Virus record (IMG/VR): IMGVR_UViG_3300010403_000705
Span: 368,845-432,844 of that record
Reading direction: 5' to 3' (one strand)
Length of the DNA: 64,000 nucleotides
Shown: positions 1 to 64,000 of the stretch, piece by piece
Layout: every line of letters begins with the position of its first letter
How positions within the stretch are numbered: position 1 is the first letter of the stretch
Made by a program: the position numbers and the translations under genes
Notes under the pieces: model-generated
Database searches by the model: none
What the model was told of the DNA's origin: nothing
What the model saw: the letters and a program-made list of their open reading frames with translations, nothing else

Positions 1-326
1 TTATTAGATTAAGATATGTAGACGATAAAGGGATACCACAATCGCTAGGAGAAAATTTTTCTCAACCACCTAATACTAAATATTGGGCAGAAGTCTGGCA
101 AGGTCCCGAATCTATTGTTTATGGTCACTGTGTTCATGATCTAAAAAATCCTAGAATAGATGATCATGGCAGATATAAATGTATAGGCATTGACACAGGA
201 TGCGTTTTCGGTGGAATGTTAACTGCCGCTATATTCAATGTATCAAATAACAATAACTTTGACATTGAATTTGTACAGATTGCCGCTAAGACTAAATATT
301 ATAATTTGTCTAATAAAAAAGAATAA
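1..326 (+). CDS. Metallophosphoesterase (PrpE/ApaH/PNKP-phosphatase-like), 5' truncated by window edge
   Basis: Frame 3 translates to ...IVYGHCVHD...GIDTGCVFGGMLTA..., the calcineurin-like C-terminal motifs; stop TAA at 324-326. Confidence 0.8.
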   Translation, partial: IRLRYVDDKGIPQSLGENFSQPPNTKYWAEVWQGPESIVYGHCVHDLKNPRIDDHGRYKCIGIDTGCVFGGMLTAAIFNVSNNNNFDIEFVQIAAKTKYYNLSNKKE

Positions 327-370
327 ATTTATACCGATTGCATTTACCAAACTAAGGATCGTTAGAATAA

Positions 371-1216
371 ATGTGTATTTCAATTTCACCATCTACAATG
401 TCTGATACACTAATTTATGTAGGAGAATCGCATAGATTAGGACGAGACATTCATGTTTTGGCATATCAAAATATTGCTATAAATGAATCCTCGACACCTA
501 ATGCTATGATCATTCCTTTTCCAACTAGTCAAACTATGACTGAAGAAAATATTATAAATACTACTACCTTTAAAAATTTTTTAAAAGATATTAGTAATGC
601 GACAAAATCTACTAGGAGATTGACGCTAGGTGGACCTGTCTGCGCCACATTACCAACCTGTCAAGCAAAAGTATTTGATATAGGTTCTTATACAGTGGTA
701 TTAGCGTCACATGTCAAATATGTGCCAGAAGCTTTATTAAAAGTACCAAAACATAAAAGACCAGATATTCCAATTAGATTTCTGTTCCAATATGGTAAAT
801 TATATGGGCATAAACCAATAGCTGTTTGCTGTTGGGATGGTCAAATTGAAGCAGAACCTCTTCTATGGTGGTATGAGCCAATCAACAATAAATCTTTGTT
901 TATTCCCACTATGGACGCTCACGATGGTAACCCTCCTAATATAGATGCAATTGTGAAAATGGATCATATTATTTCAGCAGGCTCATCTAATGTACCAAAT
1001 GGTATTTCAGTTAAATATACAGATAGTATTCCAGAAAAGATAGCGGAAATTTTGCCAACTAAAGTTCATGGGACTAAGATGGATTATCAAATCAAAAATG
1101 GAGATAGTTTTATTGATTTAGATTTGGTAAGAAATAAGAGGTATGGTGCTCATATAACACGTGGCATTAATTTAGAAAACTCTTATAAAGTTGATAGCAT
1201 GTATGGTTGGTCATAA
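371..1216 (+). CDS. Hypothetical protein
   Basis: 281 aa ORF in the gene run. Confidence 0.75.
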   Translation: MCISISPSTMSDTLIYVGESHRLGRDIHVLAYQNIAINESSTPNAMIIPFPTSQTMTEENIINTTTFKNFLKDISNATKSTRRLTLGGPVCATLPTCQAKVFDIGSYTVVLASHVKYVPEALLKVPKHKRPDIPIRFLFQYGKLYGHKPIAVCCWDGQIEAEPLLWWYEPINNKSLFIPTMDAHDGNPPNIDAIVKMDHIISAGSSNVPNGISVKYTDSIPEKIAEILPTKVHGTKMDYQIKNGDSFIDLDLVRNKRYGAHITRGINLENSYKVDSMYGWS

Positions 1217-1722
1217 TGAATAAGATAATTTTTTTAGATATTGATGGAGTGTTAAATAGTGATATCTATTTTAATAGCCCTGCTTTTAAAGAAGAATCCA
1301 AAGGTATGTCCTGGGAAGAAATCATGTTAATTGCTCATCATACCCATCTTGATCCAGTAGCAATACACATATTTAATCAATTAGTAAATAGATCTAAAGC
1401 TGAGGTAGTATTATCATCTACATGGAGATTGAAATACTCTATAGAAGCATTAAATAATATGCTTAAAGATCGTGGAGCTACTTTTCAAATTAATGCCGTC
1501 ACACCTAAACATCCTGAATATATAGGTTGGAGTTCTTTTCCAATTCCTCGCGGAATAGAAATTCAAGCATATTTAAATTCACTTGATCAAAAACCGGAAT
1601 CATTTGTTATTTTGGATGATGTAGATAACATGGTTCATTTAATTAATTATCTAATTTTAGTAGATGACTATTATGGACTGACAACTGAAAACGTAGAAAT
1701 GGCTTTAAATATTTTAGGATAA
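1216..1722 (+). CDS. HAD-superfamily phosphatase (Swiss-army-knife RNA-repair HAD type)
   Basis: IIFLDIDGVLN, VLSSTWR, RGIEI and FVILDD motifs. Confidence 0.8.
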   Translation: MNKIIFLDIDGVLNSDIYFNSPAFKEESKGMSWEEIMLIAHHTHLDPVAIHIFNQLVNRSKAEVVLSSTWRLKYSIEALNNMLKDRGATFQINAVTPKHPEYIGWSSFPIPRGIEIQAYLNSLDQKPESFVILDDVDNMVHLINYLILVDDYYGLTTENVEMALNILG

Positions 1723-1726
1723 AATT

Positions 1727-1933
1727 ATGACTGTCCCACCGGAAATTATTGTAGACTGGATAAGAAAGAAAAAATACATTCAAGATCGATTAAATAGAAT
1801 TCGCAAACGCATTAAAAAACTTGAAAAACAAATAAATCATTTTGAATTTAGATTACAAATTATTAAAAAACATTGTATTAAAAATGAAAAAAATATTAAG
1901 AAAGCTTCTTCTTGTAAAAGAGATAATATCTAA
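1727..1933 (+). CDS. Small basic coiled-coil hypothetical protein
   Basis: 68 aa ORF directly after the previous stop. Confidence 0.5.
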   Translation: MTVPPEIIVDWIRKKKYIQDRLNRIRKRIKKLEKQINHFEFRLQIIKKHCIKNEKNIKKASSCKRDNI

Positions 1934-2318
1934 GCAAGGTATTATTCATTTCAGAAGATATCGATTATTACAAACTCCTTTATTTTCAATATATATTCAT
2001 CAAATTTGCCAGTCAGATACAGATGACATGCATGATCATCCCTGGCATTTCTTATCAATTATCTTAAAAGGCGGATATAGAGAAATATCAAGAAGTTTCC
2101 CATATTTTAAAGATCTTAAGGTAGTAGATTACTATCCAGGTGACGTAATCGTACATCATTTGAATGATGTACATAAGATATCTCTTTTAAATAAATCTGT
2201 CTGGACATTAGTATTTGTTTTTGGTAGAAAAAAATATTGGGGGTACCGATTAAAAGATGGTATATCGATCGGTCACGAAGAATATCGTAGTCTTAAAAAT
2301 AAAGGTAAATTAAAATGA
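1884..2318 (+). CDS. Cupin-like phage protein
   Basis: HDHPWHFLSIILKGGYRE motif and a downstream H; start moved to ATG 1884. Confidence 0.65.
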   Translation: MKKILRKLLLVKEIISKQGIIHFRRYRLLQTPLFSIYIHQICQSDTDDMHDHPWHFLSIILKGGYREISRSFPYFKDLKVVDYYPGDVIVHHLNDVHKISLLNKSVWTLVFVFGRKKYWGYRLKDGISIGHEEYRSLKNKGKLK

Positions 2319-3454
2319 TTGAATTATTTATTGCTGATGACAATGTAACTAGTGGAACTATTGCTATTAGTTGGTGTGTTAGTCATGAAACACTAGATTT
2401 TTTAGCCAATGAAAAGGTAGCGAACCCACAACTTGTTATATGCGTATCGCCAGAGGGCGAAGAATATAGTCCTGAAAAAGAATATCGTAAGGTAGTGCCT
2501 CTCAAGGATATGATGACTTATATTGAATTTCATGTTCCAGGCAAAAATAAAATTTCAGCATTTTTATCTCATAAAAATCATAAAGAAGCTAAGGACAAAT
2601 ATTTATCCAAGAATAATGGATCTTATGATTCTGACATTTTAAATAGTAATGGCAGTGATTATTCTATTTGGTTGCGTAGATACTGTGTAGAAAATGAAAG
2701 CCAATATATGCTAGCTGCACCAATTATAGTTAACGTACCGTTAGAATGTTTTGCGCCAGAACCTCCAAAATGGGAAAAGTTATGGGTTAATTATTTCTTT
2801 CGTGATAAACCTATTGATCAATGCCATTATCGCAAGCGTCGACTATTTGCGTATTTGATACAACCATTCATTTTTGTAGCATTTTCTTTAATTAAATTAC
2901 TTCCATTATTAGTAGCAACATTGGTGGGTTCTCGTAATTGGTCTTTAAAATATTTATTGCATCCTTTAACATATGATGTTGAATCTAGCACTGAAGTAGT
3001 ATTTGGTGGTTCTATTTTCATTCGTAAATTACCAGAAGATGATCTTCCGTTACATGAGCAGGGTAATTATGTATGGTACTTGTGTAAAAAACTATGTCTG
3101 CTGCCGTTAATGCCTATGATTTTTATACCATTAGCATTGCTTATCTATTTTCATATTTTTGGTTTATTTGTCTTAGCTGTATGCATGATTTCAACAGTAA
3201 TGCTATGTGTAGTGATTATATCTAATGGTATGGCTAAAAATGTTATTTCATGGTGCTATGACAAGTTAACAGATGTGCTAGATAACAATAAAAGTGATCA
3301 ATTTTGGTATTTGGATAGAGATGAAATAGATATGATAGTTTGTAATAATCGTAGGAAAATTTCCAAATTAGCAGATCTACCATCTAAAAAACGTACTATA
3401 AGTTTAAGATTTCATGATCTAAAATCTAGGGTTTGCAGACCTTTTTCTGCTTAG
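2315..3454 (+). CDS. Membrane protein, hypothetical
   Basis: 379 aa with several hydrophobic segments. Confidence 0.7.
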   Translation: MIELFIADDNVTSGTIAISWCVSHETLDFLANEKVANPQLVICVSPEGEEYSPEKEYRKVVPLKDMMTYIEFHVPGKNKISAFLSHKNHKEAKDKYLSKNNGSYDSDILNSNGSDYSIWLRRYCVENESQYMLAAPIIVNVPLECFAPEPPKWEKLWVNYFFRDKPIDQCHYRKRRLFAYLIQPFIFVAFSLIKLLPLLVATLVGSRNWSLKYLLHPLTYDVESSTEVVFGGSIFIRKLPEDDLPLHEQGNYVWYLCKKLCLLPLMPMIFIPLALLIYFHIFGLFVLAVCMISTVMLCVVIISNGMAKNVISWCYDKLTDVLDNNKSDQFWYLDRDEIDMIVCNNRRKISKLADLPSKKRTISLRFHDLKSRVCRPFSA

Positions 3455-3471
3455 GGAAAGTTAATCTTAAA

Positions 3472-3828
3472 ATGAAACCATATCAACATGCAAAAAATTC
3501 TGCTCGTAAACATGGCGGTGTTCCTGAGGATTATCAAAAAATTCATGATTTTATTGATAGTTCTAAAGCCGCCATGCCTGATATGAGGCACCGCGCACAG
3601 TTACATTCAGCATTTGGAATTTTTCTAGTAGAACAAGTATTTGGAACTACACTTACTAACTCTGATGGAAAAAAAGTCTGTATTAGGGATCTTGCTGAAG
3701 ATCATGTAATTGAAGATCTTGGATTCATTCCAACTATGGAACAGTGGTTTGGTAATATGAAGATGCAAAATTGGATGTTTGGTGGACGCCGCAATGTCAA
3801 TAAAATAAAAGTTATTAAAATAGATTAG
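3472..3828 (+). CDS. DUF6915-like His-rich protein
   Basis: HAKNSARKHGG..EDYQKIHDFIDSSK...RHRAQLH...HVIEDLGFIPT pattern. Confidence 0.65.
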   Translation: MKPYQHAKNSARKHGGVPEDYQKIHDFIDSSKAAMPDMRHRAQLHSAFGIFLVEQVFGTTLTNSDGKKVCIRDLAEDHVIEDLGFIPTMEQWFGNMKMQNWMFGGRRNVNKIKVIKID

Positions 3829-3846
3829 GAGCATCAGGATTAAAAT

Positions 3847-4335
3847 ATGAGTAATAATGGATTCGATAAAATTACTGAAATGAAAAAACGTTTGCAAGAG
3901 ACTATAAAGAATGATGGAATAAAAATTCTAAAAGAAGAAGTAGACCGTATTTTAGAAATTTTACCAGAGGTGGAATGTATCTTATGGGGACAAAATAATA
4001 ATGTATATAATGATGAATCTTATGAGTTTAGAATGTTTGGGATAGATTTTTTACCTTCTACGACATGTTCATGGTATACTAATTTTATTAAAAGTCTAGA
4101 AAACGATCATGGATCCATAAAAAATGCTGTACATTTTCATGGGGAAACTTTAGAACATCTACATTCTCTTTCAAAAAATATTTCGCAACATCGTGATAGA
4201 ATGTTATTTATTTACGACACACTTTCCTCTTTTGGTAAAAGTATTCCAGAAGAAGTTCTTCAAGTTCTCGGAAATGTAACGGTCCGAATAGATAGAAAAA
4301 ACTTCTCAACCCAAGAATATGATTGTGGATATTAG
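3847..4335 (+). CDS. Hypothetical phage protein
   Basis: 162 aa ORF; WGQ...YND motif. Confidence 0.65.
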   Translation: MSNNGFDKITEMKKRLQETIKNDGIKILKEEVDRILEILPEVECILWGQNNNVYNDESYEFRMFGIDFLPSTTCSWYTNFIKSLENDHGSIKNAVHFHGETLEHLHSLSKNISQHRDRMLFIYDTLSSFGKSIPEEVLQVLGNVTVRIDRKNFSTQEYDCGY

Positions 4336-4576
4336 CCCATGTGTATTTGAAGTAAATGATTTTTATGTAACATTTAAAAACTCTGATAGTGAAGATGAGG
4401 ATGACTTATATTCTTTAGCTAGGTCTAAAGATCCGGTGAAGAAAAAAATTGGCCAGGCTGTTGAAGCTTTAAGTAAAGAATTGCCGGATGATGTATTAGA
4501 AGCTGTTTTTGGTGATCATTGTGATGTAGTTGCTACACCAGATAAATTTTCTGTAACAGAATGTGAGCACGATTAA
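4319..4576 (+). CDS. Hypothetical protein, probably a truncated paralog of 3847..4335
   Basis: C-terminus LPDDVLEAVFGDHCDV...FSVTECEH parallels IPEEVLQVLGNVTV...FSTQEYDC. Confidence 0.5.
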   Translation: MIVDISPCVFEVNDFYVTFKNSDSEDEDDLYSLARSKDPVKKKIGQAVEALSKELPDDVLEAVFGDHCDVVATPDKFSVTECEHD

Positions 4577-4598
4577 GAAATCTTGATATATAAAAGCT

Positions 4599-4675
4599 TG
4601 GGATAGGTTATTAGTAAATGTAAATATTTCCCCTCCTTTTCTATTTACATTTATAGATGCCAGTAATTTATCCCA
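4599..4675 (+). ncRNA. Hairpin RNA with pyrimidine-only (anti-SD-like) loop
   Basis: TGGGATA/TATCCCA outer stem, 12-bp inner stem TAAATGTAAATA/TATTTACATTTA, loop TTTCCCCTCCTTTTC; lies just before tRNA-Leu. Confidence 0.55.
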
Positions 4676-4678
4676 TCT

Positions 4679-4762
4679 GGGCAGGTGGCGAAACTGGTAG
4701 ACGCAGCGTGCTTAAAACTCGCCGGATTAATCTCCGTAAGGGTTCGAATCCCTTCTTGCCCA
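4679..4762 (+). tRNA. tRNA-Leu(TAA)
   Basis: Cloverleaf, anticodon loop CTTAAAA, long variable arm, GGTTCGAATCC; CCA not encoded. Confidence 0.9.
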
Positions 4763-4802
4763 CTTATTCTTAATTTATTATTTTAAAGTAATCGAGTTTA
4801 TA

Positions 4803-4967
4803 ATGAAAAAAGTTATTGATTTTACTGATTGTAATATCAAGGATTGTAGACATCCCGAACACAACCCTCCTAATATGATTGTTTTATCCCCAGGCGTTTA
4901 TGAGCATAAATGCCCTCATTGTGGGCAACTACAACGAGTTATTATTCCATTAAAGCCAAGATTGTAA
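4803..4967 (+). CDS. Small Cys/His zinc-binding protein (54 aa)
   Basis: MKKVIDFTDCNIKDCRHPEHNPP...YEHKCPHCG; below the ORF-track cutoff. Confidence 0.6.
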   Translation: MKKVIDFTDCNIKDCRHPEHNPPNMIVLSPGVYEHKCPHCGQLQRVIIPLKPRL

Positions 4968-4974
4968 ATATACT

Positions 4975-6534
4975 ATGTATGAAACTAATTTAGCTGCCGT
5001 GCGACAATCCAAGCACCAAGAATTAAATAGTGGTGCTTATCCACTTGCTTCAGAAAGTGGAATGAAGATTAATCTGATCCTTGATCAGATCAATACCACT
5101 GCCCCAGCAATTTCTTTAGATCCTAGTGAATTAGGTGATATTATTACTGCACATGGTAGAATTACAGCTATTCGTAAGTCAGGTGGTATTACTTTTATAA
5201 AGATTTTTGATTCTACCGGCTCATTACAATTAATTGCCAGTCGATCAGTTTTACTTAATTATGAACAACTTAAGCTCTTAGATTTGGGAGATATAGTTGA
5301 AATTCAAGGTAAGATGTGTCGTTCAAAGACTAGTGAACCATCTCTTTTAATTATTCAATGGTCAGTACTCACTAAGTCACATCGCCCGCCACCCGAAAAA
5401 TATTTGGGTATTTCAAATGTTGAAACTAAGTATCGAAAGAGATATTTAGATCTCATGAGTTCTGATGAGAGCCGTGCTGTATTTACTATTAGGAGTTACA
5501 TTATACGTTCTCTACGTGAGTTCATGGAACGTAATAACTTCATGGAAATGGAAACTTCTACTCTAAACACTATAAATAGTGGAGCTAATGCTTTACCATT
5601 TATTACACGACATAATTATCTAGAAATAGATCTATTTTTACGTATTGCGCCAGAACTCTATCTCAAGAGATTGTTAGTCGGTGGATACGATAAGGTTTTT
5701 GAAATAGGTAGAAATTATAGAAATGAAGGCGTATCTACACGTCATAATCCAGAGTTTACTATGATGGAATTCTATGAAACCTACGGTAGGTTTCCAGATT
5801 TGATTTCCTACACCAAGGAAATGCTACTTTATGTTGATAATTATTTAGAAAATTTAAAGGGCAATTTTGCTTATTCATACTTCCAAGAATGGAAAAATAA
5901 GAGATCCTTTACTTTATCTGCATTCAAAGTAATTACCATGTCAGAAGCTGTTAACAATGCATGCGCTAAGTTTGGCGTGACTATTGACAACCTTGGTGTG
6001 CATATTAATGACATTGATAGTCTTCAGTCAAAGAAAATTGATATTAATAGTCTATTAAATGATTTAGAATCTTGCCCTTCACAAGGCAGATTGACATCAA
6101 TATTATTCGAGTATTTTGCTGAACCATTCTTAACAGAAGATTATCGAGAAACTATTAATGGCGTCTCATATTCTGTTCCAGTATTTATTACAGAATATCC
6201 AACAGAAATTTGTCCACTTGCTAGAAAGAATGATCAAAACCCTAATGTTTGTGATAGATTTGAGTTGTTTGTAGATGGCAGGGAGTTATGCAATGCATTC
6301 CAAGAATTGAATGATCCTAATGAACAGGCTAGTAGATTTCAAGAACAACTTGAATTAAATCAAAAAGATCCTATGGGTTATGATGAAGATTACATTGAAG
6401 CATTACAATATGGTATGCCACCATCAATTGGTTTTGGTATGGGAATAGATCGTTTAGTTATGTTATTAACTAATTCTACATCTATTAAGGATGTTATTTT
6501 GTTTCCTACATTAAAAAAGGTTAATAATGTCTAA
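4975..6534 (+). CDS. lysS: Lysine--tRNA ligase, class II
   Basis: OB-fold N-terminus, YRKRYLDL, LRIAPELYLKRL, YRNEGVSTRHNPEF, GMGIDRL, VILFP. Confidence 0.95.
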   Translation: MYETNLAAVRQSKHQELNSGAYPLASESGMKINLILDQINTTAPAISLDPSELGDIITAHGRITAIRKSGGITFIKIFDSTGSLQLIASRSVLLNYEQLKLLDLGDIVEIQGKMCRSKTSEPSLLIIQWSVLTKSHRPPPEKYLGISNVETKYRKRYLDLMSSDESRAVFTIRSYIIRSLREFMERNNFMEMETSTLNTINSGANALPFITRHNYLEIDLFLRIAPELYLKRLLVGGYDKVFEIGRNYRNEGVSTRHNPEFTMMEFYETYGRFPDLISYTKEMLLYVDNYLENLKGNFAYSYFQEWKNKRSFTLSAFKVITMSEAVNNACAKFGVTIDNLGVHINDIDSLQSKKIDINSLLNDLESCPSQGRLTSILFEYFAEPFLTEDYRETINGVSYSVPVFITEYPTEICPLARKNDQNPNVCDRFELFVDGRELCNAFQELNDPNEQASRFQEQLELNQKDPMGYDEDYIEALQYGMPPSIGFGMGIDRLVMLLTNSTSIKDVILFPTLKKVNNV

Positions 6535-6802
6535 ACTTGATAAAGACATATTTCAGTTTGTAAGTGAATCTTTTATTCATATTAATGTCTATGATAAGTT
6601 AGTAGAAGATGGAAGATTTGTAGGTGCCATCAAAACAGATTTAATTGATGGCAAAGTTGTTCTTACTTTATCTTCTATAGAAGAAATTGATCTCGAACGA
6701 TTAATGGTATTGTGCGAGAAAATGAATAAGATTAAATTATTCTATGAATCAGAGAAGCCACGATTGGTTAAAGTTTTATCATCTATAAATCAGCAAATGT
6801 AA
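6527..6802 (+). CDS. Hypothetical protein
   Basis: 91 aa ORF overlapping the lysS stop. Confidence 0.6.
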   Translation: MSKLDKDIFQFVSESFIHINVYDKLVEDGRFVGAIKTDLIDGKVVLTLSSIEEIDLERLMVLCEKMNKIKLFYESEKPRLVKVLSSINQQM

Positions 6803-6833
6803 TTAGTTATACATTAATACATATTAGGTAAAT

Positions 6834-7433
6834 ATGACGACAGTAAAATGCAGTGAATTTGTTAAAAGACAAACAGCAAATTCTGGGTATTCTCATTTTG
6901 AAGGTTCATGGGAGGAATTAGAAAAAATAACAGAACAATATTTAAATGATAGTTCCAATATTTACATCAGACCTGGGTATAGAGATGGTGTAATTATAAT
7001 AGATTTACCAGGGGAAAAATTTAGATCAGCCATTGTAAAATTGGATGAAAAATCTAAAATCTATGCTAATTATAACCCACGTAGATTAGGGGAAGATCCT
7101 TACATAAAAATTTCTGTAAAATCTAATAAACAAATTGCTGCCTACGCTTCCGTGGTTCTATATAGATCTGATGTTTTATTAGAAGATAATGATCGATCTT
7201 CTAGTGCAGATTGGGAAATTATAGCTATCAAAGCTAGAATGACTGAAGAAGAGCCGATGAATCCTTATACAATGGCAAGAAATTTTTTGCACCTAACTGG
7301 AGGAACAAAAGGCGATTTTACTGCCGAACAATTTGCAAAGTCTATTATATATTGGAATAATCATTGTATAACTATGAGCAAACAAAAATGGTGGAAACGT
7401 ATCTTAAAATTTTTTAAGGTGATTAATGGGTGA
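6834..7433 (+). CDS. DUF3228-like protein
   Basis: VVLYRSDVL...DWEIIAIKA...EEPMNPYTMARNFL...GG pattern. Confidence 0.55.
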   Translation: MTTVKCSEFVKRQTANSGYSHFEGSWEELEKITEQYLNDSSNIYIRPGYRDGVIIIDLPGEKFRSAIVKLDEKSKIYANYNPRRLGEDPYIKISVKSNKQIAAYASVVLYRSDVLLEDNDRSSSADWEIIAIKARMTEEEPMNPYTMARNFLHLTGGTKGDFTAEQFAKSIIYWNNHCITMSKQKWWKRILKFFKVING

Positions 7434-7995
7434 AGGAATTAAAATTTCAGAAGAACATCGACCATCCATTTTGTCTATTTCCAAAAAATTAGATAGTAAA
7501 ATTAGCAAACAACTACAAAGTTTTTTTATTATTGATTTACAAAACGATTGCAATTGTAGTATTGAAAATTACGATGCAGAGATAGATTGTACAATAGCCT
7601 ATTTATCTACTAGCGGTGTTAAATACTACAATAGTTCTCATTGTCTTGCTTTACCCATGCTGAGCGAAATTTGTGATCAAGATATTTTGAATTTATTGCA
7701 AGAAGCAGGTACAACGTCTTCTGGTGTGTCTAATATAGATTGTTTGCCAACCAACATGCTTTTTAATATAGAAAATGATAGCGATCAGGTGTGGTCAATA
7801 TATAAAAAATATACAAAACAATATGTTCCTTCTATTAATAGAGCATTTATTAATGGGGTATTTGGTGCTGATTTTGTTCCAAAAAATCAGATTTGGTTTA
7901 TGCCACAGCCAGAATTTTTTGGCTGTATTTCAGTGAACATAGATAAATTTGGAGTTTTTTGTTTACCTCAACAAATCTTCAAGATTGGAATTTAA
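7426..7995 (+). CDS. Hypothetical protein, possibly a degenerate capsid-protein paralog
   Basis: 189 aa; VPKNQIWFMPQPEFFGCI recalls a capsid-protein C-terminal strand motif (from memory). Confidence 0.5.
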   Translation: MGEGIKISEEHRPSILSISKKLDSKISKQLQSFFIIDLQNDCNCSIENYDAEIDCTIAYLSTSGVKYYNSSHCLALPMLSEICDQDILNLLQEAGTTSSGVSNIDCLPTNMLFNIENDSDQVWSIYKKYTKQYVPSINRAFINGVFGADFVPKNQIWFMPQPEFFGCISVNIDKFGVFCLPQQIFKIGI

Positions 7996-8238
7996 ATGTT
8001 TAAAATGAAATTATTTTTATTGTTATTATTATCCTTATGTGCTTGTTCACGTTTTTATGCTAGCCAACAAGCAACGACATGGGCTAAATCAAATGGAATC
8101 AATACGTTTTCTATTTTTTGTGATACGAAAGAAAACATAAATTATCATAGTTGTACATTAACATATCCCTTGCCCGGTAATGTGATTGTGTCACAGGCAT
8201 TAATTTGTAATTCTGAATCTTGTGTTGAGGTAAAATAA
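7996..8238 (+). CDS. Small lipoprotein
   Basis: Hydrophobic N-terminus with LCAC lipobox-like site. Confidence 0.6.
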   Translation: MFKMKLFLLLLLSLCACSRFYASQQATTWAKSNGINTFSIFCDTKENINYHSCTLTYPLPGNVIVSQALICNSESCVEVK

Positions 8239-8244
8239 CATAAT

Positions 8245-9057
8245 ATGATTATTGATTGTCACGCACATATTGGAAAGAACGAGCATATTAATTTTTCTGT
8301 TCATCAGTTACTTAAATCAATGGATAAAGCAAAAATAGATAAAACTTTAGTATTTGCTGGAAAGATAAATGACTGCTCTAACGAATGGATGTTAGAACAA
8401 ATTGCTCCATATAAAGATAGACTATATGGAGTCGCAGCGGCTGATATGGCTGGTGGACCAATCACTTGGAGACAAGGAGTTCCATCAATGACTGAGCTTC
8501 AAGATGAAGCAAGTAAAATTACTGATTGGTATGCAGAAGGCAAAATTATTGCCTGTAAATTTTATACTGGTTATCATCACTATTACCCATTTGATAGATT
8601 AATAGAAGATTATTTATCTTCTTTAGAAGAGGTTGGTTGCCCAGCTATTTTTCATTGTGGTGATTGTTTGTGTTCAATTAAAAATGCTAAACTTAAATAC
8701 GCGCACCCATTACATATAGATGATATAGCGGTAGATTATCCAAATATGAATTTTGTTATTGCTCATGTTGGATTCCCTTGGGTAGATGATACTGCTGAAG
8801 TTTGTTATAAAAATAAAAATGTTTATACTGATATTTCTGGATTTGTATATAATGAATTTGATGTTGAATCTAAAGTAAAATTTTCTAATATGATATCTAA
8901 ATTTCTGGATATTGCTAGTAATAATAAATTGCTATTTGGAACGGATTGTCCAATTTCCAATCAACAATCATATAGAGAAACAGTGGAAGATTTATTAGGA
9001 TCTATTATTTTCGAAAATATGCAAAAAAATATAAGAACAGTATTTAATTTGAAATAA
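8245..9057 (+). CDS. Amidohydrolase family protein (Amidohydro_2)
   Basis: IDCHAH, FHCG, IAHVGFPW, VYTDIS, LLFGTDCP. Confidence 0.85.
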   Translation: MIIDCHAHIGKNEHINFSVHQLLKSMDKAKIDKTLVFAGKINDCSNEWMLEQIAPYKDRLYGVAAADMAGGPITWRQGVPSMTELQDEASKITDWYAEGKIIACKFYTGYHHYYPFDRLIEDYLSSLEEVGCPAIFHCGDCLCSIKNAKLKYAHPLHIDDIAVDYPNMNFVIAHVGFPWVDDTAEVCYKNKNVYTDISGFVYNEFDVESKVKFSNMISKFLDIASNNKLLFGTDCPISNQQSYRETVEDLLGSIIFENMQKNIRTVFNLK

Positions 9058-9129
9058 TATGTTTATTATAATTGAGTATTTTATTACTACGTTCACTATG
9101 ACAATTAGCACATACTAATTCACATTTAT

Positions 9130-9318
9130 CTATTTCAGAAAATATAATACTCAATTTTCATAAATTTAAATATAACAAAATTCTTGTAAAGTGATGTTAG
9201 AAAATATTATATGACTCTGATACCCATCTCCAATCAGGATGACTACGTTTCAGTGGTATCAAAAATTCTTCCGGAAGAAATCTTTTTCGAAAATCTAAAA
9301 AAAGTTTTTAAGTTATAA
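9130..9318 (+). pseudogene. Frameshifted remnant of a second amidohydrolase C-terminus
   Basis: KILYDSDT/PISNQDDY...IFFENLKKVFKL matches KLLFGTDCPISNQQSY...IIFEN...TVFNLK of the upstream gene; 5' limit approximate. Confidence 0.55.
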
Positions 9319-9336
9319 TTTAATAGAAGAATTAAT

Positions 9337-10677
9337 ATGAATAGAGTTAGATTTGCTCCCAGCCCTACTGGATCTCTTCATGTAGGAGGAGTTCGTACAG
9401 CCTTATATAATTGGTTATGGTCTAAGAAAATTGGTGGTCAATTTATATTACGTATTGAAGATACTGATTTTATTAGAAATGATCCATCAAGTTATGATAA
9501 TATTTTACGAACTTTAGATTGGTTAGGTTTACATTGGGATGAGGGTCCAGATATTAATGGTAAATTTGGTCCTTATACTCAATCAGATAGGCGAGATTTT
9601 TATAAGGCATTTGCAAATTCTTTAATTGCTGATGGCAAAGCATACCGTTGCAATTGTAGTATGCAACAATTGATGCAATGGAAATCGCAATCTCCTAATT
9701 GGAAATATCCTGGCATTTGTAGGGACAAGAATATTGACTCTAGTAACTCACATGTTGTAAGACTAAAAGTAGATACTGATGCTATAATTTCATATAATGA
9801 TTTAGTTTTTGGAAAAATAACAACTCCTACATCCTCATTATATGATTTTGTTTTGCTTAGGGAAAATGGTATTCCACTTTATAATTTTGCAGCTGTTGTG
9901 GATGATCATTTAATGCATATTGATTTAGTAGCTAGAGGTCGTGATCATATGATTAATACTCCCAATCAAATTTTATTATATAATGCTTTTGGCTGGGACC
10001 TCCCATCGTTTGCGCATCTTCCTATGCTATTAAACATGCAAGGAGACAAACTTTCTAAAAGAGATGGATCAGTCTCAGTAAATGAGTTTAGAAAACTTGG
10101 ATTTTCTGCCAACGGGTTATTAAATTATTTATTAAGATTTGGTTGGTCTCACGGTGACCAAGAACTTTTCTCTATGGGGGAAATGATTGAATTGTTTTCT
10201 TGGGAATCATGTAAAAAATCGGATGGTCGATTTGACATGGCAAAAGCACTTGCTATTAATGGTAAAAACTTGATGAGGTCCAATTTAGTATCTAATGAAA
10301 CATATATTAAAGATTTAGCGTCATTTGGAATTTGTGCAGATGATAAAATTATTGAAATGGTACGAGCCAAGGCTAAGTCCTACCTAGAAGCAAAAGAATT
10401 ATTATCCTTTTTGGTAGATGGTGCATTAACTAATTATCCTATGGATATTCCAGAAGATGGAAAAATTCATATCAGCAATTTGTTAAAAATTTACTCGCAA
10501 CTATCTTTAATAGATAAAGATGCATTAGTATTAGCGACTAAATCTTATTGCCAAGAAAATAATTTAAATTTTCCAAATATTTCTCAATTGTTAAGACATT
10601 ATTTTACTGGTAAAACGATTGGTCCAGATATTTATAAAATTATAGAATATTTATGTCATTACAAAAATATCCATTGA
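9337..10677 (+). CDS. gltX: Glutamate--tRNA ligase
   Basis: RFAPSPTG, HVGG (HIGH), LRIEDTD, YNFAAVVDD, KLSKR. Confidence 0.93.
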   Translation: MNRVRFAPSPTGSLHVGGVRTALYNWLWSKKIGGQFILRIEDTDFIRNDPSSYDNILRTLDWLGLHWDEGPDINGKFGPYTQSDRRDFYKAFANSLIADGKAYRCNCSMQQLMQWKSQSPNWKYPGICRDKNIDSSNSHVVRLKVDTDAIISYNDLVFGKITTPTSSLYDFVLLRENGIPLYNFAAVVDDHLMHIDLVARGRDHMINTPNQILLYNAFGWDLPSFAHLPMLLNMQGDKLSKRDGSVSVNEFRKLGFSANGLLNYLLRFGWSHGDQELFSMGEMIELFSWESCKKSDGRFDMAKALAINGKNLMRSNLVSNETYIKDLASFGICADDKIIEMVRAKAKSYLEAKELLSFLVDGALTNYPMDIPEDGKIHISNLLKIYSQLSLIDKDALVLATKSYCQENNLNFPNISQLLRHYFTGKTIGPDIYKIIEYLCHYKNIH

Positions 10678-10703
10678 TAAATAAAAATTTTAAGGTAAAA
10701 TGA

Positions 10704-11324
10704 ATGAGTAAAGATCGAATAACAACATCGCCTAATCTATTAGAATCCTCACCTTTACATCATGAAGCTAGAACACTAGGAGATATTCATTTCCGAGCTT
10801 GGTCACATAATGTACAAGATAAGTATAAAGGGATGGCGGTAGAAGATATTAAAGATGCGTTACAAAAAACATCTTTGCCATATGCTGTATGTTTTGAGCA
10901 TTGGATTGGTGATTTTAATATGGGTACTGGCATACGTAACGCAAATGCTTTTAATGCTAGGGAAGTTTTTTATATTGGTGATAAAAAATGGGATCGCCGA
11001 TCAGCAGTAGGGGTGCATAATTATATTGATGTTAAATGGGTTCCCACAATAGAAGAATTTCTATCTTTAAAAGATAGATATGTTTTCATCGGAGTTGATA
11101 ATATCCCTGGCTCTGTACCGTTAGTGAACTTTAAATGGCCAAAAAATACTTTAATGATTTTTGGTGAAGAAGGTGTGGGTCTTACTCCAGAAATACAATC
11201 ACATTGTGAAGCTATTGTAGCTATTGAAATGTTTGGCAGTGTTCGATCTCTTAATTGTGGAACAGCATCGGGTATTGTAATGTATGATTTTGTATCTAAA
11301 TTAGGAAATATTTATGAAAAGTAA
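10704..11324 (+). CDS. TrmH/SpoU family RNA 2'-O-methyltransferase
   Basis: NMGTGIRNANAF, FGEEGVGL, VRSLNCGTASGI. Confidence 0.88.
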   Translation: MSKDRITTSPNLLESSPLHHEARTLGDIHFRAWSHNVQDKYKGMAVEDIKDALQKTSLPYAVCFEHWIGDFNMGTGIRNANAFNAREVFYIGDKKWDRRSAVGVHNYIDVKWVPTIEEFLSLKDRYVFIGVDNIPGSVPLVNFKWPKNTLMIFGEEGVGLTPEIQSHCEAIVAIEMFGSVRSLNCGTASGIVMYDFVSKLGNIYEK

Positions 11325-11571
11325 AAATAGTTTACCTTTTATGAATAAAAAAGAGATAAAATTTAATGCGCATGATTTAGTAGATTATATAGATGAAGTT
11401 GTGGATCCAGATCATAAGTTATCTATATCTGAAATAGATATGTTGGTATCATTTTCTATGAAAATTCATAATCTTATCCCAGATAAAAGAATGATTTTTG
11501 TTGGTCAAGGATTATATAATGAGTTATGTGTAACTATAACAAAATTGTTTAAAAATTGGATTTTTTCTTAG
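11314..11571 (+). CDS. Hypothetical protein with C-terminal F-x motif
   Basis: Ends KLFKNWIFS*. Confidence 0.6.
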   Translation: MKSKNSLPFMNKKEIKFNAHDLVDYIDEVVDPDHKLSISEIDMLVSFSMKIHNLIPDKRMIFVGQGLYNELCVTITKLFKNWIFS

Positions 11572-11666
11572 AGGTTTTTATGAGTTGCGATAATGATTGT
11601 TGGTTAATGTGACAAACAGGAGTCACAAGTAGTTAAATGGTTGAAACTAACCGAGAAATTATTTAA

Positions 11667-11870
11667 ATGATTAAAAAATTACTTTCTAGAGAAGAAATGG
11701 AAAAGTTAAATACAAGAAGGCTTTTGTCCTATAGAGATAAACTATTATCTTATCATGATTATCCAGACCATGATGATCCTACTTCAATAGGCAAATCTAG
11801 CCCAGAGTGGCAAGAAGCATATCTAAACATTAGAGAAATTCTTTCTACTAGAGAACATGTAGATAGGTAA
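11667..11870 (+). CDS. Hypothetical phage protein
   Basis: 67 aa, ends ILSTREHV. Confidence 0.6.
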   Translation: MIKKLLSREEMEKLNTRRLLSYRDKLLSYHDYPDHDDPTSIGKSSPEWQEAYLNIREILSTREHVDR

Positions 11871-11874
11871 GTTT

Positions 11875-12276
11875 ATGAGACAAGCAGCAGTAATGTTAAT
11901 TATTAAAGAAGGACTAATTTTAGGCGTGAGCCGTCGCCTTGATCCAAATAAATTTGGACTCCCTGGTGGTAAATTAGAGGACAATGAATTTCCAATTGAT
12001 GCAGCAATTAGGGAAACTTTTGAAGAGACTGGGGTAAAAGTAAGTTCTGCTTCTTTTCTTTATGAAAGAATAGAGCCGCCGGGATCACCAGATGGTTATG
12101 CTTTTCAAACATATTGTTATTACGCTGATAGTTGGTCTGGTGAAGCTTCAAAACTTGAAGAGAGTGAAGTTAAATGGGTGACAGAAAATGAATTAGCTTC
12201 TGGTGCTTTTCCAGAGCATAATATTAACACAATTGCAGTATTCAAAACATTATATCCTAATGTTTATATTAAGTAA
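11875..12276 (+). CDS. NUDIX hydrolase
   Basis: GGKLEDNEFPIDAAIRETFEETG Nudix box. Confidence 0.9.
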   Translation: MRQAAVMLIIKEGLILGVSRRLDPNKFGLPGGKLEDNEFPIDAAIRETFEETGVKVSSASFLYERIEPPGSPDGYAFQTYCYYADSWSGEASKLEESEVKWVTENELASGAFPEHNINTIAVFKTLYPNVYIK

Positions 12277-12292
12277 AAAGAAGGAGTTAATA

Positions 12293-12949
12293 ATGAATCG
12301 TCTCTTATATACAATTTTATTTGGTTTGACGTTATATGGATGTGATGCCAGCAAACATATGGAAGATTTGGGTTTTAAAAAAGGTAATGGCGTAGTGGAA
12401 AAAGGAGTAGTAAAATATGATTCTTTAGTTGAAAAAGACGAAATTTGTAATCAGAAGTGGTCAGATTATGAAGCGCAACTGCAAAGACGTGCTGATTTAA
12501 TTCCTATGTTAGTTGAGACTGCTAAAGGTTTTGCGACCCATGAACAAGATACTCTTCGTCAAGTGATTGAAGCACGTGCTTCTGCTACGCAAATTAAATT
12601 GACCGGCGAAGATTTTACTGATCCAGTCAAGATGGAAGAATTTCAAAAAGCTCAAAGTCAAATGAAAGGATCCTTATCTCGTTTAATGATGGTAGAAGAA
12701 AAATATCCAGATTTAAAAAGTGATAAACATTTCCATGATTTAATGATTCAAATGGAAGGCACCGAAAATAGGATTCTGCGCTCCCGACAAGAGTATAATA
12801 AAGCTGTAATGGAATTTAATTTAGAATTGCGTCGTATTAGCGGTAAAGCAATTAACCCAATCACAGGGTTTGAATTCAAACCACGTGTATTCTTTACTGC
12901 TGATGAAAGTTCTAAAACTGCTCCTAAAATTGATTTTTCTAAAAAATAA
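12293..12949 (+). CDS. lemA: LemA family lipoprotein
   Basis: QLQRRADLIP, YPDLKS, EGTENRI; lipobox LYGC; SD AAGGAG before ATG 12293. Confidence 0.88.
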   Translation: MNRLLYTILFGLTLYGCDASKHMEDLGFKKGNGVVEKGVVKYDSLVEKDEICNQKWSDYEAQLQRRADLIPMLVETAKGFATHEQDTLRQVIEARASATQIKLTGEDFTDPVKMEEFQKAQSQMKGSLSRLMMVEEKYPDLKSDKHFHDLMIQMEGTENRILRSRQEYNKAVMEFNLELRRISGKAINPITGFEFKPRVFFTADESSKTAPKIDFSKK

Positions 12950-12975
12950 TATAGATAAATCTGTGATATACAAGA

Positions 12976-14010
12976 ATGCATTTTAAATTTAAAAATTTAC
13001 TTATATTAATTGTTTTATTAATAACATTAATTAATAAATTCTCATACGCTTTTACTCCTCCCCCAGCACCTAAGCCTCCTAGAAATTACATAGTAGATAT
13101 GGCTAATAAGTTATCTCCGGTTAATTTGAATAACCTAAATGCTAGAATTAATCAAGTAAACAGAATTTCTAAAAATGAAATTGCAGTTTTGATTATTCCA
13201 TCTTTAGAAAGTGAGAATATCAGTGATGTTGCACATACAACTTTTAATGATTGGAAAATTGGAAAAAAAGGTCTTGACAATGGTGTATTAATAGTTATTG
13301 CTGTCCTTGATCGTTGTTCTAGAATCGAAACGGGTAAAGGTGTTGAAGGTGATTTAACTGATCTTAAAACTAATGATATATTAAAAAATAACCTAAACCC
13401 TTTCCTTAAGAAAGGAGATTTTTATGGAGGGTTGATAGAAACAATAAATCTCTTATCTAATACTATAGATAGTCGTAAGGATCAACAAACATCTCCTTTA
13501 CCTAGTTCTTTTTCTCCTAAAAATAATCAGCCAGCTAACTGCTCTTCGTCAACAATTGGATCTGATACAGATCATGGTGGTACAATTATGTTATTTTTAA
13601 TTTTTATAAGTAGTATGATAGTTTTTATATGTTGGCGCAAGTTTCGCACATCACGTAAACCACTGTATGATGCAGATTATAGTAGTACGCAGTCGACATA
13701 TACTAATACAGAAAACACTTATTATTCATCTTCTTCAACAGTACGTCCTGTAACATATACTCCATACACTAGGGAAAAAAATGAAGATTCATTGGTAAAT
13801 ACCATAAGTGTGGTTGCTGCTGTTACTCCATTTGTGCCGTACCTCACAGAAGACAATGATCCTCCAACTAGTAAAAGGATAGAAAATTATCATAATGATA
13901 ATTCTGATAATAACTTTACTTCAGATGATCATGAATTTTGTTCAGATGATCATGAATTTGGAGGCGGTGAATCTGGCGGCGGCGGATCTGACGATAGTTG
14001 GGACGAATGA
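12976..14010 (+). CDS. TPM-domain membrane protein (LemA partner)
   Basis: WKIGKKGLDNGVLI, RIETGKGVEG, TM helix, FGGGESGGGG tail. Confidence 0.85.
   Translation: MHFKFKNLLILIVLLITLINKFSYAFTPPPAPKPPRNYIVDMANKLSPVNLNNLNARINQVNRISKNEIAVLIIPSLESENISDVAHTTFNDWKIGKKGLDNGVLIVIAVLDRCSRIETGKGVEGDLTDLKTNDILKNNLNPFLKKGDFYGGLIETINLLSNTIDSRKDQQTSPLPSSFSPKNNQPANCSSSTIGSDTDHGGTIMLFLIFISSMIVFICWRKFRTSRKPLYDADYSSTQSTYTNTENTYYSSSSTVRPVTYTPYTREKNEDSLVNTISVVAAVTPFVPYLTEDNDPPTSKRIENYHNDNSDNNFTSDDHEFCSDDHEFGGGESGGGGSDDSWDE
13920..13959 (+). repeat. 21-nt-period tandem duplication in the TPM gene
   Basis: TTCAGATGATCATGAATTT twice (SDDHEF x2). Confidence 0.8.
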
Positions 14011-14093
14011 TCAAATATAAAATTTGTAAAACTTACGACTCCCATCACACATTATATGTATGATGTACATTGTGCTCAAATTTTTGGATTAAT

Positions 14094-14624
14094 ATGATTA
14101 TAGCTCATGCGAGTAAAAACTCCCACTGTTCTTATTGTGGTTCATATTTTTCAGAACAGGAAAAGTGGCCAAGACGATGCATCATATGCGACAATATAAC
14201 ATATTGTAATCCTACACCAGTTAGCGTTTCCTTAATAAGGGTCTTAGTAGATTGTAATAAATTAGGCATTCTAGTTGTTAGAAGAGCTGCTGATCCTAAA
14301 TTTGGAGAGTGGGCATTACCAGGTGGGTATTTAGTAGTACAAGAAAGCTGGGAAGAAGGTGCAGTTCGCGAGCTTCATGAGGAAGTTGGAATTAAATTAG
14401 ATCCATCAAAAATTGAAACATATCATGTTTCAAATGCCACCGAAAACAGTAACTTACTAATTTTCCACACATACCAAGACATTATAATGTGGAATGAAAT
14501 ATTAGAACATTTCATTCCAAACAATGAAGTGTTAGATATAGATGTTTGTTTTCTACCTACGGAATTATGTTTTTCTACACATACAAAATGTCTAGAAAAA
14601 TATCTTAAAGAGATTTCTAAATAA
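14094..14624 (+). CDS. Zinc-ribbon NUDIX hydrolase (ADP-ribose pyrophosphatase-like)
   Basis: CSYCG...CIICD, NPTPV, WALPGG...AVRELHEEVG. Confidence 0.85.
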   Translation: MIIAHASKNSHCSYCGSYFSEQEKWPRRCIICDNITYCNPTPVSVSLIRVLVDCNKLGILVVRRAADPKFGEWALPGGYLVVQESWEEGAVRELHEEVGIKLDPSKIETYHVSNATENSNLLIFHTYQDIIMWNEILEHFIPNNEVLDIDVCFLPTELCFSTHTKCLEKYLKEISK

Positions 14625-14660
14625 AATATTTTTTCATTCATTGGCAAGATAATATCTAAT

Positions 14661-14778
14661 GGAGCGATGGCGGAATTGATATACGCAAGCGGTAAAAAAC
14701 AGTGTATGATTTTTTTACCGCTTAATTAGTATAATACACTATACTAATTTATAGGTTTGACTCCTATTCGCTCCACCA
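14661..14778 (+). ncRNA. tRNA-shell RNA with two long complementary-loop hairpins
   Basis: GGAGCGA/TCGCTCC-ACCA, Leu-like D arm, T arm ATAGG-TTTGACT-CCTAT; 13-bp and 10-bp hairpins replace the anticodon and variable arms. Confidence 0.75.
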
Positions 14779-14798
14779 TAAATAAACATAAGGGCATA

Positions 14799-15026
14799 AT
14801 GAAAAAAATCACACTATTAGCAGTTATACTAGTAATAGGATGTCAGCAAGAACCAATACCTATAACCAAAGAAATTATACCTAGGAATACACATGTCGCA
14901 CCGTTTACATTGGAACAATGTGATGAAATACTTCAAAAAGCTGAAAATGAAACTTTTTTTCAAGGTATGCAAGCCCGCGCAACTTTAGCTACGGCTTGTT
15001 ACAATAGTTTAACAGTAAAAAGATAA
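14799..15026 (+). CDS. Small lipoprotein
   Basis: MKKITLLAVILVIGC lipobox. Confidence 0.65.
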   Translation: MKKITLLAVILVIGCQQEPIPITKEIIPRNTHVAPFTLEQCDEILQKAENETFFQGMQARATLATACYNSLTVKR

Positions 15027-15034
15027 TTATTTAG

Positions 15035-15418
15035 ATGTATAGCGTATCTCAATATCATAATGATAAATATGGTAATGTAATAGAAATTTCTATCGATAAG
15101 AATGGAATCTATGAAACACCTTTTAAAGCCATTGCGCAAGTAAAACTTATTAGAAGATTATGGTCAGAAAATCATAATGATAAAATTAGAATATTAATCA
15201 ATAAACAAGTTTTAACCATTAAAGAGATGGAAAAATGGTGCCTGGAGGAATACAAGCTTTTACCAAAGTGTAAAAATTGCGCTATTTGTTTAAAAGAAAG
15301 AATCTATACTCATCCTTTGTCTAAGACGAGCATTTTTTGCTCACAAAAATGCGCAGATGTAGATTATAATTACGAAATAGAAAAAATGAAAGATGAAGAA
15401 GAAATAGATTATTTATAG
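15035..15418 (+). CDS. Hypothetical zinc-finger protein
   Basis: CKNC...FCSQKC (TRASH-like). Confidence 0.6.
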   Translation: MYSVSQYHNDKYGNVIEISIDKNGIYETPFKAIAQVKLIRRLWSENHNDKIRILINKQVLTIKEMEKWCLEEYKLLPKCKNCAICLKERIYTHPLSKTSIFCSQKCADVDYNYEIEKMKDEEEIDYL

Positions 15419-15549
15419 CAATAATATGAATATATAGACATTGATATAGGTCTCTCAACGGACAGTCGATAATCTATTTAGGATAAAATATCCGCGGCAT
15501 ATTTCATCTGTAAAAAGATTGATAAAATACCTACAATAAGGAGAATATT

Positions 15550-15783
15550 ATGGTAGCAAAAAAATTAGTTGAAAAAAAGCCAGTAAAGAAATCTCCAAAA
15601 TCTGGAGCTACTGATACTGTAGTCAAGACTGTTAAAAAAGCCGTCAAAAAGGTGGCAGAAGCAGTAAAAAAAGTGTCTCCAGTAGTTGAAGCGGTTGACA
15701 CCATGTTAGACTCTGGTAGTTCTACCGATTCTGACAAAAATGACTCTGATAAAAAAGTTTCTTCGAAAAAAGAAACAGAATAA
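15550..15783 (+). CDS. Lysine-rich histone-H1-like small protein
   Basis: VKKAVKKV repeats; SD AAGGAG. Confidence 0.55.
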   Translation: MVAKKLVEKKPVKKSPKSGATDTVVKTVKKAVKKVAEAVKKVSPVVEAVDTMLDSGSSTDSDKNDSDKKVSSKKETE

Positions 15784-15811
15784 CGCAGATACAAAATAGT
15801 GTCTTTATTTT

Positions 15812-15842
15812 AAAAGAGAGGGTTATGTCCTCTCTTTTTTTT
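15812..15842 (+). terminator. Rho-independent terminator
   Basis: AAAAGAGAGG/CCTCTCTTTT stem followed by a T-tract. Confidence 0.65.
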
Positions 15843-15847
15843 ATTTA

Positions 15848-16459
15848 GTGGATTCCTTGATTATGCAAGTTTTAAAATTAATTGATAGTCATCCGCTCAA
15901 ATCAAGATTAAGTTATGAAGTGGGTTTTGGTGGCGCAGATGGACAAGTATTTCAACACTTAACTGATAAAGAAAAAGTAATTAAAATATCTGTAGTTTAT
16001 GAACATGCGATTCCAGTTGAAAAGCAAATTTCAAACACATTTCAGGTATTAGAATACTTAAAGTTATATAAACCAGACGCGTACGCGCATGTGTATGAAT
16101 TTGATATAATCAAAAATTATTATCGTGATACTATTTCAGGTGTGCAAAAATATATTGTATACTATTACATAATGGATAAATGCAATCCTTTAACAGAAGA
16201 TGAAAAAAAAGTATTTCACACAATTGTATCACATGAAGATAAATTAAAAAATAAAAGTCCCGTACCAGCATTACATGTTCTAGATGATTTAAGTATGGGT
16301 TTGGATTTTGATTTGTCAAAAATTATAAAATTCTGTCAAACAATTAATTGTTTGCCGATCCAGCATTTAGATATTCATCCGAGAAATATTATGAAAAATA
16401 AATTAGGAGATTTTTGTCTTATTGATTTTGATCGTTGTGAACTAAGAAAGGAAATATAA
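15848..16459 (+). CDS. Protein kinase/APH-like phosphotransferase
   Basis: GFGGADG loop, VIKI, HLDIHPRNIM, IDFD. Confidence 0.75.
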   Translation: MDSLIMQVLKLIDSHPLKSRLSYEVGFGGADGQVFQHLTDKEKVIKISVVYEHAIPVEKQISNTFQVLEYLKLYKPDAYAHVYEFDIIKNYYRDTISGVQKYIVYYYIMDKCNPLTEDEKKVFHTIVSHEDKLKNKSPVPALHVLDDLSMGLDFDLSKIIKFCQTINCLPIQHLDIHPRNIMKNKLGDFCLIDFDRCELRKEI

Positions 16460-16462
16460 ATA

Positions 16463-16771
16463 GTGTCAAAAATAGATAAATTACCAAAAGTAGATTTAGT
16501 GTTACTAAAACAATTAGTTACAGAACTAGAAAATAGTCTAGAGATTTGTGAGAAAATTAAAAATGACGACAATTTCGATCATACAAAATTCATAATTGAA
16601 ATGTCAAAATCCACCGGACTTATAGCTGGTATTATACAAGAAAGTTCAATGTTAATAGGTGACACCCAAACTATTGTAAAAGCAAGTCAGCAACCAAGTT
16701 CTAAGAACACCGACTTTATTGATAAGATATTATCGGGTGGATTAAAAGGTTCTGGCGGTTCAACAAATTAA
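16463..16771 (+). CDS. Hypothetical protein
   Basis: 102 aa ORF in the run. Confidence 0.65.
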   Translation: MSKIDKLPKVDLVLLKQLVTELENSLEICEKIKNDDNFDHTKFIIEMSKSTGLIAGIIQESSMLIGDTQTIVKASQQPSSKNTDFIDKILSGGLKGSGGSTN

Positions 16772-16788
16772 ATAAGGATTATAAAATA

Positions 16789-17076
16789 ATGAAAACATCT
16801 ACACGTAATGACGTAAAACAATTAGCTATTTCAATTGAATCATTAGCTCGTGAAATTCAAAATAAAATTGATTCAGGATCTGATGTGCTTGCTACAGCTA
16901 ATGAGCTGGTAAGAAATAATTTAACATTAGTTTTTGCTTTAGGAGAAGTATCGGCTGTTGAATATATGGAGTCTTCTAAGAAGAAAACGCCTTTAGTAAA
17001 AAAAGGATTAACTCGCAATTATAGCAATTATTATCGCGTAAGAGATAGTCTAACAGGTCGCTTTACTGCCAAATAA
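16789..17076 (+). CDS. Hypothetical protein
   Basis: 95 aa, C-terminal RDSLTGRF. Confidence 0.65.
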   Translation: MKTSTRNDVKQLAISIESLAREIQNKIDSGSDVLATANELVRNNLTLVFALGEVSAVEYMESSKKKTPLVKKGLTRNYSNYYRVRDSLTGRFTAK

Positions 17077-17094
17077 TGAGGGATTATTCAGAAG

Positions 17095-17505
17095 ATGAAT
17101 GATATTATTGATAGTATAATAAAACAAATTTATAGTATTTTTGCTGTTACAGAAGAATCATTACAGAGTTGGAATGGTGAAGGAAATTTGCAATTTCCGG
17201 CATTACTTGCAAAATTAGCGGCTCAAATGAATTGGGATGAAAAACAATTACGCGAAGCCGATCCTATTATTAGGTTTTATATTCGTCGCAATCCTAACTA
17301 CCATGTAACTCGTGGAGCACATGGTGGGATTATGAGAGCTTCTGATAAATATAAAAAAGAAGTTCTCAAAGCTGCAAAGGATTCAGCAAAAAAACAAATG
17401 TTGGCAGCTCTAGAAGCTAAGGCTGCAAGTATGCTAGCAAATAGCAAAAACGATTCAAATAAAAGTGAAGATGAAGATTTAGATAATCTTTTTACAGATA
17501 AGTAA
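17095..17505 (+). CDS. Putative winged-helix DNA-binding protein
   Basis: HVTRGAHGGIMR wing motif shared with 49143..49484. Confidence 0.55.
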   Translation: MNDIIDSIIKQIYSIFAVTEESLQSWNGEGNLQFPALLAKLAAQMNWDEKQLREADPIIRFYIRRNPNYHVTRGAHGGIMRASDKYKKEVLKAAKDSAKKQMLAALEAKAASMLANSKNDSNKSEDEDLDNLFTDK

Positions 17506-17507
17506 TT

Positions 17508-17548
17508 TTTATAGGTGAGTAGTTTTTTTAAATTTACTCACCTATAAA
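17508..17548 (+). terminator. Inverted repeat / terminator
   Basis: TTTATAGGTGAGTA/TACTCACCTATAAA directly after a stop codon. Confidence 0.6.
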
Positions 17549-17772
17549 TAACTACTTCCCCTATTATATAGTCCCCAACTTTTTGTCGAGAGTTACTTTT
17601 TAATTAGTAAATTACCAAGCAGGTCATCACGCGAAGTGCTATGTAACAGAAATTTAATAGATTCCTGTAATTTTATAGAAAGTCTTTGTTGTAAGGTTAG
17701 TCTCTAGGATCCCTTATTGGTTAATGATTGATATAAATTATAATTGTAAGTTTGTCATTTTAAAGGTGAATA

Positions 17773-18300
17773 ATGAAAAAATTTTTAGTATTGTTAGGTT
17801 TATCATTTCTTAATCAAAGCTGTATAAAAAATGATGCAAATATTGCTACACCACCTGCTACTACAAAATCTGTGACAGAAATTGCAGATTCAAAAATCGT
17901 AAATGATAGAAACATAGTTTTTGGTGATATGGAGATTTTAATTCCATTAGCTTGGAGTAGTAAAAAAAATGATGATGGTTTAGTTTTCCTTAATAAACCT
18001 AGAGAGGCTTTGATATTCTTAGGTAAGGAAAGTTGCGATTTAAGTTACGACCAGTGCGTACTGTCATCAGTAAAAGGATTAGAAGAATCAAATGCGGAGC
18101 TTCTTGCAGTAGATCATGTTTTTTTTAATAATAACAAATTCATGTCATTGACGACTCGAAAAAACGGTATTAAAGTATGGTCTTGGGTAACTCATTACCA
18201 TGGCACTCTTTACCTTTTTTCATGTGGAGGTCAAAAACCTGATGCAGATCTTCAACAAGATTGTAAGGCAATTTCTAGTACTATAAAACTGCTACAATAA
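17773..18300 (+). CDS. Putative lipoprotein (PsbP/DcrB-like)
   Basis: Signal peptide ending in QSC; IPLAW motif. Confidence 0.55.
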   Translation: MKKFLVLLGLSFLNQSCIKNDANIATPPATTKSVTEIADSKIVNDRNIVFGDMEILIPLAWSSKKNDDGLVFLNKPREALIFLGKESCDLSYDQCVLSSVKGLEESNAELLAVDHVFFNNNKFMSLTTRKNGIKVWSWVTHYHGTLYLFSCGGQKPDADLQQDCKAISSTIKLLQ

Positions 18301-18304
18301 TTAT

Positions 18305-19228
18305 ATGGACAAAATATTATTGATAGATGGTATGAATTTTATTTGGAGAGCGAATGTTTATTTTCCCTTCAAAGACAAGAAACACTTTTTATGCACACGT
18401 TGTGATGAGAGTTTAAATCATTCACACGCAGAACATTGTCAATGTGGTGGAAGTTGGATAAATGAAAAATGTGAGCATGAACCAAATAAAGAATTTATTC
18501 TTATTTATAATTTTTTTCGAAATCTTCGTTCCATAATAGAAACGTTTTCTCCTGACAAATGTTTTTTTGTTTTAGAAGGTCATCCACAATTTAGATATGA
18601 TTTATTCGCCGAATACAAAGCAAATAGGATTATTAAACAAGCGCATAAAAAAGAAGATTTGGATAAGTTTTATCATTCCAAAAAAGAAATAATAAAATTA
18701 TTACAATTATTACCATTCACAATTTGTCGTGCTGCTAACTATGAATGTGATGATGTAATAAATACTCTGTGCGAAAATATGAAAGAAGAATTATTAATTG
18801 TATTAAGTAATGATTCTGATTATATTCAGCTTCTTCAGAGGGGTTATAAAAATTGTAGGATTTACAATCCTATTAAAAAAGAATTTATGATAGCCCCGCC
18901 TTATCCTTATGTAGCATGGAAATGTTTAAATGGTGACAAATCAGATAATATTCCACCCTTATTAAAACCAAAAAAAGCATTAGAGACCATAACTAATCCA
19001 GAAAAATTTAAAACATTTTTATCTACTGAAGAGAATAGAGCTAATTTTAATATTAGTCGACAGTTAATAGAATTTAGATCTGTTCCAGAAGAAGAGATTA
19101 TTATAAGTGAAGGAGAAAAAAAATTCTCCTTCTTAAAAGAAGAATTTGTTCGTATGAAGTTTGACTCATTAACTAATGAAAAATCATGGATGAAATTTGT
19201 TAAAACTTTTAATTGTCTTAAATTTTGA
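18305..19228 (+). CDS. 5'-3' exonuclease / T4 RNase H-like flap nuclease with Cys/His insertion
   Basis: LLIDGMN, EYKANR, ECDDVI, SNDSDYIQL, GDKSDNIP. Confidence 0.88.
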   Translation: MDKILLIDGMNFIWRANVYFPFKDKKHFLCTRCDESLNHSHAEHCQCGGSWINEKCEHEPNKEFILIYNFFRNLRSIIETFSPDKCFFVLEGHPQFRYDLFAEYKANRIIKQAHKKEDLDKFYHSKKEIIKLLQLLPFTICRAANYECDDVINTLCENMKEELLIVLSNDSDYIQLLQRGYKNCRIYNPIKKEFMIAPPYPYVAWKCLNGDKSDNIPPLLKPKKALETITNPEKFKTFLSTEENRANFNISRQLIEFRSVPEEEIIISEGEKKFSFLKEEFVRMKFDSLTNEKSWMKFVKTFNCLKF

Positions 19229-19498
19229 ATGACACATACATAATACTGATTTGTAGTTTATAAGATGGCGAAAAATTAAGAAATAAGATTAGAAGAAGGT
19301 CTAAGTTCGTTCTTCTTAGTCTAGAAAACGGCTCAATGAAATTTTTTACTTTACTTTATTTTATGATAAATTTAAGAAAGAGTTTACTTCAGGAAGTGAT
19401 TATTTTACTTTTACAGAATTAAGTAAAGAAGTAGCGCGCTCCTCAAAATTGTATAGAAAATTTTGTTCTTTTAAAAAAAACAAAGCATTTATTTAAAA

Positions 19499-19807
19499 AT
19501 GAAATACCATATTAATGATGTTGTAAAAGTTAATGTTGAATCTATCAAAGATAAACAAAAAAGAATATCTATTAAACCACAAAAAAATTCTGTTTTAGAA
19601 GAAATGAATTTTACCATCATTGACGTAAATGAACGTTTACAATCATATAGAATATTAATTCATCAAGATATGGTGGGTTGGATTATTAGCAAATTTCATA
19701 CTAAACATTATAATGTTAGTCCTGAATTAATCGGTAGAAAATTTTATGATATTCCTGAATCATTAATTTTAGGTCTTGTATCTCCTAAGAAAATAAATGA
19801 AAAATGA
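19499..19807 (+). CDS. Hypothetical protein
   Basis: 102 aa ORF. Confidence 0.6.
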   Translation: MKYHINDVVKVNVESIKDKQKRISIKPQKNSVLEEMNFTIIDVNERLQSYRILIHQDMVGWIISKFHTKHYNVSPELIGRKFYDIPESLILGLVSPKKINEK

Positions 19808-20190
19808 AAAAATTTATCATCCAATCTAAACAAAAAATCTCTATTCTAGAGGTTGAATGTGAAAAATTATCAATAATCGATGATATGTCTATTATGCAAC
19901 TTAAGCCTGGAGAATGGAAGGCAAAAATTAATAAACCAATTTCCTTATTTGAGAAAGATAATTGTGGAAAGTTAGTACCTCCAGTGTGGTGTTGGCATTC
20001 TTTTTATGAAACTATAGATGAATGTACTGACCAGATAAAAGATATGGTTAGAACAGAATTATTTAGAGATAGGAAAAAATATTTTTTGAAAAATCTAAAT
20101 ATCACATCTATTGAAATAGATGAAGAAGAAATCAATAAAGAGATAGCAGATGTTATCTCTAAAGTAGAAGTTGTATATCTTAAGTGTTAA
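19804..20190 (+). CDS. Hypothetical protein
   Basis: 128 aa ORF, ATGA overlap. Confidence 0.65.
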   Translation: MKKFIIQSKQKISILEVECEKLSIIDDMSIMQLKPGEWKAKINKPISLFEKDNCGKLVPPVWCWHSFYETIDECTDQIKDMVRTELFRDRKKYFLKNLNITSIEIDEEEINKEIADVISKVEVVYLKC

Positions 20191-20213
20191 ATTAGATTTT
20201 AGTTGAAAGTTAT

Positions 20214-20801
20214 ATGAAGATTTTTATTGTTGGACTACCCTCAACTGGACGAACTACAATTTCAAAAGCATTGAGTCAGGATTGTAATTTTATTTATATT
20301 GATCCTGTATCCTGGCTAAAATCTACTTTTAGGGGTCAATATCCTACAGAACATGAACAACAATATCAAGATTCATATAATGATTATCTAATAAATAGAT
20401 TAAAATTAGATCCAGATTTGTACTACAGAAATATTAATGATTTAATAAAATCTAATCCTGATAACAGTATTTTCGTTATTGATGGTCTTGCTAATCCAAA
20501 AGATTTTATTCAATTGTTTGATTATAATAATGATCACATAATTTTTCTAAATAGAATAGATAATGAAGCTGAATATAAAAGTAATCAAAATATTGCTATT
20601 TCTGTAATAAAAGATTATTGTTTTTGGCTAGCATCTTTAAAATTATTAGATAAAAACAGATGGTTAGAATTTAACTTTTCGATACCTGGTGATTCTAATA
20701 ATGATGTTATAAAAAAATTAGGTATTCACAACACAGTTATTTTGGCAAAATCTATTAGAAAAGTTATTCTCTGTGTAAAAGATAACTTTTTAAATTCTTA
20801 A
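20214..20801 (+). CDS. P-loop nucleotide-kinase-like protein
   Basis: IFIVGLPSTGRTT (variant Walker A), VIDG. Confidence 0.6.
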   Translation: MKIFIVGLPSTGRTTISKALSQDCNFIYIDPVSWLKSTFRGQYPTEHEQQYQDSYNDYLINRLKLDPDLYYRNINDLIKSNPDNSIFVIDGLANPKDFIQLFDYNNDHIIFLNRIDNEAEYKSNQNIAISVIKDYCFWLASLKLLDKNRWLEFNFSIPGDSNNDVIKKLGIHNTVILAKSIRKVILCVKDNFLNS

Positions 20802-20846
20802 CATAAAAGTTGTAGATATAGAAGATAATATCTACAACTTTTATGT
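20801..20846. repeat. 19-bp perfect inverted repeat upstream of DNA methylase
   Basis: ACATAAAAGTTGTAGATAT / ATATCTACAACTTTTATGT. Confidence 0.8.
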
Positions 20847-20855
20847 GAGTACATT

Positions 20856-21755
20856 ATGACTGTAATAAAATCACCATACCCTTATTTTGGAAGTAAGAAA
20901 AGAGTTATTAAGGATGTATGGGATAGATTTGGTGAGATTGAGAATTTTATTGAACCGTTTGCTGGATCACTAGCTGTTATGCTTGGAAATCCTAATATTC
21001 CTAAGATTGAAACGTTAAATGATTTTGATGCTTTCATTCCAAATTTTTGGCGCGCAGTTCAAGCAGAGCCGGATAAAGTAGCTAAACACGCTGATTATCC
21101 AGTTTTGGAAGCTGATTTACATGCTAGGCACAGGTGGTTAATCTCTCCTGCTGCAGATGATTTTAAAAAGAAAATGAGTTTGGATCCGCACTATTATGAT
21201 GCTAAAATAGCAGGATGGTGGGTATGGGGCATGAATGCATCTTTGGGTATCACGTTTTGTAAGCAGCGTGGGTTAAATTGTAAACCATTTTTATCTATGG
21301 TAGGACAAGGAATAACTACACCTACTGTAAATGTTTTAGAATGGTTCAACATCCTACAAAACAGATTAAAAAAAGTTAGAGTATGTTGTGGAGATTGGTC
21401 AAGAGTAGTTACACCTTCAGTAACTTATAAGAATAAAAGCCTAACTAAGAAGGGTATGGTAGGTGTCTTCTTGGATCCTCCATATCTAGTAGAGAATAGA
21501 GAAGATAAACTTTATAGAGTAGAAACTAATGTATTTTATGATGTGTGTAAATGGGCGCTGGAAAATTCTTCAAACCCACGTATGAGAATTGCAGTATGTG
21601 GCTATGAAGGTGATTTTGTTTTTCCCAACGATTGGGATGCATTCAACTGGAACACCGGAGGAGGTTTTTCATCTTTTGCTAAAGATGAAAAAAGAGGCAA
21701 GGAAAACTCTAAAAAAGAAATTATATATTTTTCTCCCTCTTGTCTTAAAGTTTAA
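20856..21755 (+). CDS. DNA adenine methyltransferase (D12 class), copy 1
   Basis: YFGSK, FIEPFAGS, FLDPPY. Confidence 0.88.
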   Translation: MTVIKSPYPYFGSKKRVIKDVWDRFGEIENFIEPFAGSLAVMLGNPNIPKIETLNDFDAFIPNFWRAVQAEPDKVAKHADYPVLEADLHARHRWLISPAADDFKKKMSLDPHYYDAKIAGWWVWGMNASLGITFCKQRGLNCKPFLSMVGQGITTPTVNVLEWFNILQNRLKKVRVCCGDWSRVVTPSVTYKNKSLTKKGMVGVFLDPPYLVENREDKLYRVETNVFYDVCKWALENSSNPRMRIAVCGYEGDFVFPNDWDAFNWNTGGGFSSFAKDEKRGKENSKKEIIYFSPSCLKV

Positions 21756-21919
21756 GATTGTAATTTAGTAATCTCAGCATCAACTGTTTGATCCCATATT
21801 CTTTCAAAAATAGAATCTGCCATTCTATCTGAATCCATGTCATTGATAGGTGTTGTGGATTCTATTTCTGCTTCTTGAGATATTTTTTTTAAGATGTTAA
21901 TTCTTTGATTTTTATTCAT
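21752..21919 (-). CDS. Small hypothetical protein (55 aa)
   Basis: MNKNQRINILKKISQEAE...; coupled to the stop of the 662-aa gene. Confidence 0.5.
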   Translation of the reverse strand: MNKNQRINILKKISQEAEIESTTPINDMDSDRMADSIFERIWDQTVDAEITKLQS

Positions 21920-23900
21920 ATGTTATGGCTCCTGTTTCGGGATTTACTTTTCTTTTTAATATTTCTCCAGTTACTGGATCAATTTTCTCTTCTTCATTAG
22001 AGATACTTCCTGCTCTTTCTAAGATATTCTGTAAATACATACAGGCATTATTAATAATGTTGATTTGTGTGGCATATGGATTATTATATGCAGGACCGCT
22101 TGGACCGGCAAAATTAGTGCCTTGAGGACCTATACTTTTTATCTCTAGTTTAGAAAAGTAATTTACTAATCCTTCACCCATATTTATAACTTGATTAATT
22201 GCTTCAACTTCTTTGTCGTTAAGAGATTCTTTTTCTTCAATCCCCATTTTATCTAGTGTAGATAAAGTGTCTTTGAATTTGTGAAATGATTTGCTAAGTC
22301 TAACACTAAGAACAAATTGACTAAATTCTGGAAGCAATTCTACTTCTTGTTGTACTGCTTTCCTTAAAGCACTTACAGCATTTAACATTGATTTCCTATC
22401 TTTTGCTTTTGTTGCATCTGCAATGCTATCCAAATATGGTTTGAATTTTGATTTTTTCTCTTCTTTAACTTTTCTATTTTTTGAGCCTACCAATCTATCC
22501 TTAGCAGTTTTCCTTTCAGCTAACATTGCTTTAGATAAATTTTCTACATAGCCCGAAAGTTTAATACTCGTCCATTCGCGTACTCCAGGTAAGTGCTTGT
22601 TTTGATACCTACCGAGACCAGATTCTTCACGAGCTTTTTGTAGTTCTTCAGTTATTTCAACCTTTTGCATTTTTTTAGCAATCTCAGTCGCTTGTTGCTT
22701 ATTCCATTCCGCAATTGGTATTTTTTTATTTTCTGCCGCTTTAATCTTATCAAGTAAGTTTTTTAGAGTTGCTTGACCCATCGGAGTTTTACTCATATGA
22801 GGTAAGAAATCTAGTAATTGTTTTCTTAACTTAGTTTCTTCGCCTTTGTTTTTGTCTGCGCTACGCATGGTCTTGCGTAAAAGTAATTCATGTTCAAGCC
22901 TTAATTTTTCTAGTGGATCTCTAACATTTTCATATTCTTTCATTAACTGATCGGTTTGACGTGTTAGAGTGTTTTGACGAATAGCAGCTTTTGCAGCTAT
23001 TCTTTCTTGTTTTGCTTTTTTAAGCTGCCCTCTAATGTTAGCTAGTTCTTGTTGTGTAGCAGGATCTGGTGCCACTTGATTTTCTGCATTGAGTTTGGCT
23101 TCTTTAGCAGTCAATAATTTTAATTGATCTAAAAGGGTTATTAATTTTCTTTTCCTTTCAGCAGTTTTAGGGTCTCTATCAGTAGGTAATTCTTCTAAAT
23201 ATCTTTGTCTTTCGTTTTCGTAACTTTGAATCCAATCTTTTGGCTCTTTGACATTACGAACAAAATATCCTCTTCCTTTGCTTTGCGCCTCTTCCATTCC
23301 TACCCCACCTGACAAATCAAATTTTGCCACGGCTTCTGGATCAATATCTGATAAATCACTAGTGCTTTTATTGCGACCAGCTAATTCATCTTTTAATGAC
23401 TGTTCATTAAATTGATTCTTAACAGCTCTTATTTCTTTTTCGGCTGATGGATTATCACCTTTATTAAATCCTCCTCCCGCTTCTTTAGCGCGTCTACTTA
23501 AATCATTATGCATATCATTAAGTACGCTTTCTAAATCATTTAGTGGACTCTCTTCATCATCTGGATCCACGTCTTCTAGTTGGGTATTAATAAAATTACC
23601 AATAGCTTTTTTTACAGTATTAAAACCTCCATTGATATCCAAAGCTTTACGATACATATCAGCGATTAATAAAGCTTCAGAAACTATGTCTGGATCTGAT
23701 ACAACGCGTGCTAATTCTAATAATTTATTATATAATTCAGTTTCCCCAGGATTTCTTTCGGTAGAAGGACCTTCCTCATCATCAGGCATTGTATATGTTT
23801 GTGGTGATTTATCTTGTGCCAAAGCAATGATTTTATAATCATTTACAGCGTTGTAATAAAAATGGTCAATTTTTTGTATTATAGTTGATAGTTTTAACAT
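21912..23900 (-). CDS. Large coiled-coil protein, possible virion internal protein
   Basis: 662 aa, charged and helical; N-terminal KIDHF motif. Confidence 0.75.
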   Translation of the reverse strand: MLKLSTIIQKIDHFYYNAVNDYKIIALAQDKSPQTYTMPDDEEGPSTERNPGETELYNKLLELARVVSDPDIVSEALLIADMYRKALDINGGFNTVKKAIGNFINTQLEDVDPDDEESPLNDLESVLNDMHNDLSRRAKEAGGGFNKGDNPSAEKEIRAVKNQFNEQSLKDELAGRNKSTSDLSDIDPEAVAKFDLSGGVGMEEAQSKGRGYFVRNVKEPKDWIQSYENERQRYLEELPTDRDPKTAERKRKLITLLDQLKLLTAKEAKLNAENQVAPDPATQQELANIRGQLKKAKQERIAAKAAIRQNTLTRQTDQLMKEYENVRDPLEKLRLEHELLLRKTMRSADKNKGEETKLRKQLLDFLPHMSKTPMGQATLKNLLDKIKAAENKKIPIAEWNKQQATEIAKKMQKVEITEELQKAREESGLGRYQNKHLPGVREWTSIKLSGYVENLSKAMLAERKTAKDRLVGSKNRKVKEEKKSKFKPYLDSIADATKAKDRKSMLNAVSALRKAVQQEVELLPEFSQFVLSVRLSKSFHKFKDTLSTLDKMGIEEKESLNDKEVEAINQVINMGEGLVNYFSKLEIKSIGPQGTNFAGPSGPAYNNPYATQINIINNACMYLQNILERAGSISNEEEKIDPVTGEILKRKVNPETGAITYE

Positions 23901-23944
23901 ATTTTTTATTTATTAAGTTTGGGTTATAATTATATATAACATTA

Positions 23945-24625
23945 TTAGGCATTTAACGATAGTAATATTGTTCGCAATTCTTTAACTATTAGATATACTA
24001 CAGCAATTAGTGTTTGCCCACGAGTAGACCTTCCATCAATGACCATATTGGTGTCATTTGGTGTAATTAGTAATGATTCGCCTTCTTCAATTAATTTTTT
24101 AATACTATCCACTTGTTTTGAGGGATCAGTTAATTGAGGAAGTAATTTGCTTACATTAGCCTTGAATTGACTAAATGGTTCTGTAGATTTTAGTGCATTG
24201 GAGATATAATTTAATTCTTCTTGAGTTGGGCTACTTCTATTTTGTTTTTTTAATTTATCCATAACTGTCTGTTTAGCAGTGCTTCTAACAGTAGCTATTC
24301 TTTGTCTTAAATGAATTAACAATCCTTCAATTTTTTGCCTTAAAGGAATGAAAGGTCCTTCAATATTTGAATTATTTTTCATTTCTCTAAGTTTATCTCT
24401 ATTTCTTATATTATATTGTTTTTTCTTTTCTTTCCATGCAATATAATCCGGATCGTTAGGATTGTTTAATCCCTTTTCCTTCATATTTTGAGCGATTTCT
24501 CTGCTATATTCTCGAGTCCAGTCTCTATTATATTCTCGTCTTTGTTGAAGTTTTTCTTCTGGAGTTTCTGCTAGCGCCAAAAAATGGTCTATCTTTTCAT
24601 ATAAAGAGCTATATATATTTTTCAT
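23945..24625 (-). CDS. Hypothetical protein related to its neighbour
   Basis: 226 aa; N-terminal KIDHF and FSQF motifs shared with the 662-aa protein. Confidence 0.7.
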   Translation of the reverse strand: MKNIYSSLYEKIDHFLALAETPEEKLQQRREYNRDWTREYSREIAQNMKEKGLNNPNDPDYIAWKEKKKQYNIRNRDKLREMKNNSNIEGPFIPLRQKIEGLLIHLRQRIATVRSTAKQTVMDKLKKQNRSSPTQEELNYISNALKSTEPFSQFKANVSKLLPQLTDPSKQVDSIKKLIEEGESLLITPNDTNMVIDGRSTRGQTLIAVVYLIVKELRTILLSLNA

Positions 24626-24645
24626 ATCTGATATAATTCAATATT

Positions 24646-25548
24646 ATGAGTATGAAGAATAAATTAAAAACTGCTTTTAGCTGGTTTGGTGGAAAATCTA
24701 AAGTGGCAAAAGTTGTTTGGTTAGGTTTAGGTGAAGTTTCTAATTATGTAGAACCCTTTGCTGGTTCTTTAGCAGTATTATTATCGAACCCTAATATTCC
24801 TAAAATTGAAACAGTTAATGATTTAGATTGTGGATTATCTAATTTTTGGAGAGCTATTTCTTATGATGCAGAGGCAGTAGCAAAATATGCGGATTATCCA
24901 GTAAATGAATCTGATTTACATGCTCGTCATAAATGGTTAACTTCTGTTATAACAGACGACTTTAGAAATAAGATGGATTCAGATCCAGACTTTTTTGATG
25001 CCAAAGTTGCTGGATATTGGGTTTGGGGACAGTGTGCTAGTGTAGGTAATAATTGGTTGCAAAATAAAGGTCTAAAAGCTTTGCCTATGTTATCTTCGGC
25101 AGGAGGAGGCATTCACGGTTTAACTTATGATATAAAAGAAGATTTCAAAAAATTACAAAATAGACTAAGAAGAGTTAGAGTAGCATGTGGTGATTGGTCC
25201 AGAATAATTACTCCAGGAATTACTTATGCCAGCAAAGGCTTAGGTAATAATGATATTACTGGGGTATTTCTGGATCCACCATACGATGTCAATGTAAGAG
25301 ATAAAGTGTACAAAGAAGATAATGATGTTTTTACACAAGTTTGTAAGTGGGCAATAGAGAATGGAGATAATCATCGTATGAGAATCGCTTTGTGTGGATA
25401 TGAAGGAAATCATAACATCCCAGATACCTGGCAAACATATGCTTGGAAGACCGGTGGCGGTCTATCTAGTCTTGGAAATGATAGAGGTAAAGACAATGCA
25501 CTTAAAGAACGCATCTATTTTTCTCCTCATTGCTTAAAAATAATATGA
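24646..25548 (+). CDS. DNA adenine methyltransferase (D12 class), copy 2
   Basis: WFGGKS, YVEPFAGS, FLDPPY; paralog of 20856..21755. Confidence 0.88.
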   Translation: MSMKNKLKTAFSWFGGKSKVAKVVWLGLGEVSNYVEPFAGSLAVLLSNPNIPKIETVNDLDCGLSNFWRAISYDAEAVAKYADYPVNESDLHARHKWLTSVITDDFRNKMDSDPDFFDAKVAGYWVWGQCASVGNNWLQNKGLKALPMLSSAGGGIHGLTYDIKEDFKKLQNRLRRVRVACGDWSRIITPGITYASKGLGNNDITGVFLDPPYDVNVRDKVYKEDNDVFTQVCKWAIENGDNHRMRIALCGYEGNHNIPDTWQTYAWKTGGGLSSLGNDRGKDNALKERIYFSPHCLKII

Positions 25549-25670
25549 TATTTATTTTTACTAGTGATTTTTGTTTAACAACTTTATAAAAAAATTAATT
25601 ACAATCAATAATTGTATTAGTCGAAGTAGTATTATTTACTTCACTTTTACTTAATATTAAAGATATTAAA

Positions 25671-25895
25671 ATGAATTTAAGACAAATATTATGTTACTTA
25701 GATACTTGGGGCAAACATATAGAATCATCAAGATGGTTTGATCAAACTGATTCTAGATATAGATGTATTTTCTTAAAGAAAGGTGGGGATCATTATTGCA
25801 CCAACTGTGGTTATTATTTGTATACTGAATATAATTTTCCAGAATCATTAAAAAAGATGCGTGAGATGTATAAAATGTGGTGGGAAATTAAATAA
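25671..25895 (+). CDS. Hypothetical protein
   Basis: 74 aa, CTNCG. Confidence 0.55.
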   Translation: MNLRQILCYLDTWGKHIESSRWFDQTDSRYRCIFLKKGGDHYCTNCGYYLYTEYNFPESLKKMREMYKMWWEIK

Positions 25896-26155
25896 TGATA
25901 ATTAAAAGTGTACCATCAAGTGTTTATCCAGAAGGAGTTACTAAAAAATATTTAATATTTGAAAAAGAAAAAGATGAACATGTTTGTTCAGTAGAGTTTG
26001 TTGATAAATTAGTTTGGATAAAATTTATAGGTTATGGAATAGAGTTTGCACGTATAAAAAATAATAAATTAGTTTGGACAACTAAGCATGATTTTATCAA
26101 AGAAAAGTATAAAAAAATGATAGATAAGTTAATTAGTTTGCACATTTTTTCTTAA
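25895..26155 (+). CDS. Hypothetical protein with C-terminal F-x motif
   Basis: Ends DKLISLHIFS*. Confidence 0.6.
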   Translation: MIIKSVPSSVYPEGVTKKYLIFEKEKDEHVCSVEFVDKLVWIKFIGYGIEFARIKNNKLVWTTKHDFIKEKYKKMIDKLISLHIFS

Positions 26156-26291
26156 TAAAATGGCAAAATTATGGTTTTTAAAGTTTAAAAAAGATAATCG
26201 ATGTTAAAAAAATAACTAGGACTAAGTTATATCATTATCATTAATTATCTGTTTATCGTTGAAATTTTTGTTCAAATATAAGGAATGTATT

Positions 26292-27851
26292 ATGTCTTCA
26301 AAAAAGTTATTTTCTAATAAGTCTGTGGATGTTAAGTTAGTTAAACCAACTGATACAGTAAATAATGCTGGTGGTCAAGCCTATTCTTTAGATGATAAGG
26401 CAGCCTTGGCTCAATTAGCCATGACGGGATGTTTCAATGGTACTTATTATGTTTCTGATGAAGATCAATTAAAAAAAGTATTAGATTTAGCAAATAAATT
26501 GCCAGCAAAATATGTTGCACAACTAGCTGTTTATTCTCGTCAATATGGTTTAATGAAAGATATGCCAGCAGTTTTGGCAGCGGTAGTGGCAGGTAAGGAT
26601 TCAGATCTTTTATCAAAAATTTTTGATAAGGTAGTAGATTCCCCCAAAATGTTAAGAAATTTTGTACAAATTCTTCGTTCAGGAGTAGTAGGTCGCAAAT
26701 CTTTAGGCACTAGACCTAAGAAATTGGTTCAAAAATACCTTGAATCTTTAACTGACGAACAATTATTTATGGCTGATGTTGGAAACGACCCATCTTTACA
26801 AGATGTAATTAAATTGGTTCATCCTAAACCAACTACCAAACAACGTTCTGCTATGTTTGCATATCTCTTAAATAAAGAATATTCCCAGGATGATTTATCT
26901 TTATTAGTAAGACAATTTGAGGACTTTAAAAAGGACATGTCCAAGGACATTCCTAATGTACCTTTTCAAAAATTAACTGCTTTACCACTTACTTCTGATC
27001 ATTGGAAAAAAATTGCTTCAAATGCCACTTGGAATCAAATCAGACAAAATCTTAATACATTCGCTCGTCATAATGTCTTAAGTGATCAGGCATTATTGAA
27101 TCTTATATGTTCTAGAATAGAGGATAAGGAATTAGTTAAAAGAGCTAGAGTATTTCCTTATCAGCTTTTTACCACGTTTCAAAATTTGGAATCAAGTATA
27201 CCAACTAAGATCTCAGTTGCTTTACAAAAAGCTGCTGAACATGCATTGGAAAATATTCCAGAATTTAAAGGTAAAGTCTATGTTATGGTAGATACTTCTG
27301 GTTCTATGAGTTCGCCAGTGACTGGTAAACGTGGTACAGCTACTACAAAAATGTCTTGCATTGATGTTGCTGCTTTAGTGGCGGCAGCTATAATGAGAAA
27401 AAATTCTGATGTAGAAGTATTACCTTTTGATACTAAAGTTCATACACATAAACTGAATCCACTTGATTCGATTATGACTAATGCAAAGATTTTATCTGCT
27501 TTTGGTGGAGGAGGTACGAATTGTTCTCTTCCATTACAAGAATTGAATCGTAGAAAAGCCATGGGAGATTTAGTTATTTATGTAAGTGATAATGAATCTT
27601 GGGTTGATTCTAGCAGAGGAAAGGGGACTGCAACTATGAATGCTTGGGAAGTTTTTAAAGCTCGTAATAGAAATGCAAAATTAGTTTGTATTGATTTGAC
27701 ACCCAATACTTCTACACAAGTTTATTCTAAAAAAGACGTTCTTAACATCGGAGGTTTCTCAGATTCTGTATTTGAAGTGATAAATAAGTTCATGGAGTAC
27801 GGAAATGACGCAAATCTATGGATTAGAACAATTGAGCAGATTAAACTTTAA
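26292..27851 (+). CDS. Ro60/Rsr TROVE-vWA RNA-binding protein
   Basis: NNAGGQAY, LAQLAMTGCFNGTYY, ARVFPYQL, VDTSGSM MIDAS, GGGGTNCS, SDNESW, IGGFSD. Confidence 0.92.
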   Translation: MSSKKLFSNKSVDVKLVKPTDTVNNAGGQAYSLDDKAALAQLAMTGCFNGTYYVSDEDQLKKVLDLANKLPAKYVAQLAVYSRQYGLMKDMPAVLAAVVAGKDSDLLSKIFDKVVDSPKMLRNFVQILRSGVVGRKSLGTRPKKLVQKYLESLTDEQLFMADVGNDPSLQDVIKLVHPKPTTKQRSAMFAYLLNKEYSQDDLSLLVRQFEDFKKDMSKDIPNVPFQKLTALPLTSDHWKKIASNATWNQIRQNLNTFARHNVLSDQALLNLICSRIEDKELVKRARVFPYQLFTTFQNLESSIPTKISVALQKAAEHALENIPEFKGKVYVMVDTSGSMSSPVTGKRGTATTKMSCIDVAALVAAAIMRKNSDVEVLPFDTKVHTHKLNPLDSIMTNAKILSAFGGGGTNCSLPLQELNRRKAMGDLVIYVSDNESWVDSSRGKGTATMNAWEVFKARNRNAKLVCIDLTPNTSTQVYSKKDVLNIGGFSDSVFEVINKFMEYGNDANLWIRTIEQIKL

Positions 27852-27899
27852 TCTGCCATCAAGATTTAAGCATAACTATGCTAAGAAAGATCTTTTATT

Positions 27900-28127
27900 A
27901 TGAAAATAGAAATTGACACAGAAACTTTTGATTTTTCTTATCAAAATGAAGAATTTATTAAAGCCAGTACTCATTATTGGAAGTTACTTAAAGGTGAGGA
28001 TGATGGTTTGAATGGTGAAGAATTATTAAAAGCTTCAGAAAAAGAGCAGGCGTTAAACGAATTTCGTATGAGAGCTTTTAAGTTTTATTGTTTAAATATT
28101 AAAAGTAAATTATGTTTGCAAAAGTAA
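27900..28127 (+). CDS. Hypothetical protein
   Basis: 75 aa ORF. Confidence 0.55.
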   Translation: MKIEIDTETFDFSYQNEEFIKASTHYWKLLKGEDDGLNGEELLKASEKEQALNEFRMRAFKFYCLNIKSKLCLQK

Positions 28128-28417
28128 AAGAATTTTTTATAAATAATAATATAGATATTAATAATAAAGTTAAAGAATTTACTAATGAATATAGGTTTGC
28201 TGTTTTTGGACCCAGAGATTCTGTAGTATATTATCGTATTTGGGGCACAGAAGATACGCCTATTGTGGATGCCTGGTTTGGTAAACATAATAGTGAGAGT
28301 GGTGGATTGAGCTTACAATCAAGTGCTAATAATGAAAATCAATTATATTATATGTTTAAATTGCATAAACGTTTTATGCAATCGGGTCGTAAAAAAATTT
28401 TACGTAATTGGAAATAA
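28112..28417 (+). CDS. Hypothetical protein
   Basis: 101 aa ORF. Confidence 0.6.
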   Translation: MFAKVKEFFINNNIDINNKVKEFTNEYRFAVFGPRDSVVYYRIWGTEDTPIVDAWFGKHNSESGGLSLQSSANNENQLYYMFKLHKRFMQSGRKKILRNWK

Positions 28418-28419
28418 AA

Positions 28420-28821
28420 ATGGGTCATTATTGTTCTATTAAATTTACTAGTAATTTGTCTGAGCTAGGTGCAGAAATTATTGAATATTTACAGAATCAT
28501 TCTTTACTAGAAGCTAGTCAAACATTTACCTATTATCCTTTTATAGAAGCCTGTTATAATAGATATCAATGGGCGGTAATTCCCATTACAATTTTCGATA
28601 AGAACAACAAAATATGGAAAGTTGATTGGGAACATAAAATTAAATTTTATGAGAGACCTTTAAAGTTTCTTATTCCTTATTTAACTACAAAAGAAACAAA
28701 TTTTATATATTCTTCTGAACATAGTGATTGGGTGGAGTTTTCTATTACTTTATGCCCAAAAACTCCTATAATACAATGGGATCGTAAATTTGGAGATCCA
28801 ACTGGAATAGAAATTTATTAA
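28420..28821 (+). CDS. Hypothetical protein
   Basis: ORF starting MGHYCS. Confidence 0.6.
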   Translation: MGHYCSIKFTSNLSELGAEIIEYLQNHSLLEASQTFTYYPFIEACYNRYQWAVIPITIFDKNNKIWKVDWEHKIKFYERPLKFLIPYLTTKETNFIYSSEHSDWVEFSITLCPKTPIIQWDRKFGDPTGIEIY

Positions 28822-28835
28822 AAGGATTTTTAAAA

Positions 28836-29318
28836 ATGGCAAATCATGGATTTTTGATATTTAAAAGTAATATAAAATTAAATGAAATATCTAAAATTTT
28901 ACAAGAAATAAATGAAAATAGATTTAAAAATAAGTTAATTATTACTTTTCATGAAGGTGACCAATCATGGTTTATTGAATATCAGTCACCCACAAGACTT
29001 GGATGTCCAGGATTTAGAATTTGGAAGAGATCACCTCGTAAATTAGAATTTCGTCATCCTTATGGAAAGTGGATGCCATATGTGATGACAGTTTTTATTG
29101 AGACACTTTCATTTAAAATGAATTCTATCATTTCTGATGAGGGAACAAATAATAAATGGATAGGAGACCCAAATAATTATTGTTCTTTTAAGCAATGGTC
29201 TGGAGACTTTTATCCAAAAAATTGTGATTATATATCTATTGTAGATAAAATTTTTTCTATAAATTCATTTATAGAATCTGATTTAGAAGATGCACCAGAA
29301 GAATTGAGAGACTGTTAA
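28836..29318 (+). CDS. Hypothetical protein
   Basis: 160 aa ORF. Confidence 0.65.
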   Translation: MANHGFLIFKSNIKLNEISKILQEINENRFKNKLIITFHEGDQSWFIEYQSPTRLGCPGFRIWKRSPRKLEFRHPYGKWMPYVMTVFIETLSFKMNSIISDEGTNNKWIGDPNNYCSFKQWSGDFYPKNCDYISIVDKIFSINSFIESDLEDAPEELRDC

Positions 29319-29319
29319 A

Positions 29320-30150
29320 ATGATAAAAAGAGATGGTGTTAAGTTAATGAATGCAAGAACTAATAACGTTTCTATTGCCAAAGAAACGCTGGCTATTTTG
29401 AAACAAAAATATTATAATTCTCCCAATGGTAACAAAATAAATATTTCTGAAGCATTGGATGCCGCTGTTAAAGGATCTGTTCTTTATCAAAATGAAATAA
29501 GTTTTGTTGAAAATGAGTCGGTAAAATTACCATTAATAGAAGTTACTCCTGAAACAACTGCTCAAGCAGCACAACGATTATTATGTATACATAAAGATGT
29601 AGTAGTTTTAAATTTTGCTTCTGCTAGAAATCCAGGCGGTGGATTTTTATCTGGTGCTATAGCACAAGAAGAAGATTTATGTCGCTGTTCTGGATTATAT
29701 TCTTGTCTTAAATCTAAGCCAATTTTTTATAATGAAAATATATTATGTGATAATACATATTATACAGATAATATTATTTACTCACCAAATGTTCCATTTT
29801 TTAGAAGCGAACATTTTTTATTTTTAGAAAATCCATTTTGTGTTTCTGTTATAACTGCTCCAGCACCTAATATTAGAGGTATGAATAATATCGATGAAAA
29901 ACAATTATTTGATGTATTGAGTAATAGAATATCTAAAATATTAAAAATTGCTGCATATCATAATCATAAAAATATTATTTTGGGCGCATTTGGATGTGGA
30001 GCATTTGGTAATGATCCATTAATGGTTGCACATATTTTTTTAAATTCTTTGAAAATGTTTAATTATTTTGGAAATGTATGTTTTGCTATTTATTCTAATA
30101 AAGGAGATTTAACTAATTTAAATGCATTTAAAAAAATATTTGATAAATGA
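29320..30150 (+). CDS. TIGR02452 family microbial-type PARG / macrodomain
   Basis: LNFASARNPGGGFLSGAIAQEEDLCRCS, LGAFGCGAFGNDP. Confidence 0.88.
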   Translation: MIKRDGVKLMNARTNNVSIAKETLAILKQKYYNSPNGNKINISEALDAAVKGSVLYQNEISFVENESVKLPLIEVTPETTAQAAQRLLCIHKDVVVLNFASARNPGGGFLSGAIAQEEDLCRCSGLYSCLKSKPIFYNENILCDNTYYTDNIIYSPNVPFFRSEHFLFLENPFCVSVITAPAPNIRGMNNIDEKQLFDVLSNRISKILKIAAYHNHKNIILGAFGCGAFGNDPLMVAHIFLNSLKMFNYFGNVCFAIYSNKGDLTNLNAFKKIFDK

Positions 30151-30551
30151 AGAATTTTTTGATAAATTAGATACTGAAGATAAAGCTTATACATTAGGTT
30201 TTATTTATGCGGATGGTTGTGTTAGAAATTCCTAAACATTTTATTAGAGGATATTTTGATGGTGACGGATCATTAAGATTACCTGATAAAAAGAGTGCAT
30301 CGATAGATATCATTGGTACATATGATTTTTGTTTAGGGATACAGACTGTGGTTAATGAACAGATCAAAGATATTTATTCTAATATAAGAAAAGATAAAAG
30401 TTCCGAAATGTTTCGTTTTGAGGTTAGTGGAAATAAAAATTCTAAAAAATTTCTTGATTGGTTATATTTGGGTTCTTCTATTTATCTTTATAGAAAATAT
30501 GATAAATATTTAAAATTATGTAACAAAATAGATGTGAAAGAAAAATCATGA
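30146..30551 (+). pseudogene. Internally deleted LAGLIDADG homing endonuclease
   Basis: KAYTLGFIYADGCV, then a frameshift directly into HFIRGYFDGDG...YLYRKY; the inter-motif region is missing. Confidence 0.75.
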
Positions 30552-30787
30552 ATTGTTTAATTACAAGTAGTCTTGGTAACACTCAACAAATTTTAGAAAA
30601 AGTAGGATATTTTGTTATGCCTACTGATAAAGATGAAGTATTTGAAATGATTTTTGAATCGGTGGATGAATTATTTCATTTAGCAGATATCATAGATTAT
30701 GATTTGCTAATTCATAAGAGAACTTCGAAAGAAGGAAGTTTTGTAGTTGAGATTTTTGATAAGAAAAAGTTTGTACCAAAAGCCTAA
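30548..30787 (+). CDS. Hypothetical protein
   Basis: 79 aa ORF. Confidence 0.6.
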   Translation: MNCLITSSLGNTQQILEKVGYFVMPTDKDEVFEMIFESVDELFHLADIIDYDLLIHKRTSKEGSFVVEIFDKKKFVPKA

Positions 30788-30894
30788 AATATGCAGGGAA
30801 TTTTTGAACATATTTGTATTCATTAATATAAAAAATTCATAAAAATAGAATAAAATTCGATAACATAATCGCACAGATATTCATACTAATATAT

Positions 30895-31173
30895 ATGTAT
30901 ATCTTTATGTGGTACGTATATATTATTCGTTGCTTAAAAGATAATTCTTTATATACTGGTATTACAAATAATCTTAACAAACGAATTGCCATACATAATG
31001 ATGGTAAAGGGGCAAAATATACTAGAGGGCGTCGTCCAGTAATATTAATGAAATATTTTCAAGTTGATAACAAAAGTCATGCTCTTAGAATAGAAATGAA
31101 AATAAAGTCTCTTCCAAAAAATAAAAAACTTATGTTCTCTTTATCGCAATATGATTATAAAAAGGAAAATTAA
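30895..31173 (+). CDS. GIY-YIG nuclease (UPF0213-like)
   Basis: YVYIIRC..NSLYTGITNN...HN.GKGAKYTRGRRPV. Confidence 0.88.
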   Translation: MYIFMWYVYIIRCLKDNSLYTGITNNLNKRIAIHNDGKGAKYTRGRRPVILMKYFQVDNKSHALRIEMKIKSLPKNKKLMFSLSQYDYKKEN

Positions 31174-31177
31174 TTTT

Positions 31178-31339
31178 ATGAATAAATTACTATTAATGTT
31201 TTTTCTTACCGTCATCAGTTGTGGACCAAGTTCAAGATGCCAATCACGATGTAAAGAAACTCAAAATGAATTTGGCTGCCAGTGTCAATGTGACCCTTTT
31301 TGGGAATGTGGAAATTTTAGTTCGGAAGAAGAAGAATAA
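31178..31339 (+). CDS. Small Cys-rich lipoprotein
   Basis: MNKLLLMFFLTVISC plus 6 Cys. Confidence 0.55.
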   Translation: MNKLLLMFFLTVISCGPSSRCQSRCKETQNEFGCQCQCDPFWECGNFSSEEEE

Positions 31340-31348
31340 GAAAAGCTT

Positions 31349-32047
31349 ATGAAAAAAGATTTTACTTCAATTAATGTAGTTTTAGATGCTAGTGGCTCAA
31401 TGGGACGTTTGGTTGATGATACAATTGGTGGTTTTAATAATTTTCTAAAAGACCAACAAGCTCTGGCGGGTGAGGCAACTCTATCTTTATGTTTGTTTAA
31501 TGACGATTATAAATTAATATACGATTATGTACCAATTACTCTAGCACAACCGTTAGATAAAAAAGTTTATAGAGCTTCTGGCGGTACAGCTTTATTAGAT
31601 GCTTTAGGAATTACTATTGATAATGTTGGCAAAAAACTTTCAGAAATGAAAGAAAAAGACAGACCTTCAAAAGTTATTTTTCTGGTTATCACGGATGGTC
31701 AGGAAAATTCTAGTCATTTATTAGGAGAATCAGAAGCTAGCTTGCCTAAATTTGTGCAAGGACAACATAATATTTATAAATGGATTGAAAAAGATAATGA
31801 AATTTTTTATAAAAGAAAGCTACGTTATCCTTTGTCACGCATCAAAGATATGATTACTCATCAGCAACAAAAATATAATTGGGAATTTTTGTATTACGGT
31901 GCTAATGTTAATTCAATAGCTGAAGCAAAAACTTTAGGAATTGTTGCGGCTCGCAGCCAAAGTTATAGTGCTACTTCTGTAGGGACTAAGGATTTATATA
32001 ATAGTATTTCTAATACAGTATTAGACTATAGAACAGGTAAAAAATGA
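31349..32047 (+). CDS. vWA domain protein
   Basis: LDASGSM, GGTALLDA, ITDGQENSS, WEFLYYGAN. Confidence 0.85.
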   Translation: MKKDFTSINVVLDASGSMGRLVDDTIGGFNNFLKDQQALAGEATLSLCLFNDDYKLIYDYVPITLAQPLDKKVYRASGGTALLDALGITIDNVGKKLSEMKEKDRPSKVIFLVITDGQENSSHLLGESEASLPKFVQGQHNIYKWIEKDNEIFYKRKLRYPLSRIKDMITHQQQKYNWEFLYYGANVNSIAEAKTLGIVAARSQSYSATSVGTKDLYNSISNTVLDYRTGKK

Positions 32048-32216
32048 AAAATAACAGAAGATAGTGTATTTAGATTAGAAGTTGTTGGGAATTTTCATGA
32101 TATATTTGATAAAAATTTTCCAACAAGATTTTAGGGCGTCCGCTCCCATCGACCACGGCATACGGTGCGGTACTCACCAAGCACGGTTATGAAAAAATAA
32201 AAAAAATAAAAAGCAG

Positions 32217-32244
32217 TCGACAATTACTAAATTGGTGTTATAGT
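32217..32244 (+). promoter_or_regulatory. Sigma70-like promoter upstream of the tRNA array
   Basis: TCGACA-N16-TATAGT with upstream A-tract; same GGTG pre -10 segment as at 49067. Confidence 0.5.
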
Positions 32245-32316
32245 ATGGGTACGTAGATGATGAAATGAAAAATCTATGCATAGTTTAGTATACTAAATAC
32301 CATTTTTAAGTTAAAT

Positions 32317-32392
32317 GTCTCTGTAGTCTAACGGATAGGGCAACTGCCTTCTAAGCAGTGCGGTGCAAGTTCGAATCTTGCCAGAGGCACCA
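32317..32392 (+). tRNA. tRNA-Arg(TCT)
   Basis: Cloverleaf, loop CTTCTAA, CCA. Confidence 0.93.
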
Positions 32393-32481
32393 ATCTTCAA
32401 TTATCCTGAAGAGATTAATAGAAGGATTAATTAGCAAACCATATTAACTTATGTTTAGGCTAGTAATTGCGGACAGTACAT

Positions 32482-32558
32482 GGAGGAGTAGCTCAGTGAA
32501 AGAGCACGATGCTATAAACATAACGAGGTCCTTGGTTCAAGTCCAAGCTCTTCCACCA
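32482..32558 (+). ncRNA. tRNA-like RNA, bulged anticodon stem (nominal anticodon ATA)
   Basis: Intact acceptor, D and T arms and CCA; anticodon arm CGATG-CTATAAA-CAT-AA-CG. Confidence 0.65.
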
Positions 32559-32573
32559 ATGATCTACAACAAA

Positions 32574-32680
32574 GGCATCCAGGGACACTGAACCCGCTTC
32601 GCAGGTGGGCAGTGCCACCCTCTCTGACAGAGGGGAACGTCACCAGTAACTAGACGTGACACGTTGGAGAGAAAATGTGA
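32574..32680 (+). ncRNA. GC-rich four-hairpin structured RNA
   Basis: CACTG..CCCGC/GTGGG..CAGTG; CCCTCT/AGAGGG; ACGTC/GACGT; CACGTT/AATGTG. Confidence 0.55.
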
Positions 32681-32738
32681 ATGTTAGACCCAAATCACTA
32701 CACATAATAAAATATGCATAAATTGATATATAAATATT

Positions 32739-32812
32739 GGGCTTGTAATTAAATGGGATAATAATTCGTTTGCACCGAATTTTTGAGAGTTCGATTCTCT
32801 CCGGGTCCACCA
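32739..32812 (+). tRNA. tRNA-Ala(TGC)
   Basis: G3:U70, loop TTTGCAC, CCA. Confidence 0.88.
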
Positions 32813-32833
32813 GAATTTAAGGTAAATTTCATT

Positions 32834-33034
32834 ATGAATGTGAAAGATTTGAAGAAAAAGTTAGATGGATTACCCGATAATCTTGAAGTAAAAATTGCTT
32901 ATGGTTGCCAGCTTTTTGAAACGGCAGGTAGTAAAGGTCATACTTTAGACGAGATTCAAGATGTAGTGATAGTGCACCATAACGATTGTATTGATGAAGT
33001 TTGGTTATATAATGAATATGCGTCTGAGGTTTAA
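32834..33034 (+). CDS. Hypothetical phage protein
   Basis: MNVKDLKKKLDGLPDNLEV, a common small phage family. Confidence 0.65.
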   Translation: MNVKDLKKKLDGLPDNLEVKIAYGCQLFETAGSKGHTLDEIQDVVIVHHNDCIDEVWLYNEYASEV

Positions 33035-33221
33035 GTTTTTAAAAATATGAATAAAACAGAACAGTCAGAATTATTAAAAATAAAAGAGTTTTTGGAATCT
33101 CTGTTAGAATCATTATCTAGAAAAGAATTGTTGTACTTTAAAGATAGATTTGAAAAATTAATGATTGAGAATAGTTATTCTGGTTTGTTAGATTCATTTA
33201 ACAAAGATACAAAAAAGTAAT

Positions 33222-33300
33222 GGTGATCGTAGTGTACTGGTTTTGTGCATGACTGACTGTGACTCAGTAGGTGCGGGTTCAAATCCCGTCGATCACCCCA
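33222..33300 (+). tRNA. tRNA-His(GTG)
   Basis: G-1:C73, loop CTGTGAC, CCA. Confidence 0.92.
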
Positions 33301-33324
33301 ATTAGCAATAGTACAGGTAAATTT

Positions 33325-33398
33325 GCCTCGTTCGTCTAATGGTAGGACAAAGCCCTTTCAAGGCTTGAACAGGAGATCGATACTCCTACGAGGTACCA
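33325..33398 (+). tRNA. tRNA-Glu(TTC)
   Basis: Loop CTTTCAA, T-loop ATCGATA, CCA. Confidence 0.9.
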
Positions 33399-33405
33399 AG
33401 TATAT

Positions 33406-33480
33406 TGTGGAGTAGAGCATCGGTAGCTTGCTTGGCTCATAACCAAGAGGTAGGAAGTTCAATTCTTCCCTCCGCAACCA
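33406..33480 (+). tRNA. tRNA-Met(CAT), initiator-like D arm
   Basis: Loop CTCATAA, CCA. Confidence 0.88.
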
Positions 33481-33500
33481 ATAGAAAGACAAACCGTAAA

Positions 33501-33725
33501 ATGAGAAAAACTGGTGTTATAGTATATTCAAATTCTTCAAAAGAAACCGTGGATTACTATTGTGAGGCTCTGAAAAAACATTTTGCAATGCCTCTGTATT
33601 TCGAAATTGAAATGATTAATAATCAATATTCAATTTTGTTTGATCCTTGGGACGGATATCTTGTAAATACTAGTGGATATGTTGATGAAATTAAAAAGTA
33701 TGTGACTAAAATACAAAAAGAATAA
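33501..33725 (+). CDS. Hypothetical protein
   Basis: Start moved to the ATG after the tRNA. Confidence 0.55.
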   Translation: MRKTGVIVYSNSSKETVDYYCEALKKHFAMPLYFEIEMINNQYSILFDPWDGYLVNTSGYVDEIKKYVTKIQKE

Positions 33726-33787
33726 TATGATGACTGTGGACAAAGTTATTATGAGGAACCATTATATGGTTGTGGTGGTTATTAAAA

Positions 33788-33952
33788 ATGTGTGATATTT
33801 GTAATGATGATTCTTTAAATGAAAGCTTCGTTGAAGAACAGAATTTTAAATTCTGGCAACGTTTGAAAAATAAATTAAGCGAAGAAGATTTAGAAAAGAT
33901 GTATCCTAATAAGAATAATGTTGTCATTAAACGTAATGATGATTATCAATAA
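33788..33952 (+). CDS. Small hypothetical protein
   Basis: MCDICN... Confidence 0.4.
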   Translation: MCDICNDDSLNESFVEEQNFKFWQRLKNKLSEEDLEKMYPNKNNVVIKRNDDYQ

Positions 33953-33953
33953 T

Positions 33954-34027
33954 TGGAATATCGTCCAACGGCAGGACAACGGGCTTTGAACCCGTGAATC
34001 TAGGTTCGAATCCTAGTATTCCAGCCA
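33954..34027 (+). tRNA. tRNA-Gln(TTG)
   Basis: U1-A72, loop CTTTGAA, G73, CCA. Confidence 0.93.
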
Positions 34028-34030
34028 ACT

Positions 34031-34246
34031 ATGAGTAGGCTTAAAAGGATAAATATGTCAATAAAAAATGCTGATGAATTGATTGATTTATTTAAAAATA
34101 AATTAAATAAACCATCATTGAAGAAAGACGTACAAATTCTTAAAGAAAGCATAAAGATTATATATGAAGATAAAAATTCAAACAATGAAATTAAAGAGAA
34201 AGCATTGTTAAGTCTACAATATTTACAAGAAAAAACAGAGAACTAA
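34031..34246 (+). CDS. Hypothetical protein
   Basis: 71 aa between RNA genes. Confidence 0.5.
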   Translation: MSRLKRINMSIKNADELIDLFKNKLNKPSLKKDVQILKESIKIIYEDKNSNNEIKEKALLSLQYLQEKTEN

Positions 34247-34255
34247 TTGTTCTTA

Positions 34256-34364
34256 AGCAAGAATAGTTTAATGGTAGAACGCTGGAGTCCATCCAGAAGC
34301 GGTACAAAAAGAATCCACGTGCACTGGGTAAAAAAATTCTTAGGTTCAAATCCTCCTTCTTGCT
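34256..34364 (+). ncRNA. tRNA-shell RNA with enlarged variable region
   Basis: AGCAAGAA/TTCTTGCT, D arm TAGTTTAATGGTAGAAC, CTGGA-GTCCA-TCCAG, ~45-nt insert, AGGTTCAAATCCT. Confidence 0.6.
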
Positions 34365-34365
34365 C

Positions 34366-34435
34366 TATGACGAATGCTAAAATGGGATTACATTTAATTT
34401 ACAAAAACATATCTCATTTAATTTTTGTCGTCATA
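34366..34435 (+). ncRNA. Hairpin RNA, Y-RNA candidate
   Basis: TATGACGA/TCGTCATA and AAATGGGAT/ATCTCATTT stems; 5' strand contains GACGAATG. Confidence 0.35.
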
Positions 34436-34441
34436 ATATTT

Positions 34442-34548
34442 GGGTACGTACCTCAAATATGGATGAGGATCGGAGCGGGGGCGAATTGGTAAAATATTAG
34501 CTAGTCCCGAGCACTCTAAAGTTGTTGGTTCAAATTCAATCGTATCCA
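34442..34548 (+). ncRNA. tRNA-shell RNA with extended bulged anticodon-position stem and G3:U70
   Basis: GGGTACG/CGTATCC-A, CCTC/GAGG D stem, GTTGG-TTCAAAT-TCAAT T arm; ~55-nt central domain. Confidence 0.65.
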
Positions 34549-34669
34549 CTTAGATTTTATGTTCCCTGAAAAAGTATACCCGTTAGTTTGGGCGGAGAAC
34601 ACTATAGCTGAATGCAGATAGGTTTACATCGGAAAAAAATAGACTTATCAAATTTTGTCAGCTTAATAT

Positions 34670-34744
34670 AGAGTAATAGTTTAATGTAAAGAATAGCCTC
34701 ATTAACAGAGGAAGATTTTGGTTTAAATCCAAATTACTCTACCA
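34670..34744 (+). ncRNA. Atypical tRNA (nominal anticodon TAA, short variable loop)
   Basis: AGAGTAA/TTACTCT-ACCA, loop ATTAACA, T-loop TTTAAAT. Confidence 0.6.
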
Positions 34745-34752
34745 CCTATAAT

Positions 34753-34838
34753 GCCGACGTTGAGCAGGTGGTGGGCTCAGTGCGCTGTAAACGCATATCC
34801 TTAAGGACTTGGAGGTTCGATTCCTCTCGGCGGCACCA
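34753..34838 (+). tRNA. tRNA-Tyr(GTA)
   Basis: Loop CTGTAAA, variable arm, CCA. Confidence 0.88.
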
Positions 34839-34964
34839 AGATAAAATTATTTTTATTTGGGGTATAATTAGGTATAACTATAACAAGTTGTAAGAACAAT
34901 ATTTAACTCACTACCGCAATTAAATATTGTACAGACTAAATCTAGCGGTGTTATTAGAGGTTTT

Positions 34965-35393
34965 ATGATAAAGATCAAGAAACTTGAAAAAATAGAAACC
35001 AATCAAATGGGTGATAATTATCTTGACCATTTAGTAACTGTTGATATAGATAGTATTACACATAGAGTTTGGGTAAGTTGTAGTGGTTCTCTAATGCGTA
35101 CCGAGAAGAAATCTTTAAAAGATGTAAGTAAGTTTATCAATGATAAATTAGAAAAGTCATTATATAATGATATCAGTTTTGAACATTGGTTAGGAAATCA
35201 AGGAGATTATGCTGCTCCGTATGTTGTGTTAAAAGCAGGCAATGTTGATAAGGTAGTAGATGATGAGTGTTTTTATCATGAATACCCACGTTTGATATTC
35301 ACTACTCCACCACCTCCTCCAGCAGAACCAAAACAGAAACCAACGAATACTATTAATGACGAAATTAAAAAATCAATTATTAATGTAACTTAA
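34965..35393 (+). CDS. Hypothetical protein with polyproline tract
   Basis: 142 aa; SD GAGG; TPPPPPAEP. Confidence 0.65.
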   Translation: MIKIKKLEKIETNQMGDNYLDHLVTVDIDSITHRVWVSCSGSLMRTEKKSLKDVSKFINDKLEKSLYNDISFEHWLGNQGDYAAPYVVLKAGNVDKVVDDECFYHEYPRLIFTTPPPPPAEPKQKPTNTINDEIKKSIINVT

Positions 35394-35399
35394 TGAAAA

Positions 35400-35428
35400 A
35401 AGTATGGTAGATTTTATCTACCATACTT
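35400..35428. terminator. Inverted repeat / terminator or processing stem
   Basis: AAGTATGGTAGA/TCTACCATACTT. Confidence 0.55.
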
Positions 35429-35435
35429 AATAAAA

Positions 35436-35508
35436 CGGGAATAAAGTGTAGCCTGGTTGCACACGTCGTTTGGGGCGATGTAGGGTGGTTCAAATCCAAT
35501 ATTCCCGA
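35436..35508 (+). tRNA. tRNA-Pro(TGG), 8/4-like
   Basis: CGGGAATA/TATTCCCG, loop TTTGGGG. Confidence 0.8.
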
Positions 35509-35509
35509 C

Positions 35510-35591
35510 TAGATAAAATATGGTGCGGTGACGCCTGTAAATAATTTCTAAAGAAAATTATTTATCCGTTGCAACTACGGTATTTTATCTA
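35510..35591 (+). ncRNA. Cloverleaf-like RNA
   Basis: 11-bp closing stem TAGATAAAATA/TATTTTATCTA enclosing three hairpins, the last CCGT-TGCAACT-ACGG (T-like). Confidence 0.5.
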
Positions 35592-35602
35592 AAAATTATT
35601 AT

Positions 35603-35705
35603 GCACATCTAAAAAGTCTCCAGCAGAACCCCAGGAGGCACGAATCTAAGGAGTAGTGGCAGTCGAATTAACGATAGATACGTTTGAACTTAGAATGTGT
35701 TGTGC
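35603..35705 (+). ncRNA. Multi-branch structured RNA
   Basis: GCACATCTAA/TTAGAATGTGT closing stem, GTCTCC/GGAGGC, ATCTA/TAGAT. Confidence 0.4.
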
Positions 35706-35717
35706 TTAATGATATTT

Positions 35718-35793
35718 CGGGAATGAGGTGTAACTTGGTTGCATGGGAGCTCTGGAAGCTTTTGGAGGCGTTCGAATCGCACATTCCCGACCA
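35718..35793 (+). tRNA. tRNA-Pro(TGG), C33/A37, 8/4-like
   Basis: CGGGAATG/CATTCCCG-ACCA, loop TCTGGAA. Confidence 0.75.
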
Positions 35794-35900
35794 GTAGAGA
35801 GATCGTATTAGCAGATAAAACTTTAGTACGAGTTAAAGGAATTAGTAATATATCTTAAATGATAAATGTTTGGCGGTGCAAGACCCGCCTCTCTACTCCA
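35794..35900 (+). ncRNA. tRNA-shell RNA ending in CCA
   Basis: GTAGAGA/TCTCTAC-TCCA, T-like GGCGG-TGCAAGAC-CCGCC, internal TCGTATTA/TAGTACGA hairpin. Confidence 0.6.
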
Positions 35901-35946
35901 AAACCTAAATTAAAAATCAACACAAACTCATAACAAGGAGCTTATA

Positions 35947-36204
35947 ATGTCAATTGTACTATGGATTCTATTTGGACTTGTAGTTGGTGTTATCGCTAAA
36001 TTATTGACTCCTGGTCGTGAACCTAGTGGATTTGTTTTAACTACTCTATTAGGTATTGGTGGTTCGTTATTGGGAGGATTTCTAGGAAAATTGATTGGTA
36101 TATATCCAACGTACCAATCAACGGGTGGATTTTTTATGGCTATTTTAGGAGCTGTCGTTATACTAGCGATATATAACTCTTTTCTATTTCGTAGAACTTT
36201 TTAA
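35947..36204 (+). CDS. GlsB/YeaQ/YmgE (transglycosylase-associated) membrane protein
   Basis: WILFGLVVGVIAKLLTPG...LGIGGSLLGG...AILGAVVIL. Confidence 0.88.
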   Translation: MSIVLWILFGLVVGVIAKLLTPGREPSGFVLTTLLGIGGSLLGGFLGKLIGIYPTYQSTGGFFMAILGAVVILAIYNSFLFRRTF

Positions 36205-36227
36205 TAAAAAAAGTATTTAAAAATCTT

Positions 36228-36300
36228 CAGAATATGTGGTCTAAGGGCAGGGCAGGTGGAAGTGTTCATCACGTTCAGGTTCGATTCCTGACATATTCTG
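36228..36300 (+). ncRNA. tRNA-like RNA with shrunken anticodon loop
   Basis: CAGAATATG/CATATTCTG, TCAGG-TTCGATT-CCTGA; loop of 4-6 nt; no CCA. Confidence 0.6.
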
Positions 36301-36306
36301 TTTTAT

Positions 36307-36382
36307 CGGGAAATGTTGTAATCTGGTAGCATCCGTGCTCAGGAAGCATGTAGTATGAGTTCAAATCTCGTTTTCCCGACCA
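36307..36382 (+). tRNA. tRNA-Pro(AGG), C33/A37
   Basis: CGGGAAA/TTTCCCG-ACCA, loop TCAGGAA. Confidence 0.8.
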
Positions 36383-36385
36383 TAT

Positions 36386-36494
36386 TGTAATTAAGTGTAA
36401 TGGTGCATCATCTCGATAATGATACGTACGTTCAATTCGTACACTTCCAGTCGGATATAGTAGAGAGAAAAAGGTTCGATTCCTTTAATTACAA
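36386..36494 (+). ncRNA. tRNA-shell RNA with a nested second T-arm
   Basis: TGTAATT/AATTACA, D arm, TCTC/GAGA enclosing GTACG-TTCAATT-CGTAC, outer AAAGG-TTCGATT-CCTTT. Confidence 0.65.
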
Positions 36495-36502
36495 TATACT
36501 AT

Positions 36503-36587
36503 GGATCTGTTCTCTAGCGGCAATGAGAAGAGCCTTTTAAGCTCTCGGCGAAAGCCTACGTGGGTTCGAGTCCCTCCAGATCCACCA
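36503..36587 (+). tRNA. tRNA-Lys(TTT) with long variable arm
   Basis: Loop CTTTTAA, variable stem GGC-GAAA-GCC, CCA. Confidence 0.85.
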
Positions 36588-36674
36588 CATCAAAACGATG
36601 TAGTAAGAAAATGAATATAGATTACGATTTTCTAGATATTATGATGTTACAATATTTGAATAGAGAGATAACAA

Positions 36675-36914
36675 ATGAAGTCAAGGTATATAAATAATTC
36701 TGCAATGAATAGTGCTGAATTTGGAAAATTCATGCAAAGTGAAGAAACTAAAGCCGCCATAGAAGAAGGATATAATATTATTAATATTAAAGGTTATACA
36801 AAAGGCAGTGGATCGGAAGTTTGTTATTGTGTTTCTATGAAAAAACCTTTTTTTAAATTTATTTGTGACGAGATAAATTCTACTATAAGACTATGGTTTA
36901 TGTTAGATAAATAA
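36675..36914 (+). CDS. Hypothetical protein
   Basis: 79 aa ORF. Confidence 0.55.
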   Translation: MKSRYINNSAMNSAEFGKFMQSEETKAAIEEGYNIINIKGYTKGSGSEVCYCVSMKKPFFKFICDEINSTIRLWFMLDK

Positions 36915-36920
36915 TTTTAT

Positions 36921-36995
36921 TCCTACCTAGCTCAATGGTAGAGCGTTCGGCTGTTAACCGAATGGTTCCAGGTTCGAGTCCTGGGGTAGGAGCCA
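36921..36995 (+). tRNA. tRNA-Asn(GTT)
   Basis: Canonical cloverleaf, G73, CCA. Confidence 0.95.
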
Positions 36996-37003
36996 ATAAA
37001 TAG

Positions 37004-37096
37004 CATGGAGGATACCAGCAGCGAGAGCAGCTTACCTTAAGTGGCAACTGGATAAAATCTTCCCAAAGTAGTTTGCTCAAACTACATAGATCCATG
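37004..37096 (+). ncRNA. Structured RNA between tRNAs
   Basis: CATGGA/TCCATG, CCAG/CTGG, GTAGTTT-GCTC-AAACTAC. Confidence 0.4.
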
Positions 37097-37125
37097 ATAT
37101 AACATGGTTATACTATTTATTCTAT

Positions 37126-37201
37126 GGTACGTTAGCTGGCTTGGTGCAGCGCCCGCCTGTTAAGCGGATGACGGAGGGTTCAATTCCCTCACGTATCGCC
37201 A
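37126..37201 (+). tRNA. tRNA-Asn(GTT), second type
   Basis: Loop CTGTTAA, G73, CCA. Confidence 0.88.
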
Positions 37202-37251
37202 TCATGATTTGTGAATAAAATATATTCATATAATGATATATAATTAGAAAT

Positions 37252-37326
37252 AGCTTCATCGTTCAATGGTTAGGACACTGGCTTGTCACGTCAGTAATGA
37301 GGGTTCGATTCCCTTTGGAGCTGCCA
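37252..37326 (+). tRNA. tRNA-Asp(GTC)
   Basis: Loop TTGTCAC, CCA. Confidence 0.92.
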
Positions 37327-37421
37327 ATAAACATAATTAGGTATGTAGTAATTTTATAATGTTTATTCCCAGAACTTATCACTAGTCAAGGCAAAGTATA
37401 GTAATAATAATTCATTACAAT

Positions 37422-37739
37422 ATGAATATTTCTCAATTATGCAAATTAGCAGACAAGTTTGAAGAAAAAATTAAATTAGCTACTGCTAGTAATAGTTGCT
37501 CACGTTGTAATGATATTCATTGTTGTATGAATTTTGGTAATTCTCATAGTCTAGATCAAGATAATAATGAGGCAAAATGTGAGGGTTACAAAAAATCTCC
37601 TGTAGGATCTCCGAGACAAAGATCTTTTTGTGCAAGACATTGTGCTATGAAAAAACAAAGAACTTCTATAGAAGTTGCAAATGATCCAGAATCTTGTATT
37701 AATAAAGGTTTAAGGCGTTGGAAATGCCGTTGTGGTTGA
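37422..37739 (+). CDS. DUF6321-like Cys-rich phage protein
   Basis: RQRSFCAR...DPESCINKGLRRWKC. Confidence 0.6.
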   Translation: MNISQLCKLADKFEEKIKLATASNSCSRCNDIHCCMNFGNSHSLDQDNNEAKCEGYKKSPVGSPRQRSFCARHCAMKKQRTSIEVANDPESCINKGLRRWKCRCG

Positions 37740-37769
37740 TATAAAACAACTACATAAATAGTGATATAT

Positions 37770-37845
37770 AGGTGTGTAGCAATTCGGCAATTGCACTTGC
37801 TTGTCAAGCAAGACCAAGCGGGATCGACACCCGTCATGCCTGCCA
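37770..37845 (+). tRNA. tRNA-Asp(GTC), second type
   Basis: Loop TTGTCAA, T-loop ATCGACA, CCA. Confidence 0.85.
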
Positions 37846-37848
37846 TAT

Positions 37849-37924
37849 AGTCCATTAGCTCAGGGGTTAGAGCGCCTGTCTTATAAACAGGAAGTCGTTG
37901 GTTCAATTCCAACATGGACTACCA
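37849..37924 (+). tRNA. tRNA-Ile(TAT)
   Basis: Loop CTTATAA, CCA. Confidence 0.9.
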
Positions 37925-38100
37925 TATTATACTAAAAACGCAAGATTGCGATACTATAAAATTGGAGTGTCAATCATGAAAAAAGTCATCAATAACTTGA
38001 TGTGTTCGCTATGCTATCTGCTACCATTACACAATACAAAATATTGTGTTTGTCCATGTCATTGGGATTAAATATTAGTACATAATAATATTTCATACAT

Positions 38101-38322
38101 ATGAAAAAAATGCAAGATTGTGATTTTGTCGTAGGTTTTAATAATAAAGGAATCTATGTTTTAAAAGATAGAAATTCATTTTCAGATGAAATTGCTATAA
38201 CATTTCAAGAATTTTTTCATAGATTATCTGATTATTCTTTATATTTAGAGCCAATAAAGATATTCGAGCCTCTAATACAATTTATGTATAAAAAAATTAT
38301 CTCGTTGAAATGTTTTTTATAA
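38101..38322 (+). CDS. Hypothetical protein with C-terminal F-x motif
   Basis: Ends KKIISLKCFL*. Confidence 0.6.
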   Translation: MKKMQDCDFVVGFNNKGIYVLKDRNSFSDEIAITFQEFFHRLSDYSLYLEPIKIFEPLIQFMYKKIISLKCFL

Positions 38323-38330
38323 AATAAAAT

Positions 38331-38579
38331 GCGATTGTGGTGAAAGAGGAAAACACACCATCAAAAATGTTAAAAGAAGATGGCATATTAAAAATGGCAT
38401 CATAGTATTTTTTAATATAAGCTTTATAAGGTGATGCCTAGGAAAGATATATTTATAAAATATGTAACGGGTTTGCGGAAGCACCGGACAGGGTTTTGAC
38501 AAGTTCTGTAGGGAAGCGCGTTTGCCTAATAGTTATAGTGTGATGTTATATACGGGTTCAAATCCCGTCAATCGCACCA
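38331..38579 (+). ncRNA. 249-nt tRNA-shell RNA with pseudoknotted insert
   Basis: GCGATTG/CAATCGC-ACCA, D arm, ACGGG-TTCAAAT-CCCGT; ~190-nt structured insert. Confidence 0.75.
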
Positions 38580-38715
38580 TTTTGCAAATTTAGGATATAT
38601 GATGCATTATAATATAATAAATGCTCATAATGAAATTGTGCATATTAAGAGATATAAAGTAAGAAGAAGTATGATAGAGAAATTGGTATAAGTAGAATAC
38701 AATAATTTAAGTTAT

Positions 38716-38792
38716 CGTCCTTTAGCTCATTTGGTTAGAGCGCCGTTCTGATAAGGCGGAGGTGCTGGGATCGTAGCCCAGGAGGACGACCA
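38716..38792 (+). tRNA. tRNA-Ile(GAT)
   Basis: Loop CTGATAA, T-loop ATCGTAG, CCA. Confidence 0.9.
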
Positions 38793-38805
38793 ATTAGAAA
38801 ATAAC

Positions 38806-38881
38806 GGCACTGTCGTATTTGTGGTCAAGACTCGGGTCTGAAAAGCCCAGAAAAGCGGATCGTTACCGCTCGGTGCCGCCA
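38806..38881 (+). tRNA. tRNA-Phe(GAA), divergent
   Basis: Loop CTGAAAA, T-loop ATCGTTA, G73, CCA. Confidence 0.8.
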
Positions 38882-38884
38882 TTA

Positions 38885-38961
38885 GGGTTTGTAACTCAAT
38901 TGGAAGCAGTAGCTGGCTCTTAACCAGTGTTGTGAGAGTTCGAGTCTCTCCAGACCCACCA
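38885..38961 (+). tRNA. tRNA-Lys(CTT)
   Basis: Loop CTCTTAA, CCA. Confidence 0.9.
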
Positions 38962-39026
38962 CAAAATAAATATATGTGAAAGATTACATTTTATTTGTAA
39001 TTTACAAATTCTTATAATCTATAAAT

Positions 39027-39134
39027 ATGAGTACATAACAATGTGCTCAATGTAAATTAGATAATGAATTATTAGAATTCAATTCCAAAGGTAATAGAAA
39101 GTTTGCTAGCAAATGTAAAATTTGTTTGGTATAA
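39027..39134 (+). pseudogene. Remnant of the zinc-finger N-terminus typical of phage HNH endonucleases
   Basis: MST*QCAQCK...EFNSKG...SKCKICLV*. Confidence 0.5.
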
Positions 39135-39200
39135 AATGGTCTTTCTAGTTTTTGTTGTTTCATATTTTTTATTTTAAATTAGTAAAAGATATAAAAAATT

Positions 39201-40112
39201 ATGTCAATAGATCAATCGTTTAATTATTTGACTTGGAAATATTCAGATAAACCTGATACATCATTAATTTGTTATTTAAAAATTGATTTATCTTTGAGAA
39301 AAGATAATTTATATGTAGGTTCGGGACTGGGTGGAGATCCTTCCCAATTTTTCTTCTTATTAACCAAAAAGATAAAAACAAAGTGGTCAAACGATTCTAA
39401 TATTCATGTATATTTAGATGAAAAAAATTCAGATGAATTAATTTTTGAATTACCAAAGTCTTCCGATGAAAGTATTAATACAGATCTTCTTTCCCCTAGA
39501 AAAGCTTTGAATAGTTTTTGGGATAATTATACAACAAAAATAGAAGTTACTTTTAAGCAACTTATTGATTCGTCTTTTCTTAAGAACCAAAATTCTGATT
39601 CTATAGATTTGTATTTTTTGATAAAAGCAGTGGAAATAGCAAAGGATATAGTTTTCTGTTTAAATCACGCTGAAAAATTTATGAGTGACATATCTAATTT
39701 TTTTGTCGTAGAATATAAAGATATAGAGAAACAGTACTTAATAGAAGTTGGCTTGCCACTTAATTATTTTGAAAAATTTGATGCATTAGAGCTACAAGAA
39801 AATAAAATAGGATATTCTTATGAACCAAATTATGTGCGAAGTGCATTGCAGAAACATCCGATTTGGGGTACTAAATTAAAAAATATAGGTAAAAGAGAAT
39901 CTAGCATTTTAGATCAATTACTAAGTGAACAAGTTATGCAAAAATTTGATCTTATTGGTTCTTTTCCTCCTTATGTTGTTGGGTATGTAATACGCTATGT
40001 TATTTCTTTAGAAAGAATTGTTAAATTTGATTTAGATAAAAAAATTACTTTGTTTTCTGAAATGACAAAAATGTTTCAAACTCTTGAATTAAATGATGAT
40101 GAAAAGACATAA
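39201..40112 (+). CDS. Hypothetical protein
   Basis: 303 aa ORF. Confidence 0.7.
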   Translation: MSIDQSFNYLTWKYSDKPDTSLICYLKIDLSLRKDNLYVGSGLGGDPSQFFFLLTKKIKTKWSNDSNIHVYLDEKNSDELIFELPKSSDESINTDLLSPRKALNSFWDNYTTKIEVTFKQLIDSSFLKNQNSDSIDLYFLIKAVEIAKDIVFCLNHAEKFMSDISNFFVVEYKDIEKQYLIEVGLPLNYFEKFDALELQENKIGYSYEPNYVRSALQKHPIWGTKLKNIGKRESSILDQLLSEQVMQKFDLIGSFPPYVVGYVIRYVISLERIVKFDLDKKITLFSEMTKMFQTLELNDDEKT

Positions 40113-40362
40113 ATTAAAAGATAATTTAGGGAAGAATAAAATTTTCTATATTCATATCTCTAATATTCGTACTCCACTACAAACTATTGAAAATTCATAC
40201 TTAATAGAAGGTCCAAAATCAAAAGAAGATTTTGAAGATTTTAGGTATGAAAATTGGGAGGAACAGATTACTAATTTAGATGAAAAAGATGCATTATTAG
40301 CTTTGACTAAACATGAAGCCGAAAAGCTACAAGCTAGATTAGCCAGGATGCTCTCAGAATGA
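40093..40362 (+). CDS. Hypothetical protein
   Basis: 89 aa ORF. Confidence 0.6.
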   Translation: MMMKRHKLKDNLGKNKIFYIHISNIRTPLQTIENSYLIEGPKSKEDFEDFRYENWEEQITNLDEKDALLALTKHEAEKLQARLARMLSE

Positions 40363-40598
40363 GAGTAGGATTAGAGATAGATATCTCAGGTAGACGTAAG
40401 TGTCGCTACCATAACTGTGATAAAAATCCTGAATATATTGCACAGAATGGAAGAATAAAAAAAGGAACTACCTGTGCCTGGATTTCTGTAGAAGATGCTA
40501 GCGGTTCTTCTTGTGGATATTATTGTAGAGGTTGCATAGATAAAGTTTATGCAGACTTAAAGAAAATACTAAATCCTAATTTATGGGTTTTTCATTAA
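40359..40598 (+). CDS. Zinc-binding (PARP-type finger-like) protein with C-terminal F-x motif
   Basis: SGRRKCRYHNC...IKKG...YCRGC; ends NPNLWVFH*. Confidence 0.6.
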   Translation: MRVGLEIDISGRRKCRYHNCDKNPEYIAQNGRIKKGTTCAWISVEDASGSSCGYYCRGCIDKVYADLKKILNPNLWVFH

Positions 40599-40672
40599 AT
40601 TCTTCTAAAAATAACATATGATTTGTATGTATTATATGTAATATTACATAGGAACAATCATATAGGTGGTCT

Positions 40673-41824
40673 ATGGCTTCTTTAGAAGATATACAAAGTG
40701 TAAAAGGTTTGTTAGGGAATATAGAAAATATTCTAAAACATTTATCAGGATTAGAATATGCCTCAGTGGATAACTTAAATTTGTATTTAACTAAAATAAA
40801 ATCTTTAGTAATTGATTATAATAATTTAAATAAATATACCTATCAAGGAAAATTTTCACCTGCTTTAAGGTTAAAATTAAAAAAATTAATAGCATGGAAA
40901 AATAATGTAGATTCATTACTTGAAAAAGAAGTCAGAATGAAGAAGAACAAAGATTTCATGCTTGATCGAGAAAATGTTGATAAATATGTTGATTACATAG
41001 AAAAATCTGAATATTTTATGGAAAGTTTTCCATCGATATTAAAAGATATAAAGAAGAATATTGATTCTTTATATAAAGGTTCATCTTATTTAAAGAATAA
41101 TTTAGATAAGTTTAAAATGCAAGAATCTGATATTGCAACTTCTGATTTATTGAAAGCTGAAGATGAAGAAGTAACTGCTATTGAACCAATAAAAACATTA
41201 AGTGCTGCAAAATCCTCTATTAACGAATTTGCGAGAGTTATAAAAAAAGTTAAAGGCATACTAAGTGAAATAAATTTAGCCATAAATGAATGTAATAATT
41301 ATTCTGTTGAAGACGTTTTATCAGCATTAAATAAGAAAAATTTGTTAGTAAAAAATCTGTTTCTTATTTTAAACAAGACAAATAGAATTCTTTCAACTAC
41401 AAATATTAGCGGTGATTTATCTTTACGTCAAAAATATAATCAACTTTTAGCTGAGTCTATTAAATATTTACCGCCCGGCTTAATAAATAAATTTACATTA
41501 GACACTTCTACAAAATCTAAGTCTAGAATTGAAAATATTACAGATAGTTCTATTGGAGTATTAAAAGATCAAATAGAAAAAGATAAAATAAAAACTGATA
41601 AAATTTCTCCTTGGGGAAAAGTTGATGTACCAAGTGGAAAAACTCCTTTTCCAGCTAATACTAATTATACAAATATACAAAAAACTCCTTTTCCAGCTAA
41701 TACAAATATACAAGTAAAAGCGCCAACTAGTCCTATACCTACTGGCAAATATCAAGAGTATATAAAATCTACTAAAATAGACCCAGAAGAAAAAAGTAGA
41801 TATGAACAGTTATGGCAACAATAA
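40673..41824 (+). CDS. Coiled-coil hypothetical protein
   Basis: 383 aa; internal repeat KTPFPANTN x2. Confidence 0.7.
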   Translation: MASLEDIQSVKGLLGNIENILKHLSGLEYASVDNLNLYLTKIKSLVIDYNNLNKYTYQGKFSPALRLKLKKLIAWKNNVDSLLEKEVRMKKNKDFMLDRENVDKYVDYIEKSEYFMESFPSILKDIKKNIDSLYKGSSYLKNNLDKFKMQESDIATSDLLKAEDEEVTAIEPIKTLSAAKSSINEFARVIKKVKGILSEINLAINECNNYSVEDVLSALNKKNLLVKNLFLILNKTNRILSTTNISGDLSLRQKYNQLLAESIKYLPPGLINKFTLDTSTKSKSRIENITDSSIGVLKDQIEKDKIKTDKISPWGKVDVPSGKTPFPANTNYTNIQKTPFPANTNIQVKAPTSPIPTGKYQEYIKSTKIDPEEKSRYEQLWQQ

Positions 41825-41858
41825 TAAAATAGTTTAATTGTAATAATTGAAGTAATAG

Positions 41859-41924
41859 ATATGTTTTTTTGTTATTTAAATTTATAGGAGCATCTTCTAT
41901 AGTTAAATAACAAAAAAAACATAT
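41859..41924. repeat. Long AT-rich inverted repeat (bidirectional terminator-like)
   Basis: ATATGTTTTTTTGTTATTTAA ... TTAAATAACAAAAAAAACATAT with inner TATAGGAG/CTTCTATA. Confidence 0.65.
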
Positions 41925-41951
41925 TATTTAATAATTTGGAGTAAAAACAAA

Positions 41952-42368
41952 GTGAGTGATGAAAAAATTTTGGATGATTTAGGTTTTATAGAAGGTGCAG
42001 GACCAGACAAGTGGGAAGAGGTCCTTCAAGAAAAATTAGGTTTAAAAATTGTTGATCTTCAAAAGTCAATATGCGATTGGGTTACAGATAACATAGAAAC
42101 TTTATCTCAAGATTTTATTAACATTTGTCCTTCAGGTGATTATGGAAAGTTAATAGAAGATTATAATTCTATATCTAAATTTCTCAAAGAAGAGACTACA
42201 AAACCAGAAGCGTGGAAAATAATGGGAGTAAGACAAAATAGCAATCCAAATATGATCCAATTTATATTTGATTGTGATGTGGTAGATGAAGGTGATACTT
42301 TTAAGGGTTTTGTTTTTGTAAGTAAAACTGGTAAAATTCGCCATGCTTTTGCTCAAAATCAATCATAA
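41952..42368 (+). CDS. Hypothetical protein
   Basis: 138 aa, GTG start with GGAG SD. Confidence 0.7.
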   Translation: MSDEKILDDLGFIEGAGPDKWEEVLQEKLGLKIVDLQKSICDWVTDNIETLSQDFINICPSGDYGKLIEDYNSISKFLKEETTKPEAWKIMGVRQNSNPNMIQFIFDCDVVDEGDTFKGFVFVSKTGKIRHAFAQNQS

Positions 42369-42376
42369 AAGATTTT

Positions 42377-42601
42377 ATGAAGAATATTTTATATTTAGTT
42401 ATTATTTGTGCTGTGGTATTAGGCTGTCATTCTACTAAAGAAAGTCAGAAAAGACCATTACTACATACACTTACATATTACAAAGATCCACGTACAAATT
42501 TGTGTTTTGCAGGAGCTCTTGTTTGGCATCCTGCGGGACTATTAACTAATGTACCGTGCACACCACAAGTAGAAGAATTAGTTAAATATTATGATGAATA
42601 A
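42377..42601 (+). CDS. Small lipoprotein
   Basis: VLGC lipobox; YYKDPRTNLCFA...NVPC. Confidence 0.7.
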   Translation: MKNILYLVIICAVVLGCHSTKESQKRPLLHTLTYYKDPRTNLCFAGALVWHPAGLLTNVPCTPQVEELVKYYDE

Positions 42602-42890
42602 ACATAAAACTAAAAAAAAGAAATTGGAATTCAACTCGGAAAAAGAATACATTAGTTATTACAATACTTTAAGTGTAACTTATAAATCAATTTATTTAAA
42701 TAAATGGAATATATTGTTTTCCGAAATTTTAAAAAATGATCCAGAAAATTCTTTATCTAAAAATATGTATGAATTTTGCCAAAAAGAGCAAGAAGTGTTG
42801 AGTAACGAAAAGCAAAAACAGATTCAAAAAATGGATGAGCAAATAAATATTATTCACCATTTACATCTAGATAAAAAGAAGAGAAAGTAA
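42591..42890 (+). CDS. Hypothetical protein
   Basis: 99 aa ORF. Confidence 0.5.
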   Translation: MMNKHKTKKKKLEFNSEKEYISYYNTLSVTYKSIYLNKWNILFSEILKNDPENSLSKNMYEFCQKEQEVLSNEKQKQIQKMDEQINIIHHLHLDKKKRK

Positions 42891-43030
42891 TAAATTAATT
42901 AATCATATAATAAGATCTGATAAAGGATGACGACCCATCAGAGATAGCATACTATGAATCGATCTGATAATATCATTGACTACACTATTAATTAAATTTT
43001 CACTATATTACGAAAATAAGTATTTAGGAA

Positions 43031-43297
43031 ATGAATCTAGATAAATTAGATATAGCTTTGTGTTTAGCTTTTCAATGTGGAGAAGGACCTTTTAATGTTG
43101 TAATATGTAAAATAAATGGTGATGTAGAAGAATCTTTTTTACTGAGAGAAGAAATTAAAGCATTGTCAATGTCTGAAGATATACAAACTATTAGCCTATG
43201 TAAGCGTATCTATCGGAGAAGATGGCGCCCTCGTTCTAATTCAGGTAGGAGAAAAACAGATAAAGAAACAGATTGGACGAAATGGCCAACAAAGTAA
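43031..43297 (+). CDS. Hypothetical protein
   Basis: 88 aa, Arg-rich C-terminus. Confidence 0.55.
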   Translation: MNLDKLDIALCLAFQCGEGPFNVVICKINGDVEESFLLREEIKALSMSEDIQTISLCKRIYRRRWRPRSNSGRRKTDKETDWTKWPTK

Positions 43298-43509
43298 TGT
43301 AAAAAATTCCAATTTGGATGTGTTATATAATATTGATGCGACATCCAATATTTATTGATCCTCATAATAGAGGGTATAAACTACATTGTCCCGCTGTAAT
43401 GGATAATGTATGGAATAATTTTAAAAAAATTTTTAATGTAAGTTCAATACAACTGTATAGATTATTATAAATCATTGTGGGTTAATAACATACTGATATA
43501 TGTTTCATT

Positions 43510-43875
43510 ATGAAACACCCAGTAATTATTGATCCTCATAATAATATACAGGATACATATAAAAAAGTTATTACGGCACCAGGTCTCCAAAAGCTAGCGT
43601 CACTTATGACGCAACCATTACGTCTTAAGTTTGATTATCGGAGCATTGGAAGTAAAACTTTTTTAGCAGATCAATTGCCTACACCATCACCGCAAATTTA
43701 TGTTGATAAATATCTACATAATGAAATAAGTATAGATCAACATAATAAAATACAACAACGTAGACATGGTTTTCAAATTAAAAAAGTTATGTTTCCAGTC
43801 TTTTCATTGAGTAATAATCCTACGATTAGCTTAAAGCAAATTAAACATCGTCGTTTCACTCTGATTGATAGATAA
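43510..43875 (+). CDS. Truncated major-capsid-protein-like paralog
   Basis: GLQKLASLMTQPLR..DY.SIGSKTFLADQLP...VMFPVF.LSNNP.I.LKQIK.RRF.LIDR resembles the N-terminal half of a jumbo-phage MCP (from memory). Confidence 0.55.
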   Translation: MKHPVIIDPHNNIQDTYKKVITAPGLQKLASLMTQPLRLKFDYRSIGSKTFLADQLPTPSPQIYVDKYLHNEISIDQHNKIQQRRHGFQIKKVMFPVFSLSNNPTISLKQIKHRRFTLIDR

Positions 43876-43945
43876 GCAATTGATGTTGCAGATAACATAT
43901 TTTTCTTTCTGTAAAAGAATGGCGATTGTGAAATGGTTTTAGTTG

Positions 43946-44101
43946 ATGAAAATTAAAAGATATCATTTGAAAAAATCTAAATCAGATAATTTGATTAGAT
44001 TAGCAAAATTCCTTAAACTACATATAGATGGAATGTCACATCGACAAATAGCCAAATTAATTTATTGGCGTATAACTAGAACAGAATATAATCGTCATTA
44101 A
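43946..44101 (+). CDS. Small basic protein (51 aa)
   Basis: MKIKRYHLKK...GMSHRQIAKLI. Confidence 0.5.
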   Translation: MKIKRYHLKKSKSDNLIRLAKFLKLHIDGMSHRQIAKLIYWRITRTEYNRH

Positions 44102-44131
44102 ACTGATTGTATTTCATTCCTTTTTAGAAAA

Positions 44132-44500
44132 ATGAATTATATATTATTGCCTGCCCCAAATAGATTAACAATTTTTGTAAAGGTATCAAACGATATTGAT
44201 AATGGGTGTTATCCATCACGTGTACACTTAGAATCAATAAGTAGAATAGTTAACAATAATAATTGGGACGTAAAGAATATTATAGATAATTATCCGAATT
44301 GTCATGTTACTACTTACCAACCCTACGAAGAAGGCAAAATGTATTATTACATAATTTATGGGGCTGAGGAACAACATATTTCTAATTGGAAGGCTGTTTT
44401 GGAAGAAGCTAGCAATTGTATTGATTTTGATTTCAAAATTTTTCATGCGGCATGTTATACAGTTCAAAGAATATCGGAAAACTTGAGAGTGTTTATTTAA
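44132..44500 (+). CDS. Hypothetical protein with C-terminal F-x motif
   Basis: Ends RISENLRVFI*. Confidence 0.6.
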   Translation: MNYILLPAPNRLTIFVKVSNDIDNGCYPSRVHLESISRIVNNNNWDVKNIIDNYPNCHVTTYQPYEEGKMYYYIIYGAEEQHISNWKAVLEEASNCIDFDFKIFHAACYTVQRISENLRVFI

Positions 44501-44569
44501 ACTTAATAATATCGATGTACTCAATAATCATTTTTAAAATAAACTTGTCTCCTAATGGAGAATTAATTT

Positions 44570-45466
44570 ATGTCCAAAAAGCGTCTTAGTCGTACAATTA
44601 TTGAAGGTGGAAGAGACAATTATAACAAATGGGAACGAAGAAATTCTCATAACCCAGTCCGTGCCTCTGAAAGGGATTTTTGTAAGCGCATCATTACAGA
44701 TGAAGAAAGAGCAGATGATGATATTTTTATCTTACAAAAATATACGGTTATAAAAGAATTTAATGACAAATTAGGACCTATGTATCGATGGTTACATAGT
44801 CAAATTGGAAGATCATGGAATGATGTACGTTCGGAGATATCAAAGAAATTTGATTCACGCACAACTGCTAGTCGACATATTTTAAATGATCATCTTCTTT
44901 CTTCTGTGGAAGAAGTTCCAGATTTAACCTATAATAGATTTTATCGCAATACTGGAGAATATACTACATCCAGATATAAGAATGATTTTTATGTGGATAT
45001 TAATGGTCTATTACAAGCTAAAACGTATTTACCATATAAAAATGATAAGATTCCCCAGTTTAATAGAAAAACAATCGTAGATTGGTTAAGTGGGAGAACA
45101 GTTGGAAAAGTAGGTGAGAAACTATTTTGGTTTGTTCCTACTACTAAAAATAAAAAAAGAGGGGGTGCAAATAAAGAATGGAAAATTGAATGGAACAGCA
45201 ATGGTTACCGTGGATATTATAATCATAATACTTTAAGTTTTCTTTATTTATATCAAAAGCCTATTTATAGTAAAAATAAAGAAAACTTAACAGAAATTAT
45301 AGGATATGACTCAGCATGGCAGGTTGCTTCTCCAAATCTACGTCAAGATCGTAAACTTAATAATAAAGAGATGATTTTTTGGCAATCTCTACCAGAATGG
45401 TATAGAAATAAGATTCTGGAAACATCGCCTATTTACAATGATAAATTAAGTCATAGAAATTATTAA
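44570..45466 (+). CDS. Conserved hypothetical protein
   Basis: 298 aa; DKLGPMYRWLHSQIGRSWNDVRSEI. Confidence 0.7.
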   Translation: MSKKRLSRTIIEGGRDNYNKWERRNSHNPVRASERDFCKRIITDEERADDDIFILQKYTVIKEFNDKLGPMYRWLHSQIGRSWNDVRSEISKKFDSRTTASRHILNDHLLSSVEEVPDLTYNRFYRNTGEYTTSRYKNDFYVDINGLLQAKTYLPYKNDKIPQFNRKTIVDWLSGRTVGKVGEKLFWFVPTTKNKKRGGANKEWKIEWNSNGYRGYYNHNTLSFLYLYQKPIYSKNKENLTEIIGYDSAWQVASPNLRQDRKLNNKEMIFWQSLPEWYRNKILETSPIYNDKLSHRNY

Positions 45467-45744
45467 AATAATTATTGGTTCTAAAGTTAGGATATCTACT
45501 CATGGTAATAATTGTGGTACAGTAATAGATATAATTGGAGATGAAATGGTTGCCCAAATGGAGGGTAAACCTGGACCCGTTTATGTCTTGCAATCAATGT
45601 ATTTTTAATTAATGAATAATATTTTCTTTTTCGCTGAATCCTATACTAAATGGCTAGATACTAATAATTAATCATAATTTCATGAGCGTAAGAAAATTTG
45701 AGACCATTAAGTTCAAAAAAAAATTGATTGGATGGAGATAGAAA

Positions 45745-46323
45745 ATGAATAAATTTTCTTCTCTGTTAGAAAAAATTTCAGTTTATGAATTAATAACTAA
45801 CGCAAGAAAAATTCATGGTCCATACAAAAGACGAGATGGTCGTCAAATAGTAATTGTTGTGAATGATGATGGAACTAGAAGAACAGTTAGTTATCCAAAA
45901 TTTTTGGTTGAGGAACACCTTGGAAGAATATTAGACCCAGATTTGGAAACAATTGATCATATTGATAGCAATTTTGATAATAACAATTTAGATAATCTTA
46001 GGATAGTAGAGCGATCTCAGCATTCTGGGGACGATACTCGTAGGGTTAAATTAGTAAAATTTGACTGTGCATGGTGTGGTAAAGAGTTTGAGCGTAGTCC
46101 GCGTTTAGTTAGAGATAAAGCTAAAAAGAATAAAGCTGGTCCCTTTTGTTCTAGAGGATGTGCTGGTAAATATAGTCGTATGTTACAACTAAAATTAATA
46201 GATAAAATGGATAGCCAAAAAGCAGTAGACAGTGAGTATTATAAAAGAAAATATGTTACTGCTTCTTCTATACTTGTCTTAGGAGATTTATTTATTGATT
46301 ATTTATGTGACATTTGGGAATAA
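45745..46323 (+). CDS. HNH endonuclease with C-terminal zinc finger
   Basis: EEHLGR..IDHIDSNFDNNNLDNL; CAWCGKEF...FCSRGC. Confidence 0.8.
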   Translation: MNKFSSLLEKISVYELITNARKIHGPYKRRDGRQIVIVVNDDGTRRTVSYPKFLVEEHLGRILDPDLETIDHIDSNFDNNNLDNLRIVERSQHSGDDTRRVKLVKFDCAWCGKEFERSPRLVRDKAKKNKAGPFCSRGCAGKYSRMLQLKLIDKMDSQKAVDSEYYKRKYVTASSILVLGDLFIDYLCDIWE

Positions 46324-46341
46324 ATTTTAGGATAAAATATT

Positions 46342-47040
46342 ATGGAAAATAAGATAGTCACTACTGTTGCTGCGATTGGAGAAGCGGAAGCTAATTATGA
46401 TGTCGCAACTTTTACCTTGTCTATTTTGGTAGAAGATGTGTTGTTGTCTTCGGTGAAAGATAGGTTACAAAATCAGATTACTACTTTAGATCAGATTGTT
46501 AAAGAAATGTTGGAGTTGCATCAAATTAAAATTAAAGATTCAATAAATACTGATACAAGTATCATTAGTAAATTACGTTGGGATAATATCAGAGTAGAAA
46601 ATGTACCTGATGGTTTTCAAGGCGTGTATTGTATAAAATTTCAAACCGAATCAATGGATAAAGTTAGTTCATTATATAATGAATTATCATTGTTGCATAA
46701 TGTAACTGTTCAAAAGCCTGCTTTTAGCATAAAAAACTCAGATCGTTTAGCTAGAAAAGCACTTAAAAACGCTTGGAAAAAAGTAAATGAAAGATTTACT
46801 GATGAATGTGAAATTTTGGGTTTGAATGTAGATGACTATGAAATAATGAATTGGGATGTGTTATATCCAGATTCACAAAAAAATAGCTTATTGCTCGGAC
46901 ATAAGAAGCCTTATGTTGAAGTAGGTCTTATAGGTCAAGAAATTCAGAATCCAGCATTGATAGTTAATGTCAATGCTGAAGTAGCAAAAGTGGCAAAAAT
47001 GTCAGTAAATTTAAATGTTTCCTTTAAGAAAAAGGAATAA
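46342..47040 (+). CDS. SIMPL (DUF541) domain-like protein
   Basis: GEAEANYDVATFTL, helix, ALKNA, final strand VNLNVSF. Confidence 0.6.
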   Translation: MENKIVTTVAAIGEAEANYDVATFTLSILVEDVLLSSVKDRLQNQITTLDQIVKEMLELHQIKIKDSINTDTSIISKLRWDNIRVENVPDGFQGVYCIKFQTESMDKVSSLYNELSLLHNVTVQKPAFSIKNSDRLARKALKNAWKKVNERFTDECEILGLNVDDYEIMNWDVLYPDSQKNSLLLGHKKPYVEVGLIGQEIQNPALIVNVNAEVAKVAKMSVNLNVSFKKKE

Positions 47041-47070
47041 TATAGTCATTTGAAAGATTTTATAAAACAT

Positions 47071-47438
47071 ATATAGTTGGTTAAGATAATCGCTGCCAAT
47101 TTTAATTGGGAGAGGAAGTTCCGAACACCAATAAAGCAGAGTGCCAGTTAACGGCTGGGTGCAGTGATGCAACTGAAAGTGTAACAGAAAATAAACCGCC
47201 TGTAAAGGTAAGGGTGAAATGGTGAAAAATGGCGAACTAAGAGTGCGCCATGTGTAAGAGACCACCGCATATTTGGTAACAAATATGGCAATACAAACCA
47301 CACTCGGTGCAAGACAAATAGAAAACGTTTGAGAATCGCTTATTCGATGTTTTCGGGTTGTTGCTTGATCCAAATAGTGATATTTGGACTAGATTAATGA
47401 TTATCCTAGACAGAATTCGGGCTACTTATTAACTATAT
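47071..47438 (+). ncRNA. rnpB: RNase P RNA (bacterial type A-like)
   Basis: GAGGAAGTTCCG(AAC), GAAAGTGTAACAGAAA, AGGGTGAAA, GTGCAAGAC, ACAGAATTCGGGCTA; P1 ATATAGTTGGT/ATTAACTATAT. Confidence 0.92.
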
Positions 47439-47472
47439 TTCTTTTATAAAAGTTATCTAAAACATCAATACC

Positions 47473-48141
47473 ATGAAAATACCTCTTATTTATCCCAAAA
47501 TTCCTAATGGTAATAATTGCACTCTTAAAGAATGTACCGCTTTTGAGAAATTAGATGGCACCAATATTCATTTTGTATGGGAAAAATTGGCGTACCAAAT
47601 ATTAGGAAACGGGTGGGTTTCTTTTGGTACAAGGCGTGATAGTTTTTCTTTGGAAACAAAAGAAATAGATAATTTTGTATTTAAACATCCAAATTTGAAA
47701 TTGGTTATACCAGATTTTGAGGATAGATTAAGTGAAGATTTAAATAAAAAATTTGGTTCTTCTAATTATGAGAGAGTCCGTTTGTTTACAGAGTTCTTAG
47801 GAGCCAATTCTTTTGCGGGCACACATGATAAAAATGAAAAACAATATCATACAATAATAGATTTGCAAATAGATCAGCAATTAGGCGATAATTCTTTTCT
47901 TGATCCAAAATCATTTATTAATGGGTATAAAATGTTTGGTATACCAAAAGTAGTATACCAGGGTAAATATACTGGGCAATTTGTACAAGATGTGAGGACT
48001 GGAAAATATTTAGTTAATGAGGGTGTAGTTTGTAAAGGTATTGTAGATAATAAAATCTATAGAGTAAAAATTAAAACTGATGCTTATTTAAGAAAATTGA
48101 AAAACGTATTTCATAATTCTTGGCAAGATTATTGGGAATAA
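47473..48141 (+). CDS. RNA ligase-like nucleotidyltransferase
   Basis: YPKI, FEKLDGTN (motif I), EGVVCK, KIK. Confidence 0.75.
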   Translation: MKIPLIYPKIPNGNNCTLKECTAFEKLDGTNIHFVWEKLAYQILGNGWVSFGTRRDSFSLETKEIDNFVFKHPNLKLVIPDFEDRLSEDLNKKFGSSNYERVRLFTEFLGANSFAGTHDKNEKQYHTIIDLQIDQQLGDNSFLDPKSFINGYKMFGIPKVVYQGKYTGQFVQDVRTGKYLVNEGVVCKGIVDNKIYRVKIKTDAYLRKLKNVFHNSWQDYWE

Positions 48142-48158
48142 ATTAGATTGGAAAGAAA

Positions 48159-48497
48159 ATGAAGGTTCTATCTCTAAAAGATTTCACTAGAGGATGGATT
48201 GTGGGAAAATTCGAACCTAATCTTTATACTAAAGATTACGAGCTTGGCTTTAAGTATTATCAAAAAGGAGAATGTGAAAAATTTCACACCCATCTTCTTA
48301 GTGATGAGGTAACCATCGTTCTTTTAGGAGAAATACAAATGAATTATCAGGTTTATAGGGAAGGAGATATAATAATTCAAGAAAAGGGTGAATTTACAGA
48401 TTTCATATGTCTCTCAGACAAAGCTATTACCGCAGTATATAGACCAGACGGTTCTTTTCCAAATGATAAAATTATTATAAAAAGTGATTATGAGTGA
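48159..48497 (+). CDS. Cupin domain protein
   Basis: RGWIVGKFEP, HTH...E. Confidence 0.7.
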   Translation: MKVLSLKDFTRGWIVGKFEPNLYTKDYELGFKYYQKGECEKFHTHLLSDEVTIVLLGEIQMNYQVYREGDIIIQEKGEFTDFICLSDKAITAVYRPDGSFPNDKIIIKSDYE

Positions 48498-48690
48498 ACA
48501 ATTAAGAGATGTTTTGATCTTTATTTTCGAAGAAGGTTTAGATGAAGATGCGTTTTATAGATCAAACCAATATAGTGATATGTCCCTTGATAAGTTAATA
48601 AAAGAAAGATTATCTTTTAGCAGCGAGTGTTTAGAGGCAACATTACTGGATTTGTTGATTGTGAATGTACAAAATAAGATTGGAAAGTAA
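48484..48690 (+). CDS. Hypothetical protein
   Basis: 68 aa ORF. Confidence 0.5.
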   Translation: MIMSEQLRDVLIFIFEEGLDEDAFYRSNQYSDMSLDKLIKERLSFSSECLEATLLDLLIVNVQNKIGK

Positions 48691-48692
48691 AA

Positions 48693-49046
48693 GTGAAATT
48701 TAATATTAAAATTTGTATTCATTGCAATGAAGAATTTGATTTTACTTCTCCTGCTAAAAAGTCGGCAGGCGGTCTAATAAATGAGTGCCCAGAGTGCTCC
48801 TGTGAGAATGTTATAAAATACGCTGGTGTCCAAGCCGCCGACGGTAAGCAAGCGCAGGCTACAATTTTAAAATTTGATACTGCCGCCGACCGTAGCCGAT
48901 ACTTAGATTTCTGGAAAAATAATTCTGGTTTACATAAAGGTAAATCTTGTCAATTAGGTAACCATCTTTCTACAACTCCTGGAATAAAATTCCAAACAAT
49001 TATGGCATTTAAACCGACAAATCATAAAGGTAAAAATAATACGTAA
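48693..49046 (+). CDS. Zinc-ribbon hypothetical protein
   Basis: CIHC...CPEC. Confidence 0.65.
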   Translation: MKFNIKICIHCNEEFDFTSPAKKSAGGLINECPECSCENVIKYAGVQAADGKQAQATILKFDTAADRSRYLDFWKNNSGLHKGKSCQLGNHLSTTPGIKFQTIMAFKPTNHKGKNNT

Positions 49047-49066
49047 TTATTTTTAATTACATAAGA

Positions 49067-49094
49067 TTGACGAATTAAGCGCGGTGATTATAAT
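49067..49094 (+). promoter_or_regulatory. Sigma70-type promoter
   Basis: TTGACG-N16-TATAAT. Confidence 0.65.
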
Positions 49095-49142
49095 TTGTAT
49101 TATCAAAAAATGGCAATTAAGCCATAAAACTGGAGATTAAAA

Positions 49143-49484
49143 ATGAATAAAAATAAAAACATTTTAAATATGTTAGAAACGGTCGAGCGTATATTTGAAG
49201 CAACAAATTCTGCTGTGGAAGGAATGAATGAAGGTGATCGCATTCAACTAAAAGAGTTAGCTCAGACTGTAGGTCTTGCGGTAGCAATGGAGCCAAAAAA
49301 TGTGTTAAGTTTTGTCAATCATTTTGTTCATAATAGTGATATAGCATATGTGACTAGAGGAAAAAATGGCGGTGTAATTAGAGGTAGTAAAAATTCTAAG
49401 GTCATTAAAAGTATCAAAAATACAAAATCAACTCGTGATCCATCAGTGGAGTTAGTGGATCCTGCTGACGATTTAGAGGAATGA
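49143..49484 (+). CDS. Putative winged-helix DNA-binding protein
   Basis: LKELAQTV...YVTRGKNGGVIR. Confidence 0.55.
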   Translation: MNKNKNILNMLETVERIFEATNSAVEGMNEGDRIQLKELAQTVGLAVAMEPKNVLSFVNHFVHNSDIAYVTRGKNGGVIRGSKNSKVIKSIKNTKSTRDPSVELVDPADDLEE

Positions 49485-49556
49485 TTTTGTCGAGTCAAAA
49501 GTTTTTTTTGACTCGTTTTATAGGGTTGTTGACCCTAAATAAAACGGAAAGTAATT

Positions 49557-50093
49557 ATGGGTATTAATCTTGAGATTGAAAGAAGATTTTTAGTTAATTT
49601 TCCATCCTCTTGGGCTGAATTAGCAGAGATGTTTGATGGTTTAATAGATGTAAAAAGAATTAGTCAGACCTATCTAGAACCAGAGGAAGGCAAGCCATCA
49701 AGTAGAGTTCGAAAGACTGTAGAAGGTTTGACTGGAGAAACAAATACAGTTTTTCATTTCAATCAAAAGAAGTTTATTAAACCAGGTGTTAATGAAGAGA
49801 AAGAACATGAAATTTCTAGAAATCAGTACGAAAAGTATCTACAGAAATTTCATCCTGATAAAGTTACGTTAGAAAAAACACGATTCGTTTTTAAATATAA
49901 TGATCAGGTTTTTGAACTAGATGTTTTTAAAGGACCCTTAAAAGGTCTGGCTATCTTAGAGATAGAATTAGATAGTATGGATGAGAAAATAGAACTTCCA
50001 CCTTTTTTAAAAATAATAGAAGAGGTTACAACAGATAGAAAATTCAATAATTTCACTTTATCTAATAAAAATCTTGTCAAGAAATTGAAATAA
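49557..50093 (+). CDS. CYTH domain (triphosphate tunnel) protein
   Basis: LEIERRFLV, QTYL, EKTR, FELDVF, LEIEL, EVT.DRKFNN. Confidence 0.88.
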   Translation: MGINLEIERRFLVNFPSSWAELAEMFDGLIDVKRISQTYLEPEEGKPSSRVRKTVEGLTGETNTVFHFNQKKFIKPGVNEEKEHEISRNQYEKYLQKFHPDKVTLEKTRFVFKYNDQVFELDVFKGPLKGLAILEIELDSMDEKIELPPFLKIIEEVTTDRKFNNFTLSNKNLVKKLK

Positions 50094-50101
50094 GGTATTA
50101 T

Positions 50102-50563
50102 ATGGGAATAGATTACTACTCAAAATCTGGTTTAGGAATTATAGTTACTCTAGATAATCTTACAATTTTTAAGAAAGAAAAAACTTTTCCTCATGATAAT
50201 TTTCCAGAAGATTGGGAAGTACATCCAAAAACAGGTAAAAGATTATGGCGGACAGTAATTTTTTATAATCCTATTGTTTTCCCGGAACGGAAAAATGTTG
50301 AATATGAAGGATTATATAATGCATCTGTTGGAGGTTATGACATTATCCCACTTGATCATGGGATGCGCGAAGGTAATGAATTTCTAATCTGCTTGGACTC
50401 TGCCGTTACTGATTCTCATAGAAACGGTGAGAGTATCGCTTATTGTAAAATTGATCCAAATTCTTTTTTAAATAGATTTGAAAAATTTAAATCTTGTATG
50501 GATCAAAAGGGTCTTTGGAATGATAGTTTTGGTTTGTATTCTTATTTAAAAATAAGTGTATAA
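50102..50563 (+). CDS. Hypothetical protein
   Basis: 153 aa ORF. Confidence 0.65.
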   Translation: MGIDYYSKSGLGIIVTLDNLTIFKKEKTFPHDNFPEDWEVHPKTGKRLWRTVIFYNPIVFPERKNVEYEGLYNASVGGYDIIPLDHGMREGNEFLICLDSAVTDSHRNGESIAYCKIDPNSFLNRFEKFKSCMDQKGLWNDSFGLYSYLKISV

Positions 50564-50570
50564 GTAGATT

Positions 50571-50837
50571 ATGCATCCAGAAGTTAAAGAATTTTGGGAA
50601 CATCATTATAAAAAAGATATTATTGAAAATATAAGTCCAAGATATTATTATATCTCACCCTTAGGCAATAAAAATGGTATAATAATATTAGCTATGTCAT
50701 TTAAAGTAGCGGAAGTAATTAATAATGATAATACGGATTTGTCAAAATTTGATACAAATAAATTAGTATATTTATGGGAAGGGCTTCATACTGAGAATGA
50801 AATGCTGAAGCGTATTAAATTAATAAATTTTTTATGA
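50571..50837 (+). CDS. MHPE-family paralog 1 (F-x tail)
   Basis: MHPEVKEFW...EMLKRIKLINFL*. Confidence 0.7.
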   Translation: MHPEVKEFWEHHYKKDIIENISPRYYYISPLGNKNGIIILAMSFKVAEVINNDNTDLSKFDTNKLVYLWEGLHTENEMLKRIKLINFL

Positions 50838-51067
50838 ACGTCGAGATAAAACAGTATTGGATTAAAAAATTGCAAAAAGATCAGATTTTGATTCCTATAG
50901 AAAATGGATGCTGGAGAGTGCAAGTTAAAAATCAAGATAATACTTGGTTTGCGATTGCCATATTACCTCCTAATAATGTATGGGAGTATCTTTTAGATAA
51001 AGAAGAATGGAAGTTTTATTCTGAATCGGAAGCTTTAAGAAGAATAAGATTAAAATCATTTTGGTAG
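50834..51067 (+). CDS. MHPE-family paralog 2 (F-x tail)
   Basis: EIKQYW...YSESEALRRIRLKSFW*. Confidence 0.7.
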   Translation: MNVEIKQYWIKKLQKDQILIPIENGCWRVQVKNQDNTWFAIAILPPNNVWEYLLDKEEWKFYSESEALRRIRLKSFW

Positions 51068-51078
51068 AGTAATAAAAT

Positions 51079-51324
51079 ATGCATCCAGAAATCATTAAAT
51101 TTTGGAGACAAAATTTTCCTATAGGCAGTATTAAAGGTATTGGTATAGAAATTTATTTTATAATTTCTGATATTGATTATTATAACCAAGGTGGTCTGCC
51201 TCTACCGTTGACTAACGATATTATATACATGAGTTCAAAAACAAATGAACCTTATCAATTGAATAATAAATGGTATTCTGAGGAAATAATGTTGAAAATG
51301 ATTTATTTGAAACCCTTTTTGTGA
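51079..51324 (+). CDS. MHPE-family paralog 3 (F-x tail)
   Basis: MHPEIIKFW...YSEEIMLKMIYLKPFL*. Confidence 0.7.
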   Translation: MHPEIIKFWRQNFPIGSIKGIGIEIYFIISDIDYYNQGGLPLPLTNDIIYMSSKTNEPYQLNNKWYSEEIMLKMIYLKPFL

Positions 51325-51356
51325 TTTATAAAATATAATACGATAATTATTTTGAT

Positions 51357-51620
51357 ATGAGTATACATTCTGATATTAAGAAATTTTGGGAAGATGCTGG
51401 GTACTACATTTCTTCTATAAGAATTTGGGATAAAAATAGAGATGATATAAAAGGTTGGCATAGATATGCCCCACCAGATTTTATAAAAAACAAGATTATT
51501 GCGCGCCATTTTGACATTGACGGTAAACTTGAAATACAATATTTTTTAGATCCATCTGATGGTAATAAATATACCGAGGAAGAAATGTTAAGGTTAATTA
51601 AATTAAAAGGATTTTTATAA
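51357..51620 (+). CDS. MHPE-family paralog 4 (F-x tail)
   Basis: HSDIKKFW...YTEEEMLRLIKLKGFL*. Confidence 0.7.
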   Translation: MSIHSDIKKFWEDAGYYISSIRIWDKNRDDIKGWHRYAPPDFIKNKIIARHFDIDGKLEIQYFLDPSDGNKYTEEEMLRLIKLKGFL

Positions 51621-51627
51621 TATAATT

Positions 51628-51882
51628 ATGCATCCAGAAATTAGAAAGTTTTGGGAAAAAAAATTTCCCATAGGTAGTGTTAAACTTGGTAATACACAGA
51701 TTTATTTTGTGTCTTCTGGTAATACCAAAATTTTTATGGGTGATTTGCTATCAACACATGACGACATCATATATATGGAGTCAAAGACAAAAACTTTACC
51801 CTTTAAGCCATATAAGGTTAATGATAAGTGGTATTCTGAACAAGAAATGTTAAAATTAATTAAGTTAAAGTCCTTTTGGTGA
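51628..51882 (+). CDS. MHPE-family paralog 5 (F-x tail)
   Basis: MHPEIRKFW...YSEQEMLKLIKLKSFW*. Confidence 0.7.
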   Translation: MHPEIRKFWEKKFPIGSVKLGNTQIYFVSSGNTKIFMGDLLSTHDDIIYMESKTKTLPFKPYKVNDKWYSEQEMLKLIKLKSFW

Positions 51883-51911
51883 ATATCGAGATATATAGAT
51901 AGTCTTAATGT

Positions 51912-51988
51912 GTCGTCGTACTCAAATGGATTAAGAGGCGAATCTGCAAAATTCGTATTTGTCCGTTCGAATCGGACCGACGACTCCA
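51912..51988 (+). tRNA. tRNA-Cys(GCA)
   Basis: Loop CTGCAAA, U73, CCA. Confidence 0.92.
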
Positions 51989-51990
51989 AT

Positions 51991-52078
51991 GGAAGATGAA
52001 TTAGCTAGGGGCTAAGCATGCCTGGAAAGCATGTCGTACTCGCAAGGGTATTTGGGTCGGAACCAACTTCTTCCTCCA
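51991..52078 (+). tRNA. tRNA-Ser(GGA), non-canonical 8/4-like
   Basis: Loop CTGGAAA, long variable arm, T arm TTGG-GTCGGAA-CCAA, U73, CCA. Confidence 0.75.
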
Positions 52079-52156
52079 AATATGAGCAGTAATTGTCAGC
52101 GTTAAGAATATTACTGATATATTCAATAAGTAATAGTTAACTTTTTGGAGGCATTT

Positions 52157-52585
52157 ATGAAACTAATATTATTAGCAATAGTGAGTACGTTTCTATTATC
52201 TTGTGTGCCAAATGGCAGCGCCTCAGGAGTAGGTGGGCATAGTTCTTCATCTGGCGACGTTTCTTCCTGTGTTTCATCAAGCTTTGTTTCATCAGGTGAA
52301 AATACATCTTGTATAAAATGTAATACAAGATTATTTACAACTATCGGTTATCCATTATGTGCAGAACCTCAGGATGGTGGCTTATCTAGTCAGCAAAAAT
52401 GGGATGCTCTGCAAAAATGTTCCTGTAGTGAAGGTGGAGTGTGTGCCAATATTTGTGCAAATAATTACTGTGTTAATTTAAATGGTTCAGCAGCTACTTC
52501 AGATTGTAATAATTGTATTCGTGCTAGTGAAGGATGTAGTAAATATTTTGATGAGTGTGCGCATGATACCAAAGATAACTACTGA
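52157..52585 (+). CDS. Cys-rich lipoprotein
   Basis: LLSC lipobox, Gly/Ser linker, many Cys. Confidence 0.7.
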   Translation: MKLILLAIVSTFLLSCVPNGSASGVGGHSSSSGDVSSCVSSSFVSSGENTSCIKCNTRLFTTIGYPLCAEPQDGGLSSQQKWDALQKCSCSEGGVCANICANNYCVNLNGSAATSDCNNCIRASEGCSKYFDECAHDTKDNY

Positions 52586-52613
52586 ACGTTTAAAGGATAT
52601 TTATTTAAATGTA

Positions 52614-52641
52614 TGCTCGTGATTATCGATAATCACGAGCA
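52614..52641. repeat. 28-bp perfect palindrome
   Basis: TGCTCGTGATTATCGATAATCACGAGCA. Confidence 0.85.
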
Positions 52642-52649
52642 GTTTATAT

Positions 52650-52736
52650 GGAAGGTCCACCCGATTGGGGACGGGATTTGCCTTGAAAACAAACGAGTGT
52701 AACAACCTTGGAGTTCGACTCTCTCACCTTCCGCCA
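52650..52736 (+). tRNA. tRNA-Ser(TGA)
   Basis: GGAAGGT/ACCTTCC-GCCA, loop CTTGAAA, variable arm. Confidence 0.8.
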
Positions 52737-52775
52737 ATTTTCCAACTAACAATATTTAAATATTTTTGTTGATTT

Positions 52776-53162
52776 ATGAAAACTGTTAAAGAATTAGTTA
52801 TTGAACATACAGATATGATTAAAAATATGGTTAAAGCTTCTGAAATTAAGTTTTTAGAACCTCACGAGTCGTTTAGTCCAACCACAATTGTTCAACCTGT
52901 GTATGTTTCAGATCAATTGATAGAGATTGGTGTGGATGTTGCAGACTGTGTTGATGTGGAAAAAGAATTTCAGAAAATAGATAAAGAACGTGCCAAGAAA
53001 CAAAAAGAGTTGATTGTTCTGAAAAATAAAATAAATAATGATGATTTTGTGAAAAGAGCTCCATCAGAAATAGTAGAAAAAGTGAGAAATTCAATTAGGA
53101 ATATTGAAGATTTTCTAGACTCTTTAACTTGTTCAGAAGAGAAATTAAAATTAAGTTTGTAA
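52776..53162 (+). CDS. Stand-alone ValRS C-terminal coiled-coil (tRNA-binding arm)
   Basis: VDVEKEFQKIDKE...KINNDDFVKRAPSEIVEKVR. Confidence 0.75.
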   Translation: MKTVKELVIEHTDMIKNMVKASEIKFLEPHESFSPTTIVQPVYVSDQLIEIGVDVADCVDVEKEFQKIDKERAKKQKELIVLKNKINNDDFVKRAPSEIVEKVRNSIRNIEDFLDSLTCSEEKLKLSL

Positions 53163-53189
53163 TATTTTCAATTTAATGAAAGTAAAATT

Positions 53190-54104
53190 ATGTCATTTAA
53201 GTTTGCTACGTTAGTCGGCTGTGCCATTGGTGATGCTTTAGGTAATCCATTCGAAACAAAATTATCATCATATCAACCTTTACAAGATTGGGATGGAACC
53301 TTCAAAGAAGGTGGAACATTTTGGTGGGGTCAACCAGGACAATATACTGATGATACATTGATGAGTTTAGGATTAGCTAATAGTTTAGTTCGCTGTAAGG
53401 GTTTTGATCCAGTAGATGCTGCCCAAGAATATTTAGCTTGGTATAATTCAAAAAATACGCGAGGTATTGGCGGCACAACTGCTCGAGCTATGCATAACTT
53501 AAAACAAGGTATTCCTTGGACACATAGTGGGATTACTGGCGACACAATTGGTGGTAATGGTACAGCTATGAGGGTATCTCCATTAGGAATCGTTTACAAA
53601 AACGATATCTATAAGCTACTGCAATATGCCATACAAGACGCTCAAATTACTCATAATGCAATAGAGCCAAAGCTAGGATCAATGGCAGTTGCAATTGGCA
53701 CAGCTATGTTAGCGTCTGGTAAATTTTCTTCGATAGATGTGTTAGAAAAATTAATAGAGATGTTGGTAGATTCTATAGTCAAATCTAAATTACTTTTAGT
53801 ACAAGAACATTTGAAAAAAGGTAGCGAACATAAAGATGCATTATTAGAAATTGGATCTTCTGGTTATGTTCCAGAAACTGTTGGAGCTGCTTATTACTGT
53901 TTACTAGCAAATAATAATTTCAAAGACACAGTGATTATGGCAGTTAAAGCAGGTGGTGATACAGATACCACTGCTGCAATTGCTGGAGCTATGGCTGGCA
54001 CCTTATATGGTATAGATGTCATTCCAGATGAATATAAAAATGGAGTTGAAAATTTTGAAATGCTTTCTTCATTAGATGAAGAACTTACTAATATCTTGAT
54101 ATAA
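53190..54104 (+). CDS. ADP-ribosylglycohydrolase (DraG/ARH family)
   Basis: GCAIGDALG, YTDDT, GNGTAMR, ITH, GGDTDTTAAIAGA. Confidence 0.92.
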   Translation: MSFKFATLVGCAIGDALGNPFETKLSSYQPLQDWDGTFKEGGTFWWGQPGQYTDDTLMSLGLANSLVRCKGFDPVDAAQEYLAWYNSKNTRGIGGTTARAMHNLKQGIPWTHSGITGDTIGGNGTAMRVSPLGIVYKNDIYKLLQYAIQDAQITHNAIEPKLGSMAVAIGTAMLASGKFSSIDVLEKLIEMLVDSIVKSKLLLVQEHLKKGSEHKDALLEIGSSGYVPETVGAAYYCLLANNNFKDTVIMAVKAGGDTDTTAAIAGAMAGTLYGIDVIPDEYKNGVENFEMLSSLDEELTNILI

Positions 54105-54119
54105 ACACATATCAGATAC

Positions 54120-54209
54120 GGAAAGTTGTCCGAGTGGTCTATGGAGATTGTTTGCTAAACAATTGGAGCGTAACAGCTCCCACAGGTTCGAATCCTGTAC
54201 TTTCCACCA
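54120..54209 (+). tRNA. tRNA-Ser(GCT)
   Basis: Loop TTGCTAA, long variable arm, CCA (A73). Confidence 0.9.
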
Positions 54210-54212
54210 TAT

Positions 54213-54286
54213 AGGTGTCTGGTGTAACGGCAACATAACTGTTTCCAACTCAGTAGATACGGGTTCAATTCCTGTGACATCTGCCA
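54213..54286 (+). tRNA. tRNA-Trp(CCA)
   Basis: Loop TTCCAAC, G73, CCA. Confidence 0.88.
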
Positions 54287-54334
54287 ATTTTTATTGTGTA
54301 TTACATTATTTTATATCAAAGGAAGAAATTGTTA

Positions 54335-54703
54335 ATGAAAAAGTTACTGGCTACTGCATTTATGTGTTTTATGGTTGTAGGTTGTTCTGGCGGCATGAAT
54401 GATGGTTGTGCTGGTTGGTCTGCCAAGGAAGTAACTGGATCTGGACAAGTTAAAAGGGTATGGAAAGAAACCCCAATTATTTGCCCTGATTACCATATGA
54501 TAGATATTTCTTTAGGTATTATGCGCAATGGGATTGGATCAATGAGTGGTCATGACATGTTTTTGTACCTTCCAGATAAAGATGTAGCAGGACTAAAAAA
54601 AGCCGCAGAAGATAGTAGTATCATAGATTTTACATATGATCGACGTCGTTTTAGTTGGTGTGCTAATAGTGATCGTATGACTTCTTTTAAAATTCAGAAA
54701 TAA
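54335..54703 (+). CDS. Lipoprotein
   Basis: MKKLL...VVGC lipobox. Confidence 0.7.
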   Translation: MKKLLATAFMCFMVVGCSGGMNDGCAGWSAKEVTGSGQVKRVWKETPIICPDYHMIDISLGIMRNGIGSMSGHDMFLYLPDKDVAGLKKAAEDSSIIDFTYDRRRFSWCANSDRMTSFKIQK

Positions 54704-54727
54704 TTTAATTAAGGATTATAAAATAGC

Positions 54728-55195
54728 ATGAGTACATATAATCAGGATTTAAGTTTATTTATTAATACACTTGAGCAATACGACTGGTTTTGTGATGTCG
54801 AATTAGATGATTTAGGTAGATTTGTTGTGTATGTAGATAGAATGGATCTTAATTTTATAAGGTCAACACCTGACAAAATTGGTGGTCATCATGTTTTGTT
54901 CCATTATATTTCTAGTCAACCTATGTTGAAAGAAAAACAGCCCAACCATATTGTAAATGTAGAAAATTATCCGACAGAGGAATTGGAAACTAATTTAGAT
55001 TCCTTGATTTTTGAACTAGATAGATTAGAAAAAATTTGTGGATCAAATATTTTACAGGATATTTTTTACGAGGTTCACGATGGCAAAAACGCAGTTACTA
55101 ACCTATCAAATAAATTTCCAGAGGTAAGACAAGTATTAGATTCATTATATAATGAGTATGGATTCGACCTGATCTATGAGGAATTAGATGGATGA
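54728..55195 (+). CDS. Hypothetical protein
   Basis: 155 aa ORF. Confidence 0.7.
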   Translation: MSTYNQDLSLFINTLEQYDWFCDVELDDLGRFVVYVDRMDLNFIRSTPDKIGGHHVLFHYISSQPMLKEKQPNHIVNVENYPTEELETNLDSLIFELDRLEKICGSNILQDIFYEVHDGKNAVTNLSNKFPEVRQVLDSLYNEYGFDLIYEELDG

Positions 55196-55484
55196 TTGTA
55201 TCACTTCAATATTTGAATTAGTATATGATTTATTAAAATCATATAATGTGGTTGATTTAAATAAAAAAGTTTTTGTAGCGCAAGCTAATAAAATATTTAA
55301 TGGTCAACAAAAAATTAAATATGTAGATTTAGGTTACTTATACTTTTATATTAATCGCCCTCTTTATTTATATGTGGGACAAAGTAATAAAAGGTGTATG
55401 AGAAAATTGCCAATTGCTGAGACTAATAATCAAATAGATGAGGTAATAATGAAACGTTTTAGAAGATTAAAAGCATTTTGGTGA
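55188..55484 (+). CDS. Hypothetical protein with C-terminal F-x motif
   Basis: IFELVYDLLKSYN...RFRRLKAFW*; paralog of the next gene. Confidence 0.65.
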   Translation: MDDCITSIFELVYDLLKSYNVVDLNKKVFVAQANKIFNGQQKIKYVDLGYLYFYINRPLYLYVGQSNKRCMRKLPIAETNNQIDEVIMKRFRRLKAFW

Positions 55485-55566
55485 ATTATGGGATTATGAA
55501 TGTCCTACTAAAATATAAACATAATTTAGCGGGTGAGACATGCCAAAATAATGAGGTTTGTAACTC

Positions 55567-55872
55567 ATGACCATACCCAGTATAATACTTTCAGAAATTT
55601 ATGATTTGTTATGTAGCTATAATGAATGTCCAAAGATATCCAAAGAAACATTTGTGGGTTGGTATGCCAAAGGTCATATTTACACTATCAGTATTCAATT
55701 AAGAACTTTAGTATTTACATGTGTAAAACCATTTTCTTGTTCTGTAATTCAGGATGATTTGGAGTTATCAAATAATAATACCGAATTAATGCCTCAAAGT
55801 CAGTTAGATGAATTAAACGAAAAACTTTCTTTGTTTTCTTCAAGATTCTATAGAGTAAAAGTTTTTTGGTAA
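55567..55872 (+). CDS. Hypothetical protein with C-terminal F-x motif
   Basis: EIYDLLCSYN...RFYRVKVFW*. Confidence 0.65.
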   Translation: MTIPSIILSEIYDLLCSYNECPKISKETFVGWYAKGHIYTISIQLRTLVFTCVKPFSCSVIQDDLELSNNNTELMPQSQLDELNEKLSLFSSRFYRVKVFW

Positions 55873-55877
55873 ATTAT

Positions 55878-56201
55878 ATGAATAATAAAAAACAAATTCG
55901 TAAAATTTTTCGTGATGCTTGTCTTAGAAGAGATGATTATAAATGTGTCATTTGTGGTATGAAATCATCACAAGAATTGGCAGAAAAAGAGTTAGATGTA
56001 CATCATATTACTAATAGAAAAGATATTGTAAATGGTGGTTATGTTAAAGAAAATGGTATTTCTTTATGCGGCGCCTGTCACATGAAAGCAGAGAGTTTTC
56101 ATTCTACTGGAATTGCTCTTCCTGGATATTCTATAAATGAACTATATGAAGCTATCAAATCTTCTTTAGGAGCAGCTCAATTAGCTAGTTCGAGATTATG
56201 A
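55878..56201 (+). CDS. HNH endonuclease
   Basis: RDDYKCVICG, DVHHI, NGISLCGACH. Confidence 0.85.
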   Translation: MNNKKQIRKIFRDACLRRDDYKCVICGMKSSQELAEKELDVHHITNRKDIVNGGYVKENGISLCGACHMKAESFHSTGIALPGYSINELYEAIKSSLGAAQLASSRL

Positions 56202-56611
56202 AAAATCTTTCGCTTGATGAATTAAAAGAATTATCTATTTTAGATGTTTTAGATTTTTTAAATAAAAAATGTGAATCATATCTAGTAGAGCAACAAGTAA
56301 TAGTACCGTTTAATGTGGCTATGTCATTCTCTTTTAACATCTGTCTTCCATCCGATCTTCCTCTTAGAGAAGATCAAAATGTGAAAGTTTATATTTTCGA
56401 ATTTGTACGACATTATAATAGATCGTATTCTCTAAAAAACATTGATCCAAAGACTGATAAGAGATTTGTTAATGAGATATGGTCAAAATTATTTATATCT
56501 GAAAATTCTGTTAATGATTTAGGATATGTTGCCGAAAATGTATCTATCGATAATTTGTTAGAAATGATAAAATTTACAGCCCGTCTATCTAGAATTAAAA
56601 TATTTGAATAG
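56198..56611 (+). CDS. Hypothetical protein with C-terminal F-x motif
   Basis: D.RF...W; ends ARLSRIKIFE*; related to 57120..57506. Confidence 0.65.
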   Translation: MKNLSLDELKELSILDVLDFLNKKCESYLVEQQVIVPFNVAMSFSFNICLPSDLPLREDQNVKVYIFEFVRHYNRSYSLKNIDPKTDKRFVNEIWSKLFISENSVNDLGYVAENVSIDNLLEMIKFTARLSRIKIFE

Positions 56612-56719
56612 CATTGTTATGATTAATTTAGCATAAGGTATATAGTGTTTTTAAAATTGGAGGTCTACATTATTGTTATTTGTACCTTATAATTATTAAT
56701 TTTTTCATAAGGAGTTCTT

Positions 56720-57058
56720 ATGACTACTCAAGAGTTAAGTTTAGCTAATATCGCTATTACAGATGAAGAATATAATATTCCTTTAGACATTTCAGATATT
56801 ATTTATATCTGTCGCGAATATAATAAATTAGGTTGCCAAGTTCAGAATCAAATTGAAAATATATTAGATATTGGAGTGGCTCAATCTATTGAAAATATGT
56901 GCGTAAAAAGAGAATCACTACCTCATATTAAAAGTTTCCTTCGCAGCATTGTTAAAAATCCATATTTTGGTGATGCAGTATTACAAGCTGAGGAATGTTT
57001 ATATTTAATAGATGAATATGAAACTAAGCATAAAATAATTAATATACAGGTTAATTAA
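56720..57058 (+). CDS. Hypothetical protein
   Basis: 112 aa; SD AAGGAG. Confidence 0.7.
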   Translation: MTTQELSLANIAITDEEYNIPLDISDIIYICREYNKLGCQVQNQIENILDIGVAQSIENMCVKRESLPHIKSFLRSIVKNPYFGDAVLQAEECLYLIDEYETKHKIINIQVN

Positions 57059-57081
57059 ACAACTTATGTAAACAATCTATT

Positions 57082-57114
57082 GAGGAGAGTATTATACTCT
57101 CCTCGTATTTTTTT
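57082..57114 (+). terminator. Rho-independent terminator
   Basis: GAGGAGAGTA/TACTCTCCTC followed by a T-tract. Confidence 0.65.
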
Positions 57115-57119
57115 ATATT

Positions 57120-57506
57120 ATGAATAATACAGATATTATGGAAATTTTAACTAAATTAAAGAAAGTCCCACATAAATCATATTATATTTATTGTGTGGGT
57201 GGATTTATAGTTAAGATATATACGCAACGTATACAAGAGCATCCATCAACAGAATGTGTGGATGAATGCCTTACCAAATACAATATAGTGGATGTGGATC
57301 TATATGAATTAACAAGACGGGATGATCCTCGTTTTATAGAGCATACTATGGTGTATTTAGATAAAGATTTTAGATTTAAGAACTATACTCCCATTAAGTA
57401 TGGTAAGTGGGCGGGATATTCTACTGGATTAGAAATGCCATTAATTTATTTATGTGAATTAATAAAATATCTTCACAGATTATCTAGTTTATCAATCTTT
57501 GGTTAA
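57120..57506 (+). CDS. Hypothetical protein with C-terminal F-x motif
   Basis: Ends IKYLHRLSSLSIFG*. Confidence 0.65.
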   Translation: MNNTDIMEILTKLKKVPHKSYYIYCVGGFIVKIYTQRIQEHPSTECVDECLTKYNIVDVDLYELTRRDDPRFIEHTMVYLDKDFRFKNYTPIKYGKWAGYSTGLEMPLIYLCELIKYLHRLSSLSIFG

Positions 57507-57712
57507 TAAGTGCTTAACAGATAAATATATTTTATCAAATATGATGAATTCATATTTATTGGCACAAATTTCATCATTCTCAGCATTGAAACTGTCAGAT
57601 TTACAGTTATATAATAGCACTAAAAGCTAGAGTAAAAATGCTTTTGTGTTACAGTCAATCATAAAATCTTTAAAAAATTAAAGATTATAACGTTTTTATA
57701 AGTTAAATTAAT

Positions 57713-59794
57713 ATGAAACCTACAAACTTGTCTATAGAAAAATTTAGAAATATTGGTATTATGGCACATATTGATGCTGGTAAAACAACAGTATCAGAGC
57801 GCATATTATTTTATAGTGGACGTATTCATTCTATGGGTGAAGTTCATAACGGTGATACTGTTATGGATGATGATCCTCTTGAAATGAAGCACGGCATCAC
57901 CATTAATTCGGCTGCCACCACTGTGTTTTGGGGCAAAGGTGGAGATATCTATCGTATTAATTTGATTGATACACCTGGTCACATTGATTTTACAGTTGAA
58001 GTTGAAAGATCATTAAGAGTGCTTGATGGTGCTGTATGTGTTCTTGACGGATCCCAAGGTGTTGAACCGCAAACAGAACAAGTATGGAGACAAGCTGATA
58101 AATATAATGTTACTCGTATAATTTTTGTTAATAAGATGGATAAAGTTGGTGCCAGTTTTCAAATGTCTTTGGATTCTTTAAAAGAAAAATTGGGCATTAA
58201 ACCTGTAGCCATTCAATTGCCGGCAGGTGAAGAAGATAAATTCAAAGGTATTTATGATCTGGTTAACATGAAATTAATTTCTTTTGATGAGAAATCTTTA
58301 GGAAGACAATATGATATTTCGGAAATTCCTCTTTCTGCTTTGGAAGAAGTCAAGGCTGCCAGGAATCAAATGATTGAGTCGTTAGCCGATGTTAGTGATT
58401 CTATTATGGAAAAATTTTTGGAGGGTAACCTGAGCGCTATTTCGATTGATGAGATTAAAATTGCTCTTCGTAAAGGTACTATCAACAGAGATTTATATCC
58501 AGTCATGTGTGGATCCGCTCTTCGTAACAAGGGAGTTCAAATGTTATTGGATGCAATAATAGATTATTTACCTTCTCCCATTGATCTGCCAGCTATAGCT
58601 GCGTTATCTAGTACAACAGGTGAAATGTTAAATTTCAAACCAGAAGCTAATGAAAAATTAGCTGCCCTATCTTTTAAGGTCGTTAATGATAAAAATGGTG
58701 ATCTTACATTCATTAGAATTTATTCTGGAACTTTAAGTGCTGGAAGTGTGGTATTTAACTCTACTCGACAACATACAGAACGTATTTCAAAATTGGTTTT
58801 GGTTCATGCTTCAAATAAGAATGAAGAAATAAAATCAGCCGGACCAGGAACTATTGTTGCGGCAGTTGGATTAAAAAATACTTTTACTGGAGACACGTTG
58901 TGTGAAAAGAAAAATCCAATTACCTTGGAGAAGATGGAATTTCCAGAACCAGTAGTAGAATTATCTGTGGAACCAAAAACTAATGCTGACCAAGATAAAT
59001 TATCAGCCGGCTTACAGAAAATGCTTTTATCAGATCCCTCATTGAAAGCGGGTACCAATATTGAAACCGGGCAAACTGTCCTAAAAGGTATGGGCGAGCT
59101 TCATTTGGAGATTGTAGTTGAACGTTTGAAAAGCGTGCATGGTGTTGATGTTAATACTGGTAAACCACAAGTTTCCTATAAAGAAACTATCACTAAGTCA
59201 AGCCAAGCAGATTATAAGTATGTTCGACAATCAGGTGGTAGAGGTCAATATGGTCATGTAGTAATTACTATTACTCCTGCTCCTAGAGGATCTGGATTGA
59301 TTTTTGTTAATGATATTGTAGGAGGAACTATTCCAAAAGAATATGTTCCTGCTGTTGAGAAAGGTATTAAAGGAGCCATGGAAAAAGGTGTATTAGCTGA
59401 TTATCCAGTCGTAGATGTAGAAGTACATCTTGTAGATGGAAGCTATCATAATGTAGACTCAAGTACCAATGCATTCGAAATTGCTGGCTCATTGGCTTTT
59501 CAACAAGCTGCAAAGGGTGCTGGAATGGTTATTTTAGAACCAATTATGGCATTAGAAATTGTAACTCCAGAACAATTTATGGGAGATGTAATTGGTACTG
59601 TTTCATCTAGAGGTGGACATATTAAAGATTCTACTATTAGAGGTAATGCTAGAGTGCTTTCAGCTCAAATGCCATTGAGAAATTTATTTGGTTATACTAC
59701 CGAGCTTCGTGGTAGAACTCAAGGCAGAGCCACACCCTCAGCAATTTTTTCTCACTATGAAGTATGTAATCTAAAATTATCTGAACTGAAATGA
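57713..59794 (+). CDS. fusA: Elongation factor G
   Basis: RNIGIMAHIDAGKTT, DTPGHIDF, NKMD, GMGELHL, QSGGRGQYGHV, SYHNVDSS. Confidence 0.95.
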   Translation: MKPTNLSIEKFRNIGIMAHIDAGKTTVSERILFYSGRIHSMGEVHNGDTVMDDDPLEMKHGITINSAATTVFWGKGGDIYRINLIDTPGHIDFTVEVERSLRVLDGAVCVLDGSQGVEPQTEQVWRQADKYNVTRIIFVNKMDKVGASFQMSLDSLKEKLGIKPVAIQLPAGEEDKFKGIYDLVNMKLISFDEKSLGRQYDISEIPLSALEEVKAARNQMIESLADVSDSIMEKFLEGNLSAISIDEIKIALRKGTINRDLYPVMCGSALRNKGVQMLLDAIIDYLPSPIDLPAIAALSSTTGEMLNFKPEANEKLAALSFKVVNDKNGDLTFIRIYSGTLSAGSVVFNSTRQHTERISKLVLVHASNKNEEIKSAGPGTIVAAVGLKNTFTGDTLCEKKNPITLEKMEFPEPVVELSVEPKTNADQDKLSAGLQKMLLSDPSLKAGTNIETGQTVLKGMGELHLEIVVERLKSVHGVDVNTGKPQVSYKETITKSSQADYKYVRQSGGRGQYGHVVITITPAPRGSGLIFVNDIVGGTIPKEYVPAVEKGIKGAMEKGVLADYPVVDVEVHLVDGSYHNVDSSTNAFEIAGSLAFQQAAKGAGMVILEPIMALEIVTPEQFMGDVIGTVSSRGGHIKDSTIRGNARVLSAQMPLRNLFGYTTELRGRTQGRATPSAIFSHYEVCNLKLSELK

Positions 59795-60018
59795 TATCCT
59801 ATTATTCGATAGATGATAACTACTATCAGATTATTTTTACAAAGAATAGATTAACTATCTGGAAACATAGTGATGTTACCAATAACCATGGTTTTTGGAT
59901 TTATACTGCTAGTGCTAAGATTAAACATGGTAACCTAGACCATAATTGGTCTAGGTCTGTCCCAATAGAACTTAAAAAGTTTTGTGAAAAAATTTTAACA
60001 AATAAGGTATTTTGGTAA
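59791..60018 (+). CDS. Hypothetical protein with C-terminal F-x motif
   Basis: Ends FCEKILTNKVFW*. Confidence 0.65.
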   Translation: MISYYSIDDNYYQIIFTKNRLTIWKHSDVTNNHGFWIYTASAKIKHGNLDHNWSRSVPIELKKFCEKILTNKVFW

Positions 60019-60338
60019 TGTGCACAAGTTGTTTATCTTATACGGTATTAATTTCAAAAGAGACAAAAATTAATTCAGATTCAAGAGTAATTGATTCTCT
60101 AAGAGGTAATGTTAAAGGTGTTATTTTTAATAGAATATATTATAACATTATGCATCCAAAACAATCCTCTTATTGGTGCAATACTTCAGATATAGAATTG
60201 ATGTCAGTCTGTTTGATAAGAAACATCATAGATAACCAAATACAGTGGAATAAATTTGATTATGATCATGAATATCATATGATTTTAAATGGAAAATTTC
60301 TACTGGAAAAATTTAATAAGTTAGTGTTATTTGTATAA
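60018..60338 (+). CDS. Hypothetical protein with C-terminal F-x motif
   Basis: Ends EKFNKLVLFV*. Confidence 0.6.
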   Translation: MCTSCLSYTVLISKETKINSDSRVIDSLRGNVKGVIFNRIYYNIMHPKQSSYWCNTSDIELMSVCLIRNIIDNQIQWNKFDYDHEYHMILNGKFLLEKFNKLVLFV

Positions 60339-60340
60339 TT

Positions 60341-61093
60341 ATGTTATTTATTACTCAACCACGTGTAGGAATTTCTCATAATGAGATTCTAGCTTTACAA
60401 ATCTCAGCCAGAGAATATGGGTGGGATGTAATTCCGGCAGATAGTAGTTGGAGACTTGATGAAGAATTAATAGCCAAAAAACAATTAGGCGTTCCATATG
60501 GTTCACAGATGTTTTGTGAAATTATTGCTCAACAAATGAATTGGAAACTTCATCAAAATGCTTTTGATTGGTTAGCACGATTACCAAAACATTACTTGAA
60601 ACGTCAAGTAGATTTTATGTCATTAAAAGAAGCAAAAAATCTACATGTTAAAAAATTTATTAAACCTGCTGATGATAAATGTTTTGACGCCAAAGTGTAT
60701 GAAGTGGGTACATTTAAACCTTCTGATTTAATATCAGAAGATTATCCAGTCTTAGTTTCTGAAATAGTAAAATGGGATTTAGAATATAGATGTTTTGTTA
60801 AAAATGGCATTGTTTATACTTGGTCTAATTATTTATTTTTTGGTGAAGTAAATGAAAGGAAATATAAGTATATGATTCCTGGAGATGATATCAGACCAGA
60901 TCAATTCGTATTAAATTTATTAAATGAGATTGGTGAAACTCCTAATTGTGTAATTGATATTGGAATTATTCACAATAAAGGTTGGGCGGTAATTGAAACA
61001 AATCCTATTTGGGCATCTGGTATTTATGGATGTGATCCGTATAAAATTATTGAAGCTATGGATGGATCTACTTCATTTTTGGAGAGTAAATGA
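60341..61093 (+). CDS. ATP-grasp protein, R2K-like
   Basis: FIKP, EYRCFV, VIDIG, WAVIETN, SGIYG. Confidence 0.8.
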   Translation: MLFITQPRVGISHNEILALQISAREYGWDVIPADSSWRLDEELIAKKQLGVPYGSQMFCEIIAQQMNWKLHQNAFDWLARLPKHYLKRQVDFMSLKEAKNLHVKKFIKPADDKCFDAKVYEVGTFKPSDLISEDYPVLVSEIVKWDLEYRCFVKNGIVYTWSNYLFFGEVNERKYKYMIPGDDIRPDQFVLNLLNEIGETPNCVIDIGIIHNKGWAVIETNPIWASGIYGCDPYKIIEAMDGSTSFLESK

Positions 61094-61308
61094 CTTACTG
61101 GTTTGAAGAAAAATATGGTATAAGTATTTGTGATCGAGATACGGCAGAAATAATTTTAAAATGGGGACCAGAACTACAATATAAGATGTCCACCTATGTG
61201 GACATTCAAGGGGGTCTAATCATATGGAATCAAGGTAATAGTAAGGGTTTTCCAGCAGAAGCTATTATCTTTTTTAATAAAATAGTGAAAAATAAGGTAT
61301 TTTTGTAA
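61090..61308 (+). CDS. Hypothetical protein with C-terminal F-x motif
   Basis: Ends FNKIVKNKVFL*. Confidence 0.65.
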   Translation: MTYWFEEKYGISICDRDTAEIILKWGPELQYKMSTYVDIQGGLIIWNQGNSKGFPAEAIIFFNKIVKNKVFL

Positions 61309-61581
61309 ATGGAATTTACATTAAATCTTGATAAAAATGAAGTTTATGATATTTATATACATTTAGATCATCTTATAATTCATAAGATAAATAAAGACCA
61401 TACTCTGGGCATTGAGATTTATTTTCAAGTGCCGATTAATAATATAATTCAATGGGAAAATATTTATTCATCACGCCCTTTAGTTGATCTAGCTATTAAT
61501 CCTTATGAAAAAGGAAATTTGCCTCATTATAAAGTAGTGAATTTTTGTAATAAGATAATGAACAATAAAATTTTTTGGTAA
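61309..61581 (+). CDS. Hypothetical protein with C-terminal F-x motif
   Basis: Ends FCNKIMNNKIFW*. Confidence 0.65.
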   Translation: MEFTLNLDKNEVYDIYIHLDHLIIHKINKDHTLGIEIYFQVPINNIIQWENIYSSRPLVDLAINPYEKGNLPHYKVVNFCNKIMNNKIFW

Positions 61582-61588
61582 ATAATCT

Positions 61589-62218
61589 ATGGCGCAAATA
61601 CAATTTGATCAGTTAAGTTACTTTTTGGAAAGTAAAATTTTTATTATTGGAATAGATGAATGTGGATATGGAAGTATTTCTGGTCCACTTTGCGTGGGTG
61701 CAGTTAAAGCTCCTAAAAATTGGTCTATTCCTGGTCTTAAAGATTCCAAACAATTAACTCCCAAGAATCGCGAAATAATGCGTGTACAATTATTAAAATT
61801 GATTGAAAAAAACGTTATTCAATTTCATTTGGCTGAACGCACTAATAAACAAATTGATCAATTTGGTTTAGGAGTAATGTTGAAGGATTGTTATGTCGAA
61901 AATTTTAAAAAATTATATACGGATGACTCATTATTAGTTTGTGATGGAAATTTAAAATTTAATAATCTTGGAGTGGACGATTTAGATAAAGTTTGTATTA
62001 TTAAAGCCGACACTTTGGTCCCATCCGTTATGGCTGCTTCCATCTTAGCGAAAACCTATAGAGATGAAAAAATGAGAGAATTGCATAAGCAATATCCAAT
62101 GTATAATTGGATTGAAAATATGGGGTACTACGGCGCACAAGAAATTCACATTGGTGCCATCCGAAAATATGGATTTTCTCCATTACATCGTTTATCATAT
62201 AAATTAAAAAAGTTATAA
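61589..62218 (+). CDS. rnhB: Ribonuclease HII
   Basis: GIDECGYG.ISGP, DSKQL, DG, KAD...AASILAK..RD, HR.SY. Confidence 0.88.
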   Translation: MAQIQFDQLSYFLESKIFIIGIDECGYGSISGPLCVGAVKAPKNWSIPGLKDSKQLTPKNREIMRVQLLKLIEKNVIQFHLAERTNKQIDQFGLGVMLKDCYVENFKKLYTDDSLLVCDGNLKFNNLGVDDLDKVCIIKADTLVPSVMAASILAKTYRDEKMRELHKQYPMYNWIENMGYYGAQEIHIGAIRKYGFSPLHRLSYKLKKL

Positions 62219-62253
62219 ATACTATCAATAATGAAGGTGTTTTGGTAATAGTT

Positions 62254-63135
62254 ATGAATATTTTATTTCCAGCCAATTTTAATAGTAAAAATCAGATTGA
62301 TGATTCTTGGCAAAAAGAAGCTGAGGCTGCTAAATCTGTTGGATTTGATGTCTCTATTTTGATTGATGGCTATTTTGGATCGCCTATAAAGATCTATAAC
62401 AAAAAGTCTCCTTCTCTATATCGTGGATGGATAGTAACTCCGCAAGTCTATCAAGAGGTAGATTCGTTAGGTGCCGAACTTATTAACTCATATAATAGTT
62501 ATATGTGGTCATATGAATTTCCTAAATGGTACTTATGTCTTGAGGAATATACTCCACATTCATTAATTATTAAAGCTGATGAAATAGTTAAATGTGGACT
62601 TGAAGGAATAACTCCATTAGTGATTGACAATTTTAATTCTCAATCTATTATGATCAAAGATTTTTTGAAGAGTCGCAAACATGAATGGTACGATGCTTGT
62701 TTTATTAGAGATGCCTCCGACAGAACTGAACTTATTAGAGTGATGTCTAATTTTTTCAAACTTCAAGGCAGAGAATTTTATGGTGGTCTAGTGTTTAGAG
62801 AATTCCTTAATCTAAAGAAAATTGGATTTCATCCTAAGAGTAAGATGCCTTTGCCTCTAGAGTTTAGAACGTTTTTTGTGAATGGTAAACCTGTTTTCAC
62901 TACCCCTTATTGGAGTAATGATGTTAGTTATCCAGATAATGTCAACTATCCACCAAATAGTTGGTTAGAAGAAGTTGGAAAGAATGTTAATAGTCCTTTT
63001 GTAGCACTTGATATTGCGCAAGATGAAAATGATAAGTGGTGGGTTATTGAAGTAAATGATGGTGGGATTTCTGGATTGCCATCGCATGTCAATTTAGAAT
63101 CTTTCTATAAAATATTGTATGATCAGTTTCAATAA
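62254..63135 (+). CDS. ATP-grasp protein, R2K-like
   Basis: YRGW, KDFLKSRKHEW, EFRTF, LDIA, WWVIEVNDG. Confidence 0.8.
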   Translation: MNILFPANFNSKNQIDDSWQKEAEAAKSVGFDVSILIDGYFGSPIKIYNKKSPSLYRGWIVTPQVYQEVDSLGAELINSYNSYMWSYEFPKWYLCLEEYTPHSLIIKADEIVKCGLEGITPLVIDNFNSQSIMIKDFLKSRKHEWYDACFIRDASDRTELIRVMSNFFKLQGREFYGGLVFREFLNLKKIGFHPKSKMPLPLEFRTFFVNGKPVFTTPYWSNDVSYPDNVNYPPNSWLEEVGKNVNSPFVALDIAQDENDKWWVIEVNDGGISGLPSHVNLESFYKILYDQFQ

Positions 63136-63194
63136 TTATAATGAATTGGAGAATAAATTAATGCGAAAAGTCTTTAAAAAATAAATGAGTAATT

Positions 63195-63440
63195 ATGGGA
63201 TATCATATTCGTGAAATAAAAAAAGGTAAATTCGGAGATTTTTCTAAAGTCCAAGAAGAATGGGAAGAATTATTGGATGCCTGTGAGCAGAATGCAAAAA
63301 TATTGGAATTAATTGAACTATCGGATTTATATGGAGCCATAGAAGGTTATCTTAATATTAAATATGGAATGACCATGGATGATATTAAGAAAATGTCAGA
63401 TATGACGTCATCTGCGTTTAAAGAAGGAAAAAGAAAATGA
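63195..63440 (+). CDS. MazG-like nucleotide pyrophosphohydrolase
   Basis: KVQEEWEEL...ELSDLY acidic motif. Confidence 0.6.
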   Translation: MGYHIREIKKGKFGDFSKVQEEWEELLDACEQNAKILELIELSDLYGAIEGYLNIKYGMTMDDIKKMSDMTSSAFKEGKRK

Positions 63441-64000
63441 AACCAATTAATTGGACTTGGATTGGACAAGCCGTTCAATATTATGTTGATAATGAATTTA
63501 ATTATATAGAAGCTCCTTGGATTGTACAACAATCAGCTACAGAAGTTACTTTACCACTTTTTAGGCGTGCTTTTAAAGTTAGTCATCCAGTACCAAACCT
63601 AAACCTAGGTTTTTTGGTTGGTTCAGCAGAACAAAGTTTTATTCAAATGATGATGGACGGAGATTTGTCTAAAGGTAAGTATTGCGCAGCCGGACCTTGT
63701 TTTAGAGACGAGCAAATTGCAAATGAATGGCAATTGCATTATTTTTTCAAAGTAGAATTAATAGAAGTGTCTCCGAATTCCAAAAATGTGTTTGAGGTAA
63801 TGGATTGTGCACGCCATTTTATGGAGCAGATTGGTAATTGTAATATTAGAGTAGAAAAAACAGAAGAAGGTTTTGATTTAATTTGCAAAGATATTGAATT
63901 AGGGTCTTATGGTTTTCGTACTTATGATAATTTTTCCTGGACTTATGGGACTGGTTTAGCTTTGCCAAGATTTAGTCAAATGCTAGAAGTAGTAGAATAG
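63437..64000 (+). CDS. Class II aminoacyl-tRNA synthetase catalytic-core-like protein
   Basis: GSAEQ, PCFRDE (motif 2), FFKVEL, ELGSYG, GTGLALPR (motif 3); TAG at 63998-64000. Confidence 0.7.
   Translation: MKPINWTWIGQAVQYYVDNEFNYIEAPWIVQQSATEVTLPLFRRAFKVSHPVPNLNLGFLVGSAEQSFIQMMMDGDLSKGKYCAAGPCFRDEQIANEWQLHYFFKVELIEVSPNSKNVFEVMDCARHFMEQIGNCNIRVEKTEEGFDLICKDIELGSYGFRTYDNFSWTYGTGLALPRFSQMLEVVE

What the first reader, a model, noticed from the sequence alone, without database searches (positions are those of the whole stretch)
4599..4675. Hairpin RNA displaying an anti-Shine-Dalgarno loop, releasable from pre-tRNA-Leu
Seen: a 77-nt hairpin with a 15-nt all-pyrimidine loop containing CCUCCUUU (4632-4639). 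It starts about 9 nt after a TGATATA motif and ends 3 nt before tRNA-Leu. Established: CCUCCU is the 16S 3' anti-SD core, and C-rich loops of sRNAs such as RNAIII block ribosome-binding sites. Inference: RNase P cleavage would free this leader as an SD-sequestering sRNA against host mRNAs. Alternatives are a pyrimidine-loop Y-like RNA, or an AGGAGG/GGA-loop CsrA sponge if the minus strand is transcribed.
Basis: partly seen in the sequence, partly recalled or inferred. Interest (0 to 1): 0.72.

Follow-up and report, generated by a model that had tools for sequence, protein, structure and literature searches.

The report
Conserved anti-SD-loop hairpin before phage tRNA-Leu
A 77-base RNA hairpin with an unpaired all-pyrimidine loop that resembles the ribosome's mRNA-docking sequence sits between a promoter and a leucine tRNA gene in a 430-kb soil phage. 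It is conserved in three other giant phages, so it is a real, undescribed phage RNA element whose function is still unproven.

Summary
Window 4599-4675 folds into a two-part hairpin (-21.8 kcal/mol, z -4.8). Its 15-nt loop UUUCCCCUCCUUUUC is fully unpaired.

- **Position.** The hairpin begins 8 nt after a TGATATA motif that behaves as this phage's promoter -10 element. It ends 3 nt before tRNA-Leu(UAA).
- **Homologues.** Three other giant IMG/VR phages (267-481 kb) carry the same layout: TGATATA, hairpin, 2-3 nt, tRNA-Leu, a small ORF, then lysyl-tRNA synthetase (~59% aa identity over the best segment).
- **Conservation.** Across the four copies the stems covary, with 6 pairs changed on both sides and 95% of cells paired. 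The loop is invariant in 14 of 15 columns, against 6 of 27 columns in the unpaired middle regions.
- **Known families.** No Rfam family matches the hairpin.

This is therefore a selected, sequence-specific RNA module, most likely the 5' leader of pre-tRNA-Leu that RNase P sets free.

Its function is not shown. An anti-Shine-Dalgarno, SD-pairing small RNA is the leading reading (about 0.3). Two rivals remain open: a Y-RNA-like partner of the phage's own Ro60/Rsr protein, and a cis-acting leader of the tRNA-Leu-lysS unit. The minus-strand CsrA-sponge idea is not supported.

The parts
4583..4592 (+). Promoter-like motif TTGATATATA (extended -10 type, TGnTATAnn). The predicted transcription start is about 4598-4600.
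   Evidence: TGATATA is enriched in intergenic DNA (38 of 90 sites, P=3e-8). It lies 1-26 nt upstream of 6 of the 31 tRNA genes that are not closely preceded by another tRNA (P=3e-7). The same motif sits at the same distance in homologues L196 and L211. In the sister strain, the invariant block starts right after variable position 4580.
4599..4675 (+). The conserved leader hairpin. Stem P1 is 4599-4612 with 4662-4675. Stem P2 is 4615-4626 with 4642-4653. The 3'-side internal loop is 4654-4661.
   Evidence: Fold z -4.78. Covariance models find each other's sequences: R1 finds G004 at E=6e-5, and R2 finds G000 at E=1.7e-4 as its only hit there. Covariation: 95% of cells paired, 6 pairs changed on both sides, and 0 of 500 shuffles reach the observed score. 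No Rfam match.
4627..4641 (+). The 15-nt all-pyrimidine loop UUUCCCCUCCUUUUC, with the anti-SD-like core CCUCCUUU at 4632-4639.
   Evidence: Unpaired probability about 1.00. 14 of 15 alignment columns are invariant in four phages, against 6 of 27 in the unpaired middle regions. Duplex energies with core SD sequences equal those of a 16S 3' tail.
4676..4678 (+). The 3-nt spacer UCU between the hairpin and the RNase P cleavage site.
   Evidence: Read from the sequence. The homologues have 2-3 nt spacers.
4679..4763 (+). tRNA-Leu(UAA). Its 5' maturation would release the hairpin.
   Evidence: ARAGORN and Rfam tRNA at 52.2 bits. The homologous loci carry tRNA-Leu(CAA), and the L211 copy starts and ends with nearly the same acceptor-end sequence.
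4803..4967 (+). A small 54-aa ORF with two Cys pairs (CxxxxC and CxxC), downstream of the tRNA with no terminator in between.
   Evidence: ORF list. Homologues occur in other phage contigs in different contexts.
4975..6534 (+). Lysyl-tRNA synthetase. It keeps its position downstream of the hairpin and tRNA-Leu module in the three related phages.
   Evidence: Pfam tRNA-synt_2 at 8.9e-79. tblastx and blastn show synteny with L206, L211 and L192.
26259..27851 (+). Phage Ro60/Rsr orthologue (530 aa). It is the candidate protein partner under the Y-RNA-like rival explanation.
   Evidence: phmmer against PDB finds D. radiodurans Rsr (2nvo) at E=1.6e-13 over residues 33-511, plus human and Xenopus Ro60. 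It is present at 68-81% identity in G003, G004 and G007 and absent from G001.
47073..47440 (+). Phage-encoded bacterial class A RNase P RNA, the ribozyme type that would cut at 4678/4679.
   Evidence: Rfam RF00010 at 247.5 bits, E=2.3e-79, full length. No RnpA protein gene is found in the phage.

Best explanation
The element is a conserved, phage-specific small-RNA module.

1. Transcription starts at a TGnTATA-type promoter, about 7-8 nt before or at the first base of the hairpin. The hairpin is therefore the whole 5' leader of pre-tRNA-Leu.
2. RNase P, either the host enzyme or one built on the phage's own RNase P RNA, cuts 3 nt after the hairpin.
3. This releases an RNA of about 80 nt. Its 5'-triphosphate end and its 3' end are locked together in a 14-bp stem, which should protect it from RNase E or RNase J attack and from 3' exonucleases.
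4. The RNA presents an invariant, unpaired 13-16 nt pyrimidine loop, UUUCCCCUCCUUU(U)CU. The loop contains the anti-Shine-Dalgarno core CCUCC. In the three relatives, CCUCCUUUCU is a 10-nt copy of the Bacillus-type 16S 3' tail as I recall it (own knowledge, not tested here).
5. The most likely mode of action is loop pairing with purine-rich, SD-like tracts (optimum AAAGGAGGGGAAA) on a limited set of strong-SD mRNAs. That pairing would block 30S binding, as the C-rich and anti-SD loops of known bacterial sRNAs do.

Shown: the structure, its conservation and covariation, the invariant loop, the promoter motif, and the adjacency to the tRNA. Inferred: the transcription start, release by RNase P, and stability. 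Hypothetical: SD pairing and its targets.
For: - **Structure and accessibility:**
- **Promoter motif statistics:**. The spacing between motif and hairpin is the same (7-8 nt) in the window, L196 and L211.
- **Long leader is unusual.** In the six other cases where TGATATA lies close upstream of a tRNA in this genome, only 1-26 nt separate the motif from the tRNA. Here the gap is 88 nt.
- **Family of four in orthologous loci:**
- **Covariation:** 6 pairs with changes on both sides, 95.2% of cells paired against 33-48% when the pairing partner is slid, and 0 of 500 shuffles reaching the observed score.
- **Conservation pattern:** the loop is invariant in 14 of 15 columns, while the P2 stem strands are invariant in only 1 of 5 columns each and the unpaired middle in 6 of 27.
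- **Sister strain:** in four other soil metagenomes it shows 0 changes over 4581-4739, while the flanks differ by about 5-13%.
- **SD pairing strength:** loop-SD duplex energies match those of the 16S tail for core SDs (GGAGG -8.5 against -8.7 kcal/mol).
- **Precedent:** anti-SD-loop sRNAs are an established class, the cuckoo RNAs with CCUCCUCCC loops (PMC4615179).
- **Translation investment:** the phage carries 39 tRNAs, a tmRNA, LysRS, bS21 and an RNase P RNA.
Against: - No expression data exist. No RNA run could be listed.
- The host is unknown, so no host target can be named.
- The phage's own genes use SD-like motifs. G is enriched at -11 to -7, and AGGA occurs upstream of 25% of ORFs. 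A general SD sponge would hit them too.
- The real loop binds phage translation-initiation regions no better than composition-matched shuffled loops (-5.69 against -5.81 +/- 0.33 kcal/mol).
- Loop-complementary 13-mers are not enriched in G000, G004 or G007 compared with a reversed-pattern control.
- SD pairing needs only CCUCC plus a few flanking bases. It does not explain why all 13 loop bases, and the 5' strand of the basal stem (13 of 16 columns), are invariant.
- There is one hairpin per genome, and stoichiometry argues against global SD sequestration.
- A rigid helix 3 nt from the cleavage site might slow RNase P (inference).
Confidence: 0.32

Rival explanations
1. Y-RNA-like partner of the phage Ro60/Rsr protein. 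The conserved basal stem would bind Rsr. The pyrimidine loop would act as the effector module, for example by contacting KH/S1 domains of PNPase as in the bacterial Rsr-Y RNA-PNPase complex. This would give the phage an RNA-degradation or quality-control particle.
For: - The phage encodes a full-length Ro60/Rsr orthologue.
- No Y_RNA or YrlA match exists anywhere in the 64-kb window, so Rsr has no other visible RNA partner.
- The element is 80-87 nt, with a long stem made from its 5' and 3' ends plus an internal loop. This fits the general description of Y RNAs as 80-130 nt with a long stem and a large internal loop (PMC4201824).
- The 5' strand of the basal stem is invariant in 13 of 16 columns, against 6 of 17 for the 3' strand. 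Ro60 mainly contacts the 5' strand (PMC4201824).
- Rsr is present in G003, G004 and G007. It is absent from G001, which also lacks the hairpin.
- Vertebrate Y RNAs carry pyrimidine-rich loops (own knowledge).
Against: - The Rsr-recognition motif GNCGAAN0-1G (or GGUCCGA) is absent from the hairpin (sequence; one search lists the motif only elsewhere).
- The hairpin lies 21.6 kb from rsr here and 25-27 kb away in G004 and G007. Known bacterial and phage Y RNAs are adjacent to rsr (PMC4201824).
- There is no internal tRNA-like domain.
- The 5'/3' strand asymmetry is largely explained by neutral C-to-U changes opposite G.
- Co-occurrence is confounded by shared ancestry, with only 4-5 genomes to compare.
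- The complex-prediction tool gave no verdict for a protein-RNA pair.
Confidence: 0.22
2. Cis-acting leader element of the tRNA-Leu, small ORF and lysS transcription unit. The promoter-proximal hairpin would act on its own transcript. It could protect the 5' end, set the timing of RNase P processing, bind a regulatory protein (an aminoacyl-tRNA synthetase or a phage factor), or modify RNA polymerase as the put RNAs of phage HK022 do. Any released RNA would be a by-product.
For: - The position immediately after the promoter, and the order hairpin, tRNA-Leu, small ORF, LysRS, are kept in all four phages.
- No terminator-like site was reported between the tRNA and LysRS.
- Other phage tRNAs also have small hairpins right after TGATATA or right before the tRNA. 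Examples are tRNA-Leu(UAG) at G000:21261 and tRNA-Gln in G001.
Against: - 5'-end protection or control of processing does not require an invariant 13-nt loop.
- No SD or other loop-complementary site exists in the downstream ORF leaders (sequence).
- RNase P cleavage separates the hairpin from the downstream mRNA.
- L206 tolerates a 27-nt insertion between the promoter and the hairpin. This argues against a strict requirement for distance from the polymerase or promoter.
Confidence: 0.22
3. Protein decoy. The loop would imitate the single-stranded 3' tail of 16S rRNA, or simply a pyrimidine tract. It would titrate a protein that binds such RNA, for example ribosomal protein bS1, the phage's own extended bS21, a hibernation factor, or a host nuclease or toxin aimed at the 16S tail.
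For: - Invariance of the full loop is typical of protein recognition.
- The phage encodes a bS21 with an N-terminal extension of about 38 aa.
- CCUCCUUUCU in the three relatives equals the 16S tail over 10 nt (plus own knowledge of 16S 3' ends).
Against: - There is no direct evidence.
- The bases 5' of CCUCC (UUUCC) differ from 16S (GAUCA).
- The window copy has an extra U.
- No partner protein has been identified.
Confidence: 0.12
4. RNase III processing site or transcript-end hairpin that separates the upstream mRNA from the tRNA, or the minus-strand reading (an AGGAGG/GGA loop acting as a CsrA sponge or ribosome-binding decoy).
For: - About 26 bp of stacked helix with an asymmetric internal loop resembles the RNase III sites of phage T7 (own knowledge).
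- The reverse complement displays AAAGGAGGGGAAA in a loop.
Against: - The promoter motif lies between the upstream stop codon (4576) and the hairpin, so the hairpin belongs to the tRNA transcript.
- No U-tract follows the hairpin, and the terminator scan does not list it.
- Loop invariance is irrelevant to RNase III.
- The phage has no RNase III and no CsrA.
- 337 of 372 long ORFs, the tRNA and the promoter are on the + strand.
- 10 of 84 paired cells are G-U, which would become A-C mismatches on the minus strand.
- A single GGA motif is not a CsrA sponge.
Confidence: 0.07

Closest known systems
Cuckoo (RSs0680/CcsR, SmelC397) sRNA family of Alphaproteobacteria (PMC4615179)
   Same: The hairpins display an anti-SD-like C/U-rich motif in an unpaired loop of 9-27 nt. 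The stems vary by compensatory change while the loop motif stays fixed. The presumed action is pairing with ribosome-binding sites.
   Different: Cuckoo RNAs have 2-4 adjacent hairpins of 24-50 nt, each carrying CCUCCUCCC. They are chromosomal, free-standing genes. Here there is one hairpin of 77-87 nt with the loop UUUCCCCUCCUUU, encoded by a phage and fused to a tRNA as its 5' leader.
tRNA-transcript-derived regulatory RNAs, such as the 3' external transcribed spacer of glyW-cysT-leuZ in E. coli (own knowledge; the literature search only lists reviews)
   Same: A functional small RNA made as a by-product of tRNA precursor processing.
   Different: That RNA is a 3' trailer released by RNase E and acts as a sponge for sRNAs. 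Here the RNA is a 5' leader released by RNase P, with a conserved structured loop. No stable, functional 5'-leader RNA is known to me.
Phage T4 species 1 and species 2 stable RNAs (rnaC, rnaD), encoded in the tRNA gene cluster (own knowledge)
   Same: Small stable phage RNAs that are co-transcribed and co-processed with phage tRNAs. Their function is still unknown.
   Different: No sequence or structural similarity was tested or is expected. The T4 RNAs are about 120-140 nt and lie at the 3' side of the cluster.
Y RNAs / YrlA, partners of Ro60/Rsr (PMC4201824)
   Same: Size class, a long stem made from both ends, an internal loop, association with tRNA-like sequence, and presence of an Rsr gene in the same genome.
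   Different: There is no GNCGAAN0-1G motif and no embedded tRNA-like domain. The hairpin lies 22-27 kb from rsr, and no Rfam Y_RNA or YrlA match is found.
C-rich-loop sRNAs of Firmicutes (RNAIII UCCC loops, RsaE/RoxS)
   Same: Unpaired C-rich loops that pair with G-rich SD regions.
   Different: Those motifs are short (UCCC) and usually present in several copies on free-standing host sRNAs. Here the motif is a single 13-nt invariant loop.

Membership tests
Cuckoo / CcsR anti-SD-loop sRNAs | 2 to 4 adjacent hairpins, each 24-50 nt | tested here: not met
   There is a single hairpin of 77 nt (81-87 nt in the relatives).
Cuckoo / CcsR anti-SD-loop sRNAs | Loop motif CCUCCUCCC in a loop of 9-27 nt | tested here: not met
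   The loop is 14-16 nt but reads UUUCCCCUCCUUU(U)C. It contains CCUCC, not CCUCCUCCC.
Cuckoo / CcsR anti-SD-loop sRNAs | Stems vary by compensatory change while the loop motif is fixed | tested here: met
   6 pairs changed on both sides, and the loop is invariant in 14 of 15 columns.
Y RNA / YrlA | Ro60/Rsr gene in the same genome | tested here: met
   Window 26259-27851 matches Rsr 2nvo at E=1.6e-13.
Y RNA / YrlA | Rsr-recognition motif GNCGAAN0-1G (GGUCCGA in vertebrates) near the 5' end | tested here: not met
   The 5' strand reads UUGGGAUAGG(U/C)U in all four members. The motif scan finds it only at 25620, 34369 and 36547.
Y RNA / YrlA | Encoded next to rsr (within a few kb) | tested here: not met
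   The distance is 21.6 kb here and 25-27 kb in G004 and G007.
Y RNA / YrlA | Embedded tRNA-like domain (T and D arms), matched by the Rfam models | tested here: not met
   No Y_RNA or YrlA hit at E<=5-10. The tRNA lies outside the stem.
Y RNA / YrlA | Physical binding to Ro60/Rsr | not testable with these tools
   Complex prediction gave no verdict for a protein-RNA pair.
tRNA-precursor-derived small RNA (leader or spacer released by processing) | Lies within a tRNA transcription unit, between the promoter and the mature tRNA end | tested here: met
   A promoter-like motif lies 8 nt upstream and the tRNA 3 nt downstream, with the same layout in three homologues.
tRNA-precursor-derived small RNA (leader or spacer released by processing) | Accumulates as a discrete RNA after processing | not testable with these tools
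   No RNA sequencing run could be listed.
CsrA/RsmA sponge (CsrB/RsmZ type) | Multiple GGA motifs in hairpin loops, and CsrA present | tested here: not met
   There is one GGA-containing loop, and only on the minus strand. No CsrA gene is found in the phage. The context is on the + strand.
Intrinsic terminator | GC-rich stem, short loop, and a U-tract after the stem | tested here: not met
   The stem is AU-rich, the loop is 15 nt, and the hairpin is followed by UCUGGGC. The terminator scan does not list it.
Any Rfam 15 family | Covariance-model match | tested here: not met
   No match to the hairpin in the window or in the three homologues, even at E<=1-10.

The most novel reading that the evidence does not exclude
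Giant soil phages make a dedicated, RNase P-released 5'-leader RNA whose invariant loop imitates the 3' tail of 16S rRNA. They would use it to reprogramme translation initiation during infection. It could work by occupying strong SD sites on host mRNAs, or by titrating a factor that binds the 16S tail, possibly together with the phage's own bS21. It would be the first functional 5'-leader-derived sRNA and the first RNA mimic of the anti-SD sequence used by a virus.
Probability: 0.2. Interest if true: 0.85.

Novelty: new variant of a known kind. Interest (0 to 1): 0.62.

Why it matters
Giant phages carry many translation genes, and how they use them is an open question. This element is a small, well-defined RNA under strong selection. 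It sits at the head of a tRNA and aminoacyl-tRNA-synthetase unit in phages that also encode bS21, a tmRNA, an RNase P RNA and Ro60.

If the loop acts on SD sequences or on 16S-tail-binding factors, it would be a new way for a virus to bias translation initiation. It would also be the first case of a tRNA 5' leader with a function of its own. If instead it is the RNA partner of phage Ro60, it would define a Y-RNA class that current models miss.

Either way the four-member alignment gives a concrete object to test: a loop, a stem, and compensatory mutants.

Tried and rejected
- **Searches with neighbouring proteins.** The 162-aa and 85-aa upstream ORFs have no relatives in IMG/VR, and the 162-aa ORF has none in the 5.8-billion-protein set. 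LysRS searches gave only a 59% relative without the tRNA or hairpin (L002/G001 and L006). Homologues of the 54-aa ORF lie in unrelated contexts.
- **Exact-sequence searches.** An exact 20-mer from the loop and 3' stem found nothing. An exact 25-mer from the tRNA found an unrelated phage with interrupted tRNAs (L004).
- **What did work.** The DUF6915 neighbour led to closer relatives. Searching their whole records with a single-sequence covariance model found the first homologue.
- **Spurious covariance-model hits.** G001:181966 and G003:341874 have no pyrimidine loop and no tRNA.
- **G003 cannot be scored.** It is the closest relative by Rsr and DUF6915. Its IMG/VR record ends at the stop codon of the ORF85 homologue, just before the place where the hairpin would be.
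- **Expression.** No RNA runs were listed.
- **Protein-RNA complex prediction.** The job was not folded.
- **Targets in the phage.** No outlier stands out among phage translation-initiation regions, and complementary sites are not enriched. The best site, AAAGGAGGUGAAA, lies inside the bS21 ORF and is within chance expectation.
- **Pairing with RNase P RNA or tmRNA.** Pairing is weak at -12.8 and -8.3 kcal/mol and was not pursued.
- **Readings rejected.**
  - The hairpin is not a degenerate tRNA, despite its 77-nt length and 3-nt spacing. It has no T or D arm features and no ARAGORN or Rfam hit.
  - It is not a T-box or a synthetase operator. There is no Rfam hit, and it is separated from lysS by the tRNA.
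- **Host inference.** LysRS gives only a weak lead towards Pseudomonadota and Desulfuromonadales at 40-46% identity.
Full report
**Context.** The window is the last 64 kb of a 432,844-bp IMG/VR virus record (G000:368845-432844, CheckV 97% complete). That record was cut from a 447,633-bp soil-metagenome contig (soil origin). The genome is 33% G+C, and 337 of its 372 long ORFs lie on the + strand. It encodes 39 tRNAs and a tmRNA. It also encodes a class A RNase P RNA, a lysyl-tRNA synthetase just downstream of the finding, ribosomal protein bS21 and a Ro60/Rsr orthologue.

**The observation.**
- TGATATA lies at 4584-4590.
- The hairpin occupies 4599-4675.
- A UCU spacer follows at 4676-4678.
- tRNA-Leu(UAA) lies at 4679-4763.

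The 77-nt sequence folds to -21.8 kcal/mol. Shuffles average -10.3 +/- 2.4, giving z -4.78, and 0 of 200 shuffles fold as well. The fold is independent of the tRNA in the joint fold.

The anatomy is as follows.
- A 14-bp basal stem with three G-U pairs.
- An asymmetric internal loop (2 nt on the 5' side, 8 nt on the 3' side).
- A 12-bp upper stem.
- A 15-nt loop, UUUCCCCUCCUUUUC (4627-4641). Every loop base has an unpaired probability of about 1.00.

Stable hairpins are not rare in this genome. Of 16,051 GC-matched windows, 85 fold at least as well, and most of those look like terminators. Several features set this one apart. It is the only long-stem hairpin on the + strand with CCUCC in the loop. 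Its pyrimidine run is one of 10 runs of 15 nt or more in 433 kb. It is single-copy. No Rfam family matches it, even at E<=10.

**The promoter.**
- TGATATA occurs 90 times on the + strand. Of these, 38 are intergenic, against 17% expected (P=3e-8).
- The motif typically lies 4-49 nt before a start codon.
- It lies within 40 nt upstream of 6 of the 31 tRNA genes that are not closely preceded by another tRNA, against 0.26 expected (P=3e-7).
- In those cases only 1-26 nt separate the motif from the tRNA. Only at this tRNA-Leu is the gap 88 nt, and the hairpin fills it.
- In the relatives the motif reads TGATATATT or TGATATAGT, an extended -10 element of the form TGnTATAnT.
- A start 7-8 nt downstream of that element falls on the first bases of the hairpin. 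The hairpin is therefore, by inference, the complete 5' leader of pre-tRNA-Leu.

**Sister strain.** Contigs from four other soil metagenomes carry a strain that differs from the window at about 5% of positions in the flanks, and at up to 13% in the upstream ORF. No difference falls in 4581-4739. That block covers the promoter motif, the hairpin and the tRNA (records 11, 18 and 24). The nearest listed variable positions are 4580 and 4859. At 5-6.5% divergence, zero changes in 77-98 nt has a probability of roughly 0.001-0.02 (my arithmetic).

**Homologues.** Searches with the immediate neighbours failed. The DUF6915 gene 0.8 kb upstream led to closer relatives.
- A covariance model built from the window sequence alone (R1) found one hit in the 267-kb phage G004 at E=6.4e-5. 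That hit lies immediately upstream of a tRNA-Leu(CAA) and 8 nt after TGATATA.
- A pattern made from the 5' stem and the loop found the same element in two more giant phages, L206/G007 (481 kb) and L211 (340 kb). The other 22 matches were chance hits with no tRNA next to them.
- A second pattern, loop plus the 5' part of a tRNA-Leu, returned only these three loci and no chance hits.
- A model built from the three relatives without the window sequence (R2) finds the window's hairpin as its only hit in G000 (32.8 bits, E=1.7e-4).

The loci are orthologous. The 379-aa membrane protein lies upstream, and LysRS lies downstream at about 59% amino-acid identity over the best aligned segment. At that divergence the spacers on either side cannot be aligned. 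The tRNA has switched anticodon (UAA here, CAA there). The L211 copy starts and ends with nearly the same sequence as the window's. A more distant relative, G001, has LysRS at 59% identity but has neither the tRNA nor the hairpin. G003 cannot be scored because its record stops at the stop codon just before the expected position.

**Structure and selection.** These counts come from the model-fitted four-sequence alignment A6, which leans towards the structure.
- 95.2% of cells form standard pairs, against 33-48% when the 3' partners are slid by 1-3 columns.
- Six pairs carry changes on both sides, against 0-2 in the slid controls.
- None of 500 shuffles reaches the observed covariation score.
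- The upper stem has been rewritten entirely. It reads UAAAUGUAAAUA/UAUUUACAUUUA here, against GGGUA/UGCCC or ACUAAGGUA/UGCCUUGGU in the relatives.
- Invariant columns:

| Region | Invariant columns |
|---|---|
| Loop | 14 of 15 (the other column is a one-U indel) |
| Basal stem, 5' strand | 13 of 16 |
| Basal stem, 3' strand | 6 of 17 |
| Each upper-stem strand | 1 of 5 |
| Unpaired middle regions | 6 of 27 |

If about 22% of unconstrained columns are invariant, a loop with 14 of 15 invariant columns has a chance probability of the order of 1e-8 (my arithmetic). Selection therefore acts on an RNA hairpin that must display one particular 13-nt sequence. Much of the asymmetry between the two basal-stem strands reflects neutral C-to-U changes opposite G. 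I do not read protein binding into it with confidence.

**Strand.** The promoter, the tRNA, the gene orientation and 10 G-U cells out of 84 all point to the + strand. Minimum free energies of the two strands do not discriminate. The minus-strand reading has no promoter match of the phage type. It has one GGA motif, and the phage has no CsrA.

**Mechanism.** I consider three steps likely.
1. Transcription starts at the hairpin's first bases.
2. RNase P cuts at 4678/4679. The phage even carries an RNase P RNA at 47073-47440, but no RnpA protein gene.
3. An RNA of about 80 nt is released with a paired triphosphate 5' end and a 3-nt 3' overhang, a shape that should resist the usual decay routes.

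The function of the loop is open.

*SD pairing.* The loop contains CCUCC. In the three relatives it contains CCUCCUUUCU, which matches the Bacillus-type 16S 3' end as I recall it (own knowledge). The loop binds core SD sequences as well as a 16S tail does. sRNAs with anti-SD or C-rich loops are an established class (PMC4615179).

Several observations count against a global sponge.
- The phage's own genes show SD-like motifs.
- The loop pairs with phage initiation regions no better than shuffled pyrimidine loops.
- Complementary 13-mers are not enriched in the phage genomes.
- SD pairing does not explain why all 13 loop bases are fixed.

A narrower set of host targets remains possible, but it cannot be examined without the host.

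*Y-RNA-like partner of Rsr.* The phage Rsr is well conserved (68-81% identity in G003, G004 and G007) and is missing from hairpin-less G001. No canonical Y RNA is detectable in the window. The size and overall shape fit. However, the recognition motif, the adjacency to rsr and the tRNA-like domain are all absent.

*Cis-acting leader.* The conserved order hairpin, tRNA-Leu, small ORF, lysS also allows a cis-acting leader function.

I rank SD pairing first at about 0.3. The Y-like and cis readings each sit a little above 0.2.

**Comparison and novelty.** The element works like, but is not a member of, the cuckoo/CcsR family. It has one long hairpin where that family has 2-4 short ones, and its motif differs. 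It resembles tRNA-spacer-derived sRNAs in its origin, but it is a 5' leader. It recalls the unexplained T4 species 1 and 2 RNAs that are co-transcribed with tRNAs. It matches no Rfam family. I class it as a new variant of a known kind: a new, small RNA family restricted so far to a clade of giant soil phages.

**Limits.** There are only four sequences, three of them fairly close to each other. There are no expression data, the host is unknown, and there is no binding test. The transcription start and the RNase P release are inferences.

Noticed in passing
window 26259-27851 (+): The phage encodes a Ro60/Rsr (TROVE) orthologue of 530 aa. It matches D. radiodurans Rsr (2nvo) at E=1.6e-13 and human and Xenopus Ro60. 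It is conserved at 68-81% identity in relatives G003, G004 and G007. No Y_RNA or YrlA match is found anywhere in the window, so its RNA partner is unidentified.
   Followed up: partly
window 47073-47440 (+): A full-length bacterial class A RNase P RNA is encoded by the phage (Rfam RF00010, 247.5 bits). No RnpA protein gene is found in the genome.
   Followed up: partly
whole genome; examples at window 32723-32730, 37736-37743 and 54096-54103: The TGATATA motif (often tcTTGATATA) behaves as the phage's promoter -10 element. It is enriched in intergenic DNA and lies just upstream of tRNAs and about 4-49 nt before start codons.
   Followed up: yes
G000:76571-76900 (outside the window; L097:1384-1713): A bS21 gene carries an N-terminal extension of about 38 aa. 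Inside that extension lies AAAGGAGGUGAAA, a perfect extended SD with no start codon after it. It is also the best (12 of 13) complement of the hairpin loop in the genome. A 13-mer identical to it occurs in G003.
   Followed up: partly
G000:55645-55997 and G000:58637 (outside the window): There is a tmRNA with tag ANDNAFVPMAQAA; relative G001 has ANDNAFAPMALAA. A tRNA with anticodon CUA, which ARAGORN labels Pyl, is a possible amber suppressor.
   Followed up: no
G000:250000-280000 (outside the window): G+C jumps to 45-52% and then stays at 36-39% up to about 350 kb, against about 30% elsewhere. This could be a mosaic module, a recent acquisition or an assembly chimera.
   Followed up: no
window 34257-34364, 36229-36300 and 32482-32558: Three odd tRNA-like genes. 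One is a 108-nt Rfam tRNA match with an insertion of about 35 nt that ARAGORN misses. One is a 'tRNA-???' with a 2-base anticodon. One is a tRNA-Tyr with anticodon AUA.
   Followed up: no
G003:1 (L227) and the G000 record ends: IMG/VR 'provirus' trimming ends record G003 at the stop codon just before the expected hairpin and tRNA-Leu. G000 itself is 14.8 kb shorter than its metagenome contig. These giant phages are probably not proviruses, and the trimming removes real phage sequence.
   Followed up: partly
L004:1020-1260 (IMGVR_UViG_3300003322_000571, 350 kb): An unrelated giant phage has tRNA-like genes whose 5' and 3' halves are separated by insertions of 100-150 nt, possibly introns.
   Followed up: no
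G000:21236-21260 and L085:1574-1600 (- strand): Other phage tRNAs also have small hairpins in their leaders. One is AGACUAU-AAAUA-AUAGUCU, right after TGATATA and before tRNA-Leu(UAG). Another is a 9-bp hairpin 1 nt before tRNA-Gln in relative G001.
   Followed up: no

What the first reader, a model, noticed from the sequence alone, without database searches (positions are those of the whole stretch)
11314..61581. Shared C-terminal [KR]-phi-x-x-[LN]-K-x-F-x-stop tag on 17 small, mostly unrelated proteins
Seen endings: KLFKNWIFS (11571), KLISLHIFS (26155), KIISLKCFL (38322), LNPNLWVFH (40598), ISENLRVFI (44500), RIKLINFL, RIRLKSFW, MIYLKPFL, LIKLKGFL, LIKLKSFW (50837-51882), RFRRLKAFW (55484), RFYRVKVFW (55872), RLSRIKIFE (56611), RLSSLSIFG (57506), KILTNKVFW (60018), KFNKLVLFV (60338), KIVKNKVFL (61308) and KIMNNKIFW (61581). 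A broken frame ending KKNKAFI* lies at about 19496. Phe is always penultimate, after a basic amphipathic helix, while the N-terminal domains differ. Inference: a modular docking peptide that plugs variable effector or target-binding domains into one common hub (protease/AAA adaptor, clamp, RNA polymerase or membrane/virion portal). This could be an undescribed phage adaptor system.
Basis: partly seen in the sequence, partly recalled or inferred. Interest (0 to 1): 0.85.

Follow-up and report, generated by a model that had tools for sequence, protein, structure and literature searches.

The report
Shared C-terminal helix on phage proteins
A set of small, fast-evolving proteins of an uncultivated 430-kb phage and its relatives all end in the same basic helix with phenylalanine fixed one residue before the end; the signature is real and undescribed, and it probably marks a shared interaction surface whose partner is still unknown.

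Summary
The motif sharpens to [RK]-phi-phi-[KRNS]-[LN]-K-[AVI]-F-x-COOH.

It is far beyond chance. In related phages that were not used to build the matrix, 69 of 528 C-termini score at least 8 bits, against 12 of about 69,000 internal 9-mers. In out-of-frame and antisense reading frames of the window the count is 1 of 773.

It is selected at the protein level. Synonymous codons are saturated while the residues stay invariant, and the tail persists from 31% to 48% GC.

"Mostly unrelated" is overstated. Twelve of the 18 are tandem paralogues in four families: A (5 genes), B1 (2), B2 (2) and C (3, plus one loosely attached). Between families, all detectable similarity sits in the last 8 or so residues.

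The tail is not a freely shuffled tag. No family occurs both with and without it, no protein over 170 aa carries it, and AlphaFold2 places it in the C-terminal helix of two small folded domains.

Family A members picked by their N-terminal motif alone end with F at the penultimate position in 55 of 56 cases, although their lengths run from 66 to 111 aa.

Best reading: these are fast-diversifying small-protein families, possibly one old superfamily, whose conserved helix end anchored at the terminus binds a common partner. The partner is not identified. No Pfam, PHROG, NCBIfam, PDB or literature match was found.

The parts
11314..11571 (+). Single gene S1, 85 aa, tail ...TKLFKNWIFS. No relatives found; its sequence looks all-helical.
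   Evidence: Ending verified. Leave-one-family-out score 11.7, above every internal 9-mer. Only itself found among 5.8e9 proteins and in IMG/VR. The low-confidence ESM model has helical-bundle neighbours.
19320..19496 (+). Remnant resembling family C: 58 open codons with no start codon, ending ...YRKFCSFKKNKAFI and then a stop.
   Evidence: Three-frame translation. Its tail resembles the family C ending ...KFCEKILTNKVFW.
25895..26155 (+). Single gene S2, 86 aa, tail ...DKLISLHIFS, just upstream of the Ro60/TROVE gene.
   Evidence: score 12.2. L013 has a 96-aa protein in the same position ending ...GRISKLKCFL, but the bodies are not significantly similar.
38101..38322 (+). Single gene S3, 73 aa, tail ...KKIISLKCFL, inside the tRNA cluster.
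   Evidence: score 11.2.
40359..40598 (+). Single gene S4, 79 aa, Cys-rich (CxxxxC...CxxC, probably a zinc finger), tail ...NPNLWVFH. Weak motif member.
   Evidence: score 2.5. Orthologues L022 136-378 and L026 2707-2964 keep ...KLWAFH.
44132..44500 (+). Single gene S5, 122 aa, tail ...ISENLRVFI. Weakest motif member.
   Evidence: score -2.6. Proteins at the syntenic position end ...NRV[RK]TILVF[SQ]. The window copy itself did not cluster with them by BLASTP of the bodies.
50571..50837 (+). Family A paralogue 1, 88 aa, tail ...RIKLINFL.
50834..51067 (+). Family A paralogue 2, 77 aa, tail ...RIRLKSFW.
51079..51324 (+). Family A paralogue 3, 81 aa, tail ...MIYLKPFL.
51357..51620 (+). Family A paralogue 4, 87 aa, tail ...LIKLKGFL.
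51628..51882 (+). Family A paralogue 5, 84 aa, tail ...LIKLKSFW. This is the sequence that was modelled.
   Evidence: AlphaFold2: helix 3-12, five strands, helix 71-83, mean pLDDT 70.6.
55188..55484 (+). Family B1 paralogue, 98 aa, tail ...RFRRLKAFW.
55567..55872 (+). Family B1 paralogue, 101 aa, tail ...RFYRVKVFW.
   Evidence: The L002 orthologue ends ...RYKKVKAFW.
56198..56611 (+). Family B2 member, 137 aa, tail ...ARLSRIKIFE.
57120..57506 (+). Family B2 member, 128 aa, tail ...HRLSSLSIFG, directly upstream of the phage EF-G gene.
   Evidence: Orthologues in L002, L004 and L005 keep ...CELI[KR]YL[HY]RLSxLxxFx.
59791..60018 (+). Family C member, 75 aa, tail ...EKILTNKVFW, directly downstream of EF-G.
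   Evidence: AlphaFold2: four-strand beta meander plus helix 59-74, mean pLDDT 88.
60012..60338 (+). Loosely family-C-like protein (C2), 108 aa, tail ...EKFNKLVLFV. Weak motif member.
   Evidence: score 1.4. No significant body match.
61090..61308 (+). Family C member, 72 aa, tail ...NKIVKNKVFL.
61309..61581 (+). Family C member, 90 aa, tail ...NKIMNNKIFW.

Best explanation
The endings are the last two turns of a conserved C-terminal alpha-helix of about 16-20 residues. Its consensus is ...phi-x-[RK]-phi-phi-[KRNS]-[LN]-K-[AVI]-F-x-COOH.

The helix closes small domains of 66-170 aa belonging to several phage-only protein families, here called A, B1, B2 and C plus five single genes. These families sit in the translation and RNA-repair island of a clade of 270-500 kb uncultivated phages. 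They multiply by tandem duplication, reaching nine copies in one relative, and their bodies diverge until no similarity can be detected. The helix end, and its exact distance to the free C-terminus, stay fixed.

Shown:
- The motif is real and specific to C-termini.
- Selection acts on the protein, not the DNA.
- F holds the penultimate position.
- Similarity between families is confined to the tail.
- The genes share a conserved gene order with CYTH, ADP-ribosylglycohydrolase, HNH, EF-G and R2K ATP-grasp genes.

Inferred:
- The families probably descend from one or a few ancestral sheet-plus-helix domains.
- The conserved terminal surface (R at -9, L at -5, K at -4, F at -2, plus the carboxylate) is a common binding interface. 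It would hold variable bodies on one shared partner: an adaptor or decoy family, rather than a portable tag added to arbitrary proteins.
- The partner is unidentified. Candidates are a component of the translation machinery, an AAA+ protease, a clamp or the membrane.
For: - Endings verified exactly.
- Leave-one-family-out scores lie in the top 6e-5 of internal 9-mers for six independent families.
- In loci of other phages, 17/216 and 52/312 C-termini score at least 8 bits, against 5/32,504 and 7/36,592 internal windows.
- Out-of-frame and antisense control in the window: 1/773.
- Tails persist in relatives of 35-48% GC.
- Codon tables show Leu, Ala, Arg and Phe codons varying freely under invariant residues, both between phages and within one nine-copy array.
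- Family A members chosen by the N-terminal motif alone have F at -2 in 55 of 56 cases, with lengths of 66-111 aa. Positions -14, -10, -5, -4 and -2 are nearly invariant while the middle cannot be aligned.
- Across 35 non-redundant tails, -9 is R/K in 33, -5 is L in 26 and -4 is K in 23.
- Similarity between families disappears when the last 8 columns are trimmed.
- The last 4-5 residues of both AlphaFold2 models have lower confidence (60 and 69) than the helix before them (88 and 89), although they are the most conserved residues.
- In family A the hydrophobic residues lie all around the helix, so one face should remain exposed (my reading of the consensus).
- The order CYTH - family A - ADP-ribosylglycohydrolase - p155 - ... 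is conserved in seven loci.
Against: - No partner was identified and no multimer modelling could be run.
- AlphaFold2 places the tail in a regular helix that is part of the fold. The hydrophobic spacing (-2, -5, -8/-9, -12) is also what a helix packed on a sheet would show.
- The tail is never found on large or enzymatic proteins, and it is never gained or lost within a body family. That fits an inherited structural element as well as a docking site.
- hhalign between families A and C gives 70.6% probability over the last 36 columns, which hints at common descent rather than independent acquisition.
- Low confidence at the terminal residues of a model is common and weak evidence.
- Only about 84 kb of the roughly 440-kb genome was inspected.
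Confidence: 0.45

Rival explanations
1. Purely structural signature. All tail-bearing proteins are diverged members of one small sheet-plus-helix superfamily. The conserved C-terminal helix is only the core packing element, and there is no shared partner.
For: - AlphaFold2 models of families A and C both show beta strands followed by a C-terminal helix that contains the tail.
- hhalign between A and C gives 70.6% probability over 36 columns.
- The genes form tandem arrays and cluster together.
- No body family occurs both with and without the tail, and all carriers are 170 aa or shorter.
- The hydrophobic spacing is heptad-like.
Against: - The body signal is nil once 8-10 residues are trimmed.
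- Gene 40359 looks like a Cys-rich zinc finger and 11314 looks all-helical, so at least two different folds are likely (inference).
- A packing helix does not explain why every family stops exactly one residue after F.
- It also does not explain why surface-type residues (R at -9, K at -4) are as conserved as the hydrophobic ones across families.
Confidence: 0.3
2. Membrane-targeting sequence. The basic and aromatic C-terminal helix inserts into the cytoplasmic face of the host membrane, as the C-terminal helices of MinD and FtsA do, and so localises the variable bodies there.
For: - Net charge of the last 11 residues is +2.4, against +0.3 for other C-termini.
- The tail ends in F with W, L or I.
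- ...KLKSFW and ...SLSIFG resemble the Bacillus subtilis MinD ending ...AKIKSFFG... (sequence recalled from memory, so a lead only).
Against: - The helical hydrophobic moment (0.29) is no higher than that of other C-termini in the same proteomes (0.31).
- Known membrane-targeting helices tolerate variable distance to the terminus, whereas here the position of F is invariant.
- The helix is predicted as part of a folded domain.
Confidence: 0.08
3. C-terminal degron or protease tether. The tail is recognised by a host or phage AAA+ protease (ClpX, Lon). Recognition would either time the removal of these proteins or, as with the C-terminal ClpX-binding peptide of SspB, tether bound cargo to the protease.
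For: - The fixed distance to the terminus fits recognition of a free C-terminus.
- Family A contains LR[IV][IV]K, which resembles the SspB ending LRVVK. Endings such as ...AVFA resemble the Mesoplasma florum ssrA tag ending ...YAFA, which Lon recognises. Both comparison sequences are recalled from memory, so these are leads only.
Against: - None of the known degron consensus sequences is actually matched at the terminus.
- No protease gene was seen in the 84 kb examined.
- Known degrons usually lie in disordered tails, not in helices.
Confidence: 0.08
4. Substrate handle for C-terminal modification. The neighbouring R2K-clade ATP-grasp ligases act on the free carboxylate of these tails, either adding residues as RimK and tubulin-tyrosine ligase do, or ligating the small protein to a target.
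For: - Two R2K ATP-grasp genes (60341-61093 and 62242-63135) lie among the family C genes, and an ADP-ribosylglycohydrolase gene (53190-54104) lies nearby.
- The R2K and ADP-ribosylglycohydrolase linkage, with unknown protein targets, was noted by Burroughs et al. 2015 (PMC4431377).
- A strict distance to the terminus would suit an enzyme that activates a carboxylate.
Against: - Loci L005, L007 and L008 carry family A and family C-like tails but no R2K gene within 20 kb, and L006 has only a fragment.
- The last residue, which would be the one activated, is the most variable of the final six positions.
Confidence: 0.05
5. Artefact of base composition or a DNA/RNA-level element. On this view an AT-rich genome makes K, F, L and I common near stops, or a repeated regulatory or recombination sequence supplies the last codons.
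For: The window is 31% GC. Out-of-frame and antisense frames have 8.7% penultimate Phe.
Against: - The motif persists at 45-48% GC.
- Synonymous sites are saturated under invariant residues.
- 1 of 773 out-of-frame or antisense frame ends matches.
- Internal 9-mers almost never match.
- All three stop codons follow the motif.
Confidence: 0.01

Closest known systems
C-terminal sliding-clamp-binding peptides: bacterial beta-clamp motif QL[SD]LF, PIP box QxxLxxFF, and the T4/RB69 gp45-binding tails
   Same: A short motif at or near the C-terminus with hydrophobic residues spaced L-x-phi-F. [KRS]-L-K-[AVI]-F overlays Q-L-[SD]-L-F at the L and F positions, and L(-5)...F(-2)-[WLF](-1) overlays the LxxFF core of the PIP box. 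Many different proteins use these motifs to dock on one ring.
   Different: No Gln at the defining first position in any of 35 non-redundant tails. The tail is basic rather than acidic as in T4 and RB69. It is predicted to be helical and part of a fold rather than a disordered peptide. It always has exactly one residue after F.
The C-terminal ClpX-binding peptide of SspB (...LRVVK-COOH) and other AAA+ adaptor tethers
   Same: A terminal basic and aliphatic peptide on an adaptor whose body binds cargo. Family A contains LR[IV][IV]K.
   Different: In SspB the peptide is the very end of a long disordered linker. Here LRIIK is followed by LKAFL and sits in a helix. No link to ClpX has been shown.
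C-terminal membrane-targeting helices of MinD and FtsA
   Same: C-terminal, basic and aromatic, about 10-15 residues, ending in F or W; present on otherwise different proteins.
   Different: The hydrophobic moment is not raised. The strict distance to the terminus has no known counterpart in those helices.
Encapsulin cargo-loading peptides
   Same: A conserved extreme C-terminal peptide that directs diverse proteins to one HK97-fold shell. This is the closest conceptual precedent for a shared C-terminal address in the phage world.
   Different: The consensus is unrelated (a Gly/Ser-rich LxxGSL type against a basic helix ending in F-x). Encapsulin cargo are enzymes of many sizes. Here the carriers are only small proteins, encoded away from any structural genes seen.
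Tandemly amplified families of small proteins without known relatives in the variable regions of T4-like and jumbo phages
   Same: Small, phage-only, tandemly duplicated, fast-diverging and of unknown function. Foldseek's nearest neighbours are uncharacterised small proteins of jumbo phages (TM up to 0.58, not significant).
   Different: In the libraries and literature I could search, no such family has a signature shared between families and fixed to the C-terminus.

Membership tests
Bacterial beta-clamp-binding motif (QL[SD]LF / QLxLxL) | Conserved Gln at motif position 1 | tested here: not met
   Position -6 is K, R, N, S, T or Y and never Q in 35 non-redundant tails.
Bacterial beta-clamp-binding motif (QL[SD]LF / QLxLxL) | Hydrophobic L at position 2 and F or L at position 5 | tested here: met
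   L at -5 in 26 of 35 tails; F at -2 in all, by selection. In family A picked independently of the tail, F at -2 in 55 of 56.
Bacterial beta-clamp-binding motif (QL[SD]LF / QLxLxL) | Binding to a sliding clamp | not testable with these tools
   No multimer prediction or binding assay was available, and no clamp gene was seen in the 84 kb examined.
PIP box (QxxLxxFF) | Gln at -8 relative to the aromatic pair | tested here: not met
   Position -8 is L, I, M, F, R, V or N.
PIP box (QxxLxxFF) | An aromatic pair at the last two motif positions | tested here: inconclusive
   F at -2 always. Position -1 is W in 10 and L in 10 of 35, and otherwise I, S, G, H, E and others.
MinD/FtsA-type membrane-targeting helix | A strongly amphipathic helix with a raised hydrophobic moment and a basic polar face | tested here: inconclusive
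   Net charge is +2.4 against +0.3 for other C-termini. The hydrophobic moment is 0.29 against 0.31 for other C-termini, and E. coli MinD itself scores only 0.27 on the same scale.
MinD/FtsA-type membrane-targeting helix | Membrane localisation that depends on the helix | not testable with these tools
   Needs microscopy or liposome binding.
SspB-type C-terminal ClpX-binding peptide | An [LI]-[RK]-[VI]-[VI]-[KR] peptide at the extreme C-terminus of a disordered tail | tested here: not met
   The LRIIK-like string lies at -10 to -6, not at the terminus, and the region is predicted helical.
Encapsulin cargo-loading peptide | A Gly/Ser-rich LxxGSL-type C-terminal consensus (consensus recalled from memory) | tested here: not met
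   No G-S-L pattern appears in any tail.
Any curated protein family (Pfam, PHROGs, NCBIfam) or solved structure | A significant profile or fold match | tested here: not met
   No PHROG hit for any of the 18. No Pfam hit with E below 0.04. No credible NCBIfam hit. No PDB sequence hit. No Foldseek hit with E of 0.001 or less in the PDB or BFVD.

The most novel reading that the evidence does not exclude
The tail is a true C-terminal address signal: a recognition element read in a fixed position relative to the free C-terminus. It would recruit a whole repertoire of hypervariable small phage proteins to one hub, most attractively a component of the translation apparatus, given the surrounding genes for EF-G, EF-Ts, aminoacyl-tRNA synthetases, tRNAs, RNase P RNA, RNA repair, ADP-ribosylglycohydrolase and R2K ligases. 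The variable bodies would capture or block different host factors. That would be a previously undescribed adaptor system of huge phages.
Probability: 0.3. Interest if true: 0.8.

Novelty: new variant of a known kind. Interest (0 to 1): 0.55.

Why it matters
Huge phages carry hundreds of small genes of unknown function. A short signature shared by many of them, under strong selection and fixed to the C-terminus, gives a rare experimental handle.

- One peptide could be used to pull out a common partner.
- One point mutation (F to A) or a one-residue extension could disable a whole gene repertoire.
- If the partner belongs to the translation machinery that these phages partly re-encode, the finding would show how such phages take over or protect host translation.
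- If the tail proves to be only structural, the result still defines a new, easily recognised small-protein superfamily. It also gives internal evidence that this phage uses TAA, TAG and TGA all as stops.

Tried and rejected
- **Tail-only profile search.** A 30-column profile of the tail (alignment A7) searched against 1.84e9 representative proteins returned two hits: a tandem fusion of two family A units, and a family C fragment. The profile carries too little information for that database size, so this says nothing about modularity.
- **IMG/VR scans with single proteins.** 11314, 25895 and 40673 returned only the source contig.
- **Search of 5.8e9 proteins with 11314.** Only itself was found.
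- **Scan of 185,579 species genomes for family A.** No relative was found. The first attempt failed because the alignment had no conserved stretch to search with.
- **Fold searches.** Foldseek on both AlphaFold2 models against the PDB, and on the family C model against BFVD, found nothing significant. The ESM Atlas gave no useful neighbour.
- **Iterative HMM search with family C bodies (tail removed).** It recruited nothing beyond the seed sequences. My visual impression of a shared 'N-K-I-V-W' element linking 25895, 60012 and L013 8759-9049 to family C is therefore unsupported.
- **Walking downstream of the window.** Only a gene list came back, no DNA.
- **DNA-element and composition explanations.** Rejected on codon evidence.
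- **Stop-codon recoding.** Rejected: identical motifs end at TAA, TAG and TGA, and none of the 24 tRNAs is a suppressor.
- **Dependence on R2K ATP-grasp genes.** Weakened, because they do not strictly co-occur with tail-bearing genes.
- **62242-63135.** It ends ...ILYDQFQ, with a penultimate F but no motif. It is an R2K ATP-grasp enzyme and not a member.

Full report
**Source and setting**

The window is the last 64 kb of IMG/VR contig IMGVR_UViG_3300010403_000705 (432,844 bp). An ENA assembly of the same phage is 447,666 bp. The DNA is about 31% GC.

The window encodes:
- 24 tRNAs and a full-length class-A RNase P RNA;
- two aminoacyl-tRNA synthetases, EF-G, a Ro60/TROVE protein and an ADP-ribosylglycohydrolase;
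- an RNA ligase, a CYTH enzyme, RNase HII and two R2K ATP-grasp enzymes.

RtcB lies just upstream of the window and EF-Ts just downstream. This is a translation and RNA-repair island of an uncultivated huge phage.

**The observation**

All 18 endings translate exactly as quoted and stop where stated. The "broken frame" is real: 19320-19493 is open for 58 codons, has no start codon, and ends ...YRKFCSFKKNKAFI. That ending resembles the family C tails.

Phe is penultimate in 19 of 114 ORFs against 4.7% Phe overall (P = 1.6e-6), and no neighbouring position is enriched. Counting each paralogue family once leaves 10 of 105 (P = 0.026). Phe alone is therefore weak evidence; the full motif is not.

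- With a 9-residue scoring matrix built without the family under test, the tails of A, B1, C, 11314, 25895 and 38101 outscore at least 99.994% of 16,969 internal 9-mers.
- B2, 40359 and 60012 are intermediate, and 44132 is weak.
- Only 1 of 773 out-of-frame or antisense frame ends matches.

**How related the 18 are**

BLASTP and alignments give four groups and five single genes:
- family A: 50571, 50834, 51079, 51357 and 51628, full-length tandem paralogues;
- family B1: 55188 and 55567, full length;
- family B2: 56198 and 57120;
- family C: 59791, 61090 and 61309, with 60012 loosely attached;
- single genes: 11314, 25895, 38101, 40359 and 44132.

"Mostly unrelated" is therefore overstated.

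Between families, hhalign finds only the last 15 or so residues. With deeper profiles, A against C reaches 70.6% probability over the last 36 columns. Every signal between families vanishes once the last 8 columns are removed. An iterative HMM built from family C bodies without the tail recruits nothing new.

**Evidence from other phages**

Related loci came from IMG/VR (L002, L004-L008, L012-L014) and from JGI metagenomes (L017-L039). They represent phages of 35-48% GC with contigs up to 498 kb.

- The tails persist in these relatives, for example ...RLSNLTAF[ML], ...KKLKAFW, ...RIIKLAVFA, ...KLW[AV]FH and ...TIL[VMT]F[QS].
- Further tail-bearing proteins appear, ending ...KLKLKAFW or ...RKINMxLLFQ. 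Others ending ...NKLKTYxVF[SQ] cluster by body with the ...TILVF[QS] group.
- C-termini scoring at least 8 bits number 17/216 and 52/312, against 5/32,504 and 7/36,592 internal windows.
- Proteins that do not align by body carry identical ends. ...MLRMIKLKAFL (family A) and ...YNRVIKLKAFL (family C-like) occur in one 12-kb contig.

Family A has a conserved N-terminus (MHPEIRKFWEDAGY), a hypervariable middle and a conserved end (Y[ST]ExEMLRIIKLKAFL). It forms arrays of up to nine copies (L025).

**The level at which selection acts**

Codon tables show free synonymous variation under invariant residues, both between phages and within the nine-copy array. There, Leu at -10 uses five codons, Leu at -5 four, Ala four, Arg three and Phe two.

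This excludes a DNA or RNA element, gene conversion and base composition as explanations. The motif is followed by TAA, TAG and TGA alike, so all three act as stops in this phage.

**The fixed position of F and the shape of the motif**

Family A members selected only by their N-terminal motif end with F at -2 in 55 of 56 non-redundant cases, while their lengths range from 66 to 111 aa. The single exception looks truncated.

Across 35 non-redundant tails from all families:
- -9 is R or K in 33;
- -5 is L in 26 (N in 5);
- -4 is K in 23;
- -3 is A, V or I in 24;
- -1 is variable, mostly L, W or I.

Net charge of the last 11 residues is +2.4, against +0.3 for other C-termini. The helical hydrophobic moment is not raised (0.29 against 0.31).

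**Structure**

- AlphaFold2 with family alignments gives, for family A, helix 3-12, five strands and helix 71-83 (mean pLDDT 70.6).
- For family C it gives a four-strand beta meander plus a helix at 59-74 (mean pLDDT 88, pTM 0.73).
- In both models the tail is the end of the C-terminal helix, and confidence drops over the last 4-5 residues.
- Foldseek finds no significant match in the PDB or BFVD.
- There is no Pfam, PHROG, NCBIfam or PDB sequence match.
- Searching the literature library for the tail strings finds nothing relevant.

**Modularity**

After removing the last 12 residues and clustering, no body family occurs both with and without the tail, and every carrier is 170 aa or shorter. 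The only body homologues lacking a motif-like end are two family A ORFs that look truncated.

The 10 kb upstream of the window holds no carrier among 17 genes. The first 11 kb of the window holds none either.

The tail is therefore not a tag shuffled onto arbitrary domains. It is an inherited and most-conserved part of a set of small-protein families.

**Genomic context**

Seven loci share this gene order:

CYTH - family A (one to several copies) - ADP-ribosylglycohydrolase - p155 - (B1) - HNH - (B2) - p112 - (B2) - (EF-G) - C - (R2K ATP-grasp) - RNase HII

Burroughs et al. 2015 noted the linkage of R2K ligases with ADP-ribosylglycohydrolase and the unknown protein targets of those ligases (PMC4431377). 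R2K genes are, however, absent from several 20-kb loci that carry the tails.

**Interpretation**

The best-supported account is this. Small phage-only families multiply in tandem and diverge fast in their bodies. They keep a C-terminal helix whose end is fixed in position relative to the free terminus.

I favour a shared-partner interface (confidence 0.45), for four reasons:
- F holds its position in every family;
- surface-type residues are conserved across families;
- hydrophobic residues lie all round the family A helix;
- the tail is more conserved than the body.

Membrane targeting, a degron or protease tether, and a substrate handle for the R2K ligases remain minor rivals. Composition or a DNA element is refuted.

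**Comparison with known systems**

The hydrophobic spacing overlays clamp-binding and PIP motifs, but the defining Gln is absent. Family A contains a string like the SspB C-terminal ClpX-binding peptide, but not at the terminus. The resemblance to membrane-targeting helices lacks a raised hydrophobic moment. Encapsulin cargo-loading peptides are the closest precedent in concept but are unrelated in sequence. I file the tail under none of these.

**Verdict**

The signature is undescribed, so I class it as a new variant of the known kind "C-terminal recognition or packing motif". Interest is moderate to high (0.55), and it would be higher if a common partner were demonstrated.

Noticed in passing
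window 47073-47440 (+): A full-length bacterial class-A RNase P RNA (RF00010, 247.5 bits, model positions 1-367) is encoded by the phage, between a SIMPL-domain gene and an RNA ligase gene. The antisense ORF 47011-47373 that a mechanical ORF call places there is spurious.
   Followed up: partly
window 57713-59794 (+); downstream of the window in ENA contig k141_5300428: The phage encodes a complete five-domain EF-G (89% identical in L002, 63% in L004). According to the gene list of the longer assembly, it also encodes EF-Ts and a NAMPT-type enzyme just beyond the window end.
   Followed up: partly
window 53190-54104, 60341-61093 and 62242-63135 (+): An ADP-ribosylglycohydrolase and two R2K-clade ATP-grasp ligases lie in one island. 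This is the same linkage that Burroughs et al. 2015 reported in Firmicutes, with unknown protein targets. The R2K genes are missing from several related loci.
   Followed up: partly
window 26259-27851 (+): A Ro60/TROVE protein with a vWA domain, 66-81% identical in three other phage contigs. No Y-RNA-like family reached the Rfam gathering threshold nearby.
   Followed up: partly
window 52776-53162 and 63437-64000 (+): Stand-alone pieces of aminoacyl-tRNA synthetases: a 128-aa protein that matches only the ValRS tRNA-binding arm, and a 187-aa ORF that matches part of a class II (D/K/N) catalytic core and ends at the last base of the window.
   Followed up: no
window 32317-38961 (+): A dense tRNA cluster holding 20 of the 24 tRNAs. 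ARAGORN reports one tRNA with a two-base anticodon at 36229-36300, and Rfam adds tRNA-like hits at 34257-34364 and 34670-34741 that ARAGORN does not list. No suppressor tRNA was seen.
   Followed up: no
window 20856-21755 and 24646-25548 (+): Two 300-aa paralogues (55% identical) flank a minus-strand block (21752-24625) that includes a 662-aa protein with no Pfam match. This is the only stretch of the window that runs against the + strand.
   Followed up: no
L025 654-3015; protein P0049: Nine family A genes in an uninterrupted tandem array with overlapping stop and start codons. Elsewhere, a 165-aa protein consists of two family A units fused in frame; in its first unit the tail is altered (...LRIIRKMAIFM) and reads on into the next unit's N-terminal motif.
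   Followed up: partly
window 55866-56201 (+) and 45745-46323 (+): Small HNH endonuclease genes lie among the tail-bearing genes. The one between B1 and B2 keeps its position in six related loci, so it is probably not a recent mobile insertion.
   Followed up: partly
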